Shown here: positions 1-64,000 of the stretch, in pieces | Position numbering within the stretch: position 1 is the stretch's first letter | Layout of the letters: each line of letters begins with the position of its first letter | Assembly: GCA_051362555.1 (NCBI GenBank) | Contig: CM120647.1 | Span: forward strand, 10,433,378 to 10,497,377 | Direction of reading: 5' to 3' | Length of the DNA: 64,000 nt | DNA from: Lingula anatina | Taxonomy: Eukaryota; Animalia; Brachiopoda | Made by a program: the position numbers and the translations under genes | Notes under the pieces: model-generated | Database searches by the model: none | Told to the model about the DNA's origin: nothing | Seen by the model: the letters and a program-made list of their open reading frames with translations, nothing else

Positions 1-635
1 TCACTTTCCCTAACGCTGAAAACATGGGCGTGGGCACTTCATATGTCATGTTTGCTTGCCTAGTTAACATAAAAGCAGTTCTGGAGGCAGGTTCTAACTA
101 TCAGCAGATTGACTTGTGTTTGACAGATACAGGGAAGAAACAATAGAAGATGCTACTCGGACAAGATTCACAAAGTCATTGCTACCCATAAGACAAGACA
201 TCTGATTTATCACATTCCCTGACCCTGAGAACATAGGTGTAGACACTTCATTTGTCATGTTTGCTTGCCTAGTTATAGAGATACAGAAGTAAAACAGTTT
301 TTCAGCAATGGCGATCCTAATTTGCATATTTAGGAAAATTGCGTAAGTCTAATTCTAACAGAAACATCTTAATAATGTTCCTCGACCCTGAAAATATAGG
401 TAAAGACACTTCATTTGTCATGTTCACCTGTCTAGTCCCAGAGATATTGCAGAAAATAGGAAATCTGGCGGCCATTTTGTTTTTTTGCAAATTAGACCGT
501 TAAAAACGCAAAATTTCGCTTGGGAACCGGGTAAATCGGATTCAGCATCCCAAAATTATGCTAATAAGCCTGGTTCCCAACTTTTACCCCAAAATGCCCC
601 TACTATTCATCTTTTGTGGAAATCCCACTAGACTA
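1..635. mobile_element. End of a non-autonomous DNA transposon-like repeat with three diverged internal repeats (possibly Academ-like terminus)
   Basis: Three related blocks 'ccctgaaaacataggt...cacttcatttgtcatgttt..cctagt' at ~10, ~215 and ~380. Also tggcggccattttg and a terminus ...cactagacta (reverse complement TAGTCTAGTG). The superfamily is a guess. Confidence 0.45.
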
Positions 636-638
636 TAA

Positions 639-892
639 GACCTCATTCCCATAGAAAACATCAGTCTACATGGGTTGACCCAATGCTGCAGGAATTCTCG
701 CAGATTGCAGTCATGTTAACAGATTAACATGCATTGCCCTGGTGTTAAATAGAATACAGAGAAACTGGTGGTTATACAGGTACATTGGAAACAAATGAGG
801 CGTGTCATTCAATTAAGCTGATTGCACTTGAGAGCCCCGGCACAGTTATGTTGATCTACGAAGACTGATGGTGTGTCTTTGAGAATGGGGTT
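639..892. mobile_element. MITE, PIF/Harbinger-like
   Basis: Imperfect TIR gacctcattccc ... gagaatggggtt flanked by TAA/TTAA. Internal sequence resembles the older hairpin element around 31420-31810. Confidence 0.55.
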
Positions 893-1471
893 TTAAGTTC
901 TTTTGCTTCAAGGTTGAAATGCACAGACTGAGTACGTACTAGTATGTGTGAGGTAATTGGGATAAAGGACAGAGGATAAAATACCTGACAACTTCTTTAC
1001 CTGGTACTACAAGGCCAGTAAAGTGGTTTCTTTTGCCATTTCAAGGTTGAAATGCACAGGCAGCGCACAAACATACAATGTGCGTGTATACACATTCATA
1101 TATCAGGGATGAGATTTTTCTGACTTTTGGCAGATTTCTTACTTTTTGGGAGCCAAAAATAAAGAAAAAATTAAAATAAAAAATGAAAATAAAATAAGCA
1201 GATTTCTGGCTTTTTGAAAGTCAATATTACCATTAGCCTGGACGTCCCCTGGCCCCCATGCCGTATTTTTCTAGCTTTTTCGCTAAATGGCAGCCTTATC
1301 TTGGTATATTCAAAAACACCTTGCAAAGTTTGGTAATAGTGGGACACATCCCCCCCCCCTTTCCCGTCCTGCCAGCAGATGGTGCCACTGGTCAAGATAC
1401 ACCCACCACCACAACTGAACAAGACGAATGCACATTTCCTGTGAATACATTGTCCATTCATTCCATTCCAG

Positions 1472-2860
1472 TCAAATCCCTCCCCATTCACTGCGTGGTA
1501 GAGCACATCCAGAGCCCGGTGCCACCAGACGGCGCTGCTGCCCAAGACGCACCTGACACCACCATTGAACAAGATGGATATGCCATCCTGGCCAGTAACA
1601 CTCCCTTCCATGACATTGTGGTGACGGCACTGCTCAAACTGGGCTACAATTCACTGGACGCAATGTCTGCTAAAGGTGGGTAGAGACAGGAGATCACTGG
1701 CACCTACTAGTAGAGGTAGTTCTGACATTTATTTATTAAAAATATCATTGAATTTCTTATTTTGATGTTTCGTTTTCACTTATCCTTTTGACATTTTTAT
1801 ATTGATTAAAAAGTTAAAAATATATTGATGAATTACAATACGTATATAAATAGATAAATAAATGAATAGATGAATAAATTAGTTTATTTATTTATTTATT
1901 TTTTATTTTATTTTATTTTTTTTTTTTTTTGTTCAGCCAAATCACTGATTTTACTGTTACAGTACATCAATTGCATAATTTGCAAGCATGCATAAATTTT
2001 AAAGAAAAAGTTAATTTTTTTGTTTAAGTGAATACTTTATATGTCATACATTTTGATATGATTATGATGTATAAAGGGTACCTATTGTACTGATTTTGTG
2101 AGGAAAAAAAAAGATGAGAAAAGAAACTGGCTATTTCTATATAAGATAAATAAGCCAAATCTGTCTCATCATTAATTGACTTACTACACAGTCAGTTGTT
2201 GTACGGTAGGGATGAGGTGGTGGTTTATTGGGTATGATTGATTATTGACGGAACAAAGGGCTCATTGTGAGGGGGCTGTGAGAGACCATGATGGCGTGAC
2301 AGAGTTTTTGTCAATACGGTGACTTTCATAAAGGTGGAATGATAATAAGTGTGTATTAGCACAGGGGATTGGGGGGGGGGGGGGCTGGGAGGGGGGAAGG
2401 GAGAGGTAATAATATTAATTAAAAATCAATCAAGTTTATTCAATTTTTTACAATTTTACAATTTTATTTATACAATTTTATTGTGTATAAAATTGTATTA
2501 TGAAATGCACATAAAACGGAAATTGTTTTACCATCTGGGTTGTAAGGAAGATGAAAATATAATAGAAATAAAAGAATACCAGCAGAAATTAAAATAAAGA
2601 ATAAGAGTCATTGCTGAAATTACAATGTTTTGCTATTAAAAAGAGATGTAACGGTTGGGTAAAAGCTTTTGGATAAAAATGTTTGCTTTTTCTGTATTTA
2701 GGTGTTGTCGTTGTCAGTTGTATAAGTGTATTTGTAAGAGTTAGATAAAAATGCTGGTGAATTGTTTGTATTTATTTATTTATTTTCTTGAGCTGAAATT
2801 GAATAAGTGGGGCAAGAAAGCTACTGATTCAGAAAGATGTTATAGGAAATATTATCATAT

Positions 2861-2919
<59 letters not shown>

Positions 2920-4422
2920 TAAATATAAAGTATTAGCATCTTGTATTTTCTTTCTTTCTTTCTTTCTTTCTTTATTTATTTATTTATTCTTTAATAACAT
3001 TAACAAAAAGTACCACAAATTTTTCCATAGCATTAAAGTTCACCTGTCAGCTCTGATCTCTTGACTATTGGCAAGGACATCCATCTCCTTTGATAATGTC
3101 ACACAAATTGCAGCGTCATGTCACTTGGTGTGACACTGTGTGAATTGGCGGCAGTGTCGGGCTGATGTGAACCTGGGATTACCCCTTGTCCTACTCCTTT
3201 CCTATTACCTAAGTTTCGTACATGGCCTTTTTACCCCCCCCTTACTTTGTCTACTGTGACCTCTCCTTGTCGTCTAACAAGTGACATTTGCTATATTAGA
3301 TGTAGCAAGCTATCATTTGGGAGCTTTTTTCATTGAATCTCAACTGAGTGTGGCTTTAACCAAGTCAATGCCTTTGGTTTATTGGTTGTAATGATCACTT
3401 TTATGGGAGTGAAGCAATTTAAAGAACAAAGACCAGTGGCAGTTCATAGGCTTTGAGGTGGCTTTGGATGAGGTCAGATATGGTATATTATTATTGTTTT
3501 TTTATTACTGCAGGGGTGTTTTATTTGTGTTTATACTTTTTAAATGGTATGTGAGAGGGTATTCAGTATAAAATACATTACTTTTAGAGAACATGAAAAT
3601 GACAGAAATATGTCAAGCAGGCAGATATACTCTGCTTTCCTCTTTACTCTTTATTTACCTTTATAATTTTTTAAAAAATGAATTTTAATTTTATTTATAG
3701 TGTAAAAGTAAGTTAAAAAATGTACCAGTAAAAAACAGGTTGAAGCCAAAGCTAATATGTAGATCACCTTAACCCTGGGTTTGTTGTCACAAAGCATCTG
3801 CTTTTCACAGGTAAATTATTGAAAGCCTCTTCAGTACAATTTCAATATCATCAATTAACCCCCCTTCCTGGGTGTCCTGTATATTATTCGTTCTCCCAAA
3901 CCTGTCTGGCAGGTTAAGTCAGATCTGGGAACTGATACAGACTCAACGATGGACCTAATCACAGACTTAATGACGGAGTTCCCCAAAGTTGATCAGATCT
4001 CTAGATTACAATCCAGGTGACAGAATGGGTGAGTTAGTTTGTGGATAATCCCTCAGCTCTACCTCTGTGTGTTTGTCTCACCTGGCTTTCAGTAAGACAG
4101 GAAGATGTAAATGGGCTGGACTCGTCTTAATTTTATCAATTTGGGAACAGCAGGGGGGTTGGGGAGGAGGAGGTGCCACCTGAGTTTTCTGTCTTAAATC
4201 TCAACCTCTTCTTTCTTCTAAGTAGAATGTTGTAACAAACTGTTTTTAGCAGCTGGATTGGCTTATTGTCTTTCTTCACTTTTCCCCACTTTGATGCATT
4301 TCATAATTATCAGAAAAACATGACATTTTTTTCCCTCTTTTTCTCCAGATTATCATATAAGGCATGTGCAGCATTATATCATGTGTTTGGGCATAAAGAC
4401 AACCTCTCTCTCTCTCTCTCTC

Positions 4423-4453
<31 letters not shown>

Positions 4454-7400
4454 GATTTTATTCTTGCAATACTGAAACAAAGTGAATAAACAAACATACC
4501 GCAACAACAACATAAACATGTTTTTGTTACCTCCCCTCCAATCAAAACTCAAAATATAAAAAAATATATTGAATTGCCTAAGGTATGATTGTACATTTAA
4601 CAAGAAACTTGGACTGATGCCCTTATTGAAAAAAAAATGTGACACTTAAACATACATGTTAATTACCACAGGAAAGGAGCAATTTGAATTTCATTTGAAT
4701 TTCATTAATTTGCAAAATAAGTGTAAGTAATAGTAAACTTCCTGTCTCATTCTGTTGAAAAAAATAAACAGGATATACCTGTATCAACAGCTATAATTAT
4801 GCTAATTGGAATGTTGGCATACTGGGGAAAGGTGAGTAGTGATTTTCCAGATTATCCAGATTAGAAACTTGATTAGGAGGGTGGTGATGATAAAGATGCC
4901 ATTTCTGAAAATTCAGTTAATTGAATTGATCAGTAGTGTTTGAAATACAATTTTATAAATCAGAAAAAAAGTATTTACAAGTTGGGATAAATAAACAATA
5001 TTTTACCCCTTGGCTAAAACAGAAATATTTCAAAAGTTCAAAAAACAGGTTTATTGAAGTTGTTTACTTCAATTGAGGTACATCCTTATTGCTGTGCAGA
5101 AGGAGATGGCTCTGTTACCTGGAGTTTAGAATGATATATTTAGTATATTGAACTTAACCATATGCTTTGGAAGAGAGCTTTGTAGGTGACTGATTACCGT
5201 GTTACAAAAGTCTTCAACTTTCTGATGAGTTAGTGACAGACTTAATTGATGTTTTTCATTCCAAAATCTTTATTTAATTGCTTGTCAGGAAGTTCAGGTG
5301 TCATTGTCTTTAGTTTAAATACTTGGAGGACACCTGGGCCTTCTGTTGATTTATTTATAACATGAGACTCAAGTGGCAGATTCGGTGTTATTGTTTTGAT
5401 TATTTACACAACGATGGCCATATGACCAATCTGTTGATTATGCTCATTTTTCAGGTAGGGTCTTCGCCGACTATTAATGCTTTGTTCAGAGATGACCAAT
5501 GTTACAGATTTGTTTGTCACACTGGTTTACTGATATCACATTAGATGACGTAACACTTTGTGTGCAGATGAGCATGTTACTGATTTGTTTGGCATGCAAT
5601 TTTTAACTACTTATCTCCTCATCATTATACAGATGCCAGGGCCTAAATGTAAGCTTGTGTTTTGTGATCTACTGCATGCTTTTATTGACAAGTAAACATA
5701 ATCATCATAATTATGCATTATCAGGGCCACAAGGAGTTGGGTAAGGGCCCTGGTGCTGCAGATGGACAGTGACAGGTAGCTAGATGATTTACCTGGATTA
5801 GTGGAAAGGGGACACCCTCTTGCACACTGGTGTGAGTGAAAAATCTTCTGGACACTGGAATGTAAACTCTTAGCACAGAAAAAAAATCTATGGCCTTGGA
5901 AAAGGGATGTGTAAAATTAAGTTGTGAATAGATTTTTCACATTTGGAAATGTACAGAATTTAAAAAAAATGCTGCGATACAAAAAAAGCCATTTTTGATA
6001 GGCAGATTGAAACACACATGAAATAGTCAATAAAATAATGCATGAGAAGGAACAAACAGTACAATAAAAATATCTTATCAAGCCATTGTGCTTCTATTCA
6101 GTTTCAAGAAAACTCTGGGTTAAAAACCCAAAACCATATTATAACTCTAATATAATGTGTCCAGGTCCCCTCTGTGGAAGAGGATAATAGATACAAGATA
6201 ACTCCCAGATGTTGGACAAGGTATTTAAGATCAAAGAGATATGGGAACAAAACTCTAACCACCCACCTCCAGCAGGGGGGGAGGGGGAGGAGGGGGACTT
6301 GCTAACAATAGGAGGAATTCCCCAGCTCAGGTAGATAATAGGTATAATATCCTGGTCAGTGGAAAATGACCAGTGTCCTGGGGAGGACTTAATCTGCCTA
6401 TTGGACAGTAAGGGGATGAAGGTAGTGGCCTTAATTACATTGTTGGTGTAATTATTGGACTTGTGCTGAAGAAGTGGCATTGTTGTGTTTTGATTGTGGC
6501 TGGAGACTGGTTGATTAGAAGACACTGCGTTTTATATTGAGGGCTCAGAACCAGTGGATGTCTTCAGAGTGAGAAGATGAACAGTTCAGTTCTCTGTTAG
6601 GTTCTTTAGGATTCTGCTTCGTAGATTACTAGGTTGGACTGAACATTGAGGAATTGATAAGGTGAGTTTTTGTCAGGGATTGTACTGGACAGGTATAGAA
6701 AGATGGCTTGGTGTATGTGTATCTATTTATTTGAGTACTGACGAAGAAAAAAAGTTAGATAGGTGTGAAATTATTTTAAATAAGGGTCAAATATGGAAAA
6801 TACTTTTAAAAAATCTTGTTGGGGTGTTTTAGTGTTTTCATACACGGAAATATTTTCATGACACAAAAAAATAATTATATGACTTATATGTCCAGTAGGG
6901 ACAGTAGTTTTTAAGATAAACTGCGATTTCCCATTATCTTCAAGTAGATATATAGGATGTGAACCTTTGCTGGTGATTGATAATAAGTAGACTAACGTAC
7001 AAATTCAAAACACCAGTAGAAATCCATAAGATTTTGTCCCTTGCATGCATGTCTTCATTTATCGTCTTTTTGATGAGATAGGGTCAAATTGATAGTTGAA
7101 ATTTATGCTGTATAATGGTAAGAAATGTTGCTTTTGCAGGGAAGTTATCTGTTCTTTGTCAATTAAGATGAGTGATCAGTGCTTGTAGTCAGTGTAGCAT
7201 GATCCACATAGTAAAAGAGGGTTGTGTTCATAGGGTTAATGTCCAGGAAAAAGTTCAAATAGTAAATTTAATAGTCACCTTTAAGAAGTACGAGTTTTTA
7301 AAAGTTGAAATAAATCTGAAAAATGAAAGAAAATATCCATAGGTGGTACTGCCAAACCCAATGTAAGGGGAAAGATATATTTAAAGACCACATATGAAAA

Positions 7401-8637
7401 AGATACTTCAATTGTGAAAAAAAAAAATGTTAAATTTTTGTGTTTCTCAACTTGTATGTAAATGTTAAGATTCACTGCCAAAGGTACTGGGCATACCTTT
7501 TCTTATTGAAGTCCACTAAAAATGAGTTGTCCCTGGTACAAAATGAAGAGTTTTAACATGGTGACCTATGACTGAACCAGAGAATGACATGAGCCTATCA
7601 TTTACCTGGGGAATACATAGCTCACCTAAAGTGTAGACAGGTCATTTTTTCACAAAACAATAGGATGGGTTTTACTTAAGTGTTGTAAGCTTAATCTTCA
7701 TGTGTTGATGTGTGTTTACAGTGAAGATAGGCCAGTTTAAACCAAGCTTGACACATCTATTTTGCAGTCTGTGTGGCCATTGTAAAGATACACATTGTAA
7801 ATAATTTATATAATTAAAAAATAAAGAATTTTGCTTTAAAACTAAAAGAGGTGGCTATAAGCCCCTAGGTCTCAGTTGTTTAGTCATCTTTGTCAAAATT
7901 ATGATTAAAACTCAAACAGCAATATAAGGACATACATAGGATTGTTTCACTGGAGTTACCAATACAATAGAATACCTGCAAATTCATATCAACCAATCAT
8001 GTAGATAAACCAGTCAAGCTGTTAAGGAGGTCAAAGTTGGCATTTTCTCCAGGTGATAAGGATGCAAATGACTTAATCTGTTGTTAATCAATGATCAGGC
8101 AATTAACTTGATGACATCCACAGTGTCAAACAGACAGGTGACACATGTCAGTCATTATCTGGACACCTGACAGTTTTACTGGGGACAGCTTGAATGTCTG
8201 ATGAACCCTATAAAAGAGAGGACTTCTCTGAGATCTGGTCATTACCAGCTCAGCAGTGGAGAAGTAAGGGTCACAGAGACAGCTCTCTATGTTTTAATGT
8301 GTATTGAATTATAATGTGTGTTTGCCTTGCAGGTGATACTTGCATCTAGACTGAGACTTTCAGATAATTTAAGTCATATTACTTTTTAAGTGTTTCAGAC
8401 TCCATTAGGCAACAGGGATTGTGCAAAGTCCCATATTTTTTGGAATTATTATTGTTTTTTTTTTTATAATGAATTTTTAATTGATATTTAACAATGTTTT
8501 ATTATTTCAGGTGCTATTCAGATCAAGAACTGGAAGCCTCTGGCGTTTGATACTATAACTGAGAACAAGGAGGCCACCATAGACCAGATTCTGGGGGAAC
8601 TGACCAACATAGCCACACTGAGGATTAAAATCTCAAG
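1472..8637 (+). CDS. Compass/SATB-family homeobox gene: shared exons encoding the ubiquitin-like (ULD/COMPASS) domain
   Basis: Exon 1472-1675 (ttccag|..KSLPIHCVVEH...YAIL..TPFHDIVVTALLKLGY...AK G|gtgggt) and exon 8511-8637 (ttcag|GAIQIKNWKPLAFDTITENKEATIDQILGELTNIATLRIKIS AG|gtagg). Phases match. The motifs are those of the SATB/dve ULD. The upstream start exon was not identified. Confidence 0.9.
2859..2990. repeat. (TTTA)n and (TTTC)n microsatellites
   Basis: Direct reading. Similar tracts occur at 9612-9693 (TTTA/TTA), 4404-4452 and 21470-21533 (CT), with poly-T at 47626-47678. Confidence 0.95.
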
Positions 8638-9438
8638 GTAGGAACAGTACTATGTTATCTATGGATAGGGATAGGTTTTTTCATACCAGAGTTTCAGAGA
8701 CTAAGGGAAACTTTTTCACCCAAAACTGTGACAGGTTGTGAAAAGTGAGGACCATAAGGAAATACTGGCAACTTGAGTATGTAGGCTGTCAGAAACACAT
8801 ATGACTCAGTTTACCAACTAAAGATTATTGCTTGAAATTGTTTTCTCAGTCCCTCTCCAACGGTTACCTGCTTTAGAAACCAAAAGTTTCCCTATCATAA
8901 TTGTTTCACCACAAGACAGTAAGAAACTTTTTAAGTCAAAGAAAAAAGAGTGGTATCTCTTTTACTTCAAGCCATAAGCATTTGTGTTTTATTCATGCTT
9001 TTTGCGCATAGTGTCAAGTGGGTTAAACTTAGTTTATTACCCCCTTCTAGTGCCAACTATGGTAATGAATGGCACTGGGATATCTTGTTAATAATCTGAA
9101 TATTTTCATCTATTAAGGGTTCATTTTTCCCTTTCTGTAACATGATAGGATGTTTTTTTTTTCTGAGATTAATTTTGGTTAATGGTGATTTCAATCAAAA
9201 GCAATCATTTATACCATCAAGTTGGTGCTCTTCATATCTTGACGTGTGCTCCCACCCTCCCGATTGTTACATGCTTGAAATATAAAATTGTGTATCAAGG
9301 CAGTTACTGGTTTGATGAATATTTACTATTGGACCACATTTATCCTACTATCATCGTCAACTGAAGCAACATTGCACGATTCAGGAGAGTAAGATGCTTT
9401 ATCCGGTCGGCCATTTTGAGTTCCCTTCCTACTTTCAG

Positions 9439-9612
9439 TACTGACAACACCCCGTGTAACCCGTCCTCTTCCTCGCCCTCCTCCTCCTTGTCATCAACAA
9501 CATCATCACCAGACATCCAGGACAAGCTGCTCCGGTTGTTGTTGTCATACTCTCAGGAATTGCTGCTGTCTTCTGGATGTCCACTTGATAAGGTAGACTA
9601 CTTCAGAAATCT

Positions 9613-9694
<82 letters not shown>

Positions 9695-12336
9695 TTGCAT
9701 TCATATCAATCAGGTGTCAGTTTCTGATGTATCTGATAAGATCAGACATTGTTTTATAGACTTTTTTTTAATCTTGGTATAGTTTTTTTTTTTTTATTTA
9801 AGCATGCAACTATTACATGTACAGCTAAAGACCTGCACGTAGCAAATGTTTACACAACACAATTTTTTGAAGAAATTTTCTGACATTTTATTAGTCCAAA
9901 ATTTGTGCAGTGTTTTTGGTAAAAGCTGTTCAGAGTTAATTTTAATTTCTTTAACTTTATAATTGTTTTTCTGTCAATCACATAGAATTTACCTTGACAT
10001 TGCAGGACATCCTGTCACAGATTTCTCAGGGACAGATCATCACGGACTCCGTCATCTCTCCCACCATGAAGGAGGACTTCTATAGATGGTATCAAGACCA
10101 GCTTCAGAGCAGGGCCTTCTCTGTTCTGGCATCGCTGAACCAAGACGGCACGGAATCTCAGAGAAAAACCATGATGTTTCTTCAGCAGCAAGTGCCCCCA
10201 GCAGGTGGCACCACAGAACAGCCACTAGGTGTCTCTACCGTACAGACAAGAGGGACTTACCTTCCCCCGCACCCATCTATGACCCAAGCCCAGATTGGGG
10301 AGCCAAACCAGCAAGTGTCTTTCCCACCCAACAACGGACATCATCACCTCACACTTCACAGGTCGCCACCAGCTGGCAGCACTGCAGATGACGCCCAAGA
10401 CATGACCTCACCCAATTCTTTTGTTGGGAGTGCCGGAAAATCACGCCCAAGGATGCGAGTCAACTTTGACCCACACTATGAAGTTCCCAGGCTTCTATAC
10501 TGGTTTAATATCAACGATCACCCAAACCGTACTCAGATGGAGGCTTACGTGGCTGAACTCAATTCTCTCCCTACGAGATATGGAAAGAGGCCCCTGGATG
10601 TCACCAACATTATGTACTGGTTCAAGAATCTGCGTGCTGCGCGGCGTAGGATTGCACGTACAGAAGACAGCCTCAATGCACTCAGTGACTCCAGTGACAA
10701 ACTCAACTACAACTCAAAAGAACACCTCAGGTGTCTCCCTCCTCAGATGGGTTCTACAGAAAGACTCTCACCAGCTCATCCCAGTGCAGTCCATCCACTC
10801 TCTATTACCTCACGACCAGTCCACCTAGGAAGAACCTCGCCTCAGCAGGTCACCCAACCCATGGGTCTCTCCCACTCCATTGCCTCCATAGTAAACAGTC
10901 CCAAGGATGAAAAGCTTGGCTCGCAGTCCAATTCTCCCAGGTTGGAGAACAGTTACGTGTCCAATTCTAGTCACGAAGAAGATGATGATGAGGAAATAGA
11001 TGTTGAAGATGATAGTGAGGATGAAAGTCCACTACGTATTGTGATTGACCAAAATGAGGATATGCTTGATGATGAATCTGCAAAAACTGACTCAGCTTGT
11101 CTTGAAGCTTCAAGCAATAAAGGTGCTCCCTCTGTTGAGGAAAAAACTGTGACAACCCATGGTCAACCCACGTCCAACAATCACTGTCAAGGCGAAACAA
11201 GTTATGCTTTGGAGAAAAACTATAATTCCCAACCAAATGAAGTAGAAGTGACAAGCTCAGCGGAACCTCAGGAAGAACCAGTAGACTTCTCTTTGACAAA
11301 ACGTAGCTCGGAGGACAGGATCCCAAGGGCAGCCAGTGTATACAGCTCCAGTAACTCGCGCCCAAGTTCTGTCGCCTCCAGTGTGGGAAGCAGATCATTG
11401 TCATATGAGCTTCAGCCTGAACCAGCTCACAAGAAAATCAAAATGGAGGATGGTACATCTTGGAGTGCACACAGAGGCTTACCTCATCACCAGTTCCCAA
11501 GGTCATTCTCAAGGTCAAGTTCAAGGTCTCCTACTGGGTCAAGTTCAAGGTCAGCTTCCCCATTGGAGAATGTTAAAGGGGCCACCTCTTCATTCAGCCC
11601 TTCAGTCACTGGAGTATTTGGATTTAATGGACAGATCAAACAGGAGAAAGTGAAGGATTACAGTACTGGGTTATACCCCCCTAGTTCTGCACAGTCCCCC
11701 TTGGCCCCAGGGTATCAGGGTGTTCCACCCCTTGTGTTTCCGAATGGTAAGCTACCACATGGTATGTTTGGTGGTGCACAGATTCCATCTCCTCTGACCC
11801 TGAGCTCTCTCCAGCAGCACCAGCAACAGCAGGCAGTGCTGCCGCCTATTGGTTTCAATCCATACTTCAACCCCTACTTCGTGCAGGCCCAACAGAGTGG
11901 TGGAATGGGCAACGGATTGCTGATGATACAGCCCAAGTCTGGTTCCTCGTCACCGGCAACTTCTCCTTTTGCCACCTCACCTGGAAGTGGACACGGTCCG
12001 AGCTACGCCAGATCTGACCCTGACCATGAAATTACCACCTCTCCAACAGTGACCACCGAGAAGAGACAACGCACAAGGGTCTTCATTGATCCCATCACTG
12101 AAATCCCCAGACTTGAGTCCTGGTTCCTCTTGGACACGCATCCCTCTATGTACGAGATGGAGAAGTACTGTGACATTCTGAACTCTTCTGAGTATCGACA
12201 GAAATTTCCCAAATTGAATGTGCGCAATGTTCAGCTGTGGTTCAAGAATCACCGCGCCAAAGTGAAGCGTTTGAAGGGTGCTGACGTGAGAATCGCTATG
12301 GCCTACGAGATGGCAGAGGCTAAGATGATGTGCTAA
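9439..12336 (+). CDS. Alternative 3' module A: Compass/dve-type CUT-like domain plus two homeodomains
   Basis: Exon 9439-9592 (phase-2 entry; KLLRLLLSYSQELLLSSGCPLDK|) and exon 10006-12336 (ttgcag|DILSQISQG...FYRWY). HD1 RMRVNFDP...YWFKNLRA at ~10444-10650; HD2 RTRVFIDP...LWFKNHRA at ~12064-12270. Stop at 12336. Confidence 0.9.
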
Positions 12337-13751
12337 TACTGTGACAGTTTGTGGTATAATAATTCAGACCAATGGAAAAATTTAATTAAAATAAGCAATA
12401 TTCTATATGTATGTTAACAAATGAAGAGGTTATATTTATAATATAAGTTGAGACCAATCAAGTGTATTAGGGCCAAAATGTAGAACTAACATATTGAGGT
12501 GTGATATTATTATGAGGACGATAAATGCTGTATTTCCTCATTTGTATAGCTTATTGACAATGTTTTCAGTGCTTTCTGCAGAAGAATACATGAGATGAAA
12601 AGAGAAACTAGAAGTTTTTCAATGTTTTTATCATAGACCAACCATTGAAAGAATTTGTATTTATTTATTTATTTTCACTCAAAACTGACAGCAATATAGT
12701 AGTTAGCTTATGACGTAAGTGGACCCAGTCCACACACTAGTTTATAGTTTAGCATGAAGTAAAGTGTAGAACTTAGATGTTTGATAAAGATGACTAGAGA
12801 TGTTGTCTGTTGAGAAGTTGACATGTGATGTTAGCTTGATGGAGTATAACATGTATATTTGTACATTATTTGGATAACTTGTGTACTAAGTAGTTAGTAG
12901 ATATACACATTGATTTACATCTCACAGTTTATAGATACGTTAGGCTGTTATTAAGTAACCCAAAGTCTAGTCTGGTAGATGCACACAGTAAATTTTCATT
13001 TCATTAAGTTTCCAAGAGATATTTCTAGATATGCTAGACTGTTATTAAATAACCCAATCAGTGTCTAGTTCATGCTCTCCGAGGTTACTGAGAAGACCAT
13101 TCTCCTTTGCTGTTTTGCCATTGTGTAACATATCTTTACAGTATTTTGTTCCCATTTCAATATTTTCTGTAGTGGATGAGTACTGTGGTGCTTACCGGAA
13201 TGTAAATATATTTTTTTTTGCCATTATACTTAAGGTAGTATAAGGAGATGTGGCCTGTGATGAGAAAATGTGGTGATGTGAGTTGATATTAGCTGTTTCT
13301 TCAACTAGCTTGACTCAACAGGATTCAGATTTAAATGTTTTTAATTGTAGTATTAATTCATAAGCAGTTTGTGTTAATTTTGACATCATGATATTCTAAG
13401 TACTTAATAAGACAAAGCTCCTTATTTTCATACTTTGCTAACTGCCAGTGATTTTTTAATCTAACAGATAGACCATGGTGGCATATTGTAATTGTTTGAC
13501 AAGTAAAAAAGACTTCTTTCTTTCTTTTCCTTATTCTGGATATTGTATTTTTCATCAGGGTTTCGCAAACACTAGTCATTATTTTTGTGTTTTTGAGCAA
13601 AAAGTCAAAAGATTACCCAACACATGTCATGGTGCATTAAATGATTCTATTATATTGAACTTAATAAATATATTTTGTGTGTATGTATATTTGATAGCCA
13701 TAATAAAGCCATATTTTGTGGTACAGGGTATTTTTGTATAACAATCGATGG

Positions 13752-13757
13752 AATAAA
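13752..13757 (+). terminator. Probable polyadenylation signal of module A
   Basis: AATAAA followed by a T/GT-rich tract (tacttctttgtttgt), ~1.4 kb after the stop. A second AATAAA lies near 13702. Confidence 0.45.
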
Positions 13758-15341
13758 GATCTTTACATTTTACTTCTTTGTTTGTAATTTTATGCACATT
13801 TTATCAAACTTGAGAGGAAGTCTTAACAATTATAAAAATATTTATTGATAATTTGATGTCAGGTCAGCCGGTCCAAATTGAGCAAACGCTGAACAAAATA
13901 CTTGATTTACTGAAAAAAATTATGGTATTGACTCAATCTTCTCAATGGGTAAAACTGAATTTTACAGATACTGTATTTTTCAAGCCATCATTCTTAAAAT
14001 AAGAGCATTCCTATTGAGTGGTTGCAACAAAATTAAAAAGCAGACTACCTTGTAGTTCTATTCCATGCATTAAAAGCACTACAAATGCTATTCAAAAATA
14101 TAATTTTTATGATTTTGAAATCTTGATGTATCTGAAAGCTTGATATTTTTTGCCCATTCAAAAGATAAAGACATTACCGTAATTGATGACCCCAGCATGT
14201 CATGATCATGTCCACCCTGATAATACAGAGCACAGAGGTAGAGTGGGCCTTGAATCAGGTGTCCATATACAACACTTAAAACAGATTCAATATCCAAACC
14301 AATTTCAAATTAAGTTGATAACCTGTATTTTATGATAAAGTGCTGAGCATATAGAAGCAGTATCCAACAGTGGATATTTAAAAAGTATATTGCAGTGAAC
14401 ACAGGAAGCAGTGACCAATAGGAAGTTATATTAAAAAAAATTAATTGTCCTACAGTAAGGGCATAATTTGAAGTTGCTCAGTCACAGACTATCATGATCC
14501 ACACAATTCTGGAATGTTCATCATCTGCCATATTGCCAAAATGTACCTGAAAGCCCTGTGGCTTGTCATTAATTTTTGATTCACTCTCCCAATGCAGACA
14601 AGAGTCTGGTGAATTTAACTTATGAAAAGTTTTTCCTCTGTATAAAGGACCAGTCCATATTCCATTACTGCCCAGTTTTTGACAAACTACTCACATACCG
14701 AAGACATTCGATGTTTCTGGACTACATTATTCTTATATATATATTAACTCCTCATTACAAGTGCCAAGCATTTTGTTTAACATGCAATATTTTTTTTCAT
14801 GTCAAACACAGTCTCACAGTGCAACAAAAGTATCAACATTTGTAAAGAAAAAGCAGAAAATTTTATAAAAAAGAAGTGAAAAATATTGCCTGGATGCTTA
14901 AGATTTATATTCTAATTAACCCAAGCAAGTAAAAATGTTGATCTGACGTTTGATTATCAGTGAATTTTCTCTGGTGAGAGGGGGGCACTGAAATGGTTTT
15001 ATGTAACTTTTTATTCATGGTAATGATGTCACCAATTGGGGAATTGTAAATAGGTTGAAAGCCTATAAAGAAGCATTGGACAGTGTGATTATGCTTTTAT
15101 GGATAATTGTTTTACATATATTATTATTATTATTTATTCATTTATTCATTCATTCTTTTATTCATCCATCCACCTATCTGTTTATTCATTCATTCATCCA
15201 TCATACCTGTTTATTTACGTATTCTTTCTTTCTTTCTTTTTTCTATATTCATTCATTTATTCATTTATTTATTTTTTTATTCATTTGTTTCTTTCTTTCT
15301 TTCTTTATCCATCTGTTTATGTATTTATTTATTATCTGCAG

Positions 15342-16948
15342 GGGTTCCCCTCTCTCCTCCAGAGCAGTGTGGACAAGCCAGCTGGTGAAGAGGATGGTGC
15401 TCGACTTACTGAAGGAGATGAACCAGCCAACTCTGGCCAAACTCTCAGGGCTCTCACAGGTAAAATAATAATAAAATAAAAGGAAAGAAATGGATTCAAA
15501 TCCTGTGTGATTAAATCAGTCCTCCCCAAGTGTAAAAATGCCATATCGGATCTTCTTGTGGAGGATACATCATACATGTTAAAATTTATAGTTTGACATT
15601 GTTTTTGTTTGCAAATGAAGTGGATGCGAACAAAAGGGAAAGATTATGATGACTATTTTCAGAAAAGTGATTCTTGTATGAATTCCATAGCTGACAGGAA
15701 TAAGAAGGTTTTTTTACAAAAATACTTCTAAGACATGTGACTTTGATAATTAATTGCATGCTTTGGAACTCATCCTCAATCATTCATCCACATCTTTAAA
15801 TTATTAGATATATTTGTTATTTTTATTTAAACTCTGAGTTAAAATGAAAACTAACATTCACTGTCAGCATTAAAGGGAAATGATGGAGGCATGCTGATAA
15901 TGAAAGTTTCAATATTATTCCTGTGTAGCTCAGGGTAACTTTAAGTGACCCTAGTAAACTGAAAAAAGTATGTGTTTGTAAACTCCATCCAGTGTGTTCC
16001 ACATATAAATAAGACGGTTCTCTCCATTTCAGTCCATGATCAGCAACATAGCAAATGACAAATACAAGGCAATAATCACCTCCGAGACCTGTAAGGAGTT
16101 TGGGGAGTGGTATATCAAGTACAAGACTGAGGAGAGAGGTAAAGACCTAAATTTTAAGCTTTTTATTGATTTCCTAAACTGATTTTCAATTGTAAACACT
16201 TGTAAGGAATTAACATTGATAAAATGAACTTGTTCTAATTTCTATTTATTTAAAAAAAATAAAATAAAATAAAATCAGCTGGTAGGGTCTGCAATAGAAA
16301 AATGTTAAAAGTAACTGCTTCAAAAACATTTTTTTAACATCTTTATTCTCAAGAAGGTTAAATATTGTTGCAGTATAATTGAAGGTGGCAATTCGCCTAG
16401 GCATTACATGCTCACCTTAAATATGGTCAGATGAACCACAAGTTACTTATTTCCTTGTAAATTATCACCGTATTTGTAAATAAGACACTCAGTGAAATCA
16501 AGACTGAAAATATATGTGGGGATTGTATTGTACTTGTTGTTATTTTTACTTACAACTTGCAGTAAAATCTTTTGCAAGTCCAGAAAAAGGAGGAAATGTC
16601 ACACCATCATCACGACTCACCTTTCACCCAAAGTATGAGCTCCCCCTACTGAGAGGCTGGTTCCAGAAGACAAAGACCCCCAGCGAACCTCTACTCATAC
16701 ATTATGTTAATGAGCTGAACAGAGGTCATGTAAGGCAAGAAAGGCCAAAGGTCACACTCGATAAACTCAAAATTTGGTGGAAAAATGAGAGACAGAAGGA
16801 GAGGAAGCAGAGAGTGAAAGAAAAGGAGGCGTTGAACCAAAGTAACTCAGGAGAGACTAGGGAGGAATCAACGGGTGGACCTCAACTGACTCAATTAGGC
16901 CTTGATGAAGGGCCATTTGAAAGGGTTTACCAGTATCCAGATACATGA
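15342..16948 (+). CDS. Alternative 3' module B: SATB-type CUTL domain plus one divergent homeodomain
   Basis: Exons 15342-15459 (phase-2 entry; WTSQLVKRMVLDLLKEMNQPTLAKLSGLSQ|), 16033-16138 (SMISNIANDKYKAIITSETCKEFGEWYIKYK) and 16563-16948 (SRLTFHPKYELPLLRGWF...KLKIWWKNERQKERK). All introns are GT-AG and in phase. Confidence 0.85.
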
Positions 16949-18403
16949 GCTATGAAACTCAAACCTGCTATTCCTGTTCACCACTATGGCAGGAACAAAT
17001 AAGATAGAGCCACTGTCAGTTTTCTTTTTTCTGCCATTGTGAGAAAAAAAGATGAGTCATGTTTATACTGATTTTTTTGCAAACTTACAGAAAAGTGTCA
17101 AGTTAAAAAGTTGGCATACTTTGACCACTGGTCATAATTGATGGACACTGGACTTTTATAAGTACAGATGAGTAAGCTGGTTTAAATAACCTTCATTATC
17201 ATGATTTAGATGATCTTAAATATCATGATTAGGATCATCATGGTTTAAAGTATTACTGAATCATTGATAGATGCAATTAAAATGCAATTAAGGCTGTCAA
17301 AAATCTATTTAGCTGTCCTAACACCAGAGCATATGGATGCATACATATACAAATTTGGAGGCTTGGAATGTAATCAGCTTGTGGATTTCTTCTGTTCCTT
17401 TTGTTGTACACCAATTACAAACAAATGGAAGGTCAGGTAAGGTCTGCTGTGTAGGAGGCTAACAATCAAAATATTAGTTCTGAAAAGCTATTTACTTGAA
17501 ACAAGTGTTTTAACACTAAGATTGCAATCCAGTGAAGGTGTTTGACTATATTTTCTCTTATGTCAATTCATGTCCAGTGACAGTAAAGGGGTTCTGCAGC
17601 AAATTATCCCCAGATTTAATGGACTGAAACTGACATTTTCACCTATCATTGAGGAATGCTCCCAGGTGCTGTTAATTTATATGCCTTCCTAATATTTTCT
17701 CAGCCTACAACTACAATCACTATAAATCAGTAGAAATCAGTTATATATATTTGTACCATGAGGCTATACTGTTAAGATGTTGATGGAAATGATAGACAGG
17801 GATTTTTCTTTTTGTAGGATATTAAATCTACAAAATTAACCCAGTTTGCAATACGATTCTCACATATGGGGGTTATCAGAGGCAGTGTAAGGGTTTTCTC
17901 TTTCAAAAGACTTCTTGTAGATACGTTCTTGTAGATACGTTCAAGTAGCTCTTTTTGTTCTGACACTGTTTAAAATAAAAAAAAGAAGTCAATCTTAATA
18001 TTTTCAAGTGTGCACTTGTTTCAGGTCTTTGTTCTTAGTTACATACAGTTACATCTTTGTTCCATACATCTAAGTTGTTCCAGTGGTTTTATCTTTTAAT
18101 GAGGTTTGACTTTTTAAGCCATTCCCTAAAATATACCTCCTGTCAAGAATCAAGCTCATTTTTCAGAAGTTTGAAATTCAAGTGGTTAATGTATTCTTTG
18201 TTGTTTAACTGTTCTTTGCTTTCCTGTTTTGTTCAATTATTGGATTTCTGAATAAATAACCAAAGCCATCATTTGGTTTGATGTGTATCAAATTGTTTAA
18301 TTACTATTCATGAATTGGCTTTTCACAAATTTAATCTCCCAAGTGTCTGGTTTATATAATTATTATTATTAATAATAATAATAAAATAATCCACATTTCT
18401 AAT

Positions 18404-19987
18404 TTAAGTATCTGACATTCCACCTCCAGAAAATATACTGGCTAAGAAAGACTTATTCAATCCAGCTTTTTTCTTTGGGTCCCCTTTGAGTTTCCTTTCT
18501 TTCTTTTTCTGTCTTAAAGCAACTGGACCTTTCAGTTGGCCCTCGCTGGTCTCGAGTTTTGATTTCTTGGAAAGGATTTCGTCCTCTGTGTCTTTTTGAG
18601 TGAATTCCCACTTCCTCACCTGTCCTTTCATCTTCTGTGCTTTTTCCAGGCGTTTAAATTTGTCACCCTTTTCAACATTCTGCACGTAAAAGTTGGCCTC
18701 CTTTTTCACTTGTGCAATCTCTGTCCTCATCCTCTGCCTGTGAACCTCCTTTTCATAAGCCAATCTTTCATTCAGATGAACCCACTTGAATTTGGGAAGA
18801 TATTTAATGTTCCATATTTCATCATGCCACCTTGATCTTCTTTTTCCACCAATCTGAAATTAGTAAAGCCTTTCAATGGCCTAATTTTAAAAGATTTGCA
18901 GTTTAATAACCATAGGACTAATTCAAATATATTCATTTTAAATAAATTGCTAAAATAAGCCAGTTTATATCAAGAACAGGCGTCAGGTACTCTAACACAG
19001 GTGAGTCATTATTACCCAAGGCAGGAATTTTCCCAGGATAGGGGGTACAGGCTGTCCAATATTACCACCTATAATTTCCTACAAAATTTCAGGGAGTACA
19101 AGTACGCCTAAAGCCACCATATTTCCAAAAAATCTGTCCGTTTTTGAAAATAGAGGTCAACTGGTGATGCTGGCGGCCGTCCAAATGACAGCTGGGCCCC
19201 ATAACTCACATGCATCACACATTGCAACCGAGCGCAAGAATCTCAATTCCATAACTCGCCCATACTTGTTCCATATAATACATTGTAGCCTCTATGTGAT
19301 ATTGCTATTTGCCTTATGCGATGGTTCGCTGGGAAAAGCTTTGTCCCAAGGACAAGTATGTGACATGTGTGGAAGGGGCTTTACCTGTGTGTTGTTAAGA
19401 GAAAGTGCAACTCTCTTTGCAATCCTTTTGTCTGCAAACTCCAGCCATCCCTCGGTAAATAATCTGGCCTTTTTGCCTTTTGGGGTTCTCTCTGGAAAAC
19501 AAAACAAAAGCCTGTGCATATAAATCTATGACTTCCTAAAATGAATTTCAGATATTTATATATCAAACAGACTGCAACAAGGAGTTTAAACAGAAACTCC
19601 TTGACTGCAATAACAAAAGCATCATGAAATATGACTGTATTTCAATCAATTACCAAACCATAAATATCTCCTTAAAAACTTATGTCAAAGTTTAAAAACA
19701 CCTCTTTTTTAATTGCAACGAGTAAGATTAAGAGACAAGTAAACCTTGAGGCAAAATGCAGTGAGATTCTTACGGTCTGGTTGTAAGAAAATCCGTCCAA
19801 TTTCCCCAAACTGTTCGAAAATTTGTCGCACTTTCTTCACACTCATGTACGGTGGTATTCTGCTAAAGTAGATAATTCCAGCCTCTCGTTCTTTCTTCTC
19901 CAATTTAGCCAGTTTCAATTTGTTTTCCACTTGTTCATCCACTTGCTCATTTAGGAGTAATTCTGGATCGTCGCACGTGTCGTCCAT
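18404..19987 (-). CDS. ABT1: Activator of basal transcription 1 / pre-rRNA processing factor Esf2 (RRM)
   Basis: Exons 19987-19774 (M...GIIYFSRIPPYMSVKKVRQIFEQFGEIGRIFLQPD), 19491-19385 (FTEGWLEFADKRIAKRVALSLNNTQ) and 18853-18404 (IGGKRRSRWHDEIWNIKYLPKFKW..LNERLAYEK...RMRTEIAQVKKEANFY). Phases are consistent. Confidence 0.93.
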
Positions 19988-20328
19988 GTTTACTAAACGA
20001 GATCTCGAGTTACTTGTGCGAGATGTAGAAGTTTTGCTGCTTTTTTCTGCTGGTTCTAGGAATTGAAATGCCACAATAATTTCCTTGCGAGTTACTTATA
20101 CCTGTAAAAATAAATCAAAACAATCATGCCTTAATTGATTCTGTTGATAGCATTAAATGAAGCAACTAGTTCAGATCATACATCATGTGACTGTTCAAAA
20201 TGGAGGATGAATGTTTACACGTCGACTGCTGCATGCTTTTTTTGTCTATACGGGTACTTATGCAAAACGCATGATTTCCTATGTAACGAGTTATTTAGTC
20301 CTGGTAAAACAAATCTTTTCCTCTTAAA
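19988..20328. promoter_or_regulatory. Bidirectional promoter region between ABT1 and KHK
   Basis: The two divergent ATGs are only ~340 bp apart, and CpG content is locally elevated relative to the flanks. Confidence 0.6.
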
Positions 20329-21489
20329 ATGGATGATCATCCCCTCAACCAGCGTCCCATAGCTTGTTGCGGACTGACGTGTTGCGATTTTATCACTCTT
20401 TGCAAGGGATTCCCCCTAGAAGATTCGGATCAAAGGTCAGTAGTACGTAGTATTTGCAGGCCCGGCAATTTCAGCGATAAAGGTCAAAATGAGAACTTTT
20501 TGATCCAGAAAACCCCGATCCTTGACGATATTATCCATGTCATGCTTGTTATGCATTTTACAAGTGGCGCATTTGACAGGTGAAAGCAAGTGGGGTAAAC
20601 TGTACATATATTTTTCCACAACCAGTATACAAGAACTACCCTGTAATAGTAAATCATGAGCTCAAGTTTGACCTCGCCTTCTCAGCAACCACCAAGTGTC
20701 CTGTGTGTAGGATTGACTTGTCTAGACCTCCTGTGTTACCTTCCACACTTTCCCAAGGAAGACACTGGCAATAGGTAGAATAGAAAAACATTCTTTTTAG
20801 TATGGTGTTGGTTAATTAATTAGCAGTACACTGCAGTGCATATATTTGATACGCTACATGTAGTTTATAGACATTAAAAGCACGTCTTTACATGTACAAG
20901 TATAGACAATTAAAGCACATGTCTCATTACAGGAAATTTCTTGAGTCATTGTCAGTTTATACAAATAAATAATTTTGTTTAAAAAAACAGAGATTGGACA
21001 AAACATACAATATACACTGTAGTATAAAATCCAGTTTTGAATATATATTTTCCTTTATAATTAGTTTAGTAACTTGGTTTGTATTTTAATTTATGCCCAA
21101 CTTAGTAAAGGGGGAAATGCAACCTGGAAATCATGAACTTAGCAAGACCATAATTTGGCATTATATCCTAATCTAATTTTTATCGATATGTTAAAGATAG
21201 ACACATGCTCACTTAGCCAGCATTATTATCAGGGCCTGAGTGCAGGATCTCAGGTTGTGGGATTAATGTAGGATTGTTGTTAATCAATAAATATGATAAA
21301 TACAATATGGTTATATATATTATTTCAGATGTATTGATATGTACTGGCAGAGAGGGGGTAATGCATCCAACACCAGCACTGTGTTAGCTCTGTTAGGAGC
21401 CAGGACTGAATGTCTCTGCACCATAGCTAATACTAGGGAGAAAGAGTAAGTTGATTATAATCCTTGTTTCTCTCGGTTCTCTCTCTCTT

Positions 21490-21535
<46 letters not shown>

Positions 21536-24500
21536 ACACACAAACACACAACAAAGTCAGGAATACGGGAATAAAGTTTGAGTAAAAGTATTTTGCAGCT
21601 GTTGGAAGCTAGCCGTAGTAGAATTAAAATTTGTTTAGCAAAGCATTTGTGTAAAGTTAATTATGCTGAACTGAGTGAAAGCATAGGCTAAAGCAGACTA
21701 CTGCAATTTTGGATTCTGATTTCAAATTTATCTCTAGCTGAACAGAACAATTCATTTACAAATGAAAATTTTCTGTCAAAAATAAAGAACAGAGATATCA
21801 GGAGATCATCAATTAATGCTTTTATTTTTTCCTTTTTTTTAGGTTTTTAAAAGAAGATTTTGCCAAATATGCTGTAAACATTGAGAACTGTGTCTACCTG
21901 GACGACTGCACCGCTCCAGTGTCTAACTGCATTATCAATGTACAAAATGGATCAAGAACCATCCTACACAGCAACAAGTACAGTAATTACTCAATCTTTT
22001 CTATGCAGTAAAAGCACCACAGAAATGCTTTATAGAAATATAGTTTTGTGATTATAAAATTATGTATCTGAAAGTTTGATAATTTTTGTCCATTGAAAAC
22101 ACCGAGTCATTACCATAGGAATTCATGGCATACTATACAGACAGGTTTAGTGGTGGTGGGGATTTGCCAACAATTTATTTGCCTTACGCCTGACTGTTTT
22201 GTGCAATTTGCATATTTTTTTCAAAAAAAAAATTTTTTTTCAAATTTTTTTGCTTGAATAATGGTATTTTACCTTCTAGGAGCTTGCCTGAGTTTTCCTA
22301 CAAAGACTTCCAGAAGATTGATCTTAAAAAGCAAAAATACCAGTGGGTCCATTTTGAGGTAAAACTTTGAATAGAAAAGAAATAAAATAGTTTTTCTTTT
22401 CATCAGATTATTTATTATTCAGTAAAAAGTCATTAATAGTTTGTTTGTATTTATTACATGGTGATATATAAACTTTAATAGAGTGTCATCATCATCATCA
22501 TTGCTCTTCGTCCCGCGTGGGACATAAGGCCACAGTCACTTCTTTCCATTTGGCCCTGTCTCTGGCTACGTGCTGGGCCTGTCCCCATGTAAGGTCCCCC
22601 TCCCTCAGCTCTGCCATTATTGTTCGGCGCCAGGTGGTCTTGGGCCTTCCTCTCTTTCTTTTTCCGGGTGGTGTCCATCTCAGAGCTACCTTTGGTACTC
22701 TGTTCTCGTCCATCCTAAGTACATGGCCGAGCCATTTAAATCGCCGTCGCTTGATCTGCCCTACAATACTCTGGCTCCCTGTCAGTATGTACAGGTCATG
22801 ATTGGAGATCTTATTTGGCCAGAATATGCGGCAGATCCTGCGGAGACACCTGTTATGGAAGGACTCTACTCTGCTCATGTCAGACTTTGTAAATAGAGTG
22901 TGGTTATGGTAAAAACTTGAAAATTTCATCATTTAAATATTGATTAATATTTTTAATTGCATGAGTCTTACATGGCCATATTAGGTGATGAACCTTTCAA
23001 AAGTATCGAGAGGGCCATTTTCAAGTTTTACTGAATTTTCAAATTGAAAAAAAAATTCATCAACAGAGAATCGCCTTCCCACAATATTTCCAAGAATTAC
23101 TACAATTTACGCAAGTCTGATGTGCCTCCTTCCTACCCAGGGTCGCCCCAATGTCCCAGATATTTCTAGTATGCTTCAAGCCATAGACAGCCATAATAAG
23201 GCACATCCAGATGAGAAAATAATTACTTCAGTGGAGCTAGAGAAGACCAGGATGGAAATAGGTGAGACAATTCTGGATTTGTTTGTCTTAAACAGGAAAT
23301 TAAATAAGTTTTCCATAAATATGGCAATTTTTGGACAGGAGAAGAGCAGGATAGAAATTGGTGACATTAATTTAGCCTGTTAATCTTCAACAGCTAGTGA
23401 AAAATTATGTGACAGATAAGACAGGCATTTTGTTAAATATGACACTTATTGGCAGGCAGTGTGTTAGAAGTTTTGACATACAGAGAACATCTATACATTG
23501 TGTTAGATGTGACATGATAGCAATACATTCAGTGTGTTAGATGTGACATGATAGCAATACATTCAGTGTGTTAGATGTGACATGATAGCAATACATTCAG
23601 TGTGTTAGATGTGGCATATGATAGCAATGCAATCAGTGTGTTAGATGTGGCATATGATAGCAATGCAATCAGTGTGTTAGATGTGACATGGTAGCAATGC
23701 ATTCAGTGTGTTAGATGTGACATGGTAGCAATGCATTCAGTGTGTTAGATGTGACATGGTAGCAATACATTCAGTGTGTTAGATGTGACATATGATAGCA
23801 ATGTATTCAGTGTATTAGATGTGGCATATGGTAGCAATACATTCAGTGTGTTAGATGTGACATGGTAGCAATACATTCAGTGTGTTAGATGTGACATGGA
23901 AGCAATGCATTCAGTGTGTTAGATGTGACATGGTAGCAATACATTCAGTGTGTTAGATGTGACATATGACAGCAATGTATTCAGTGTATTAGATGTGGCA
24001 TATGGTAGCAATACATTCAGTGTGTTAGATGTGACATGGTAGCAATGCACTCTGTGTTTTACAACATGACATATGATAACGATGGATTCAGTGTGTTATT
24101 TGTGATGCCTCTAATTTTGTACATGTTTAAATTAACTATTTTATTTTCTTCCAATGTTTCAGTACCTCTCTTAGATAAAGCAGATTATGTATTTGTGAGC
24201 AAGGAGCATGCTCAGATTCATGGTTACCAGTGTAAAGAAGACACTGTGGAGGGATTGGGCACAAAAATAAGAGACAGGTACAACACAAGGCCTCTCCACT
24301 ACATCTCCTTCCTCCAACGTGTTCAACCCTCTCCTCACCCCCAACCCCTCTCTTCCAACCTCTCTCTCCTCCACCCCTCAAATCCAACCCCTTTCCAAAT
24401 TTAAGTGACAGAATGTGCAATTAATCTTATATGGATTCACCTTATTTCATTCATTAACCATACTCTTGTTATTATTTGTGTGTACGTGTTTGGGAGGGGG

Positions 24501-24879
24501 ACTTGTTTTTTGATTTCATAGATTACCCTACAATTCATTCATTTTCAAGTATAAATTTGCTAAATTACCTAAGTTAAATTGATTTTGTAAATTAATTGGT
24601 TATTTTTTCTTGTTCATCAGCTCAGTGATAATTTGTGCCTGGGGGGAGAGTGGCGCTTGTGCCAAACCTAAACATGGACCAATAGTGGCATCTCCAATTT
24701 TTCCACCAGAGGGCGGTGTGGTAGACACTCTAGGTGCTGGCGACTCATTCAACGCTGGCGTCATATTTGCCCTGAGTAGGGGGAAAATGTTACAAGAAGC
24801 TGTGTCATTTGGGTGCCTAGTTGCTGGAAAAAAGTGTGGATTTCGTGGATTTGAAGGTCTGAAAGGTTTTCCTCTTTGA
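20329..24879 (+). CDS. KHK: Ketohexokinase (PfkB family), 7 coding exons
   Basis: Exons 20329-20435, 21329-21445 (WQRGGNASNTSTVLALLG), 21843-21977 (NGSRTILH), 22280-22358 (YQWVHFE), 23141-23261 (GR...SVELEK), 24163-24277 (ADYVFVSKEHA) and 24621-24879 (CAWGESGA...VVDTLGAGDSFNAG). All GT-AG and in phase. Confidence 0.95.
22487..22891 (-). mobile_element. 5'-truncated non-LTR retrotransposon (RTE-like 3' end) in KHK intron 4
   Basis: Encodes FHNRCLRRI...RRFKWLGHVLRM...PGKRKRGRPKTTWRRT...DRAKW. It has a (GAT)n tail and a 10-bp TSD aatagagtgt at 22477-22486 and 22892-22901. Confidence 0.85.
23499..24055. repeat. Minisatellite, ~16 copies of a 34/36-bp unit, in KHK intron 5
   Basis: Unit tgtgttagatgtgacat(at)g[ga]tagcaat[ag]cattcag repeated head-to-tail with no unique spacers. 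Confidence 0.95.
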
Positions 24880-25724
24880 CCAAGTGACAGTTGGAGTGTT
24901 ATTACTTTAAAAAATTGAGAAGAAAAGAAAACAAAGCTGTTGTTTAAAGAATAAAAACTTCAACCAAGGTAAGAAAAATGATTTTAAATGGTTTTGATTT
25001 AAAAAAAAAAAGTTCAACAGCGAAAGAACTGCCAGATGCCACTAGGTCAGTAACTTCAGTCAATACAAGTAAAGGATTGGTAAAAAAAAAATGACAGAGG
25101 AAAAAGGGAAATTAGTTCTTTTGCTTAAATGTGAGCTGACAATCCTTGTGTTACTATCCAGATATTTTACACTCATTATACCAAGCACTTGTCACACGTA
25201 TATATATATATATATATGTAGTGTGTGTGTGTGCGTGTGCGTGTCATCTTAGCAATACACTGATACTAATTTGCAGGTGAATTAAATAACATTGATATCA
25301 TTACTGCTTTTAATTAAGACCTCGATTAAGTGCCATATTATCTGAATATCTTATTTTAACTATTTTATTTTTTGGAGGGGGTGTCTTTAATTTAGACATT
25401 TGGTGGTAATCAGAAAACTACCAAATTTTATTTCATGGCAAGGTTTTCTTTTCCTGTCTGCAATAAGAATGGCAAATTTTATGTTGAAAATTTTGGCTGC
25501 CATTTTCTTGAATTTTATTAAAATAAAACAAATAGACCTTGTAATTCTGTGTCGTTATTACAAATGTAGTCTTTACATACTGTTCTGATAATTTGTAGTA
25601 CAACTCATCACTTCACATCTGATTACTACACAAATACCAAGATTATATAAAAACATTCCTGTATTAAAGTGGTGCTTAAATGTAAATCAAAATCCATAAA
25701 TTTTCCATATGAAATTAAATCTTA

Positions 25725-25935
25725 GGGTGCATTCACATCTAGAAGAGTCAAGGTCTAATAAGGCCGCGACCTAAATATGGCGGACCTACATGAAAGGGAA
25801 ACCCCCTAATCCTCTAATGATCTCTCCGCCTCTCAAACGCCTCCCCATGTGTTGTCCCGGTTGAATTGAGCCGAGATTTAATTAGTGTGCCCCTGCAGGG
25901 ACGACGTAGGGGGAGGCATGTGAGAGGCGGAGATT
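25725..25935. mobile_element. Partial MITE, same family as 62467-62775
   Basis: Shares atggcggacc, ctctccgcctctca, gcctcccca and cctgcagggacgacgt blocks with the 62467 copy. The central part is in the opposite orientation. Confidence 0.65.
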
Positions 25936-26664
25936 TGTTGCATGATTGAAAAAATAATTCTACGCAATATCATACACAATGAAGCATTGAAATGCTAATA
26001 TAATCAAATAACACCAATTATACCATTATATAAAAATACCCAGTTTCAGGATTTTCAGTCTTCATTTTGATTATTTGTTCCATAAAGTCCCCGAGTAAAA
26101 AAAATACTTTATGAGTAAAAAAACGTTTCGTTTCATCATCTTATCTGTCTTCATTTTGATTATTTGTTCAAGTCACAGAAGTCAGATATATTACAGTCAT
26201 TATACCAAAGACTTGCTCATGTTATGTATATATATATTTTTAATTACCAATATTATATCAAGACGGTTATATTTTCACCTCCATTTATTAGTCTTGGCAA
26301 TACTTTGATGTTGGTTTGCAGGGTATTGCAAAAATGTTGAAAAATAATGGAACCAAAATGCAAGAGCCCTATTAACTGCCATTGGAACTTAAAATTTTTA
26401 TTCAAGTTTTCGTTTTGTATTGTTGGGAGGTGGAAAGTGCCCTTAATTAATAGGCATATAGTCTAATGTGGTAATCAGAAACCTGCAAATTTTATGTGAG
26501 TTTTCTGGTGTTCAACAAGATTTCATAATAAATACGTTTTCTTTTAAATCTGAAATGAGTGGATGCACTAGGTGTGAAACACTTCTAATAAACTGCAAAA
26601 TTTTAAGCCATATTTCAGATCAAATTTAGTATTAACATAATTTGAATTACAAGCCATGTCTACT

Positions 26665-26751
26665 CACCCTGAGCTTCAGAGATAACTTGACACGATGGAG
26701 ATAGGCTATAGTGAAGAGGTTAGTGTCAAGTTATCTCTGAAGCTCAGGGTG
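26665..26751. mobile_element. 87-bp miniature DNA transposon with perfect 29-bp TIRs and an 8-bp TSD
   Basis: caccctgagcttcagagataacttgacac ... gtgtcaagttatctctgaagctcagggtg. TSD tgtctact at 26657-26664 and 26752-26759. Confidence 0.85.
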
Positions 26752-27683
26752 TGTCTACTCTGAAAACTACACAATTTAAAACGTTAAAATAAGTTTTTTT
26801 AGCCATCAGATATATTGTTCTATAACTTCAACAACTCACAAACTTTTGAATTTAAATTGTGCTCTTTTTGATGCATTGTTATTGGTCGACCCTGAAAATT
26901 TCTAGTCTTTAAGTAGAAAAAGTTTTCATGTTATCAATTAATCAAAAACACACCGGCACCTATCAGAAGTCACATAGGCTGACACAGCATTTTTTGACTG
27001 AAGATTTAATTTTTTTTTTTTTTTGACATGCCAAAACTAAAAAGGGTAGAGTCATGAAATTTCCAGCATTTATAAAAAAACAATTTATCTAAAATATTTA
27101 AAATTAATTGCAATACCTCCAAAACTGCTGAAGTTATTAAACTTTGAAATAAGTAATTTTTCTATTAAGTCACCTAATTGAGACATTTTTTAAAAATATG
27201 TGATATGGTTTTAAATTGTAAATAGATAAAAACAGATACAAAATCATACTTATAAATTTAAACAATAACATAGCAAGTTTGATTGAAAACGTGGACAGTA
27301 TAAAAAATATCAAGGAAACTATAATTATAAAACTACAAGAGTACATCTATATAAACATTTATGAAGTAGAAATAATAAATAATGGTCTGTTCTGCTGTAA
27401 AATTTGTAAAATTAAAAAAAAATTAATGTATGCATAAGACATTAAAAAAAAAAAATTACATAAAATTTGAACTGAGTTATAAGACTAGTGCAATAATTAA
27501 GCAATGTTCTTGAGATGATACAAATCTTGCAAGCCCTAATCATTTATATTTGACAAAATGTATCAAGGTTTGTTACATAATTGTTTTGGTTCTGACAATT
27601 CTTAACATAAAAACATCTTAGTCTCCTCTTGTCCATTGGTCTACTGTTATGGTTGCAAATCCACTGCAGGAGTTCAATAGTTA

Positions 27684-27918
27684 GGGACCATTCCCACAGA
27701 TATTTGGATCGATCTATCTCCCTGGGGAGTCTCACTAAATTTTTGTCAACTTGACCAGCTTAAATGTCTGTCATGCCTAGTAAAGCTGTTTGGGGATAGT
27801 TATCTTTATCCCCTAGCTGATTGGGTAGGCGTGACAGACATTTAAACCGGTTATTTGATAGCAATTTAGTGAGACTCCCATGGGAGTTAGATCGATCTCT
27901 AGGCATGGGAACCCACTC
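27684..27918. mobile_element. PIF/Harbinger-type MITE overlapping the stop codon of the HELZ2-like fusion ORF
   Basis: TTA duplications at 27681-27683 and 27919-27921. Carries the family's gatcgatcta/ggggagtctcac inverted blocks seen at 31518, 36354, 46779 and 59889. Confidence 0.8.
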
Positions 27919-28249
27919 TTAGAATGTGCTGTGGTGAATGCGGATAAAAAAATTGATGTAGTTCAGCTTCTCTCACTTTCAGTTTATTTGCACAATCAGA
28001 AAGGTTTTCATCTAGTAGTGCTTTACGTAAAGTAGAATATGGACGTTTGTCCATTTCTGCCTTCAAAATAACATTTAACAGTTTCCTGTTTGCCTCAGTC
28101 ATTGGCCCATTAAATTGATCTTCTTCATAATGTTCTATCATCCCAGCGGCCACCAAATGGTTCCTCATCATTTCTGGGTTCATTGTACAAATCAAATAAC
28201 GAAAACTACTTATAATTTTCAACTTCTCAAGCTTATATCGGCATGCTTC
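27899..28249 (-). CDS. Terminal exon: CARD-like death-fold domain
   Basis: KLKIISSFRYLICTMNPEMMRNHLVAAGMIEHYEEDQF...ANRKLLNVILK...PYSTLRKALLDENLSDCANKL follows the typical CARD six-helix pattern (L..L..HL...G.I...E; N..LL..I; Y..L..AL; A..L). Confidence 0.6.
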   Translation of the reverse strand, partial: EACRYKLEKLKIISSFRYLICTMNPEMMRNHLVAAGMIEHYEEDQFNGPMTEANRKLLNVILKAEMDKRPYSTLRKALLDENLSDCANKLKVREAELHQFFYPHSPQHILRVGSHA

Positions 28250-31200
28250 CTAAAAAGGAAAATTTAAATAACTTTGTCATAATTTAAAAATCATTAATGG
28301 TTGGTATAAATCAATAAAGCCATTGACATGCATTTGTTTTTCATATGTGGCAATGATTCCCCGTTTTGTGCCATCAAATCATTCCCCTGAAGAATTACCC
28401 AATGTGCTTTTCTTAAATACATCTAAAAAAATCCATTATGTTTTATCATGATAAATTACAAGAAGAATATAATACAGTGCAAACATTGATAAGTCATTAT
28501 ATTTTCATGCAAACTCAATGGGGAATAATTCAACTAATTACCTTCACTTGGTTGATGATGTCTCCTTCAAGAAGAGCTTCATTGCATAAATCCATGCATA
28601 AGAGATACAGGCGTCTCACATCTCCCTTTAACAACGTATTGAATATGACTTCCATGGTGACAACATAGGGGATGGGACAATTTGGTGGACCATTTAGATG
28701 TTTCAAAATACCTCCCCAAACATTGACCTTTTTAAATTCATCACTTAAAGAATCCCACAATTCACATGTAATGAACTGGCTGTCAGACTGAGCTGCATAT
28801 TGTTGACCGTGTGCTGCACCATACTGAACTAGTGACCCCTCAAAGCTTTGTTCCAAAGAGATTTCAGGATTGACTGATCCAGAGACACTTTCTGCCAATT
28901 CTACAGTGTAAGGCAATTCCCTCCTAGAATCATGTTCTCCCTGTCTGACTTTTGGTCGAACATCTGGTGATTTTACTGCGGTCTGCAATGTCCCATTTGG
29001 CATCAACTGATAATGGGAGTTAATATGTTCTGACACTGAATCTCCTCTTCTTGTAAAGGATTCTTCCAGCTCTTTCCTTGTTGTTTCTTCATTTTGTGGT
29101 TTTCTTGGCCCTTCATATGGCAATTCTGAATTCCCATTCATTTCTCCATATTCCAAAGACTGTTCAAAAGCTTCTTTCCTTTGTGTATTTTCATCACGTT
29201 TGGCATTATGATTTGAAACTAAATTTCTGTATTCAGAATGATTACCATTTGGCAGTGCCTTTAAAGAATCACCAGCCATAAGGAGCTGAAAAATATTTCA
29301 ATGCATTATGCAACAGTTGAAGAAAATTATAGCATTAAAAGAGACCAATTTTCAAAGTGAAAGGACATATAGACCTCTTCAGTCCATTCGCAGATTAGAT
29401 CAAAATAACAGATTGTGCATGCAGCACCAAAAATACAAACAATATGTGATTTAATTTCATATCTTGATTTAAGACATATATCGGTAATAATTATGATACT
29501 CCACAACATCTTGCTGAAATTTTCTATGGACTAGTTTTGAAGCATACCCAATTTTTTGTGATTTAATTTTCCACACTATACTAGTATCGATTTGATCTCT
29601 AGGTTCGTTAAGTCAATTAGAGACATGGAGATTCAGCGCAAGAGAAACACTAAACAGATATACCAGAACAATTGAAAAATACAATTCTATGTGAAAAAGC
29701 TATAAAAGAATCAAGCTGGTGGTACTTATAAGAGTAACCAATTATACATGCAGATCTACCGTAAAAGGTACCTGTATAAAAAAAAGGGGGGCTCATACAT
29801 TATCAATTTACCTCTTTAAGCATCTTTGTTATTACTATTTTTTTACAGGTATTATCGTCATTTTCCAGTTGAGCTTTGTATATCTTTATCTCACACTCAA
29901 TGACACTGGGGCACTGGCCGTCAGCAGGCTCCAAACGAAATACTGCACGTGTATCTATATCTTCAACTAGATCCAAATAGCTGACTTCCTGGAATCAGCA
30001 AACAGTTCATTCACACACACACACATATATATAACAGCTAGAATAGCTAGTTATTGTTATCATACCATTTAGCCCTTATCAAATTTGTGGTGGAATTTCC
30101 AAATGTACAAATACCAAGTTGTCAAACTGTTTCCACTTGTAGATCAATAACTTCAGAAGTCCTGCAGTTATAAAGTACTGGGCAGTAATACCACTTCAGA
30201 AATTCTACATTAACACATTTGCAGGATGGAAGACTGAAAAGATCTTTAAATTATTAGAATTATGTTATTTTCTACAATAATGATCACTACAGTAAAGAAT
30301 TTAACACTGAAGTTATGTTCTTTACTACCTGAATATGATCTTCTTTTCTAGTTAATTTCCAACAGTTTTCAAATTCACCAATTTCCAGACAAAGTCCACT
30401 ACATTCCTTGTGATGTTCACACAAGTATACAATGATACAGCGATAGTCAAGATACTTGAACTGCAATTTTGACATTTCTTTTTCAAGTTTCTGCAAGAAA
30501 AATAAATGCAAAAAAATGTAAAAAGCGACTGATAAACAACTGAGCCAGCAGAGGCTGTTAAATGTACAACACTGGATCTGTAGCACTCCATTAACGTGAC
30601 AAATGACGTATTAAAAAAAATAATCCTTCATTTCTTATTCTATGTCTGTTAAAACATTAAAATATGACCAAATGTTGAGCAATTACATGAAGCAATTATG
30701 AATATACCTCTCTTTCATCTGGCAGATCTGCTATGCAGTGAACATTTAGATTAAGTTTTCGTCTTTCTACATCATACAATTGCCCATAGGCTTGCACCTG
30801 CATCTTCTTTTTGTTGCATGAGGTGCTGTGTTTGGTAAAATGGTGCAGGCCAATTATACACCTGTTGTGTAGGAACATAGAAAAATAATTGTCCTTCAGC
30901 AGTTTCCAGTCACAACATTCATCAAACCCCGTTTCTGAGCTCCAGATGTTTTTTTGGGTATTTAGTCCATGTACATCAGGAATGCAGTGACTGATGGTTA
31001 AGAAGATCATCTTTTTAAACATCAATCCATGGGGCTCACAAAATACCACAGGGGATGTTTGTGCCTGATCAGGACCAACTGGGAGCTTGTCTTGTTCTCT
31101 TCTGGTAATCCCCAGAGTTATCAATGTTTGGCTTTCTAAGGCTCCTGGTGGTACATACAAGGAAACCCCTGTTCCAGGGAGAGTCAAAATACCACCCTGC

Positions 31201-34200
31201 TCATCCACCCAGAACTGGTAATAGTATAGTTCACCAGCTATGTTGCTTTCATAGTCAAAACATGGAGGTGTTCCTGGAGTGCTCGTTCCTGAGAAGGAAA
31301 ACAAAGAATTAGCTCTATCCTAAGTAATACTATGTAAATGTCCACAATGAGGCGCATTTTTCTATATCTTGGGATTATCGCCATTGTAACTATCGGTCAT
31401 GTAGATTGGTAAAAACTCCACGGGGACTCTAGCTGAATGCAGTCAGATTAGCAGATTAAAACGCGTCCTCCTGGCATTGAGTAGAATACAGAAAAGTTGG
31501 TAATCATATATGACTAAGGGCGCATTCCAACAGATTTTAGATCGATCTATCCCCATGGGGAGTCTCACTAGATTACTGTCAGATAATCCGGCTTAAATGT
31601 CCGTCCAGCCTACTATAAGCTGTAAGGGGGTAATTAACTTTCGTGCCCGCTCGGCTGACAGCTATTTAGCAGGGAGTTAGGTCAATCTAGTGTGGATCGA
31701 TCTAATTTCTGGGAATGTGGTCTAAGTTGGAAACAAGAGCGTATGCATCTGTTAATCTGATTTCATTCAGTGAGAGTCCTCGGAAGACCAGTAGTTTCAT
31801 TGGGAATGAGTTGAGGATCCTTATTTACCTTTTCAACTTTTTCATTTAATTTTTTTAAACCATCAAAATAATAATTTCAAAGAACTCTGTTTGAAAATTA
31901 CAAGTGCAGAGATGGGTTGAGCAGTGTTTCACAAAAAAAAAAAAAAAAAAAAAAAAACGACAAATGCTCCCCCCCCCCCCCCCCATTCTGGCATGTTTAT
32001 CTCTAACTTACTATCATATGTAAACAGGTACAAGGTAGAATAAATGTTTACAAAATGGAATTTCTTACCTCTACTCTGAGAAGACAGCGAACTATTTATA
32101 GTCCCTGTGCTTGTTGATAAACTGGCCACTTCAGTATCTATATACAAAGAAATTACAGTTAAATCTGTTGAAAATCATATCAGTAACAATGAACTAATGA
32201 GCAAATAAATAATTTATAAACAAAAAAATGATAATTACAATCAACACATGCTAGTATTTGATTTTTCGTCAAATTATTTATTTTCAAAAATTATTCACTA
32301 GTTTTGCTGACATGAAATATCTTTCCTATGCCAAATTGGTCAGAATTATTCATACCACTGATATTCGGTGTCTGTGTGTGTTGAAATGACTGTCATGTGT
32401 AATATTTACCTTACCTACCTGTATAATTTTCCTCATTTAAATTCATTTTAGGTTTCACATGATCTCTAAACATTTCATGGTTTCTAAATCTGGGTGGAAG
32501 GTCTGCAATGAACTTCTTTCCTACAAGAAACAGTCATTTATGGATGCAAAATATTTAGCAGTATCACTTTATTGATTTATCAGTGTGGATGCATAAAAGG
32601 AAAGACCAGGTATTGCTATAAAATTAATTTTATAGTAATTGTAATTCATCAAAGAGATAAAATAATGATTAGTTCAAAAATATGGAAAATTCCTCTTAAA
32701 GATAGAAAATTGCCATTAAGATGAGTTCAAGAACTGTTTAAAAAGCTGTCAAGCAACTTTCCTTCTTTCTTTAGAAGCAAGTGGGCAAAATTGGACATAA
32801 TAAAACATCAAAGGATGTTTTTTGCTTTTGATGAGCCATGATCATCTTTCCTACTTGTTATATTTCACAGCAGTTTGGGGGAAAATGAAACAGACATGAA
32901 TGAATAAATTTTTTATTCAATTTAACAAAAAAATAAATAAATGAATATTTAAAAACTAAACACCCTCAAACATTTTATTTGAAAGTTGTACAAAATAACA
33001 GCATAAAAATAGATAAATAAAAGACTTATAAGATTGTTTAAATCAATTTAAGTATTAAACTTAAAAAGAAAGCAAACATCATTTTTTATTTCTTATTCAA
33101 AATAGACATTACTTACTATCTGCGAACATTTCATATTGGTCTTTAGGTGTTTTCCTCTTGGGTCTTTCTATTAGAGGCATCTCTATCTCTTCAGGGAGAA
33201 AATCCTCAGCATTTACAACACATCCCTTTTCCTGGTAATATTCCAACAGTGACTTCCATACTTTGTCAACTTTAAGCAGATTGTCATTTCCTGAAATAAT
33301 ATATCATTCACATGGAATTCCTAGTTTCCGCAGTAAAAGCTCATGTCTGAAAAATGCCTACAGACATATACTGGAGCTTTAACATCCCTTTATTCTGGAA
33401 TATATACCCAGTACCACCCAACAAATTACTGCAACCAAAACTACACTGTAAGATGCTTAATGAAAGCAGCTACTTTTTGCCTATAAATACATTGTAAACA
33501 ACTCTTTAAAATATAATAAATTTTATTTTATCAGTTAAAGCAGAAATTCTGAAATTTGTGGTTGTCACGTGACCTCCATAGATGTCTACACTCTGTAATA
33601 ATCACTTAAGAGAATATTATAAAAAAAAACTTTTTAGAAAAAAAACAAGGACTAACTTTGAATGTGGAAATGGATTCATTAACCATTGGTACGTATGGAA
33701 AAATTATCCTTTATCCTAGGAAAATCCATTGTTTGGCCAAAATGAACAGTTGTTATCTTTATAAATATCGATGTCTACCCAACTTTTTTAAAAGTGCTTA
33801 TTTTACAAAAGCTGACAAACATATTAAAGTTGAATTTTCAAGCAAGATTTTTAGGGGTCAACATGTCAAGTTATTAAGGTAGTAATTAACAGTAAATTGT
33901 CAAAATTTGGGTGTTTTTCTGAATTTGTCAGTATTAGATAGATGAAATATCAACTACATATCAGCCTATCTTAAAATAATGGAAGTTTACAAATAAACAC
34001 GTAATTTTAGCCTAATTGCTGATTTACCCCTGTGGTAGCGTGTCTGAGTTTTAAAGTAGGTTTCACTTGTCCATATATGTGTTTGATTGGCAGCTCCACT
34101 GTGCAGCTGTATATTTCCCGTACTAGATTGCTGCTAAGCCTTTCACATTCTGTGAGTAACGTCGCGCTTTCACTTGCTAAACAATACTTTTCATTTTGAA

Positions 34201-37200
34201 TTTATCAGTGAACTTAATTCTGATGATCTGTTAAAGCTTTAAAAAGCAGACATATAGATGAGACGTATATGGGCAAAGGCACTCCCCCTAGGTGTCACGT
34301 GGTGAAGAAGGCTGAGGTCACGACTAACATGGTGGCTGCTGTCAATGCATGGAGGGGGCCTCCGGTTGAAAATGTTCAATAATAATGTTGAAAATGGATG
34401 AAAGACATAGTGACAGTTACATAGGCAGTGAGTAGAGGGCTGAACCAGTTTAAATAACTAAATTTCTCAGCTTGCCAATGCAGCTCACTGATTATATAAC
34501 GTTGGAATCTCCGGGGAGCACTAAAAGGCTGATTTCTCCGCTTCAGTTTATGGCTTCAAGAGAACGATTTAGACCAGTGTCAAAATAAATTAGAACTCTC
34601 AACCGATGAAAGCTGGTATTCATTCATTAGATCTAAGGTTTGTCTGAAAGTATGTGTCTGGGATTTCATAACATCAGCTCCGTTTTCAACTTAGGCATAC
34701 TTTAGTTAGGCTAGGGGGTCTCGTTGAACTGGAAACCAAGTTTATTTTGATATCTCTGCTAATTTAACACATATCGCTAATTTGAGGCGCATTCTTGTTG
34801 ATCCCTATGAGGGCTCACAAGTCAAGCTGTCTACACATGTCCATTTGTAGTGGACTTCTAGTTTTTAAGGTGTAAAGATTATGTTGAGCACACCTATTAA
34901 GCATTATATCTCATTACGTAACGATTACATAATAAAATAAGGATATGAAATGAAGAGCTGTTGAAATAAGCTTTCTATTGATATGTAACATGTTGGTATA
35001 TCTTGGCCGGTTTAGAAGATAGCTACCCCTGTTATCTACATCCTTAAGTGTATTATCTTGAAGCTATAGTTGAGTTGGGGGAGGGTTAGGTGGTTCAAAT
35101 GCACTGCCCTTTTGGTCAGAAAGGTTGGGTCACCTAGGAGGGAGGTAAAAAGCTACTTTTTTGATAAAGTACCTGGTCTCCATTCTGAAATCACCGACTA
35201 TACAGACTTGTCTTAAATGTTGCCCTTACCAACAATAATGAGTCCCTTCTTTGCTCTTGTTAGTGCCACATTGACCTGGTTAGAGTCTATGATAAAACCA
35301 AGGTTCTTTTTGCGCCATCCAAGAGTTGGCCTCTCAAGTATATCATAGTCTGGGAGAGAACGAACTGTGCTCAGGAGTACATAGTCCCACTCCCCACCTA
35401 AAGTGATAATAAATTTTAATTACATTGGATTCCGTTCTCTACATAAAGATGTATGGTATTTTACAGCTGCAAGCTAGGCAAAGGTGGAGTATTCATGAAA
35501 AGAGCATTTAACATAATATGCTTAACAATTACATATTATATGAGTAATAATAAAACAAGTGATAACAAAATGGGTATTCATATAAAGAACGTTGAAGAAA
35601 TGATGTTGTTGAGAATAAATATATACTTCAAACTTATATTGGTGGTCATGCGCTCCATCTATTGAAGAACTAAGTAATCACAATGTACATTAAGTAAGTA
35701 ACACTAACACTTATTATGCTTTCAAAACAATCATTAAAATTTCAGTAAAGCATCAACAGTATAAATACCCTGTGCTCCTACTACAGTGCTGACATTTGGG
35801 TAAGGTATTATTTTTTCCAGTTCTTTTTTTATAGCATACACCTGAGCTTTGTACTGGGACAGGACCACAATATTGGAGGGTTCAATGTTGTGTTTTGTGA
35901 CTAGATTTTTGTACATCCGCACCTGAAAACAATTGATAACAATGTACTGGTAGGAATGCATCTGTCAAATTAAAAGTGAAAGAAATCATACAATAAATGA
36001 TTATGAATCAGGCTAGCTGTATAATAAAAGTGGAATGTTTAGCATTTTAAGTTCACACAGCAGATGATATTTATCACATAATGAAGCTTACAACATGTTT
36101 CATTTCATCTTCGTTGCTCTTAGATCTCTCACTCCCTTCACGTGTGGCAACAGGCAGGGTTGTCTCCTTTCCTTCAGTACAGCAAAATACAATAGCTTGG
36201 GGCTCGTCCCTTCCTGACCAAATTTCCAACTCTGGTGACTTTCCTTTCAGTGATGAATCTGTCTCTAGTTTTCCCCCATAAAACTTCTCTGATGGAAACT
36301 GGCATATGGTTTCATGCTAAAAGCAAAAGTATGTAAAGAGTAAATTAAGGTTAGACCCCATTTCTATAGATTAGATCGATCTACTTTAGATCAACCTAAC
36401 TCCATGGGGGTTCACGCTAAATAGCTGTCAGCCGGGCGGACAAAGTTAATTACCCCCTTACAGCTTGTAGTAGGCGGGACGGACATTTAAGCCAGATTAT
36501 CTGACAGTAATCAAGTGAGACTCCCCGCGGGGATTGATCGATCCAAAAGCTCTGGGAGTACAGCCTTAGTCTTTCAGTCTGGCAGCTAGCTAATGATGAC
36601 ATTGTTCTAATTGACACTTTTATAGAGCAAGCTAAAACATCACAATTAAAGTAATAAGTGGCAGACTGACAGCTATTCTTAAGCTTACCATTCTGTACTG
36701 AGTTTTAAGCATCATAGCCTTATAGGAGTATCTTTCAAACAATGACAAGGCAAGACCCAGATCACTTGCTGCTTTCAGAGGAACCACTGGACGTAACTGA
36801 CGATGGTCTCCGAGAAGGATTACTTGGTAAGCATTTGAAGCAACTATTGGCACCATTGTTTCTGGTTCCATGCACATTGCTGCTTCATCTATCATAAGCT
36901 GCCTGAAGTTTAAACCAGTCAATTTCTGGCTACCACTGACAGAGCAGGTACAGAGGATGACCTCCGCTTGCTGTAGAGCCTCCTGTTCTGCCTTGGCCAC
37001 TGTTGCTTTATATTTTGTCACATCTTCATGGGTTACAAGAAGAGGTTCCGTTTTGAACATCTCATCAAATTGAAGGATCTTCTTGCTATAACGGTTTGAA
37101 CATTCCCTGATCAAGTAGTGAAGACTCTGAGGTATGCAGTGAACATCAATTTCAGTGTCATCCTCTTCATCTCCATTCGTAGACATTTTTTTCCATGATC

Positions 37201-40200
37201 TCCTGTGTACAGGTTGGGTAGGAACGGGAAAATCTTGGGACACAATTGTATCACTATACACACGAACAAAGTTTGGACAAATGTTTTCCTTGTCTTTCTG
37301 GTTAAAATGATACATCATCATAGCTAAAAATAATATTATAGAAATTTAAAAAAATCAAAATTACAAAAGAAAAACAGAAAATAAATAAATTGTCCACTAC
37401 AATTTCAAAATTAATGTTACTCAAATAAAAGATTGCATTTATGCATTTAAATTAACAAAAATAGATCCATTCCTGTGACAGGTTTTGATGGTTAATGAGG
37501 TGGAAAAAGACTTAAATGAAAAAACAAAAATTTACGCTCGGCTGTTTGGGTGTGCATGCATGTGTGCATGTTAAAAGTTTTACAAAACTTTTAAAGTCAA
37601 AATAAATGAGCTGCTTTTTGTTCGACAATGTTCTGCAGAAGAATTATCAAAGTGAAGAAATCTGTAACCTACATGCTAAATGGTCCAAAGATTTGTTAGA
37701 TGGCCCACACACCAAGATCTTTGGAGAAGTGTCAGGATCTGCATTGTTCAACCCTTGTTTGTTCCATTCATTCAAGATGTACAACATGTTAAGTGCTGTC
37801 CAGGTTTTGCCAGTTCCTAGAAAATGACAGGGTTCTCCATATCATTTTTAATAAACAGTTATAATAAAGTACAATGGCTGAATATTCCATGATTTCTTGT
37901 ATGTGTCACAAAAAAAAAATTAGTAAAAAAAGTTTTCACCTACATCAGCAAGTAATTTTGATCTTGGTAAAAAGGTTTTGACTGAGTGGGGGTACTACCT
38001 TTCCCTAATACACATTCTTAGTTTCACATAAATTATTCATAGCAACTCACATTTCCAAAAGGGTTAAAAAATTCTGGTCACAGTAAGTGTCCATGTTTAT
38101 AATTCTTTCAAGTAATAAATGTTAAAATTCATAAATATGACGAATGTAGGTTTGGCATTTAATCGCACAATAAGCTTCATTTTGACGAACAAAACAAACC
38201 CCTGCATGAGCATGATAAATTTTTTACCTGGTGGCCCTTGTATGAGTGAAAAAGGAGAATTCAGTGCTTCAGTAACAGCGTTCTTCTGACTAAAGTTCAT
38301 TTTTGCAATGTATCTTTCTAGTTTCTTCTGGCTGTCTTCAATGAATTCTTTGGGCACTTTAATCCCTGTAAAAGATAAATTGAAGCTTTTGCTTAAGAGA
38401 GAACATCTGTGACATCATGGTAGCAAAGCAATTTTTTTAATCCTTAAATTCTGAAATAATATCTCAAAACCTTATATTAGTACTGATTCTGACTCCACAA
38501 AGAAACAAATTACCATTCCTTAAATAATTTAATTTGAACTGTATGGTAATAGTATCAACAAACAGCATGAGACCATAAAAACTGGCGTCTGCACTGCAAT
38601 TCACTTCTCCACAACTTTAAATTTCATTAAACTCTTTCCAGCTAGGTTCTTGCTCTTATTTACACCTAACTTACAGTGTACACCTCTTTGATAACAATAC
38701 TTCAAGTAATGTCTGCTTTGATAAATTTCTGTTGAGTGGAGATCATATAGAGAAATAATATCCTGTATTAAATTAAAAAAAAAAAAAACACATACTTACA
38801 CTTTTGATAAATTATAGTTTTGCCCCAAACCCTCTCAACTGTACCCTGTATCACATACCTTCCCTAGTTTTGTCAATATCTGATAAGTTTCCAGTTGCAA
38901 TGCCTTTTGCTAATGTAGATGCCTTGTCTAGATTCTCAATGGCATGTTCCATCCTCCTTTAAAAATAAAAAAATCAACTTCAATGTTGCACATTAGGTTA
39001 TAAAAACATCATCAACGAAAAAGGCTACATATATAGAGAGTTCATTTAACAAATTGTCACAAACATTAACATTACCATAAATAAATATCTCAACACCGTA
39101 TCTTTAATCAATATACAATATATACTCAGAAAAACAATACATACTTATCTGTTGAAGTCTTTGGAATCACTTCTAACGTACACACACTTGGCTGCTGTAG
39201 CATTTTCTCTGTAGGGTGACAAGACTTATCATGTAGCTTAAAATGAATGTAACTTCCTTGCTCTTTCACACCAGTAATCACTCCATGTCCAGTCCAGATG
39301 TAACTTTCACCTTTGTCCCTCTCCCCCATTTGTTCCCTCTCTCCATAAGTTTGTGCTGCAGCTGGAATCCTTGGGCAAATGATGCACAAATACTCTGAAA
39401 AATGCTCCAGGTCATTGGTTTCCTCGCTGTCACTTTCATCTTCATCCTCATCAGCATCAGAATCTTCCACTTCATCTCCGTTCACATCTTTCATGAAAAA
39501 AATATGTCTTTGCTTGCAAAACTCTTTACCGAGGCTAAACTGACCTTTGTATACTGGCAGATTATTTTTCTCATCTTGTATCCAAGTGATTTTAACATTG
39601 TTTATGTAAAAAGATTCATCAGACTTGACTGCTTCATAGGCAGACTCCATGGAAAGGATTGGGCGCCAAATCTGCTGGTATTCATCTATGTCACGGTAGC
39701 GTTCTTTGCTAGCCTTACTGGCCATATCCTCGAAACATATAATAGGGTTCTCTTTATGGTGCACACACAAATGAAACTGGTCAGTCAAACTCAAAATCTG
39801 TACCCTTGGACGTAGAAATCCTCGTTCAATCTCAGCTGTGAAAAATAACTTTAAAACATCTCCCCCTTTAAGCAATAGAGAAAACTGTTTGAAGTGATCA
39901 AAAATCATTCCGCCACCTGGTGATTCTGAGGTTAGATAAGGATCCACTTGCCTCCGTTTCACATTTTTCACAATTTTCTGAAGAAAATTTTTTGACCCAT
40001 CTTGGTCCCCCTTCACGAATTTGTCTAACATGATCTGCCAATCCCTGCCTGCAATCTGACGGACATGCCTTTTTGTATCAAGTTCTGTTTGGCTTACTGA
40101 TAATGCCTGGCTTTCATTTGGTATTTGGTCATAAATTCGCTTTCCCCAAGCCAGCACAGTTCTTGCTTTATTATCCTCTGGCAATTCAGGCTTTTCTTGC

Positions 40201-43200
40201 AAGGAAAGGGATGCATATTTGATTGTTTCACATCTCTTTGGGACAAAATTGTAATCTGGATTTCTGAACAGAATGTGGTCTTCTTCCATGGCCTCTACTA
40301 TTGTATAATGAGGCCTTACAGGGTCACTGGACAATTTAAAAGCATAGGCTAAACAATCACAATCCTTACTAAAATGTTTCTGTTTCAGTACACCAAGATT
40401 GTAGAGATGGCATATTTTCTGAACTGCTTCTGAATTATATGGGGATGCCATGTTCCCCAAATGTGCTTTCAATAATCTGTGCACAATCAGATCAATGTAT
40501 CTGCGCACTGGAGAAGTAAACTGGGTATAAGGTCCTATGTTCATTCCAGAGTGTACTATTTCATTAGGTTTAACATAAGCAGAACAAGTGACTCTTCGGT
40601 GCATCTGAATACTGAACCACTGTTGTAATACATGGGCATGCTGAGGATGCTTTTGCTCCTGACAAACAAGAGTGAAAGCGGTCTTCCAGTCATCACAATT
40701 AACAGCATTCTCTATTGCTTTCCATATGTCTTCCTTTATTTCAACCTTAGGCATAACATATTGTGGAACATTACCAAGACATGGCAATTGTAATCTATGG
40801 GGGTCAAAGTAAAGCATATTTGGCAGGAAATGCTTGAAGTTATCTTTCCAAATGGTGTATAATTCTTCCCTTGGAGGAAGATGTTGCACCAGAATTGTGC
40901 TGTCAGGGTATGCCTTCAAAAGGACTCCTGCCACATGTTTGTTTGCTTCTATCATCCACTCTTCCACTAACTGGTGGCTCTTAAAGTTTGATGAATCTTG
41001 CAAATGGTCAGCATCATAAAGGAAAAAAGCTCCGGTTCCTAAACGCTTAATACGGAGAGCATGTGACAGGTCATAAAGCATTTTCACAGGAAAAAACTCC
41101 TTGGTTGTTGTCTGGTCTTCAATTATTTGCTCCACTTCATTGTAATTCAAATTTTTGTTACAACATATGACAGATTCCACAATGCTAGGCTCTTTGGTGA
41201 ATAAACCATCTTTGTTTATGGTGAAAATAACAGATATTGTCAGCTTATCTTCCCCACTGCGCAAACTACAGAGATCTTCACTAAGTCTTGGAGGCAGCAT
41301 GTGATAGGGCTTGTGATCTTCACAATTGGGGTAAAAAGTTACACTGCGCACAATGGCTTCCTTGTCAATGGCTGCCTCAGCCTCAACATAATACGCAACA
41401 TCTGCAATGTGCACAATGACTTGAAACTCGTTTTCATTATTTGTTTCCTCACAACTCAATGCATCATCAAAGTCTTTTGCATTCAGTGGGTCAATGGTAA
41501 ATGTGTAGATGCTCCTGAAGTCTTTTCTAGAGTCTAATTCATTAGATGGGATTTTATAGTTATTGCCATAGATTGTGTGTAAAAGCTTTCTACTTTGTGC
41601 AGTGAATTGATGGGTCAGACGGTATTGGATTTTCAGCAACTCCAGCCCATTTTCCAATGAATTTGCTGCTGGTTTCACATCTACCACCACTCCCAAAGGA
41701 TATCGGCAATGATCTTTCCAGGTAAGATATCGCACAATGAACAGCCTGTTGTGCTTGCTCTGGGGTTTTATCATTTCCGTGTATACTAATTCCATTTTTG
41801 CTTCATTGTCTCGTCCTTCCTTTACTCTGTATACACTGACAGAATTTTCCCCACCATGTTTATTGAAAATCACTACCTTGGGCATTGTTTTACAAATAGG
41901 TTTCATCAAAGAACAGTTATAGTCATCAACACTACAGATGAGTTTGTACTCTTTAGGTAGGGGTAGGTGGGCAAGGACACCAAGGACCCTGCCTCTTTTC
42001 ACAATTTCACCTGTAGAAGGGTCAACAGGATCTATTGGCAAGTCAAATATCTTGACCACAACTTCTTCACCACTAAAAGCTTGACCACAACGCTGTCTTC
42101 CATAAATCTTAATTTTGTCCACAGATGCATCTCTCTGAACTGGAATGCATGTTGCTTCTTGTGATGTGTCTATCTGGAAAATACATCTCTTGTATCTGTC
42201 AGGATCTTCTTCAAGTTTCTTTCTTAGTAAATGTGGCTCCAAACATTCATAATATGATTTTAGACCTCTGCTGCTAAAATAATCTGAACACATGTCCCCA
42301 GAACAGTCAGACTCCTCAGAATATGTGTCAATATCCAAATAACTGTTCTGTAACCATTCATCTATGCGTTTGCGTTTGTCACCATACTCTATATCTAAAA
42401 TGCTTCTACTTTTAAGGGGGATCTTGGCGGGTTTTTGGTCATACTCTTTTTGCAAGGCTTTCATAATAGCATCAGTGTCAGGATGTTCAATATCTGACTC
42501 TGCATAACCATCTCTGCCAACTGGACAGGGAGAATTGCTTCTGGATGATTCTGTTTGTGTTGAACAAATGGAAACCTCACTCCCACTATACTGACTATAG
42601 CCAGAGCTGATTCCAGAATCCTCTGAAACACTTGATAATACTGTATCAGAAAAGGTGGGACTGTCTGGACGCATTTTCATGGTATCTTGCATTTCATTTT
42701 CAGACATAATATAACTGTGAAACTGTTCCAAAGACTTTTCAATCCACTGAAGGTTTACATTAGCAGGTTTCACACCTTCATGCTGTGCTGATATATCCAA
42801 GTATCTTTTCCACACACTCTGACACAAACCAACTGAACATAAGGCAAGAGGATCGCCGATCACCATGACAAGAGATCTGGCTCTTGTAAAGGCAGTATTC
42901 AGAAGTTTTGGGTCTGACAATACTCCCAGATGATGACCTTTTTGTTTTTTATCACTTACCAGTTTTTGTTTTGTACAAACTGTACTCAGTAGTATGGCCC
43001 AGTATTCAGTGCCTAAAAAATATCAGCATCCGTAAATATTTACCATTGCCTTAGACCCCTTTACCACACCTATATCGGATCGGACCTAAAAGGATCAGTC
43101 CATCTCCAAGAGTTTCTCCCTAAACTGCATTCAGCTTAAGTGACTCTGATGTCTGGCACACCTACTGAAGCTGTAAGGGGATATCGCTTAGTAGCTTCAG

Positions 43201-46200
43201 TAGGCATACCAGGCATCAAACAACTTAAGCTAAACGTAATTAGCAATGATCACCTCAGAGATGGGTCAATCCTGCTAGATCGATCTAGGTATGGGAATGG
43301 GGTCTAACAATCAAAAGTACTTCTTATGGCTATGAAAAGGCATTATTTTGTTTAATTCAGATATAATCAAACCTACTTTGTGTGTCAACAAGCCCTTGGG
43401 TATTAAGATTTTTATTACACTGCATACTTAATGGAAAATAAATTTACAAAGAAATTACAGAACTGGTAAAACAGGAGATTGAATACAACTGATATGATTG
43501 GATGAAAATGGCCATTGCACATAAAACTTAATAATTACCCTGGGCATTCTCAATTACATCCACAACAACTTTCTTAGAGTGGTGGCCAAGGTCCTTCCCC
43601 TTGAGAGCATTTCTGATACACTTCACCTGCAAAATTTATTTTCATTTGATGTGCATATCTCGATCATTTTAATTTGCCTATTGTGCAAATTCGCTTGAAG
43701 AATCTGTGTCCTTGATACATTATGTACATGCATGCAAAATGCCAACAAATGTGAAGAAAAGTCACAGATGAGAAATATGAATAAATTGGATACTGGGATA
43801 TACTGAGACCATTCACTAGACCATTCACAACAAATGTGAAGAAAAGTCACAGATGAGAAATATGAATAAATTGGATACTGGGATATACTGAGACCATTCA
43901 CTAGGTAAATGACCTGTTTAAACTGAGATCCCTTTCTTGTTCAATGTTGGCTTTTCCAACCATTCCCAAATGGCTTCTTTGATGCCATGTTTGACCCACT
44001 TTTATCCAATGGGTAAAAGAATGTTTACTATACACTAGGGCCCGTATTCCAAGATGTTCCTTAAAATAGGGCTAAGGTCAACTTTTATAAAGGCTTCCTT
44101 TGATGAGATGTTCCTTGGTAAAGGAAGGCCTAACGAAATGGTATTCTAAGACCACACTTTAGCCTCTCCTTTGATAAGGAATTACTTTGACAAAAGTCAG
44201 CCTTTAGGTAAGGGACACTGACATAAAGGAGCTCCTCATTGGTTAGAGTAGGCATTTGTGACACCCTCCTTGTTAAAAATGCCTCAGTAATATTGTATAA
44301 TTGGGGTCAACTGATCAACTTCATTCATGCAACAGCGCATATGGACATTATCACTGCATTTGGATTTTTTGATCTAAGCCAAATTTAGTGAACAAAGCAA
44401 ATATGGCAAGAAGAGAACATAATGGTTTGGAGGATGAGAAAACCAAAGTCGTAGACCCCTTTCTGATATCGAAAAAGCAGCTACTGATGCAACTAGTCAA
44501 CAGAGAAAAGCCTATCCTCGATCAAACCCCTGTTTGTTTGTCTGTCTTTTTGTTACCTCCACCAAGTAGGTTATGTTTTCATCCCGTTTGTTTGTCTGTC
44601 TGACTGTCTGTCTGTTGGTTTGTTTGTTTGTCATCAATATAACTCAAAAAGTTACAAGCAGATTTTGATGAAATTTTCAGGGTAGGCCAGAAATGGGATA
44701 TATTTGAAGTGATTAGTTTTTGGTGGTGATCAAGATCAATAATCAATCAATTATCATTAATAAAAAAAACTCAAAAAGTTATGGACCGATTTTTATGACA
44801 TTTACAGGGTAGGTCAGAAATGGGTTAACTTAGAAGTGGTTAGTTTTTGGTGGTGATCAAGATCAATAATCAATAATCACAAATAAGTCAAAAAGTTATA
44901 CGTCGATTGTGATGAAATTTTCATAAACTGTCACAAGTGGGCCAAGGAACAGATGATTCGTTTTTGGTGGTGATCTGGATCAATAATCAATCAATAATCA
45001 AAAATAAAAAAACTAAGTCATTATTGAATGAAAATTGGGTGGAGACTTCACTCTCGGAGTGCTTTTCTAGTTGAATAAATTGATTTTGAATTTAGGCAGG
45101 CATGTTGGTTTATATAGTCCTCCGTGGAGCTGATTTTCACAAGAGAAATGTACACGATGGCTGCTTAAGGAAGACTAAAGTTACTCCAGACCAACCTTAC
45201 ATTATGAGGAATCCTCAGGCGAAAATAAAGGAAATCTTTAAGAAAAGCAGATTCTAGAAATGACCGATTCCTTTGCTAAGGATTGTTAAGTGATTCCTTT
45301 CAAGTGAGATAAAGAAAGGTCTTGGAATACAAATGTTGTATAAGGTCGACTTTAAGTCTCCCTTAACGCTGAAGGGAGATTCTGGAATACGGGCCTAGAT
45401 ATTTATTTGATACAACTTTCCAGTGGTTAAAAACTCTGCTACCCTCAGGATAACTATCCAGAGGTTTACAATTTTATACAAAAGATAGTGTTATCCATAG
45501 AATAGTGCTATCCAGTATTAATGAAACTGGGACCAGATGACCAGTCCATCCACATCATTTACCCAGTGAAAGGTCCTAGGTTGAGACCACAATGTCAGTT
45601 AGTTGCTGTAGGAAAGTTCCAGTATCAGAGTCATTCATATTTCTCATTCTTATTCTACTGGAGTCATTCATATTTCTCATTCTTATTCTACTGGATGCCT
45701 CACAACATTTACTCAAGTTACAGGTATGACAAGAAAAGAATCACCGAAATGTGAATAAAGGTGCAGAGTGACATTTCCTGTAGTCTGCAATGTGGGAATT
45801 AGAAGCTTATATTTAAAATATTACTTACCTGTTCATAGTATGGAGTAAGAATAGCTATTCCATCACTGTCCATTTGCTCTGCCAAAGGCCATGATTTAAG
45901 GAGCTTCTCAGTTTCACTGGCAATTGCTTCTGCTTCTGCAATGTTATAGTATGACATACCGCACTGGCTGAGTTCCTGCTTTCCTTGAACCATACAAAAT
46001 GATAAAGGAAAATAACCTTCAAAATGTGGAATTTCTCGTCTTGAACATAATTTGGTTTTATAGAATACATCAGAGACAAAGTCCAAGATTTCCCGGCAAT
46101 TTCTGTAGTTCCCCGAAAGAACAACTTTGTACTTAGTGTCTTTTCCTTTTTCGTAAAGCCTAAACAACCTCTGAAACATGGTCTGCTGAAGCCAGGGTCG

Positions 46201-47624
46201 CACAGCATTGCAATACACATTTGGGGTTACTTGCATATGGTCACCAGTGAGACAAAGTACTGTGTCTTTGTTGGCCAACAGTAATGGAATCAGACTTTCT
46301 GGTTCTATTGCTTGTGCTGCCTCATCTATCAAAATGTGTGTAAACTTCCCAGACACACTTGTATCAAACAGCAAAATGGAAGACTTCAGTGTAGTGATAA
46401 TGATGTTGCTTTTTTGTAGCCTGGATTCACTGGGCAAGGTTAGTTTGGTATCATCATGTTCACAATACTGTAAAATGTCTGTGCGGACATCGCATATGGA
46501 CTTTTGGTCTTCATAAACCCTCAGAACACTCACTGTTTTCCCCCTTTCTTTCAGGAAGGGTTGCAGGTACTTCAGAATATAAATATCAGCAGCACTGAAA
46601 TTAACAAATAAAAGTAAATTATTATAATGTTGTTCAATATTATACGAATAAGTATCTAAGTTTTAACAATTGCTTAATGATTCCCCCATATTCAAGAATA
46701 TTTTACAATCACCCTCGACTCACCAAAAGAGGTACAAACCAGCTCAAAAGTAAAATGCACATTAGCACTGATGATTAAGGGCGCATTCCCACAGATTTTC
46801 GATCGATCTATCCCCGTGGGGAGTCTCACTAGATTACTGTCAGATAATCCGACTTAAATGTCCGTCCCGCCTAATACAAGCTGTAAGGGGGAAATTAACT
46901 TTCATGCCTGACACCTGACAGCTATTTAGCGTGAACCCCCAGGGAGTTAGGTCGATCTAGTTGGATCAATCTAATCTCTGAGAATGGGCTCTAAGACTAC
47001 TGTTAAATGTGCTGTGAGTACAGTGCCTTTACAAACACATTATAGCAGCAGAAAATTCTATTACCTATCTGACTTGCAGCATATAAGACAACGCTGCTGT
47101 GTGACACTGATCATATTCAACATGGCCTGTGAGAGGGTGTAAGTTTTTCCGCTGCCAAAAGGACCATATACTATCAAGGGAGGCTGCTTTATATACCCAG
47201 TCTTCTTGCTCAACAAATGACTTACAATCTGCAAGTTCTTCTCCTCAAAATTCTCACTCATGCTGAAAGTAAATTAATTATTGCAATTTTAATTTATTGA
47301 GTACACAGATATCTGCAACGTGAGGGACTGTCCCAATGTATTAAAACATCTTGCTTTATTGTGTGAAAAAAGTATAAATATTGTTATTGGAAGTATCACA
47401 TGATAGCCATGACTTAATTGTTATAAAATACTACTCAATAAATAACATAGGGAGAGATCCTCTACTGCTTGACCTCTATTTATCAAGGAATAGTCACAGT
47501 GGTAATAAATGGCAATCAATCAAGTCTCACGGTTTAGCATAAATTCATTCTATAGGCTCAGGTGATTCTAAATGCAGTTAAGTTTATTTGAATTTAAGAA
47601 TATTTCACTGCATGAATTTCATTT

Positions 47625-47679
<55 letters not shown>

Positions 47680-48565
47680 AAACCAAATTGTAAAGTTTGC
47701 TAGTTTTCTTTTGGATTTTAACTACTCCCTCTGAAGTCTTAAGCATTAGTCACTTTAGCCAGAGGTAATGGGCTAGTTAAAAATAAAACAAAAAATTATA
47801 TAACACTGGCTCACTTTGAGACCCTTACTGGCTAAAGTGCTAGTGTCCTTTGTCCTTTAAAGAAACAGACTGATCATGTCACTCATACTAAATACATTGT
47901 ATAAAATTATGCTTGCCTCACAGGTTTGTCCTCAACACTGACTAATGCTGGATTGATCTTGGAAATATCAGGAAACAGCTGGTCCACGTGCCCAAACATG
48001 TCAACAGCAAAGCCCATTAATCTTAGGTTTTCTTTGTCCAGCTGAAAACTGATTTTCAAATCTACTTCCGGCTTCCCATAGAGTTGCAACTCTGCAGAAC
48101 AAGTTGGTGAAAGGATTATCCTAATGCTACTCCCCTGGTCTACCAGTACAGTGGTATCTTGCCTGTACTGACCCTTGATGAGAACAGCTTCATAGGCCTT
48201 ACAAGCTGTGGGCTCAATTGCCATTACATACACCTTCTTGACATGATTGGATATCAAGTGCCCTTGTTTTCCATCACAACTCAGTTCAGGAGGGACAGGT
48301 GCTCTAGCCTCAATACAATCACATGGTACGTTTTCACCGTCATCTTCAAATGGTAGCAGTTTGCATGTTGTCTGCAGCATGGACCTGAAATTATTTAAAA
48401 CTGATATACCTCTATTGTTTAATACAACCATGTTAACCAGGACCTTTACATTAAATTTTGTCCACTCAATGGCTTCAGGGATTTTTTTTTTTTTTTGGGG
48501 GGGGGGGGGGGGGGTCAGAATACAGCACATTTTATGCCAGAGCTATATAAAAGGACTAAAAATAA

Positions 48566-48604
<39 letters not shown>

Positions 48605-51600
48605 CTCAACACCTAAGATTGATGTCACGGAGAATTATTGACAATCAACAGATTGCACACAGAATCCTTTAGTCCCAGAAAATTTCCATGAACTGATCAA
48701 GGAAACACATTGATTTTAAATTCTTTCAGCTACAAAAATGTTAAGTTATCCTAGAGGTGGTTCATATAGAACATTTTATGCATGTCAAAACAAAATTTTT
48801 AAGAAATTTAATATTTTGTTTATGCAGCTGAACAATTTAAATTATGTCACCTTTGTAGAAGTTTTTCCATCTCCAGTTCTTCCAAATCTAGCCAACGTTT
48901 CAGGCAATGCTTGTAATTGTGTTGGTTTAAGTGAGTGGTATATTCATCAACAGCTGTTAAGGACTGCACTTTGACAGCAGGATTTGTTTGCAGTCGCTTT
49001 TGACGATTTAAAAACTCTGTTATCAACCCAGATGTCAGTTTACATTTGGGAAACGGCTCCAGTTCAACATTTCTAAACATTTCATCTGTCATAATTTGTT
49101 GCCTTGCACTTTGTAGCTCTTTCATCTCATTCTCCTGGGCCAGGTCCACCAAAAGTTTGATTTGCAGATGGGGTTTCTCTCCAAAGTCCAGTATCAGCCA
49201 CTGCTCAAAAGAACCGACTGGTACATGAGAATGGAACAAAACTGGGATGGAATATTTGTTTTTCGCCACATCTGTGCAGAATTCCTCTCCATCTGCAAAG
49301 TCTTTGTTGCTGCTTCTCAGGCAAAAATTCACTCTGCCAGTATGCAAAAGCAAGGAGATCTTCTTTAAATTCACCTAGAAAGATATAAGATATATACAGT
49401 TACCTCTTTTTAGAGCACACCAGAAGAAGGCACTTAAAGATTAATTTCTATAAATAAAAAGTCACCAAAAAAAGAATTCATTTTATACTGTTTAATTTCA
49501 TGTAATCAAGTATAGAAAATGTAAGCAAACAATTTTGGAGTAAAACAAAACAAAATATAAGACAAAATATAGAGATTTTATGATGCTTCTTCTTTACCTG
49601 TGATAAATTAATTATTGAAAAAAAACGGTGTTTTCCTAATTTTGAAGAAACTACCTGAACATTGAATTCTGAACCCTGAAACACATTCTGTATTACCTTA
49701 GCTGTGACATCAAACTGCCATTCATAATCCAATCTTCCATCAGTAAATTCTTCTTTCACTATTCCCGCTGGACATGCAACCCCATTCACCTCCACATCAA
49801 CATCTTCAAGGTGATCCTTGAGCTGTAAAATATTCATCAAACCAGTGATCATTACTTTGGCCAAATTGTCAAATTAACGTCATTTTCTTCATTATTCACA
49901 TTATCCCAAATAATTTGCTGAATTAATTAAATATAATGTTCTCTTTAAATGATATCCTTTGTTACAAAATTGTGGAATCTACCTTTCCTGGGAAGTTTTT
50001 GTGTTAACATAATAAATTAATTTGAAACTGTTTAAAATAACCAGGATATTCATGATACAATTTAACATAAAATGAAGAGGAGTTAAATGATATGATGGCT
50101 GTAGGCACTTTTCACACTGAGCACTGTGACTGAGTTCCCATACCTAGATCTATCTAACAGGATTGGTCCATGTCCAAGGGGTTTCACGCTAAATTGCTTT
50201 CAGCTTAAGCAGCTTAGATGTCTGGCATGCCTACTAAAGCTGCTAAACCATAATAAATGACCCCCTAACAGCTTCAGTAGGTGTGACAGACAAATATTAA
50301 ATGTCTGTGCTAGTTAGCCTACAGTGATACACAGAACTGTACCACTCTATGGGAACATTCCCATAATCCTATTGTACTAGCAGGATCAAACTATCTCTGA
50401 GGGGACTTTCACTAAATCGTATTCAGTTTAAGTCTGCACAAAAGTTAATTACTTCCTTAGCAGCTTCAGTAGGCATGACAGACATTTAAGCCGCTTAGAC
50501 TGAATATAATTTAGCAAGAATCCCCTTGGTGTTAGATCGACCCTGCTAATACAATAAGTGTATGGGAACCTAGTCTATGTGAAAAAGACCTAAGATGGGA
50601 GGTCACCTTTCAGTTAAGAGTCGTATTATACTGTGTCTGCACTAAACTGCATGCTACCCTTTGAACTACACATTACACAGTACATACCACTGCCCCTCCA
50701 AAGTCTTTGTATTCTTCCATTAATCTGTTCACATAGTCAAGTTGTTTTTTATCTCTGTTGATTTTCATTCGTCTTTTCTTCTCATCATGCCTCATCTTCC
50801 ACTCCTGGAGTTCCTCCTCACTGTGAGCCTGTGGGCAGTAGTTGCCCAAATCACACGCACCAGGGCTAAAATATGTACATGTGTAACACATATTATACAC
50901 ATCAAACATATCTCATACTTGTCTAAAACAGTAAAGATAAGCGCTATGTAAATCACACAGCATAAGGTTTCTAACATTTTTCACTTTAAAGTACTTTTAG
51001 TTGAAATTCTTTAAATAAAAATGACACTATTCAGGTCCGTAGCCAGCAATTTCAAAAGGGGGGTTCTTTTTCTGAAAAAGTGGACCTTTTTTCATAAAAA
51101 CTTCATGAACCTAGATCTAATTTTACCCAGAGTGGACCTTTTCCCACCATAAAGGGCAGTTCTTTCGAACCCCCCCCCCCCCCCCGAACCCCCTGCCTAC
51201 GGGCCTGCTATTTGATAATCATTAACAGATAAATGCCATGTGGTTTATTTAATGCTGTCTTAATGACCTGCAGATGAACTTTGCTGCATGATTAACATTT
51301 TTGCACAGTTTTCAATCTTGCACAAACCAGAAGTCAGTGTTTGAAGTAATGGTAGACTATGATAAGTGTGAGTTAAGGTCCTTTTTTCCCAGATTGTTAC
51401 AAGGTTATAGTGACACTTATACATGTAACAAATGTCAGGGAAAAAAGGATCAGAGGATACTAAGTTGAAAAAAAATTCGGAAAATTCTTTGAGTACGAGT
51501 ATTTCATGAGTAATTCTTATGCTTATGTTAAATTAAAGAAATTACTGATCAGGCAAAATTACATTTGGAAACTAAGATTTAAACATTTGGACAAGTAAAC

Positions 51601-54600
51601 TGAATTGTTCATATGGTTTATAAGCCATGCCAGTAAATTATCATAGTGAGTCTTGGAATTATAAGATACTGAAATAAGTGTGAAATTTTTAATTTCTGTT
51701 GTATCACTGCAACTTCACTTTTGTTCTTACTTTTCACACAGCTCAAATTTGCCATTATACACTCCTAATGGTGGTTTCCTATGTTTGTAAGATGCATCCA
51801 GGTCCACTGTAGAATCTAAATTTGCCTTATGCTTGTCAGAGGCACAGTGTTTCTGATACTGGGCGTGGCTATTACATGTCACACAGCAAATCTCGCAAAA
51901 GACCTGCTTTCCAATTGTATTCGTACCCCGCTGAAGTACATGGGATGTCGAAGAATCTTTGCTTGATTTTCTAGTTGTCCGATTCCTTTGTGACACCATC
52001 ACCAATTCCTCCTGTGTGGCCACTAAAACATGCATATTATTTTCATTATTTAACTGGATTATTTCAGCAAATTTGAGGTAATCAATGTTAACCAATGTCA
52101 CCCATAAGGAGGCAATGCTGTTATCAAACTACAACTATTTTGGGGGACAACAATGCTTCAACTTTTTATGTAATCTAGGAATCAAACTTCTTTAACAATC
52201 ATAAACTAGAGGATCAGAGAGGCGATACCGCCTCCGAATATTGTACCACCAGCTGGAGCAAGCGCATTCGTATAGACCCCCACATACACAAAATAAGGGA
52301 CACAGCCACCAGTTTTGTGCTTGACAAGCTGTAAAAATGCAATCAACAAGAATTTTTAAACTTTTGCAAAAAATATATATGGTACAATCAAATTTAAGTT
52401 CTTCGTAAGATGTAAGATAGGTCAAGGGTCAATTTCAAGGTCACAGTAAATTGCCAGTATATGACTTCCTATTCAAGTTCAAGAGTAACTATGGACCTAT
52501 CTCTGCCAGTTATGGAGACAAAAGAAAAGCAAAATTTGCAAAGTTCAGTTCATGGTGAAAAGTAGGTCAAAGGTCAATTTTAAGGTCACATTTAGATTGC
52601 CAATATATGACTTCCTATTCAAGTTCAATAGTAACTATGGACCTATCTCTGCCAGTTTTGGAGATAAAAGGGAAGAAAAATTTGCAAAATTCAGTTCATG
52701 GTGAAAAGTAGGTCAAAGGTCAATTTTAAGGTGACAGAAAGATTGCCAGTATATGACTTCCTATTCAAGTTCAATAGTAACTACGGACCTATCTCTGCCA
52801 GTTTTGGAGATAAAAGGAAAGCAAAATTTGCAAAGTTCAATTCATGGTGAAAAGTAGGTCAAAGGTCAATTTTAAGGTCACATATAGATTGCCAGTATAT
52901 GACTTCCTATTCAAGTTCAATAGTAACTATGGACCTATCTCTGCCAGTTTTGGAGATAAAAGGAAAGCAAAATTTGCAAAGTTCAATTCATGGTGAAAAG
53001 TAGGTCAAAGGTCAATTTCAAGGTCACATTTAGATTGCCAGTATATGACTTTCTATTCAAGTTCAATAGTAACTACGGACCTATCTCAGCCAGTTTTGGA
53101 GATAAAAGAAAAGCAAAATTTGCAAAATTTAGTTCATGGTGTAAAGTAGGTCAAAGGTCAATTTTAAGGTCACATTTAGATTACCAGTATATGACTTCCT
53201 ATTACAGTTCAATAGTAACTATGGACCTATCTCTGCCAGTTTTGGAGATAAAAGGGAAGCAAAATTTGCAAAGTTCAGTTCATGGTGAAAAGTAGGTCAA
53301 AGGTCAATTTTAAGGTCACATAAAGATTGCCAGTATATGACTTCCTATTCAAGTTCAATAGTAACTACGGACCTATCTCTGCCAGTTTTGGAGATAAAAG
53401 GAAAGCAAAATTTGCAAAGTTCAATTCATGGTGAAAAGTAGGTCAAAGGTCAATTTTAAGGTCACATATAGATTGCCAGTATATGACTTCCTATTCAAGT
53501 TCAATAGTAACTACGGACCTATCTCTGCCAGTTTTGGAGATAAAAGGAAAGCAAAATTTGCAAAGTTCAATTCATGGTGAAAAGTAGGTCAAAGGTCAAT
53601 TTTAAGGTCACATATAGATTGCCAGTATATGACTTCCTATTCAAGTTCAATAGTAACTATGGACCTATCTCTGCCAGTTTTGGAGATAAAAGGAAAGCAA
53701 AATTTGCAAAGTTCAATTCATGGTGAAAAGTAGGTCAAAGGTCAATTTCAAGGTCACATTTAGATTGCCAGTATATGACTTTCTATTCAAGTTCAATAGT
53801 AACTACGGACCTATCTCAGCCAGTTTTGGAGATAAAAGAAAAGCAAAATTTGCAAAATTTAGTTCATGGTGTAAAGTAGGTCAAAGGTCAATTTTAAGGT
53901 CACATTTAGATTACCAGTATATGACTTCCTATTAAAGTTCAATAGTAACTATGGACCTATCTCTGCCAGTTTTGGAGATAAAAGGGAAGCAAAATTTGCA
54001 AAGTTCAGTTCATGGTGAAAAGTAGGTCAAAGGTCAATTTTAAGGTCACATAAAGATTGCCAGTATATGACTTCCTATTCAAGTTCAATAGTAACTACGG
54101 ACCTATCTCTGCCAGTTTTGGAGATAAAAGGAAAGCAAAATTTGCAAAGTTCAATTCATGGTGAAAAGTAGGTCAAAGGTCAATTTTAAGGTCACATATA
54201 GATTGCCAGTATATGACTTCCTATTCAAGTTCAATAGTAACTACGGACCTATCTCTGCCAGTTTTGGAGATAAAAGGAAAGCAAAATTTGCAAAGTTCAG
54301 TTCATGGTGAAAAGTAGGTCAAAGGTCAATTTTAAGGTCACAGAAAGATAGCCAGTATATGACTTCCTATTCAACTTCAATAGTAACTATGGACCTATCT
54401 CTGCCAGTTTTGGAGATATAAGGGACTAAATGTTATAATTTTGGAGTTACCATAATGTGCCTTAAATTTCGTACAGAAAAAATTAATTAAAATAAAGAAA
54501 ATGTCATTTTGGTCAAAATTCTAGAAATAGGAGGTGCTCTGAAGTTTCAGAAGTTCAAATTTGATGAAATAATGTCATTTTTGAACACAAGTTGTCTGCT

Positions 54601-57600
54601 TTTCCAAGTCTTATGTTTTATTTTTCCAGAGTTCAAAATTTATTATCCATTACCGTACTGCACATTTTGCTTTTACCACCAATATGTACTTTTTGATACA
54701 GCGTAACTCGAAAACCGTATGGAATACAAAAAAACCGAGACCACCTCCAGTGTTGGGCTTTACATGCTCTACAAAATGCAAAAAAGAATGGGTCTCTAGC
54801 ATTAACGGTTCCCGAATTAGAGACAGTTTTCAGTTTCGGTATCTTATGGCCGCTACTCCCGTGAAAATGCACCGATTGACCCCAAATTCATGGAGATGAA
54901 AGATGACCTGAAGGGTAACACTTTCCAATAATATTATTGGTTAAGTCTGTGTAGTGTCTGAATAACAGGGCAAAAAATTTTTTTTTTCGTAAAAAATTTC
55001 ATTTTTTTGAAAATTTTGGCCCATTTGACCTTGAAGTAAAGGTCAAAGGTCAAATCCAAGGGTATATTTGAAATCTACACATATGACTTTTGGAAAGCCG
55101 TCTATAGAAATTTTTCCCATAACTCCTTCCGTAGGGTAGATAATTAGCATTTAATTTTGCCATTTTTAGACAAGGGTGCATTGTAATGAGTGCCACACCC
55201 AGACCCCAATACCGACAAAGCCCAAATTTTACGTGGAACGAGTTGAGATTATAGGTGACCTAAATCCATGAGATGGGTACGGGGGCCCTTACCATCTAGG
55301 AGGAGAAGCGGTAACGGTAGCCGTCCGGCGGAGCCGGCGGAACGATCCGGACGGGACCGAAATCATGTGTACCGCCAGCGCTAACGCTGGTGGTACAATA
55401 ATTGAACCTTAGTGAATTTTAACCTAACAAGCTTTATTCAGAGTAAGCTGAAATTTAGCTAATAACCCAACTAATTTTTACTGTATATTGTATATCATAT
55501 TATCACTGCTACTTTGGAGTATTACAATCGACTTCTGATAATTATAACCACAATATAGACTGTCACTTTAACCAGCTTGTTTGAGATGAGAGAATTGAAC
55601 TCTCAAAATGTTCATTCAGGGGCAGATCATGAGATATTTTCTGACAGTCCTCCAAATTATCTTTGTTGATCCCACCTCCATTTTTGTCCATCTTCCAAAA
55701 GAAAAAATTAGTAAACTTGAAAATGACATTCAGGCTGTCTTCTGGAAGACAGTTTCCATCTACCACTTTCATTTTCAGTATCTTATTAAATTATCATTTT
55801 AATAGGAATTTGAAATTTTACAAATACATACCATTATTTTTCTTTTGCCACTCCCAAATCTCCTTCTCCTCCAAACTGTGGGGGAATCTACATGGACCAC
55901 CCCAATAAGAACACTTCCCTTTCTGCTCAATTCCGCGACATAATTTAAATGTGTCATTTGGTATAGATGGACAGTCTCTTATTTCAAATGCCTTTCTACC
56001 ACGGCTATTATACACACATATTTTGGTATTTGAGGACCAAGGATGTCTTGAAGCACTGCATTTTGATTCGGTTCTGTTTGGACCAGCTACCCGTCCTTCT
56101 TCAAAACATTTCCTGCAACACCAACTGAGATCATAAGGGCAATTAATGTTGCGCAATTGCTCATCAGTAGAAAAGCAAGAAGTGATGGAAGACATAGAAT
56201 CTGTTCTTTTAAGTGTTTGCTCTACGGAATCGGGGATTGTTTCTGGCAAAGAAGCCATTCTCTTTCTTTGAATTCCAGCCTGTCTTTTGGATGTTACTTC
56301 TGCCTGAAGTTGCTTCCTATCTATTCCCATCTTGTCTTCATACTGCCAGACATCTTGTTCAACCACAGAATGGGCTAGCTTTGTTTTACAGGTTTCATCT
56401 ACACACAATTTTCCCTTCTTACACAATGCAAAGTCTCCAGGTATTGTTGGCTTGGGGTTTATTACCAATGTTTCCATTTCCCCTCCTACCTTTTTCTGAT
56501 GAATAAGTACATTTGATCCCATTACCCACTCATGACACTTTGGATCTTCACAAATAGAGCGTCCAGGTCTTTTCTTGCTTATGACCGGTGGTTTTCGTTG
56601 AAAGCAGTCTCTGCACACAACTTTGAATTGTCCGCCATGCTTTATTAAAATTGAAGAAATTGACAATTGAGAAGCTGAGGCTGCAACAGCTGGTCCCTTT
56701 TCCTCTGGTGCAGAAAAACCTTTGAGCCTTTCAAAAAAAGATAAGATGCTAAACTGTTCTTTTTTCTCTAGGTTCCACAAATTTCTTTCTTCCTCCGATC
56801 TGGCAAAGGTGCAACTGTCTCCATGGCAACATTTGCCATTTGCAATCACTGCTCCACACATCACATAGTTACCAGCAAAGGACTTGTGACTTGTTCGTAA
56901 CCGAATTTCCACCCAATGGGATAAGGGCTTGTTCTGGTTTTGTACAAGCAGCATGTTCCTTGTACACAAATGTGAAGTGGTGCCAACTCTCAGAGAGAAT
57001 TTCTCTTCATTTTCAACTTTTTCAGTGCATTTACTGCAACCCACCATTGCCCTGTAGGGAGCGCCTAAAGCAGTGCTTATTTGGGCTGCCAGGCTTTGAA
57101 TAGAATTCCCTGAGACAGATGATGCATCTGCAGGGCTGGTCATTCCTATAATAAATTACTAAATTAATCAGCTAATATATAATCAAAATATCGGGAACAT
57201 GCTGATAAAGACAAAGTTCTGTGGTTGTGAATTATCAAGCTTTATTTACTTTCTTCAATAACAAAACATAGAAACTTAAAAACATTAATTATAATTTGTC
57301 TTATTATACTGAATATGAAAGATACTTTTTCAGTAATGCACCCAGCAACACACAGTAGCAGCATATAGACAATCATTTATCATCAACAAATCTCAAAGCA
57401 TTCATGCATGCCCTAGCTTATTTCATGTGTGAACGTTCATGCAGTCACAGCAAGATATTAAAAAAAACATTTCCACATGACAATGTATGAAGTCTTACCT
57501 TGCTCTGGACCTTGTAAAGTTGAATGTTCTCTTTTCAAGTGACCCTTATGGAAAAATCAAATTATAACCTTACAAGACATGACTAATTTATAATTCAAAT

Positions 57601-60600
57601 AGCTTTACAAAACAACATACAGTGATGATTAACTACACTACAAGCAAGGACACTAAGGGACCGTTCACATGAAAAATCTATTTTCTAAAAATCTATTTGT
57701 GGTATCTTGTGATCATTGTCTGTGCCCTGAATACCCCGCTATGTAATTACTTGCAGTGCCGAGAATTAATTACAACTTTGGAAGTAACTGGCTCTTGCTG
57801 CCCATAATTACGCTGTGGGGTATTCAGGGCACAGACCATGATCACAAGATACCACATATACAGATTTTTAGATTTTTAGAAAATAGATTTTTTATATGAA
57901 CGGAGCCTAAGATGCCATATCCCCTGTGCCCAATTAAGAAGGGCCAATTGCATCTGATTTGAAATTATTTAAATCTAAAAAAAAAACAATATTTTTCTCA
58001 CCACCATCGTTTTTATGGGGTTTTGTCCTTCTGCATCATTTGGTTTATCTACTCTTAGTCTTCCTACTATTTCTGTCCTGCAATGAAAATAAAAATCAAA
58101 ACATGATGAACCTTTTTCGCATTCTAAAAGCTGGATTGTTTTTTTCCTGAATTCCAAAGCTTTTTGTTGGTTTGTTTTTCTACAAGCTTTGGATTGTATT
58201 CATTTAAGCCTTTGTACTTTAAAAAGGAAGAAAAAATATCAAATGATCAGTCAAGATAAATGGAACTTATAGCAAAGAGTTACTTTCAACTGAAACTATG
58301 CCATTTTCATTGTGAAAAAATATTGAAATACAAGTGAAGGGAAAGGTGGCAATTACTGAATTCAAATCTAAAACTTGGAGCTAGACACTGTAGTCAAAAT
58401 AATTACTGAAAAATTTTGGAATGGGTGAGAAAAGTTTTATGTTGTACAAGAGAAAAGTTATCAACAATGTGGTAAACATTTTGTTATGCAACCTTGGATA
58501 TTTTCTTCCAAAATTCTATTTTAATCTTTTATTTACATGTCCTAAACAAACAAATCCTAAAAAGCACAACTTAAAGATACAACAAAAGCAACAATAAATA
58601 AATAAATAAATACAGAATAAATCATAAATAAATTTCCATCTGAACACTCACCCTACATTAGTCTGATTTGTTTTATTTTGATCAAATGTTTGAGGTTCCT
58701 GTTTAACAGATCCAGTGTCCAACTCTTTCTGTCTCTGCAGTAGCTTTTGCTGGTGTTTAGAGCCACTGCAATGTTGGTGGTACTGTTGCTGCCCATTACA
58801 AATGACGTTACACACATCACACTTAAAATATCCTGCTTTGCTGGGGGTCTCTCTGATCTTATCCTCAGCCTTTATCGACTGCTGTAGACATTCTGTTTCT
58901 CTTGATGCTACAAAAGACAAATATATTGATAAATTAATGAGTTGGTGAATGAATAAAACAAATAAATAATTTAAACTAAATAAATAAATTCAACAAGAAT
59001 TACTTTTATTGCAGAATATTTAATGTATTTAAAAATAGCAAATATGTCAGTTTTATAGCATACAAATAAAAACAAAAATATTTAAATTTAAACTTGAAAC
59101 TTTCTGTAAGTTGTAACATTTCTAATATGTGTAACCCATATCATGCACTGATCTGCATCAGACTGATTCTAAATTATAACATTCCTGAAAAATGCTCTAA
59201 TGCCAGGAACTAACCTAAAGCTTTTTCTGCTTTCTCATCTGCAGGAAGAGTTTGTCTTAAATTAACCTGTTTGAAAGATTAATATCTGAGATACAAAAAT
59301 GATGAAAATAACAACTGTTACAACAACAATAACAATAATAATTACAAAACGGTTATGGAGAACATAAAAAAAACATAAGGCAGGCTCGCTGAATGCTGAA
59401 CCAGTGTTATTTTGAAATCAATCAATTTGCAATCAATGTATTCAACTAGCACGCAAATGTACAGTTTTTGCTCAGATTTACAGAAAGTAGGTCAAATGCA
59501 TGATACAGGAAAAAAATTTAATTAATTAATTTAAAAATGAACAAATAAACAAAAATTAATTTAATAATTAAAAAAGAAATAATGAAATGAAAATACAATA
59601 ACAATATTAATACTGATGAATTCAAAATCTGTTAGGTAAATTTTCTATTGATTTGATTTTATGAAGTGTTAAAATTAAACAAAATTTTCTCTTAATCTTG
59701 TCAACATAATACCTGCAGCTTCTTTGGTTTCTCCCCCGCCTCCATGTTTTTCATTTTCTTCTCAATTTCTAATTTTAGGTTAAAAATGGCATCTAAGGCT
59801 AAGGTCTCCTGTTATAAAAGTAGAAAGTAAATTTCAGAAGAACACATTAAATTTAATACATGGAAAATGTGGCAAAGACCTGCACTTAGACCCCATTCCC
59901 AGAGATTAGATTGATCTACTTTAGATCGACCTAACTCCCTGGGGGTTCACACTTAATAGCTGTCAGTCGAGCGGGCACGATAGTTGATTACCCCCTTACA
60001 GCTTGTAGTAGGGGGGACGGACATTTAAGCCTCTAGTGAGACTCCCCATGAGGATAGATCGATCTAAAAGCTCTGGGAATACACCCTTATATTTGTCTTG
60101 ATAAATACTGTTATCATTATAATGCAAAACATGTACAACCACCTAAGCTAAAGGTAAGTCAAAGGTTTCAATTCAAGTTATCAAAATAGAAATATTTGAA
60201 AATGCTGAAAGGTGTTGTGAAGGTTTATATTAACGCATGTCACAACTATTTTTGTCATCATGAAATGAAAATGAGCCTTACCTTTCAAATCAGTTTCTTA
60301 TTATAATAAATAATTCTAGATGCTAGCTATTATTGTAAAGTGTATCATATTAACTTGCTGTTTCTACTCACTGTTTACATCTCATTCTTTCATAGTGAAC
60401 ATAAAACCTACCTGACACTGGTTCATTTCTATTGCAGCGTTCACTTCTTTTAATGCCTGGTCAAACTTCTTTAGTCTGAGCATAATTTGAGCCAATTTAT
60501 GATGTGCATCAAACAGATAGACCTGCATATTTATACTTGGTGTTTTCCATCTAGTGATGATCTGAATGACTGAAAATAAATATATGTCAGACATACCAGT

Positions 60601-61674
60601 AATACTAGTACATAATTGGCAGAGCCTGCCAGGATAATCTGAATTATTGATATTTACGGTACTGCTAAATTTACAAAATGGCAATTATTTTGTAACTTAT
60701 TAAAATCAATTCCTTACCTTCTTTACAATGTTTACAGGCCTCCTCCAAGAAAAGCTCCTTCTCCTATTAAAATAACTGTGAAACATTAATTAAAAATTAT
60801 CACAAAAACTGAATATCTATCATCAGCAAATTGTGTTCACAAGCAGGATGAAAAATGGCCCTATAAACACACCATGTATTCAGGTGAGCAAAGACAGTTA
60901 TACGAAAGCTCTCTCTATATGCATAAAATAAATGTCCACGTTTTTTTTTTAATGAATGCACCTTTGTGTCTATAATTGTACTACCTGAAGCAGCTGGCTT
61001 TCTTCTTTGATGCTATCAATATGGCACAAACAAAACAGAGCATGGTGTAGTTTTAGTGAAATAAGTAACTCCTGATAATCAAGAGCATCACACAATCTTG
61101 TCCCTAGGGCAATCGCAGTTCTGTTCCAGAGCAGTGCAGTTAGTGGCTCCCCCGAACAACAGGCAGCTAGTGTCTGATCTTTGCTTTCCTTCAAGTATTT
61201 TATTTCATCCTAAAATGTTTTTTAGAAAAATAATTAATGTAAAATGTATCACTGAAATACAATATAGTGCCACCTTTTTTTTATTATTATTATTTTGCAT
61301 CTATTGTAAATTAAGCTAATTGAAGTTTATATCTATCATGTCATAGCAATTAAAATTGGATATTACAAAATTTAATGTCAGTTTGAAAAATTCTGCAATA
61401 AAAGGTGATTTTTTTTCCCAGGATACACTATTTAAAACAACCTTCCTTGCACCATGGTACACTTATCATCAACAATAAGTTACATTGCATAGACATAAAC
61501 AATGGATAATAAAATGATAAATAAATAAAGTAACATAATAAATATCTACTTCATGTAGAAAATCCAATGGAGAAAACTGATGGAAGTTCAACCCTGTCTC
61601 GATTTCTCTTTGCAACTTTAAAATCATAGGAATTTCTTCAGCTTGCAAACACCTTGGTTTTGAATATTTAAGGG
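27899..61674 (-). CDS. HELZ2: Giant HELZ2-like helicase/RNB exoribonuclease with predicted C-terminal ZU5-UPA-death-fold extension (33 exons traced, >=~4,250 aa, 5' end unresolved)
   Basis: Exons (high-low): 61674-61550, 61209-60985, 60763-60718, 60569-60412, 59808-59713, 59266-59215, 58907-58657, 57544-57499, 57145-55832, 52022-51731, 50865-50688, 49822-49697, 49374-48851, 48384-47917, 47262-47065, 46594-45829, 43626-43539, 43012-39145, 38956-38859, 38365-38228, 37816-37673, 37323-36689, 36316-36092, 35922-35769, 35397-35230, 33290-33117, 32520-32419, 32137-32069, 31288-30708, 30490-30329, 29988-29812, 29285-28542, 28249-27899. Phases chain without a stop. HELZ2-like identity is strong; fusion of the last 7 exons is inferred. 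Confidence 0.75.
28542..29285 (-). CDS. Exon: low-complexity linker followed by a death-domain-like helical segment
   Basis: Phase-0 acceptor ttcag|CTC CTT ATG. About 170 aa of polar linker, then CELWDSLSDEFKKVNVWGGILKHL...MEVIFNTLLKGDVRRLYLLCMDL (death-domain-like W..L pattern, by eye). Confidence 0.5.
29812..31288 (-). CDS. Exons encoding ZU5 and UPA-like domains
   Basis: ZU5 signature VDEQGGILTLPGTGVSLYVPPGAL...SPVVFCEPHGLMFKKMIFLTISHC, ending in LHHFT. It is followed by beta-rich UPA-like segments LNLNVHCIADLPD and FRLEP...IECEIKIY (exons 31288-30708, 30490-30329, 29988-29812). Confidence 0.8.
31518..31722. mobile_element. PIF/Harbinger-type MITE nested in an older hairpin element (~31420-31810)
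   Basis: TAA TSD and TIR gggcgcattcc...gggaatgtggtc. The flanks gctgaatgcagtcagattagcagat and atctgttaatctgatttcattcagt are mutually inverted. Confidence 0.8.
33878..35043. mobile_element. Non-autonomous Kolobok-like DNA transposon
   Basis: TTAA on both sides, GG...CC termini and a degenerate TIR (ggtagtaattaacag vs ggatgtagataacag). Subterminal gctttctattgatatgtaacat motif. Confidence 0.5.
35230..38365 (-). CDS. Second SF1 (UPF1-like) helicase module of the HELZ2-like gene
   Basis: LIQGPPG|TGKT, ILVCGPSNKSLD, MIDEAAM, GDHRQLRP, LSLFERY, LKTQYRM|H, SQYKAQV, GAQG|GEWDYVLLSTVRS, NVALTRAKKGLIIVG. Confidence 0.93.
36354..36565. mobile_element. PIF/Harbinger-type MITE (inverted relative to the 31518 copy)
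   Basis: TTA TSD and near identity to the reverse complement of 31518-31722 and 46779-46991. Confidence 0.85.
39145..43012 (-). CDS. 3.9-kb exon: end of helicase 1, OB/CSD region and RNB (RNase II/R) domain
   Basis: LLNTAFTRARSLVMVIGDP, the catalytic motif FTIDPLNAKDFDDALS, VHIADVAYYV, SHQLVEEWMIEAN and YTQFTSPVRRYIDLIVHRLL. Confidence 0.95.
43054..43304. mobile_element. Diverged MITE of the same PIF/Harbinger-type group
   Basis: tta|gacccc...gggaatggggtc|taa ends, an internal hairpin cctactgaagct...agcttcagtagg and the gatcgatcta motif. Confidence 0.65.
43743..43905. repeat. Tandem duplication of an ~80-bp segment
   Basis: caacaaatgtgaagaaaagtcacagatgag...gagaccattcactag occurs twice, identically. 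Confidence 0.9.
44039..45395 (+). mobile_element. PIF/Harbinger transposon derivative with a Myb/SANT-like gene remnant
   Basis: TIR ggcccgtattcca / tggaatacgggcc and 3-bp TSD TAG. A degraded segment at ~44400-44520 reads ...FSDIEK/QLLMQLVNREKPILD, resembling the Harbinger Myb/SANT-like accessory protein. Confidence 0.7.
44553..45071 (+). mobile_element. Helentron-associated (HINE/DINE-1-like) element nested in the Harbinger copy
   Basis: 5' ttacctccaccaag, (GTTT/GTCT)n microsatellite, three internal ~125-bp repeats, 3' ttgggtggag subTIR, stem-loop cactctcggagtg and a CTAGT end. Confidence 0.65.
45829..47262 (-). CDS. First SF1 helicase module of the HELZ2-like gene
   Basis: PLIVYGPFGSGKT, LICCKSD|SAAD, FTHILIDEAAQ, GDHMQVTP, LSGNYRN, YYNIAEA, ILTPYYEQ. 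Confidence 0.93.
46779..46991. mobile_element. PIF/Harbinger-type MITE
   Basis: TAA TSD and high similarity to 31518-31722. Confidence 0.85.
50130..50575. mobile_element. Two adjacent degenerate MITE copies of the same group
   Basis: Recurrent blocks ttcccatacctagatc, gcttcagtagg..tgacagaca and gggaac/gttagatcga that are shared with 43054 and 27684. Confidence 0.5.
50688..58907 (-). CDS. Zinc-finger region of the HELZ2-like gene: two U1/matrin-type C2H2 fingers and several CCCH-type fingers
   Basis: CDVCNVICNGQQQYHQHCSGSKH (~58760), CEICCVTCNSHAQYQKHCASDKH (~51870), and C..G.C.F[AP]HS.EE...W motifs at ~56800, ~56370, ~55870 and ~50820. Confidence 0.85.
51032..51207. mobile_element. MITE with CAGG-start TIRs and a 5-bp TSD
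   Basis: caggtccgtag ... ctacgggcctg, with TSD ctatt at 51027-51031 and 51208-51212. Confidence 0.75.
52203..55401 (-). mobile_element. ~3.2-kb non-autonomous Helentron-like element carrying a satellite array
   Basis: Perfect 15-bp subterminal inverted repeats tattgtaccaccagc (52239) and gctggtggtacaata (55386). The latter also pairs locally with tgtaccgccagcg. Stem-loop gaggcg-atac-cgcctc and aactag lie at the other end. Confidence 0.75.
52416..54420. repeat. Satellite array, ~13.7 copies of a 146-bp unit with a 730-bp (5-mer) higher-order duplication
   Basis: aggtcaaaggtca recurs every 146 bp from 52564 to 54316. Diagnostic variants recur 730 bp apart (e.g. identical ORF starts at 52990 and 53720). 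Confidence 0.95.
55617..55760. mobile_element. Degenerate copy of the 62072-62265 MITE
   Basis: cagggg..gat..gagat..tttctgacagtc.tcc.aattatctttgtt...gtaaacttgaaaat...gtcttc.ggaagac is shared with the 62072 copy. Confidence 0.65.
57657..57907. mobile_element. Fold-back MITE, PIF/Harbinger-like
   Basis: TAA TSD. The two ~110-bp arms are near-perfect inverted repeats (ccgttcacatgaaaaatctattttctaaaaatcta...gtgccctgaatacccc). Confidence 0.85.
59713..61674 (-). CDS. N-terminal helical, TPR-like exons of the HELZ2-like gene
   Basis: AHHKLAQIMLRLKKFDQALKEVNAAIEMN fits a TPR pattern. The exons chain in phase into the zinc-finger exons. Confidence 0.6.
59889..60086. mobile_element. PIF/Harbinger-type MITE
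   Basis: TTA TSD and near identity to 36354-36565 apart from a small internal deletion. Confidence 0.85.
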
Positions 61675-62071
61675 CTAAAATATAAAATGGAAATCTTTAA
61701 AATAATGTAGATAGAAATGCTTTAAATACTGTACCATGTAACAATAACTAATTTTGTGAAGGAGAGAAAAATTACAGACAAATTTTAAGACCATTTTTGC
61801 TACCTCAGATACCATTAAATAAAAGAAAATCTACAGTGTATGACCAACATGCCATGTATAAATAAATGAAAATTCACTGTTAAAAATTGTTGGCTGCACC
61901 AAGATAGATTTAAACTCAATTATCCCACAGCTGGCGGTCCAAACAATAGGATTACTGCACTTGTATTCATACCCTTTGCTACGTTCTTGCTATAGTCCGA
62001 AGTGCCAGCTGTGGTATAAGTTAGTTACAACTACTCATCATCCACTGTATGTGACATACCAGAGCAAATTA

Positions 62072-62265
62072 CAGGGACGGATCCAGAGATTTTTTCTGAC
62101 AGTCTTCCTAATTATCTTTGTTTATCTGTCCTTCATTTTTGACCGTCTTCCGACAGAAAAAATTGGATACCCGACAATGTAAACTTGAAAATCTGACCGT
62201 CTTCTGGGTCTTCCGGAAGACGGTCAGATTTTCAAGTTTACATTGTCGGCCTCAATCCGCCCCTG
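62072..62265. mobile_element. MITE with CAGG-start TIRs, 5-bp TSD and a long internal hairpin, nested in an older fold-back element (~62027-62335)
   Basis: cagggacggat...atccgcccctg with TSD aatta. Internal perfect inverted repeat ccgacaatgtaaacttgaaaatctgaccgtcttc. The outer arms tccactgtatgtgacataccagagc and gctctggcatgtcacatacagtgga are inverted. Confidence 0.8.
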
Positions 62266-62466
62266 AATTATATCTCAAATGCACCTCAATATAATAACGC
62301 TCTGGCATGTCACATACAGTGGACGAGTAGTTGTATCAAGTACTAAAAAGATGTTCTAGATTACATATTACAATATATGGACCTGTCCAACTGCACCTTC
62401 TAGTAAAGTCTGCTGTTTTAACTAATATACTAGTAATCCAAAACCTTTTCTTTAAGCACCATATAT

Positions 62467-62775
62467 GGGGCCATTCAGAATAGAAGATCTAAGCATCATC
62501 TAGTTCAAGGCTCAAACATGGCGGACCCTACCAAAAAGGGAGGCTGCTTAATCCTGTAATAGTCTCTCCGCCTCTCACATGCCTCCCCACACGTCGTCCT
62601 TGCAGGGGCATAGTAATTACATGTAAATCTTGGCTCTATTCAACCAGACACATGGGGAGGCGAGTGTGAGGTGGAGAGACCATTACAGGATTAAGTGGTC
62701 TTCCTATTATGTAAGATCCGCCATATTTGAAGCTTGGACAAGTTGATACTGGGATCTTCTATTCTAAGCGGCCCC
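62467..62775. mobile_element. Fold-back MITE (full-length relative of 25725)
   Basis: TIR ggggccattcagaatagaaga / tcttctattctaagcggcccc with extended internal inverted arms. Confidence 0.75.
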
Positions 62776-63464
62776 TTTAATTTCCCATCACCATCTATCC
62801 CAGTATCCCAAGTGAGTCTTTCAGATGCAAAAGTTTCTTAATATCATGCAAGTTGCTGAATCCAGAGACCTTGATGTATATGTGTGTAATTAGACCCTTA
62901 TACACTTAACTTAACTTCAGCAATTTTCACTTCATCACCAAGGCATACAAGGCTATCCCAAATCATGGAGAATATTTCAGTCTATTACCCAATTTTCAAG
63001 TTCTAAATGTTTAAAGGTATAGCAACTCTTCATATGAGTTTCAAATTTCCACAATAAATAAATTGAAAAATGCACAGAAATGTAATAAATTCCATTTTAC
63101 CACCAAAATGGCAAATGGCAATTATTATGAAATCTGTGCCTGCCATATCAGACCACATAAACCATCAAAGAATGATACCCTCTTTAATATTCTCTTAAGA
63201 TCAATTAACTTTGAATGTCAGAATGGATTCATTAACCATTGGAAAGTATGTGAACATTGGCATTTTTCCTAGGATAATCTATTTTATAACTTTCCCCTCC
63301 AAAATGAAGAATTGTCATCCTATTAATTTTTACCTTTTTGAATGAAAGTCACATCACCTCACTGCAAACAAAACCATTTAAAATCACATATTACAAGAAT
63401 AAAGTGCATAATAAGCTTATGTGCCCCTTGTTTTAATTGAGATAAAAGAGATTAACTATATAAG

Positions 63465-63600
63465 CTCTGAGCGCCCAATATGGCAGCTGAGCTGTATCCT
63501 CCCCAGGGAGGCGAGACCATCTACAGAATGCATCAGTGTAAAAATGACCAGGCTTCTCAGACTTGAATAAAAATTTCATTTAAATAAATAATAAATAAAT
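63465..63600 (+). mobile_element. Possible SINE 3' fragment (Deu/Nin-domain-like)
   Basis: GC-richer gcgcccaatatggcagctgagctgtatcctccccagggag block followed by AATAAA and a (TAAA)n tail. The family was recalled by resemblance only. Confidence 0.35.
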
Positions 63601-64000
63601 TACATAATTGTATAACTTCAACCTTCGGGTTGCGATTTTCCAATAAAGATTATTATATTATAACTTCTTTCTTCTGTCACTGAAAGGGTCTTTTAAAATA
63701 TGCTTCTGAAAATTCTATTACAACAGTTCTTTAGACTGCACAGATTTAGAAGCAACAGGCCCAACACGCGTGAAATACGAGAGAAGTAAAAACCACTTTG
63801 TTAACCACAAAGACCTCAACTTTCCATACTGTATGTCTTTTTTAATTCCAATTGTTGACAACAGACATTTTGATCACACATCTCTGAGAGAAAATTTCAG
63901 CACATATCCCAGTATAGGTTGAGAAATGCACTTACATTTTTCATGTCACTTAAGATAACCTTTCTTAATATCAATATGGGTTTTAATAAGATTATGGTTT

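Follow-up and report, generated by a model that had tools for sequence, protein, structure and literature searches.

A brachiopod Compass locus with one ULD and two alternative DNA-binding tails, and its likely bearing on the origin of vertebrate SATB

Can one gene of the brachiopod Lingula anatina yield two different DNA-binding proteins from a shared N-terminal ULD, and is one of them related to vertebrate SATB? The first-pass annotation of a 64,000-nucleotide stretch of this genome (contig CM120647.1; hereafter the window, to which all positions refer) had proposed mutually exclusive 3' modules, here called tails A and B, behind a single ULD. Indeed, both junctions leaving position 8637 are present in RNA reads. 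The donor (AG/gt after 8637) and the acceptors (ag/T at 9439 and ag/G at 15342) had been placed correctly, and both acceptors keep the frame open: each model has a single stop and encodes 1009 aa (A) or 384 aa (B), counted from a provisional Met at 1258. The alternative donors 1679 and 8638 were discarded, since their frames are closed by 13 to 55 stops. In this Compass locus, a common ULD exon is spliced to tail A or to tail B, and we regard this as virtually certain. The wider account, in which the tails arose by duplication before the bilaterian split and tail B was the source of the SATB ULD-CUTL, is in our judgement probable. Two A exons are followed by three B exons, and the features are as follows.

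1377..1675, + strand: coding exon for the N-terminal two thirds of the ULD/Compass domain; phase-1 end; Pfam ULD 1-68
6630..6661, + strand: internal first exon, mapped at its 3' end (donor 6661); no open frame
8191..8263, + strand: second internal first exon; donor 8263; in-frame Met; loose ends before 8511
8511..8637, + strand: last common exon with the end of the ULD; phase-2 donor serving both tails; Pfam ULD 71-109; junction reads
9439..9592, + strand: A exon 1, N-terminal half of a degenerate CUT-like domain; junction reads; profile match of 35 bits
10006..12337, + strand: A exon 2, remainder of the CUT-like domain, both Compass homeodomains of the tail, and stop; 297 junction reads
12338..13770, + strand: A 3' UTR; AATAAA at 13663, 13702 and 13752; inferred cleavage site
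15342..15459, + strand: B exon 1, first half of a SATB-like CUTL; ULD-to-B reads in X4, X5 and X7
16033..16138, + strand: B exon 2, second half of the CUTL; phase-1 end; Pfam CUTL 37.9 bits
16563..16948, + strand: B exon 3, one homeodomain of Compass type (W48, insertion of 10 residues), and stop; 26 junction reads

A six-frame scan of the window (2064 stop-to-stop pieces) revealed only one ULD (1480-1677 plus 8507-8632), and module B has no ULD of its own, as had been claimed. In agreement with Pfam, the same scan detected CUTL-type units twice and homeodomains three times (10450, 12070 and 16610). The ULD/CMP domain (PF16534) spans two exons, and reads connect the exon at 1377..1675 to 8511 in runs X5 and X7. 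The 5' limit given for that exon is tentative, with candidate acceptors at 1376/1379. The gene probably begins its coding sequence in an exon 5' of the window; the N-terminal motif of relatives had no match in the three plus-strand frames of 1-8500. The shared ULD had been suggested to let the two isoforms hetero-oligomerise; the SATB1 tetramer residues named in PMC3784565 are altered in the alignment of the Lingula ULD.

The RNA evidence comes from raw-read runs of the same species (X1, X2, X4, X5 and X7). The junction to tail A (8637>9439) was carried by 839 reads in X1, 636 in X2 and 3 in X5 and was absent from the junctions listed for X4 and X7. The junction to tail B (8637>15342) was found as loose ends matching 15343-15372 in X4 (4 reads), X5 (5 reads) and X7 (3 reads), that is, in three of the four runs of one set and in two studies, with small counts of 3 to 5 reads per run. 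It was absent among the junctions listed for X2 and X1, the X1 listing having omitted two joints near repeats and the X2 listing two rows. Run X5 carries both tail joints, and the usage of A and B differs strongly between samples. Within the tails, X1 had 297 reads for 9592>10006 (A) and 26 for 16138>16563 (B); 15459>16033 was absent among the X1 junctions listed, both of its exons are covered, and the public model P0160 links them. Between 12.3 and 14.2 kb, the read depth in X1 dropped from 283 to 1.4. The tails are probably alternative last-exon blocks: use of the near acceptor 9439 would end the RNA at the poly(A) region of A itself at ~13.7 kb, and skipping it would let splicing reach B. 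Both products are predicted to be DNA-binding regulators that share an oligomerisation-type domain and read DNA through different ones. The internal first exons were also seen as loose ends, in the case of 6630..6661 before 8509 with 199 reads in X1 (agreement 0.84) and 133 in X2 (0.79), in the case of 8191..8263 with 89 and 79 reads, respectively; a start at the latter would, judging from its sequence, yield a truncated ULD.

The product of tail A, of the dve type, has an N-terminal CMP/ULD domain and two homeodomains with a 10-residue insertion (~10450-10650 and ~12070-12270; Pfam Homeodomain, two stretches), and there is no intron 3' of its CUTL. In the product of tail B, of the CMPl type, the ULD is followed by a well-conserved CUT-like domain (PF16557, 63 bits; cut-off, 25). 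No PF02376 match to a CUT domain was found in the A exons or in tail B. The CUT-like domain of A is homologous to the CUTL of B and SATB by profile comparison, and the intragenic duplication postulated earlier is borne out by an hhalign probability of 95.6 for the CUTL profiles of A and B; their homeodomains reached 99.2 to 99.3. Furthermore, both tails have the phase-0 intron noted earlier at the homologous point of the CUTL (9592/10006 in A, 15459/16033 in B).

The twin-tail layout is not new: Cavalieri 2013 (PMC3784565) describes it as the Cmp/Cmpl locus of sea urchins and a hemichordate, calls it exclusive to ambulacrarians and says that chordates are without the B tail. According to the same text, the B product of the sea urchin binds an insulator element, the A product does not, and CMPl is needed for enhancer blocking, as demonstrated only in Paracentrotus. 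A term search of that text found no CUT-like domain named and no link of CMPl to SATB through one. A Lingula anatina record that is annotated as a gene in its own right (LOC106167793) matches the B tail of the window at 100% identity, and thus, a protostome has the twin-tail layout. The homeodomain of this B tail clusters with the B homeodomains of Amphiura and Ptychodera (100/99) in a tree from which the sea-urchin protein is absent. Lingula B is likely the orthologous tail of CMPl, although it lies outside the published definition of CMPl in insertion length and in the restriction to ambulacrarians.

Outside Lingula, B tails were retrieved from molluscs, a leech, a nemertean and chelicerates. 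The named matches were from bivalves, gastropods, Helobdella, Tubulanus, horseshoe crabs, spiders, ticks, Nymphon and Amphiura, with none from amphioxus or tunicates among them; gene models of Ptychodera and Anneissia fuse A and then B. The ULDs of A- and B-tailed proteins were identical to 0.99 in ticks, 0.96 in freshwater mussels and 0.94 in scallops, with the switch at the same residue, and an identity of at least 0.9 was found in 18 of 1517 A-B pairs, 16 of them from ticks. In protostomes other than Lingula, an A-B pair either combines different species or relies on gene numbering, rather than on a single genome with reads. In the oyster, the gene models of Cmp1, with an A homeodomain, and of Cmp2, with a B homeodomain, follow one another (CGI_10015221/10015220).

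Since B tails occur across protostomes and near-identical ULDs are found with either tail, the duplication is likely older than the divergence of protostomes and deuterostomes; a single internal duplication in the bilaterian ancestor is very probable. The B clade covers lophotrochozoans, chelicerates and ambulacrarians in both the CUTL and the homeodomain trees. If the B tails of different phyla were instead separate local duplications of the CUTL-homeodomain block, this would fit with a Nymphon model that has two B modules, with the clustering of the two cnidarian homeodomains with each other and with the length of the B insertion: lophotrochozoans, Lingula among them, have 10 residues, chelicerates and ambulacrarians 11. 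However, all 16 B homeodomains form one clade (100/99), all 23 B CUTLs lie on one side of a branch in 98% of the bootstrap trees, and sea urchin and Lingula agree in order and exon number; separate duplications are largely refuted and in our view extremely improbable. Just as little probability attaches to the idea that module B forms an independent gene that lacks a ULD and is driven by a private promoter, the arrangement annotated for LOC106167793 and oyster 'Cmp2'. Public models of Lingula, Mytilus, Pinctada, Saccostrea, Crassostrea and Rhipicephalus do give B a private first exon, and the 5' side of the exon at 15342 was not directly read, but the private first residues vary between species, oyster and tick clusters contain assembled ULD-CUTL-homeodomain transcripts, and the ULD-to-B reads from three runs and two studies exclude a private promoter as the sole mode of expression.

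Is tail B, then, the relative of SATB? The expected grouping of its CUTL with SATB was recovered with 96/93 in a tree of 50 rows, which omitted a duplicated partial (first copy of P0190) and two SATB2 rows identical in the domain, and with 94/99 and 97/99 in two smaller trees that kept 25 of the 50 rows. The CUTL of SATB is 42 to 60% identical to B (48 to 52% for Lingula B with SATB1/2) and 13 to 35% identical to A. The phase-1 end of exon 16033..16138 coincides with a SATB2 exon boundary, and the SATB2 boundaries c.346, c.597/598 and after residue 233 agree with those of the Lingula B form in phase and lie in the identical codon or a neighbouring one. A further boundary, c.473, we take to correspond to the switch donor (8637); no literature source was found for c.473 and c.700. 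From these comparisons of sequence, the CUTL of SATB quite probably derives from tail B. The best trees place SATB as sister to all B and not nested with deuterostome B, a nesting that AU tests did not reject (p 0.46 and 0.22).

Alternatively, the twin tails could be old and SATB could stem from tail A or from a copy that preceded A and B, its likeness to B being a retained ancestral CUTL from which A diverged. The only cnidarian root of the CUTL trees, Xenia, whose ULD match is marginal (3.8 bits) and whose CUTL is above the Pfam cut-off, is indeed equally near SATB (31 to 35%) and B (mean, 29%), and ambulacrarian A resembles SATB more closely than protostome A does (hhalign 97.7 versus 94.7). 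An A placement was unrejected in five of six AU tests on 65 columns (p 0.27, 0.20 and 0.10 with all A; 0.079 and 0.15 with ambulacrarian A, which was rejected at 0.040 under the simpler model only). On the other hand, SATB and B share 12 to 16 states absent from Xenia, compared to 1 for ambulacrarian A; a one-residue deletion is found in 23 of 23 B and 4 of 4 SATB CUTLs and in 0 of 22 A CUTLs; the identity ranges of SATB with B and with A do not overlap; the SATB+B branch is starred in three trees; and the intron 3' of the CUTL is present in B and SATB2 but missing from Lingula A. We therefore consider an origin from A or from an earlier copy improbable and continue with tail B as the source.

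B is not simply a SATB-type protein without CUT domains, as had been suggested. The homeodomain profiles of SATB and B have no detectable similarity (hhalign probability 0.5), and the Compass insertion of B is missing from SATB; therefore, vertebrates likely replaced the homeodomain exon. In the homeodomain tree, from which a degenerate third A homeodomain of Ptychodera was omitted, SATB was unplaceable (branch length, 10; AU p 0.37 for SATB+B). ESM Atlas leads to HNF1/HMBOX, ONECUT and POU (under 0.9 by features) and to dve clusters (TM ~0.5) were set aside. Thus, of the idea that vertebrates kept the B branch and added CUT domains, the ULD-CUTL part agrees with the tree, but the homeodomain was likely exchanged too. 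The ULD-CUTL half of vertebrate SATB likely came from tail B. The vertebrate lineage would have lost tail A, and at the phase-1 intron 3' of the CUTL of B, the B homeodomain exon would have been exchanged for a foreign CUT-CUT-homeodomain block, possibly donated by another CUT-class gene. We lean towards a protostome-deuterostome ancestor with one gene that made a dve-type and a proto-SATB protein through alternative last exons; vertebrates would retain the ULD-CUTL exons of B, with CUT-CUT-homeodomain exons swapped in at one phase-1 intron, and the other (A) branch would be represented by fly dve and worm DVE-1.

These results contradict the claim, in PMC3784565, that Cmp/Cmpl is unique to, and a common mark of, echinoderms and hemichordates. 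A domain shuffle has long been proposed in the origin of SATB (Takatori and Saiga 2008, as cited in PMC3784565 and PMC11788884), and the present account names both the donor and the intron for it. The orthology of fly dve and SATB1 (PMC11032433) would have to be qualified: the locus is orthologous, the DNA-binding tail likely the other one. SATB as a chromatin organiser is also connected with the insulator function of sea-urchin CMPl. If the account is true, the SATB ULD-CUTL, a DNA-binding unit, has its living invertebrate counterparts in B isoforms that are mis-annotated in molluscs, annelids, brachiopods, chelicerates and echinoderms; one of these isoforms, sea-urchin CMPl, is already a proven insulator protein. 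The annotation error recurs: gene models either separate the B tail as a gene without a ULD or join it to the 3' side of A.

Among known systems, Cmp/Cmpl of sea urchins and Saccoglossus, as described by Cavalieri, Melfi, and Spinelli (2013, PMC3784565), likewise has one Compass/ULD front and two products: two CMP exons (e5-6) lie upstream of, and are exclusive with, three CMPl exons (e7-9), two homeodomains stand against one W48 homeodomain, the forms vary separately, and the short isoform has 396 aa (~384 in Lingula). Unlike that locus, the one described here is from a protostome, with a B insertion of 10 instead of the published 11 residues. Oyster Cmp1 and Cmp2 (Paps et al. 2015, PMC5322547) correspond to the A-type second homeodomain and to B but are treated as two genes, and the accessible part of that paper contained no link to CMPl, alternative splicing or SATB. 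The COMPASS family (Drosophila dve, C. elegans dve-1 and amphioxus Compass), assigned to the CUT class through the CMP domain alone in two reviews (PMC10515288, PMC4901127), resembles tail A in having a ULD, two homeodomains with the 10-residue insertion and no CUT domain; A tails, however, bear a degenerate CUT-like domain, and the Lingula locus has a second tail. SATB1 and SATB2 share with Lingula B a ULD directly followed by CUTL at similar spacing and matching exon boundaries, but have two CUT domains and an F48 homeodomain without insertion, whereas Lingula B is CUT-less with W48 and the insertion.

Two alternative 3' exon blocks follow the shared exon for the Compass/CMP N-terminal domain (ULD) in the window, tail A of the dve/Compass type and tail B of the CMPl type. 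The exons and neighbouring features are as follows.

3' end at 1675, forward strand: shared coding exon, ending in phase 1, joins 8511-8637
8511-8637, forward strand: shared exon, ending in phase 2
9439-9592 and 10006-12337, forward strand: tail A exons, frame open from 8637
15342-15459, 16033-16138 and 16563-16948, forward strand: tail B exons, frame open from 8637
18404-20095, reverse strand: RRM protein (weak Pfam RRM), presumably similar to ABT1/Esf2
22498-22932, reverse strand: short frame without a Pfam match at E 0.01, presumably similar to the terminal part of a LINE reverse transcriptase
24583-24879, forward strand: PfkB kinase
27899-31319, reverse strand: ZU5 protein
36632-58989, reverse strand: HELZ2-like helicase with an RNB domain

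Profiles run against all six frames of the window detected a single ULD, two CUT-like units and three homeodomains, and Pfam placed the ULD on both shared exons, the CUT-like domain (CUTL) on tail B and two homeodomain stretches on tail A. The splice sites proposed in the first-pass annotation were correct: the frame continues into A and into B, and it closes with the alternative donor choices tried. Tail B equals the Lingula anatina RefSeq protein P0160 (LOC106167793), annotated as a gene of its own, across the spliced part of that protein.

Of nine same-species RNA runs, six were aligned. In run X1, the junctions 8637>9439 (839 reads), 9592>10006 (297) and 16138>16563 (26) had the strand of a forward transcript; 8637>15342 was absent from the X1 junction list, from which two joints near repeats were excluded, and 15459>16033 was absent from the read junction list. 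Within 8400-9600, reads leaving the ULD exon continued into 15343-15372 in X4 (n = 4), X5 (n = 5) and X7 (n = 3), and the 8637>9439 joint was found in X5 (3 reads) and X2 (636 reads), with none listed for X4 or X7. Since the ULD exon reads into A and into B, in one bulk sample into both, both isoforms exist, and the proposed pair of junctions, 8637>9439 and 8637>15342, is indeed used. In X1, tail A was roughly a hundred times as abundant as B (839 junction reads versus a depth of 6 to 7 on the first B exon), whereas in X4, X5 and X7, at low depth, B was equal to or above A. Coverage of tail A stops near AATAAA sites at 13.66-13.75 kb; thus, the tails behave as, and probably are, alternative last-exon blocks.

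Internal first exons (6630-6661 and 8191-8263) were heavily used in X1 and X2. The first of them, with its donor at 6661, is closed in frame, and its A transcript would give a 756-amino-acid protein with both homeodomains and neither ULD nor CUTL; the one ending at 8263 predicts an 893-amino-acid form with a truncated ULD. A Ser-rich insertion between ULD and A CUTL (9445-9510) was polymorphic in the reads, and ambulacrarian A tails carry a long low-complexity linker at the same place.

The same layout is described for sea urchins and Saccoglossus by Cavalieri et al. 2013 (PMC3784565), according to whom e5-6 (CMP, two homeodomains) are exclusive with e7-9 (CMPl, one homeodomain) and the sns5 insulator is bound by CMPl, not by CMP. 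The alternative-tail mechanism is therefore not new; the locus is a real, RNA-confirmed alternative-tail gene whose design is known, found here in a lineage that was said to be without it.

The first-pass annotation had suggested a search for the twin-tail arrangement in other bilaterians. Named B-tail matches came from bivalves, gastropods, Helobdella and Tubulanus (homeodomains only), from the chelicerates Tachypleus, Limulus, Trichonephila, Uloborus, Rhipicephalus, Hyalomma and Nymphon, and from the echinoderm Amphiura; none of those listed was from an insect, nematode, amphioxus or tunicate. When the ULDs of 37 A-tailed and 41 B-tailed ULD-bearing proteins were compared, 18 of 1517 pairs had an identity of at least 0.9 (0.99 for ticks, which supply 16 of the pairs, 0.96 for freshwater mussels and 0.94 for scallops), and in these pairs, whose members are from different species, the tail changes at the residue where Lingula switches. 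Oyster Cmp1 and Cmp2, consecutive gene models (Paps et al. 2015), have the A and the B homeodomain, respectively, and gene models of Ptychodera and Anneissia fuse A then B. All 16 B homeodomains fell into one clade (support 100/99). The simplest reading of these sequences is that one duplication preceded the protostome-deuterostome split.

In Nymphon striatum, one gene model (P0047/P0046) has two tandem B modules, possibly a third alternative tail, and in Ptychodera and Anneissia (P0161, P0177), the second A homeodomain is followed, ahead of tail B, by a third, degenerate one. The B-tailed proteins of horseshoe crabs and spiders (P0017, P0018, P0039-P0041, P0202) have ULDs at most 0.64-0.68 identical to the A-tailed ULDs compared, and every isoform listed for the horseshoe crab locus is of the B type; here the tails may be split between duplicated genes.

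The first-pass annotation had also grouped the CUTL of tail B with SATB. Indeed, an oyster-cluster B protein aligned with the solved SATB1 ULD-CUTL over 176 residues with a nearly equal linker (E 1e-35), and SATB CUTLs scored 85-88 bits against the B profile versus 15-18 against the A profile, with identities of 42-60% to 23 B domains and 13-35% to 22 A domains. The CUTL tree rooted on Xenia united SATB and B (96/93; 94/99 and 97/99 in the 25-row set), as anticipated. SATB and B have 12 states in common that are absent from ambulacrarian A and Xenia, versus one for SATB and A; among the 12 is a single-residue deletion, which occurs in 23/23 B, 4/4 SATB and 0/22 A CUTLs and not in Xenia. In AU tests on 65 columns, SATB with all A was unrejected (p 0.27, 0.20, 0.10), and SATB with ambulacrarian A (p 0.079, 0.15, 0.040) was rejected under the simpler model only (0.040). 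The tree is rooted on a single cnidarian sequence, whose ULD is barely detectable, and four to eight states shared by SATB and B also occur in Xenia, so the likeness is partly ancestral. The case for tail B as the source of SATB's front half is thus good but not conclusive. The Xenia protein (P0310/P0256) is a cnidarian Compass-like protein with a CUTL of 32.9 bits and two inserted homeodomains; a Nematostella survey (PMC1779571) counted no COMPASS gene.

Human SATB2 splice variants place exon boundaries at c.346 (PMC10320656) and c.598 (PMC5548934). A third boundary, after residue 233, shows as a break in vertebrate isoform models (in a set of 112 proteins, 11 insertions at 233-235 and 2 read-throughs). 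Placed on a 733-residue SATB2, all three have the phase of the corresponding boundary in the Lingula B form and lie no more than one codon away from it; the third is without a counterpart in this tail A. A further SATB2 boundary, c.473, is presumably the counterpart of the switch donor at the end of the ULD exon.

The view that vertebrates kept the B-type branch and added CUT domains probably holds for the ULD-CUTL part only. The SATB homeodomain carries F48 and no Compass insertion, lies on a saturated branch and matched neither the B nor the A homeodomain profile (probability 0.2-1.1, versus 99 for B against A); SATB is therefore something other than tail B with CUT domains added. It more probably combines the ULD-CUTL exons of B with a CUT-CUT-homeodomain block of other origin, which would have been joined at the phase-1 intron after the CUTL. 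The proposal is a refinement of the model of Cmp-Onecut shuffling to which PMC3784565 and PMC11788884 refer.

What is new here is the range of tail B beyond ambulacrarians and its probable link to SATB: in the literature searched, the B tail was unreported as a protostome isoform, and so was a connection between the CMPl CUTL and SATB. The residues of the SATB1 tetramer are changed in the Lingula ULD, as they are in the ambulacrarian ULDs of the Cmp/Cmpl locus (PMC3784565), and hetero-oligomers of the two isoforms are therefore only a guess. Passages of two reviews (PMC10515288, PMC4901127) list no CUTL for COMPASS proteins, whereas tail A keeps a degenerate one, with a profile probability of 95.6 to that of B.

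Follow-up and report, generated by a model that had tools for sequence, protein, structure and literature searches.

Does the minus strand of this Lingula anatina window (the whole stretch of 64,000 nucleotides that was analysed) encode a HELZ2-type RNA helicase-nuclease and a ZU5-based tail as a single protein, and what could such a protein do? We find that one spliced gene carries both, so that the fusion is real, and that the fused protein is supported by RNA junctions and by an independent RefSeq model.

One spliced gene across the helicase and the ZU5 module

The 34-exon minus-strand model (61674-27899) encodes 4,287 aa without an internal stop, in line with the ~4,250+ aa originally predicted, and uses 34 AG acceptors, 32 GT donors and 1 GC donor. 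Its 5' end is open; since 61674 is an internal phase-1 acceptor, the start codon lies upstream of it. The domain order is TPR, zinc fingers, SF1 helicase, OB-RNB nuclease, second SF1 helicase and ZU5, followed by a likely UPA, a linker, a death-fold-like segment and a CARD-like domain:

59215..61674, minus strand: N-terminal six exons, TPR-like region (exon chain; TPR_2 E 5.7e-4 on ORF 60385-60684)
50688..58907, minus strand: zinc-finger region, collinear with HELZ2-like relatives (tblastn), with two C2H2 (zf-met) fingers at ~58821 and ~51897 (Pfam, E 4.7e-5 twice) and CCCH-like repeats in 57145-55832 and 50865-50688 (zf-CCCH E 0.005)
42880..47262, minus strand: first SF1 (UPF1-like) helicase (AAA_11/AAA_12; Walker A 47165, Walker B 46326, motif III 46245, motif VI 42902)
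41970..42245, minus strand: HELZ2-type OB fold (OB_HELZ2), ahead of RNB (PF25049 E 1.1e-22)
40455..41528, minus strand: RNB 3'-5' exoribonuclease domain (PF00773 E 3.2e-69), its four catalytic Asp intact from 41492 onward (aligned to DIS3L2 and Rrp44)
33117..38365, minus strand: second SF1 helicase, seven exons (AAA_11 E 7.7e-46 and AAA_12 E 7.9e-46 on XP_023931638.1; Walker A 38237, Walker B 36889, motif VI 35275, motif III also present; best PDB matches UPF1/NAM7, also SEN1)
32419..32520, minus strand: bridge exon 1, 102 nt, phase 1-1, stop-free (joined by RNA reads on either side, 6 and 10)
32069..32137, minus strand: bridge exon 2, 69 nt, phase 1-1, stop-free, Ser/Thr-rich (5' joint 10 reads; 3' joint through X6 depth and XP_023931638.1)
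30708..31288, minus strand: ZU5 domain and start of likely UPA (PF00791 E 2.5e-17; UNC5B 3g5b E 3.1e-9 over 167 residues)
between Phe 30839 and Thr 30836, minus strand: predicted self-cleavage site, Phe3767/Thr3768 (motif position)
29812..30490, minus strand: rest of likely UPA, exons 30490-30329 and 29988-29812 (beta-rich low-confidence model; joint 29812>29285)
28800..29285, minus strand: linker of ~160 aa, probably disordered (almost no secondary structure in the model; no Pfam match)
28542..28799, minus strand: death-fold-like helical segment, possibly degenerate (VIA, Atlas)
27899..28249, minus strand: last exon, CARD-like domain and stop codon (Atlas, PDB matches)

The helicase and the ZU5 domain are separated by a low-complexity linker of ~90 aa. 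The original prediction had carried the frame from a perfect A|GTAAGT donor through the two bridge exons and a strong acceptor into a ZU5 exon lacking an early Met, and all of its coordinates that were checked proved correct. Exon 33290-33117 ends at this donor, 6 nt before the read-through stop TAA (33111-33109); acceptor 31288 scores highest of the 3,820 minus-strand AG sites under a simple matrix, and the first Met of the ZU5 exon is codon 89. Four further phase-0 exons follow, as had been claimed (30490-30329, 29988-29812, 29285-28542 and 28249-27899).

The RNA evidence comes from raw-read runs labelled as the same species, four of which served for junctions and depth; joints were listed only when at least three reads in one run supported them, and 24 rows of one of the two tables lay outside the listing. 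Of the predicted chain 33117>32520>32137>31288, the first two junctions were recovered directly, 33117>32520 in 6 reads (2 in X8, 4 in X9) and 32419>32137 in 10 (2, 3 and 5 in X7, X8 and X9). Joint 29812>29285 was found in 6 reads, and two joints lie inside the second helicase (37673>37323 and about 38228>37816). The third junction, 32069>31288, is absent among the joints listed in the RNA tables, and the alignments listed for X7-X9 on bridge exon 2 all stop at 32089; this junction is supported indirectly, by the same splice in RefSeq XP_023931638.1 and by read depth in X6. Sense depth there is 2.7 on 31227-31316 against 0 on 31317-31406, and 1.22 on 32037-32126 against 0 on 31947-32036 (the latter partly masked), which are the steps that a splice predicts.

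The original prediction had set against the fusion the case in which all transcripts read through to the TAA at 33109. No read continuing to it was seen in the four RNA runs, and depth in the 90-nt bin past the donor (33027-33116) was 0, 0.02, 0.04 and 0, against 0.5-2.5 in the adjoining exon bin. In the stranded runs X1, X2 and X4, minus-strand RNA covers helicase and tail exons at a similarly low depth, ~0.2-2 per 450-nt bin. The intron that follows 33117 contains four AATAAA sites, so that other tissues could have an isoform without the tail. XP_023931638.1 (Lingula anatina) derives from this locus and is named HELZ2-like, a name that ignores the tail. It is 5'-truncated, beginning at model residue 2263, past the catalytic Asp motif, but joins the helicase to ZU5 by the same splices as our model, and its haplotype differs from the window by 3 residues in 2,025 aa. 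The same join occurs in RNA of animals ~3-5% divergent. An assembly artefact is ruled out by the presence of the same joins in RefSeq and in RNA.

The ZU5 module and its putative death folds

Of the profile matches expected at the outset, RNB, AAA_11/12 and ZU5 were obtained with Pfam, whereas UPA, Death and CARD gave no Pfam match in the tail even at E 10, and these three labels are weaker than originally stated. The UPA label is probable on weak support: the UNC5B 3g5b alignment (E 3.1e-9) runs from ZU5 into ~40 residues of UPA. An AlphaFold model of the 670-aa tail, made without an alignment, reached a pLDDT of 34.7; Foldseek with this low-confidence model returned nothing at E 0.001, a result uninformative on fold. 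The last exon appears CARD-like, with moderate support from two weak but agreeing tests: its first Atlas match is a CARD cluster (0.91, 184/256 features), and all seven PDB matches at E up to 10 are the Apaf-1 CARD (E 0.25-0.32). For segment 28542-28799, the evidence for a first death fold is weak and suggestive. Death folds make up 22 of the best 50 VIA rows (Z 4.0-4.8), the best two rows being Piezo; the Death cluster ranks third in Atlas (0.81), phmmer against the PDB gave one unrelated row only, and the segment modelled alone has a pLDDT of 51. This fold looks degenerate.

The closest solved relatives of the ZU5 domain are UNC5B and ZO-1, and the chains of PIDD1, NLRP1 and CARD8 are not among the PDB matches of the module. 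Neither UNC5B nor ZO-1 is known to self-cleave. The module nevertheless carries an HF/T motif, newly recognised here, at what is by alignment the position where PIDD1, CARD8 and NLRP1 self-cleave. Counting without gaps from a Cys shared with UNC5B places its Phe at residue 137 of the 3g5b chain; phmmer's own register opens a 5-residue gap at HF/T, and the ungapped register is a manual reading. We take residue 137 as UNC5B Leu677, since the same offset yields the published Cys663, Cys670 and Glu666. According to passages of PMC3210808, Leu677 maps to CARD8 Phe296, PIDD has HF/S, and the nucleophile may be Ser, Thr or Cys. The candidate nucleophile in Lingula is Thr, against Ser in PIDD1, NLRP1 and CARD8, and the His equivalent to UNC5B His624 and CARD8 His252 is retained. 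The CxH motif, given for ZU5-superfamily autopeptidases in a passage of PMC3482391, is not present as such.

The tail resembles NLRP1 and CARD8, in which the FIIND (ZU5-UPA) precedes a CARD, in its C-terminal ZU5, likely UPA and CARD-like domain, in the Phe and hydroxyl residue at the putative cleavage position and in the conserved ZU5 His. It differs in having HF/T rather than SF/S, in lacking a direct sequence match to their solved chains, and in the extra linker and death-fold-like segment ahead of the CARD; unlike NLRP1, the protein has no NACHT or LRR, and its N-terminal part is itself an enzyme. With PIDD1 (LRR-ZU5-ZU5-UPA-DD) it shares the His-Phe before the predicted scissile bond and the probable ZU5-UPA-death-fold order, but it has one ZU5, no LRR, a putative Thr nucleophile and two death-fold-like units. 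Pfam found no NACHT, LRR or second ZU5 in the long ORFs and XP_023931638.1, and orthology to NLRP1 or PIDD1 is rejected for want of NACHT-LRR or of LRR with two ZU5. The ZU5-UPA-DD supramodule of UNC5B is the best solved match, from ZU5 into the first UPA strands, yet it has Leu-Gly where the Lingula protein has Phe-Thr. In contrast to UNC5 receptors, a helicase precedes the ZU5 and there is no extracellular or membrane part, nor any Pfam match to an Ig/TSP ectodomain in the long ORFs and XP_023931638.1.

A HELZ2-type body with an apparently lineage-specific tail

The body has the zinc fingers, SF1 helicase, OB_HELZ2, RNB and second SF1 helicase of HELZ2 in the same order, with the four catalytic Asp, and an N-terminal TPR as in several invertebrate members (four relatives examined also have N-terminal TPRs). 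The RNB exon is 26-35% identical to amphioxus, hemichordate, echinoderm, mollusc, annelid and vertebrate members, and the named best matches are mostly HELZ2 or HELZ2-like. Human HELZ2 is described in passages of PMC10516660 as an interferon-induced nuclease-helicase with 3'-5' RNase and unwinding activity. The Lingula protein differs from HELZ2 (PRIC285/PDIP1) in being extended by 746 aa, in which the ZU5 and death-fold-like domains lie.

A joining of RNB to ZU5 in other invertebrates, which the original prediction had proposed to look for, was found in none of 149 relatives, and Pfam detected no ZU5, Death or CARD in the 35 that were scanned. Among the 40 relatives with a full second helicase, 37 end no more than 120 residues past motif VI. 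The read-through form would end 74 aa past this motif, within the 46-120 range of 36 of the 40, which fits an ancestral stop at 33109. The tail looks lineage-specific from these comparisons. Three word-index homologue searches (the RNB region against longer proteins, the ZU5 exon against longer proteins and the tail against shorter ones) found none, each a weak negative, and an oyster search gave no 'helicase with zinc finger' among the 20 matches listed. In a midpoint-rooted tree of 15 of 19 chosen rows, built with no outgroup, the protein groups with Owenia (97/95) and molluscs (93/95). Long tails of other kinds occur in two Owenia relatives of this clade; that of one had no Pfam match and one unrelated PDB match.

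Comparable grafts are known. In Lingula, CARD, DED or caspase domains are grafted onto RLRs (in passages of PMC8998645), and TRADD-N fusions join death-fold adaptors to RNases and RNA helicases in brachiopods and cnidarians (in passages of PMC8195603). The present protein likewise unites RNA-handling domains with death-fold adaptors, but RLRs use SF2 helicases with N-terminal adaptors and the other fusions use TRADD-N, whereas here SF1 helicases, an own exonuclease and a C-terminal ZU5-based module are combined. Membership of the RIG-I family is rejected, as the helicases are SF1 and Pfam matched no RIG-I C-terminal domain in the long ORFs and XP_023931638.1. In the literature searched, nothing was found on HELZ2 with ZU5, or on the evolution or domain architecture of the HELZ2 RNB. 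Matches for ZU5 with RNB were, by their listings, inflammasome reviews and a GAIN paper; RNB is absent from the main text of the one checked. PMC2575513 contains no RNB or ZU5 passage, and XP_023931638, RNB and HELZ2 are absent from 12 of the 13 files of the PMC8195603 supplement.

Possible modes of action and their meaning

We tentatively favour, at somewhat less than even chances, an NLRP1-like tripwire mounted on a HELZ2 enzyme, in which a self-cut ZU5 would free the tail to trigger cell-death or inflammatory signalling once the enzyme, probably an antiviral one, is engaged or destroyed. One reading frame is transcribed and spliced across the old gene end. By its intact catalytic residues and by comparison with vertebrate HELZ2, the body would unwind structured RNA and degrade it 3'-5'. 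The motif position suggests a cut at Phe3767/Thr3768, after which a fragment of 520 aa (UPA, linker, death fold and CARD) would stay attached non-covalently. If the protein works like NLRP1 and CARD8, this fragment would be set free when the proteasome destroys the large N-terminal part, for example upon attack by a viral antagonist, or alternatively by an RNA-driven rearrangement, and would then oligomerise and recruit a CARD caspase or a death-domain adaptor. NLRP1 and CARD8 are activated by functional degradation (passages of PMC7483925); dsRNA and viral proteases both elicit a response from NLRP1, whose FIIND has been speculated to be a late addition that counters antagonism (passages of PMC8679799). 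The fusion may have originated when a new donor, just ahead of the ancestral stop, brought a ZU5-UPA-death-fold cassette from further downstream into the transcript. A more doubtful proposal is that a brachiopod has, independently, turned an antiviral enzyme into an NLRP1-style booby trap: a HELZ2 nuclease-helicase that degrades foreign RNA and whose self-cleaved UPA-death fold-CARD fragment fires when the enzyme is engaged or attacked. The RIG-I-like switch suggested at the outset is judged less probable than self-cleavage in the manner of NLRP1 and PIDD1, given the HF/T motif at the known ZU5 cleavage position, which the original prediction had not mentioned.

Unlikely, and the best of the alternatives, is an uncleaved allosteric sensor, the RIG-I-like idea of the original prediction: RNA binding and ATP turnover by the helicases would unlock a ZU5/death-fold clamp of the UNC5B type and bare the death folds, with the chain left intact. 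UNC5B as best structural relative, the grafted Lingula RLRs (PMC8998645) and the reported switching of NLRP1 on dsRNA binding (in a passage of PMC8679799) suit this design, but it would make HF/T at the cleavage position a coincidence, and the linkers of ~90 aa (helicase-ZU5) and ~160 aa (UPA-death fold) suit release over tight coupling. It is less probable still that the tail is an input, its death folds docking the nuclease on RLR/MAVS-type filaments or caspase scaffolds to reach viral RNA or be switched on. Death folds work by homotypic docking, adaptors are fused to RNases and RNA helicases elsewhere (PMC8195603) and the first death fold looks degenerate; yet a C-terminal ZU5-UPA-CARD is an output module in NLRP1 and CARD8 (PMC7483925), and ZU5 would be superfluous for docking. 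We give similarly little credence to a recent, mostly neutral fusion, in which a new donor joined neighbouring genes whose halves work independently, without a signal between them. Self-cleavage could even separate the halves, no second species among the 149 relatives has the fusion, the donor overlaps the likely ancestral end, and 16 of the 24 RNA-variant codons listed are non-synonymous, consistent with either relaxed constraint or positive selection. Against this, none of the eight tail exons, all of them spliced, contains a stop, the window shares the join with the RefSeq haplotype and the divergent animals, and no read-through reads were seen. Two genes, with the helicase transcript ending in or after bridge exon 2 and a ZU5 gene having its own start, are very improbable: joint 32069>31288 is missing from those listed, X7-X9 have no depth on 31227-31316 at 94% likeness and reading past the 32069 donor stays open for ~45 further codons, but the X6 depth pattern, the late first Met and the RefSeq join speak against it.

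The surprise is lowered because the sequence is already in RefSeq and death-fold grafts on RNA sensors are already described for Lingula RLRs; the fusion is so far known from one species, a non-model animal, and ZU5-death-fold cassettes are often shuffled in marine invertebrates. What is known of HELZ2 is an effector role under interferon induction, not one as a signalling receptor; no study of its role outside vertebrates was found in the literature searched. A naturally occurring fusion with a module of the ZU5-UPA-CARD type strongly hints at an old immune role of HELZ2 and marks it as a likely target of pathogen attack. If the booby-trap proposal is true, the protein would be an inflammasome-like sensor without an NLR, and the C-terminus of HELZ2 may be a swappable effector slot in lophotrochozoans, given the other long tails in Owenia. 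The fusion would also offer a natural test of the NLRP1 FIIND-CARD as a portable tripwire placed on proteins that pathogens destroy.

Gene structure and transcription across the fusion

The HELZ2-like gene can be read as a eukaryotic chain of 34 exons encoding 4,287 residues with zero internal stops, in the following surroundings.

Features of the window
61674-27899, minus strand: HELZ2-like gene
9955-12333 and 16508-16945, plus strand: gene encoding multiple homeodomain-like segments (Pfam Homeodomain E 9.6e-9 and 0.025), which we take to resemble dve/SATB-type genes
20095-18407, minus strand: RRM-containing gene (RRM_1 E 0.002), presumably resembling ABT1/ESF2
22932-22501, minus strand: ORF of 144 aa with no Pfam hit, to our eye like the C-terminus of a LINE reverse-transcriptase ORF
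23499-24046: tandem repeat, 34 bp x 15.8
24583-24876, plus strand: final exon of a PfkB sugar kinase gene (E 1.8e-12), presumably ketohexokinase-like
52418-54423: tandem repeat within an intron of the HELZ2-like gene, 146 bp x 13.7
31510-31727, 36351-36571, 46771-46995, 59884-60089, 50436-50543 and 27683-27898, both orientations: dispersed repeat of ~220 bp, copies 75-86% alike

The PfkB gene is convergent with the 3' end of the HELZ2-like gene, and one copy of the dispersed repeat adjoins the stop codon of the latter, probably with an overlap. All acceptors of the chain are AG, and its donors are 32 GT and one GC (47917); the chain requires this GC-AG intron (47916-47263), and a GT lying 5 nt before this donor would put the reading out of frame. 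Since the first modelled exon, on the 61674 side, is internal, the full protein would be longer than 4,287 residues, and a candidate start exon of 52 nt (63881-63830) with an ATG is compatible in phase. The 18 exons upstream of 43012 were placed by tblastn matches to relatives together with splice signals and phase. The C-terminal 2,025 residues show 3 differences from XP_023931638.1 (P0001), the Lingula anatina RefSeq protein labelled 'helicase with zinc finger domain 2-like', which begins within the RNB domain; the model adds 2,262 N-terminal residues (61674-41300, minus strand), including the RNB catalytic Asp motif absent from the RefSeq entry. The last part of helicase 1, the OB folds, RNB and the region after it all lie in a single 3,868-nt exon (43012-39145, minus strand), and the similar size and span of many relatives' ORFs in the RNB-exon search suggest that this exon is old.

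The original prediction joined helicase 2 to the ZU5 exon by three splices, and the RefSeq protein has exactly these. RNA evidence came from raw reads of 7 of the 9 listed runs in two alignments (30597-33296, 4 runs, 94% likeness; 26000-39500, 4 runs), in which the level at the gene is low and the dispersed repeat, abundant in reads originating from other loci, dominates. The first joint, 33117>32520, was recovered in 2 reads of run X8 and 4 of X9 with GT-AG ends, and the second, 32419>32137, in 2, 3 and 5 reads of X7, X8 and X9, with the expected skip of 281 nt. The third, 32069>31288, is absent among the joints listed in both alignments and stands on the RefSeq splices and, indirectly, on run X6, whose sense-strand depth (1.22 on 32037-32126, 2.7 on 31227-31316, 0 on neighbouring intron bins) fits a splice. 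In X7-X9, the listed alignments on bridge exon 2 all end at 32089, and depth is zero at 94% where the ZU5 exon begins; this gap is likely due to allele divergence, because these animals diverge from the window by ~5% in the ZU5 exon and about twice as many X7 letters align there at 92% likeness. The joints listed in 26000-39500 also include 29812>29285 (6 reads), 37673>37323 and a third near 38228>37816. X7-X9 RNA carries many exon differences from the window (30735-36769); in the rows listed they touch 24 codons, of which 16 are non-synonymous and none is a stop, and the source of this RNA could be a divergent allele, a population or a paralog.

The outcome named as contrary to the fusion, that all transcripts read on to the TAA at 33109, is not what the RNA displays: depth just past the 33117 donor is near zero (0, 0.02, 0.04, 0) against 0.51, 2.0, 2.54 and 0.58 in the adjoining exon bin, and therefore no read-through was seen in the four runs at 94% likeness. 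We consider the complete fusion very probably real.

The enzyme body and the tail

In the body, Pfam identifies a TPR (weak), two C2H2 fingers, a CCCH finger, AAA_11/AAA_12, OB_HELZ2, RNB and a second AAA_11/AAA_12. Alignment with DIS3L2 and Rrp44 shows the four Asp of RNB and the downstream RNA-binding motif to be retained, Walker A, Walker B, motif III and motif VI are intact in both helicases, and helicase 2 is best matched by UPF1/NAM7. For the Lingula body we infer an RNA-degrading activity. Human HELZ2, whose family is also found in corals and molluscs, is induced by interferon and acts as a 3'-5' exoribonuclease, with helicases that enable degradation of structured RNA (PMC10516660); it also reportedly restricts LINE-1 (PMC9839780).

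The expected RNB, AAA_11/AAA_12 and ZU5 profiles were thus found by Pfam, whereas UPA, Death and CARD gave no Pfam hit. ZU5 is firmly assigned (E 2.5e-17), and a match of 167 residues to UNC5B runs across its end into the first UPA strands. Two agreeing tests weakly suggest that the last exon is CARD-like: in the cluster that ranks first in the Atlas, 61% of members bear a CARD (0.91, 184 shared features), and 7 of 7 PDB sequence matches at E up to 10 are Apaf-1 CARD (E 0.25-0.32). The preceding segment may be a death fold, the weakest of the tail assignments; of the 50 best rows for its four-helix model (pLDDT 51), 22 are death-fold chains, whose Z of 4.0-4.8 falls short of the tool's trust level, and Piezo ranks first; the segment's Atlas score is 0.81. 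The whole-tail structure model was unusable, and no fold is drawn from it.

The ZU5 end at 30842-30836 reads His-Phe-Thr. By ungapped count from a Cys common to UNC5B, the Phe falls on residue 137 of chain 3g5b, which the numbering offset would identify as Leu677, although the phmmer alignment itself has a 5-residue gap at this site. In PMC3210808, Leu677 is equated with CARD8 Phe296, the PIDD site is HF/S, the nucleophile may be Ser, Thr or Cys, and cleavage needs a ZU5 His, which the Lingula protein retains. Known self-cleaving ZU5 cases use Ser, whereas the candidate site has Thr, and the CxH motif named in PMC3482391 is absent from the Lingula ZU5. HF/T is a predicted self-cleavage site, and a cut there would yield a C-terminal piece of 520 residues.

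Relatives and origin of the tail

A phmmer query of 1,200 RNB-exon residues gave 740 representatives at E 1e-30, of which the best 150, including many single-exon fragments, were examined. ZU5-UPA, death-fold and CARD queries matched only P0001 among these, and Pfam scans gave no hit for ZU5, Death or CARD in 35 long relatives, of which 20 were scanned at E 1e-5 and two further batches of 14 and 1 at E 0.01, so that the search for RNB with ZU5 elsewhere returned no second case in either set; only the ZU5 negative is strong, since Pfam also misses the Lingula protein's own death folds. Among the best 150, 40 have the RNB motif followed by motif VI, and 37 of these end at most 120 residues past motif VI, the exceptions being the Lingula protein (800) and two from Owenia fusiformis with unrelated tails (686 and 476).

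A tree was built from the RNB-to-helicase-2 region of 15 of 19 rows, the motif pattern having missed Haliotis, Gopherus, Mixophyes and Macrostomum. In it, Lingula clusters with the two Owenia proteins (97/95), then with two molluscs (93/95), separate from deuterostomes. Because it follows animal phylogeny, the tree suggests vertical inheritance of the chassis and a late addition of the tail, within the limits of long branches and a missing outgroup. A read-through product would end 74 residues past motif VI, as relatives do, and donor 33117 therefore probably originated directly ahead of the ancestral stop. The two annelid HELZ2-like proteins of this clade, CAH1780780.1 (P0094) and CAH1785472.1 (P0109), have long tails too, of 640 and 430 C-terminal aa. 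By eye, we take the His, Asp and Ser motifs of the P0094 tail to be spaced as in a trypsin-type protease, a reading with no support from Pfam or PDB search.

Proposed mechanism and significance

We tentatively favour a tripwire model, in which the body would degrade RNA, ZU5 would cut itself, and the UPA-death fold-CARD part would be set free once the large N-terminal piece is lost or rearranged. Functional degradation of NLRP1 and CARD8 provides a parallel (PMC7483925, PMC8679799), and PIDDosomes an alternative one (PMC9162469). An allosteric sensor exposing the tail without cleavage is less probable, though it deserves some weight; a tail that serves as docking input and a neutral fusion passing no signal between the halves are both unlikely, to the same degree. 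Two genes with separate transcripts are highly improbable.

A literature search of non-subscription journals found no RNB or HELZ2 protein with ZU5. Death-fold parts joined to RNA-handling proteins are a theme shared with Lingula RLRs bearing grafted DED and caspase domains (PMC8998645) and with marine-invertebrate fusions of TRADD-N adaptors to RNases, DDX60, MOV10 and UPA-ZU5 (PMC8195603). The Lingula gene is a HELZ2-family member whose tail represents a putative signalling extension undescribed in the journals searched, within the known pattern of death-fold grafting.

What the first reader, a model, noticed from the sequence alone, without database searches (positions are those of the whole stretch)
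30708..31288. HF-T motif at the ZU5/UPA junction suggests autoproteolysis releasing a UPA-DD-CARD fragment
Seen: LHHFTKH (HFT codons at 30842-30834) sits at the end of the ZU5 domain, just before the UPA-like strand. Established: PIDD1 self-cleaves at HF/S motifs and NLRP1/CARD8 at F/S within the FIIND (ZU5-UPA), through an N-O acyl shift needing a hydroxyl nucleophile. In NLRP1/CARD8, degradation of the N-terminal part frees the UPA-CARD fragment to oligomerise. Inference: Thr could act as nucleophile. The huge helicase/RNase part could then be a tripwire whose activation or destruction by a virus liberates a ~500-aa signalling fragment.
Basis: partly seen in the sequence, partly recalled or inferred. 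Interest (0 to 1): 0.8.

Follow-up and report, generated by a model that had tools for sequence, protein, structure and literature searches.

The report
HELZ2 RNase with self-cutting signalling tail
In a lamp shell (brachiopod), a giant RNA-destroying enzyme of a family that is antiviral in humans is spliced to a tail with a His-Phe-Thr site where related proteins cut themselves, so it likely splits into the enzyme and a clipped-on 520-residue piece that would trigger immune or death signalling if freed.

Summary
The motif is real (HFT, 30842-30834) and well placed. The gene is a Lingula anatina HELZ2-like helicase-RNase-helicase (XP_023931638). RNA reads join its last helicase exon to a ZU5-UPA-linker-helical-CARD-like tail. 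In a confident model, six GAIN-domain chains, among them cleaved latrophilin-1 (L837|T838), end at the Phe and the NLRP1 C-fragment starts at the Thr. Among 150 relatives, 103 of 105 with the His have Thr, Ser or Cys two residues on. Self-cleavage is therefore likely (about 0.75) but untested.

Corrections: HFT is the family's commonest state (72 of 150). The chemistry is PIDD1/UNC5CL type, not FIIND. The cut lies inside ZU5, so the 520-residue piece should stay clipped on. The CARD is moderately supported and the death domain weakly. The viral tripwire has no direct evidence (about 0.25).

The fusion is what is new: 0 of 32 other HELZ2 proteins have the tail, and no paper was found. The scan noted HF|S/T ZU5 sites before on microbial DNA, but not this fusion.

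The parts
55821..58899 (-). N-terminal Cys/His-rich zinc-finger exons of the HELZ2-like gene (the 5' end of the gene was not mapped)
   Evidence: Pfam zf-met in ORF 58651-58989; tblastn of HELZ2 relatives
45826..52023 (-). Further zinc finger and first SF1 (Upf1-like) helicase; Walker A GPFGSGKT at 47165, Walker B IDEAAQ
   Evidence: Pfam zf-met, AAA_11 and AAA_12; motifs
39144..43013 (-). One large exon: end of helicase 1, OB folds, RNB 3'-5' exoribonuclease with all four aspartates (DPLNAKDFDDA)
   Evidence: Pfam RNB E 3e-69, OB_HELZ2 E 1e-22; motif
33117..38954 (-). Second SF1 helicase (GPPGTGKT, IDEAAM), eight exons; other HELZ2 proteins end here
   Evidence: splice joints
32069..32520 (-). 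Two short linker exons (32520-32419, 32137-32069), both flanked by phase-1 introns
   Evidence: joints
30813..31229 (-). ZU5 domain including its last strand (P0035 1375-1513)
   Evidence: Pfam ZU5; model pLDDT above 90; Foldseek and VIA-align to UNC5B, ankyrin, NLRP1, CARD8
30834..30842 (-). His1504-Phe1505|Thr1506, predicted autoproteolysis site; predicted cut between 30837 and 30836
29812..30812 (-). UPA domain over three exons (30812-30708, 30490-30329, 29988-29812)
   Evidence: model and structural alignment; Pfam UPA not hit in this copy but in 37 of 73 aligned members; joints
28788..29285 (-). Linker of about 165 aa, mostly low confidence in the model
28542..28787 (-). Helical domain of about 80 aa shared with Lingula paralogues; possibly a degenerate death domain, unproven
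   Evidence: hhalign to a family DD profile: probability 14%, E 0.002; no Pfam or PDB hit
27899..28249 (-). Last exon: CARD-like domain and stop codon (27901-27899)
   Evidence: profile with three paralogues hits Apaf-1 CARD at E 1.4e-6; alone E 0.33, all 7 hits Apaf-1; paralogues hit Pfam CARD or CARD_2

Best explanation
This brachiopod HELZ2-like helicase-RNase carries a spliced ZU5-UPA-CARD-like tail that likely cuts itself at Phe1505|Thr1506, leaving a 520-residue fragment predicted to stay clipped to the enzyme and which would signal only once unclipped or clustered. Shown: the spliced fusion, intact catalytic motifs of the RNase and both helicases, and the motif. Predicted: the fold and the place of the motif at the scissile turn. 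Inferred chemistry: His1504 deprotonates Thr1506, which attacks the Phe1505 carbonyl (N-O acyl shift, then hydrolysis), constitutively after folding as in PIDD1. Inferred state: the new N-terminal strand TKHSTSCN stays in the ZU5 sandwich, and ZU5 may also cover the death fold as in UNC5B. Inferred output: UPA-assisted oligomerisation of the CARD-like end recruits a CARD caspase or adaptor. The trigger is open: I put loss or unfolding of the ZU5-bearing half (including viral attack on the RNase) slightly ahead of clustering on RNA.
For: Position: the family profile aligns HFT to UNC5B Q-L-G. That Leu is chain residue 137, i.e. L677 by the 541 start, which PMC3210808 (parts 1-2 of 5 read) equates with the scissile Phe296 of CARD8. 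In the model (pLDDT above 90 over most of residues 11-290) F138-T139 break two strands. In VIA-align, six GAIN chains (4dlq, 5kvm, 6v55, 8hc0, 7qu8, 8vti) and ZO-1 2kxr stop aligning at model 138, five other GAIN chains run on to 145-147, and the NLRP1 C-fragment 6x6a_G starts at 139. 4dlq ends at 837, the P1 Leu of latrophilin-1.

Selection for a nucleophile: of 150 relatives aligned, HFT 72, HFS 25, HFC 6, HFA 2. S/T/C in 103 of 105 rows with His (query included) against 15 of 22 without. T, S and C swap on several separate branches (tree of 70 of 126 rows).

Precedent: cleavage is constitutive and needed for signalling in PIDD1 and NLRP1, and is kept in UNC5CL. Lingula has CARD caspases (six caspase-Y) and GSDME.

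Expression: all 8 introns from 35229 to 28249 are spanned by reads.
Against: No cleavage was observed: these are sequence and model arguments. I found no paper showing cleavage of a ZU5 at HFT. Other columns reach 88-93% S/T/C without being catalytic, and the rows are related, so the Fisher value (5e-5) overstates the case. Three of four named Lingula paralogues of the tail have lost the His (NLC, NLC, QFC), so the cassette can persist without it. The CARD exon alone folds poorly (pLDDT 50) with no significant fold match. The fusion was found in one species only. Junction reads are few (about 4-26 per joint, summed over runs) and come mostly from animals that differ from the window by several percent.
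Confidence: 0.55

Rival explanations
1. Strict viral tripwire: a viral protease or ligase aimed at the HELZ2 half sends it to the proteasome and frees the fragment, as in functional degradation of NLRP1 and CARD8. This is a special case of the best explanation.
For: Same order of parts as NLRP1: large N-terminal sensor, ZU5, cut, UPA, CARD. Human HELZ2 is interferon-induced and restricts dengue virus and LINE-1 (search listing; PMC10516660 passages), so it is a plausible viral target. In the diverged RNA runs 10 of 19 listed differences in the ZU5 exon change the amino acid.
Against: No virus, antagonist or degron was identified. The N-terminal half has at least about 3,370 residues, far more than NLRP1's, and ZU5 is at its far end. 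The new N-terminus is Thr-Lys, not the Ser-Pro of NLRP1, and only 2 of 103 HF[S/T/C] rows have Pro there; CARD8 also lacks it, so this does not exclude a DPP9 check.
Confidence: 0.25
2. RIG-I-like or PIDD1-like proximity sensor: HELZ2 binds foreign or structured RNA, several copies gather, and the tails nucleate a death-fold assembly. Cleavage licenses this but destruction of the enzyme is not needed.
For: PIDD1 needs both cleavage and local concentration (PMC7883297 passages). Lingula RLR helicases have been grafted with DED and caspase domains (PMC8998645 passages), and brachiopod and cnidarian TRADD-N proteins are fused to RNA helicases and RNases (PMC8195603 passages). Both helicases and the RNase look active.
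Against: HELZ2 helicases are described as monomeric Upf1-like enzymes that degrade the RNA they bind, not filament formers.
Confidence: 0.22
3. No cleavage or no use of it: HFT is inherited with a recently grafted cassette, and the tail acts as an uncleaved scaffold like UNC5 and ankyrin, or is a neutral passenger.
For: Best structural match is the non-cleaving UNC5B (Foldseek E 4e-20, VIA Z 24.5). His is lost in 3 of 4 paralogues. The fusion is known from one species. In run X9, 4 reads (against 8 for the normal joint) use another donor that stops the frame 29 residues after the helicase, giving a tail-less HELZ2.
Against: This copy keeps His, Phe and Thr although it is only 35-39% identical to its nearest relatives over the exon. 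The tail frame is open over 8 exons and spliced in animals several percent diverged.
Confidence: 0.25
4. Assembly or annotation artefact: two neighbouring genes were merged.
For: Short reads show a chain of joints, not one full-length molecule; the NCBI model begins inside the RNase.
Against: The exon holding the helicase end runs on without a stop and every intron to the CARD exon is spanned by reads in 3 of the 4 runs (X7, X8, X9), plus 35229/33289.
Confidence: 0.04

Closest known systems
PIDD1 and UNC5CL (self-cleaving ZU5-UPA-DD proteins)
   Same: ZU5-UPA-death-fold order; His-Phe-nucleophile at the end of ZU5 with the His at -2 (PMC3210808, PMC9162469, PMC10084454 passages). Databases name several of the nearest relatives 'UNC5C-like protein' (3 of 10 looked up).
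   Different: Thr instead of Ser; one ZU5; CARD-like end after a 165-aa linker and a helical domain; N-terminal half is a helicase-RNase, not LRRs or a membrane anchor.
NLRP1 and CARD8 (FIIND = ZU5-UPA, then CARD)
   Same: Fold (VIA Z 15-16, about 245 residues), cut position, CARD-like end, large N-terminal half.
   Different: No Pfam FIIND match; 8-11% identity; HF|T rather than SF|S with an upstream His; no NACHT-LRR; new N-terminus Thr-Lys.
HELZ2 (PRIC285/PDIP1)
   Same: Zinc fingers, helicase 1, OB-RNB, helicase 2, with catalytic motifs intact; 26-34% identity over the RNase region.
   Different: About 750 extra residues after helicase 2; 31 of 32 relatives end within 52 residues of their last helicase match and the other lacks helicase 2.
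GAIN/GPS and MAIN domains
   Same: H-x-|T chemistry with Thr as nucleophile; cleaved last strand stays bound; same register.
   Different: Extracellular adhesion domains, 5-14% identity, no UPA or death fold.
UNC5B, ankyrin and ZO-1 ZU5 domains
   Same: Closest solved folds.
   Different: UNC5B has Q-L-G at the site and is not cleaved; ZO-1 simply ends at His-Phe.

Membership tests
ZU5-UPA supramodule | ZU5 domain followed by a UPA beta-sandwich | tested here: met
   Pfam ZU5; Foldseek to UNC5B E 4e-20, rmsd 2.9 A over 309 columns; VIA Z 24.5
Self-cleaving ZU5 (PIDD1/UNC5CL type) | His-Phe-Ser/Thr/Cys at the turn before the last ZU5 strand | tested here: met
Self-cleaving ZU5 (PIDD1/UNC5CL type) | Autoproteolysis observed | not testable with these tools
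   needs expression and western blot or mass spectrometry
Self-cleaving ZU5 (PIDD1/UNC5CL type) | C-terminal death domain | tested here: inconclusive
   hhalign probability 14%, E 0.002; no Pfam or PDB hit
FIIND (NLRP1/CARD8) | Pfam FIIND or UPA-FIIND sequence match | tested here: not met
   0 of 73 members at E 0.001; FIIND clusters rank below ZU5 clusters in the Atlas
FIIND (NLRP1/CARD8) | SF|S motif | tested here: not met
   HF|T here; SFS in 1 of 150 relatives
FIIND (NLRP1/CARD8) | C-terminal CARD | tested here: inconclusive
   likely: paralogue profile to Apaf-1 CARD E 1.4e-6; alone E 0.33, no Pfam hit, poor model
FIIND (NLRP1/CARD8) | Activation by degradation of the N-terminal fragment; DPP8/9 restraint | not testable with these tools
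   needs cell assays
HELZ2 | Two Upf1-like SF1 helicases around OB folds and an RNB domain, with N-terminal zinc fingers | tested here: met
HELZ2 | Catalytic RNB aspartates and Walker A/B motifs | tested here: met
   DPLNAKDFDDA; GPFGSGKT/IDEAAQ; GPPGTGKT/IDEAAM

The most novel reading that the evidence does not exclude
An invertebrate has independently built an NLRP1-like guard from an antiviral effector: its HELZ2 RNase is enzyme and bait at once, and a self-cut ZU5 latch frees a CARD fragment when a virus destroys or jams the enzyme. The same His-Phe-Thr cassette sits on LRR-TIR, zinc-finger and death-fold proteins across marine invertebrates, so release by destruction may be a general, shuffled module of animal immunity rather than a vertebrate NLRP1/CARD8 speciality.
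Probability: 0.25. Interest if true: 0.85.

Novelty: new variant of a known kind. Interest (0 to 1): 0.57.

Why it matters
Sensing by destruction has been shown for NLRP1 and CARD8. A self-cleaving ZU5-UPA-CARD tail on an antiviral RNase gives a single-construct test of whether the logic was reinvented on an effector enzyme in an invertebrate. It also tests Thr as the nucleophile in a ZU5 domain, the commonest state among the 150 relatives examined, for which I found no direct report. Limits: one species, no experimental system in brachiopods, and ZU5 autoproteolysis itself is well known.

Tried and rejected
- No whole genome is held, so other Lingula HELZ2 copies could not be surveyed; one distant paralogue (P0004) is truncated before helicase 2.
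- The word-indexed search with the ZU5 exon found nothing among 420 candidates. The ZU5-tail profile against proteins of 1886-5000 aa (3500 candidates) returned only P0035; the tool calls such a blank weak evidence.
- No RNA holder was listed by index; 6 of the 9 same-species raw-read runs were laid instead.
- Whether HFT is unchanged in the diverged RNA runs cannot be told: no difference is listed at 30834-30842, but 189 rows were hidden.
- The CARD exon folded alone was too poor to use. The wide structural search was busy and never ran.
- The complex prediction (does ZU5-UPA hold the CARD-like domain?) was not available. In one search the UNC5B alignment runs to model residue 634, which hints at closed packing, but the alignment used for folding put relatives' death domains in those columns, so I give it no weight.
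- The Atlas search on the helical tail gave only scores of 0.79-0.82 (CARD and Death clusters among them), a lead only.
- Upstream His1455 as catalytic base: rejected as likely structural. His1503 is not conserved.
- Literature: HELZ2+ZU5, 0 papers; ZU5+UPA+HFT, 0; Lingula+ZU5, 2, one checked by passages and 12 of 13 supplements without the accession, the other a mussel shell proteome, not read; searches listed nothing on this fusion. Heinz 2012 and Liao 2014 are not held. Gerdol 2018 on Lingula immune genes is known to me only from a reference list and could mention this gene.
Full report
Observation. The finding's coordinates are one minus-strand exon, 31288-30708, with AG and GT ends. It encodes LHHFTKH, with His, Phe and Thr at 30842-30834, and matches Pfam ZU5. 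Joining 11 GT-AG exons from 36316 to 27899 gives an open 968-residue frame from the second helicase to the stop. It is identical to the last 968 residues of database protein P0035, named helicase with zinc finger domain 2-like of the brachiopod Lingula anatina, XP_023931638. P0035 numbering is used below.

The gene. Upstream exons encode zinc fingers, an SF1 helicase, OB folds, an RNB exoribonuclease and a second helicase. The RNB keeps four aspartates and both helicases keep Walker A and B. The matched stretches add up to at least about 3,370 residues before the Phe and 3,890 in all; the 5' end was not mapped. Human HELZ2 is an interferon-induced 3'-5' RNase with RNA helicases (PMC10516660, passages).

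The fusion is spliced. I laid 6 of 9 same-species RNA runs. Of 15 introns between the RNase exon and the stop, 13 appear in the tables. The two missing lie inside helicase 2, where 11 joints were not shown. All 8 introns from the helicase end to the CARD exon are spanned. Depth is low, short reads do not show a single full-length molecule, and most junction reads come from runs X7-X9, which differ from the window by several percent (another population, sister species or close paralogue).

The fusion is rare. Of 34 long proteins found with the RNase region, 32 are HELZ2-like. None lists ZU5, Death or CARD, none matches the tail by blastp, and 31 end within 52 residues of the last helicase match. 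A tail profile against proteins of 1886-5000 aa returned only P0035. The tail exists separately in Lingula: P0036 (C2HC zinc fingers, ZU5, CARD-like), P0039 (CARD, ZU5) and P0041 share it, and P0043 shares ZU5-UPA. Phase-1 introns flank the linker exons. I infer that a mobile cassette was grafted onto HELZ2 in this lineage. Such grafting is documented for Lingula RLRs (PMC8998645, passages) and brachiopod TRADD-N proteins (PMC8195603, passages).

The motif is at the cutting site. First, the family profile aligns HFT with Q-L-G of UNC5B. That Leu is L677, which D'Osualdo et al. equate with Phe296, the residue before the cut in CARD8 (PMC3210808, parts 1-2 of 5 read). Second, an AlphaFold2 model of 1368-2025 is confident over ZU5-UPA and puts Phe and Thr (model 138, 139) between strands 130-137 and 140-145. 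It matches UNC5B, ankyrins, NLRP1 and CARD8. Third, in VIA-align six GAIN chains stop aligning at model 138, five others run to 145-147, ZO-1 (which ends in His-Phe) stops at 138, and the NLRP1 C-fragment starts at 139 with its residue 1214. For 4dlq the last residue, 837, is the P1 Leu of H836-L837|T838 (PMC3321182, passages). That the other five end at their cut sites, and that NLRP1 cuts at 1212|1213 (one residue off), is recalled. The strand after the cut belongs to ZU5, so the halves should stay bound, as in CARD8, NLRP1 and GAIN-type domains.

The family looks selected for a nucleophile. A search of 1.84 billion representatives gave 363 hits; I aligned the 150 listed. The site reads HFT in 72, HFS in 25, HFC in 6 and HFA in 2; about 24 rows do not cover it. 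Of 105 rows with His (query included), 103 have Ser, Thr or Cys; of 22 without, 15 do. The three residues exchange on several branches of a 70-row tree, and they are the three that support an acyl shift (PMC9162469, passages). A vertebrate UNC5B hit reads QLG. Against this: the rows are related, other columns reach 88-93% S/T/C, and three of four named Lingula paralogues have lost the His. HFT is thus the ordinary state of a large invertebrate UNC5CL-like family (echinoderm, hemichordate, amphioxus and brachiopod names), which also sits on LRR-TIR and NACHT proteins (the NACHT protein reads NFS).

The tail's end. The last exon is CARD-like: a profile with three paralogues hits Apaf-1 CARD at E 1.4e-6, the exon alone at E 0.33, and the paralogues hit Pfam CARD families. 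It has no Pfam hit and folds poorly alone. The helical domain before it is only weakly DD-like. Lingula is reported to have six caspase-Y CARD caspases, no caspase-2 and no PIDD (PMC11463336, passages) and GSDME (PMC11508797, passages), so partners exist but none was tested.

Mechanism. Most likely the protein cuts itself constitutively by PIDD1-type chemistry (about 0.75). The 520-residue fragment would remain clipped to the enzyme and be the signalling species once unclipped or concentrated (about 0.55). In PIDD1 and NLRP1 cleavage is constitutive, necessary and not sufficient (PMC7883297, PMC7483925, passages). An uncleaved scaffold or passenger tail remains possible (about 0.25).

Comparison and novelty. 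It works like PIDD1/UNC5CL chemically and resembles NLRP1/CARD8 in layout, but it is not a FIIND protein (0 of 73). ZU5 autoproteolysis is known (PMC10084454, PMC3482391, passages), and ZU5 occurs in cnidarian NLRs (PMC8260672, passages). I found no report of a HELZ2-ZU5 fusion or of cleavage of a ZU5 at HFT, but three relevant papers could not be read (Heinz 2012, Liao 2014, Gerdol 2018). Verdict: a real, expressed, apparently undescribed architecture with a well-supported but untested self-cleavage site, seen in one species; a new variant of a known kind, interest 0.57.

Noticed in passing
window 33187-32520 (-): In run X9, 4 reads use an alternative donor 70 bases inside the last helicase exon; a base difference in those animals makes it GT. 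With window letters the frame then stops 29 residues after the helicase end, giving a tail-less HELZ2 of ordinary length or an NMD target.
   Followed up: partly
window 27683-27921, 31517-31641, 36428-36557, 46778-46902, 50160-50543, 59920-60089: A short palindromic repeat (MITE-like) occurs at least six times and draws many RNA reads from elsewhere. One copy overlaps the last codons and the stop of the gene.
   Followed up: partly
P0059 (amphioxus): A protein named toll-like receptor 2 has LRR, TIR and then ZU5 with HFT; P0071 has TIR, ZU5 (HFT) and a death domain. The same cassette thus appears on Toll-like proteins.
   Followed up: no
PDB 2kxr/2kxs (ZO-1): ZO-1's ZU5 ends exactly at His-Phe, like a pre-cut N-fragment; in 2kxs a partner peptide follows. 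Strand exchange with a partner is another way the fragment could be released.
   Followed up: no
window 30747-31197 (-): Diverged RNA runs show 19 listed differences in the ZU5 exon, 10 changing the amino acid; 189 rows were hidden, so this is no dN/dS estimate.
   Followed up: partly
window 60385-61209 (-): Short ORFs with a TPR-like look may be further 5' exons of the gene; an earlier scan note describes a TPR and zinc-finger head on a sea-urchin HELZ2.
   Followed up: no
window 9955-16945 (+), 18407-20095 (-), 22501-22932 (-), 24583-24876 (+): Neighbours: a homeodomain gene, an RRM protein, what looks like a retroelement fragment (by eye) and a PfkB kinase exon. None looks immune-related.
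   Followed up: no
P0035 vs window 43013-41301: The NCBI model starts inside the RNase domain, but the window has an open 1,298-codon frame there, so the database protein is a 5'-truncated model.
   Followed up: partly
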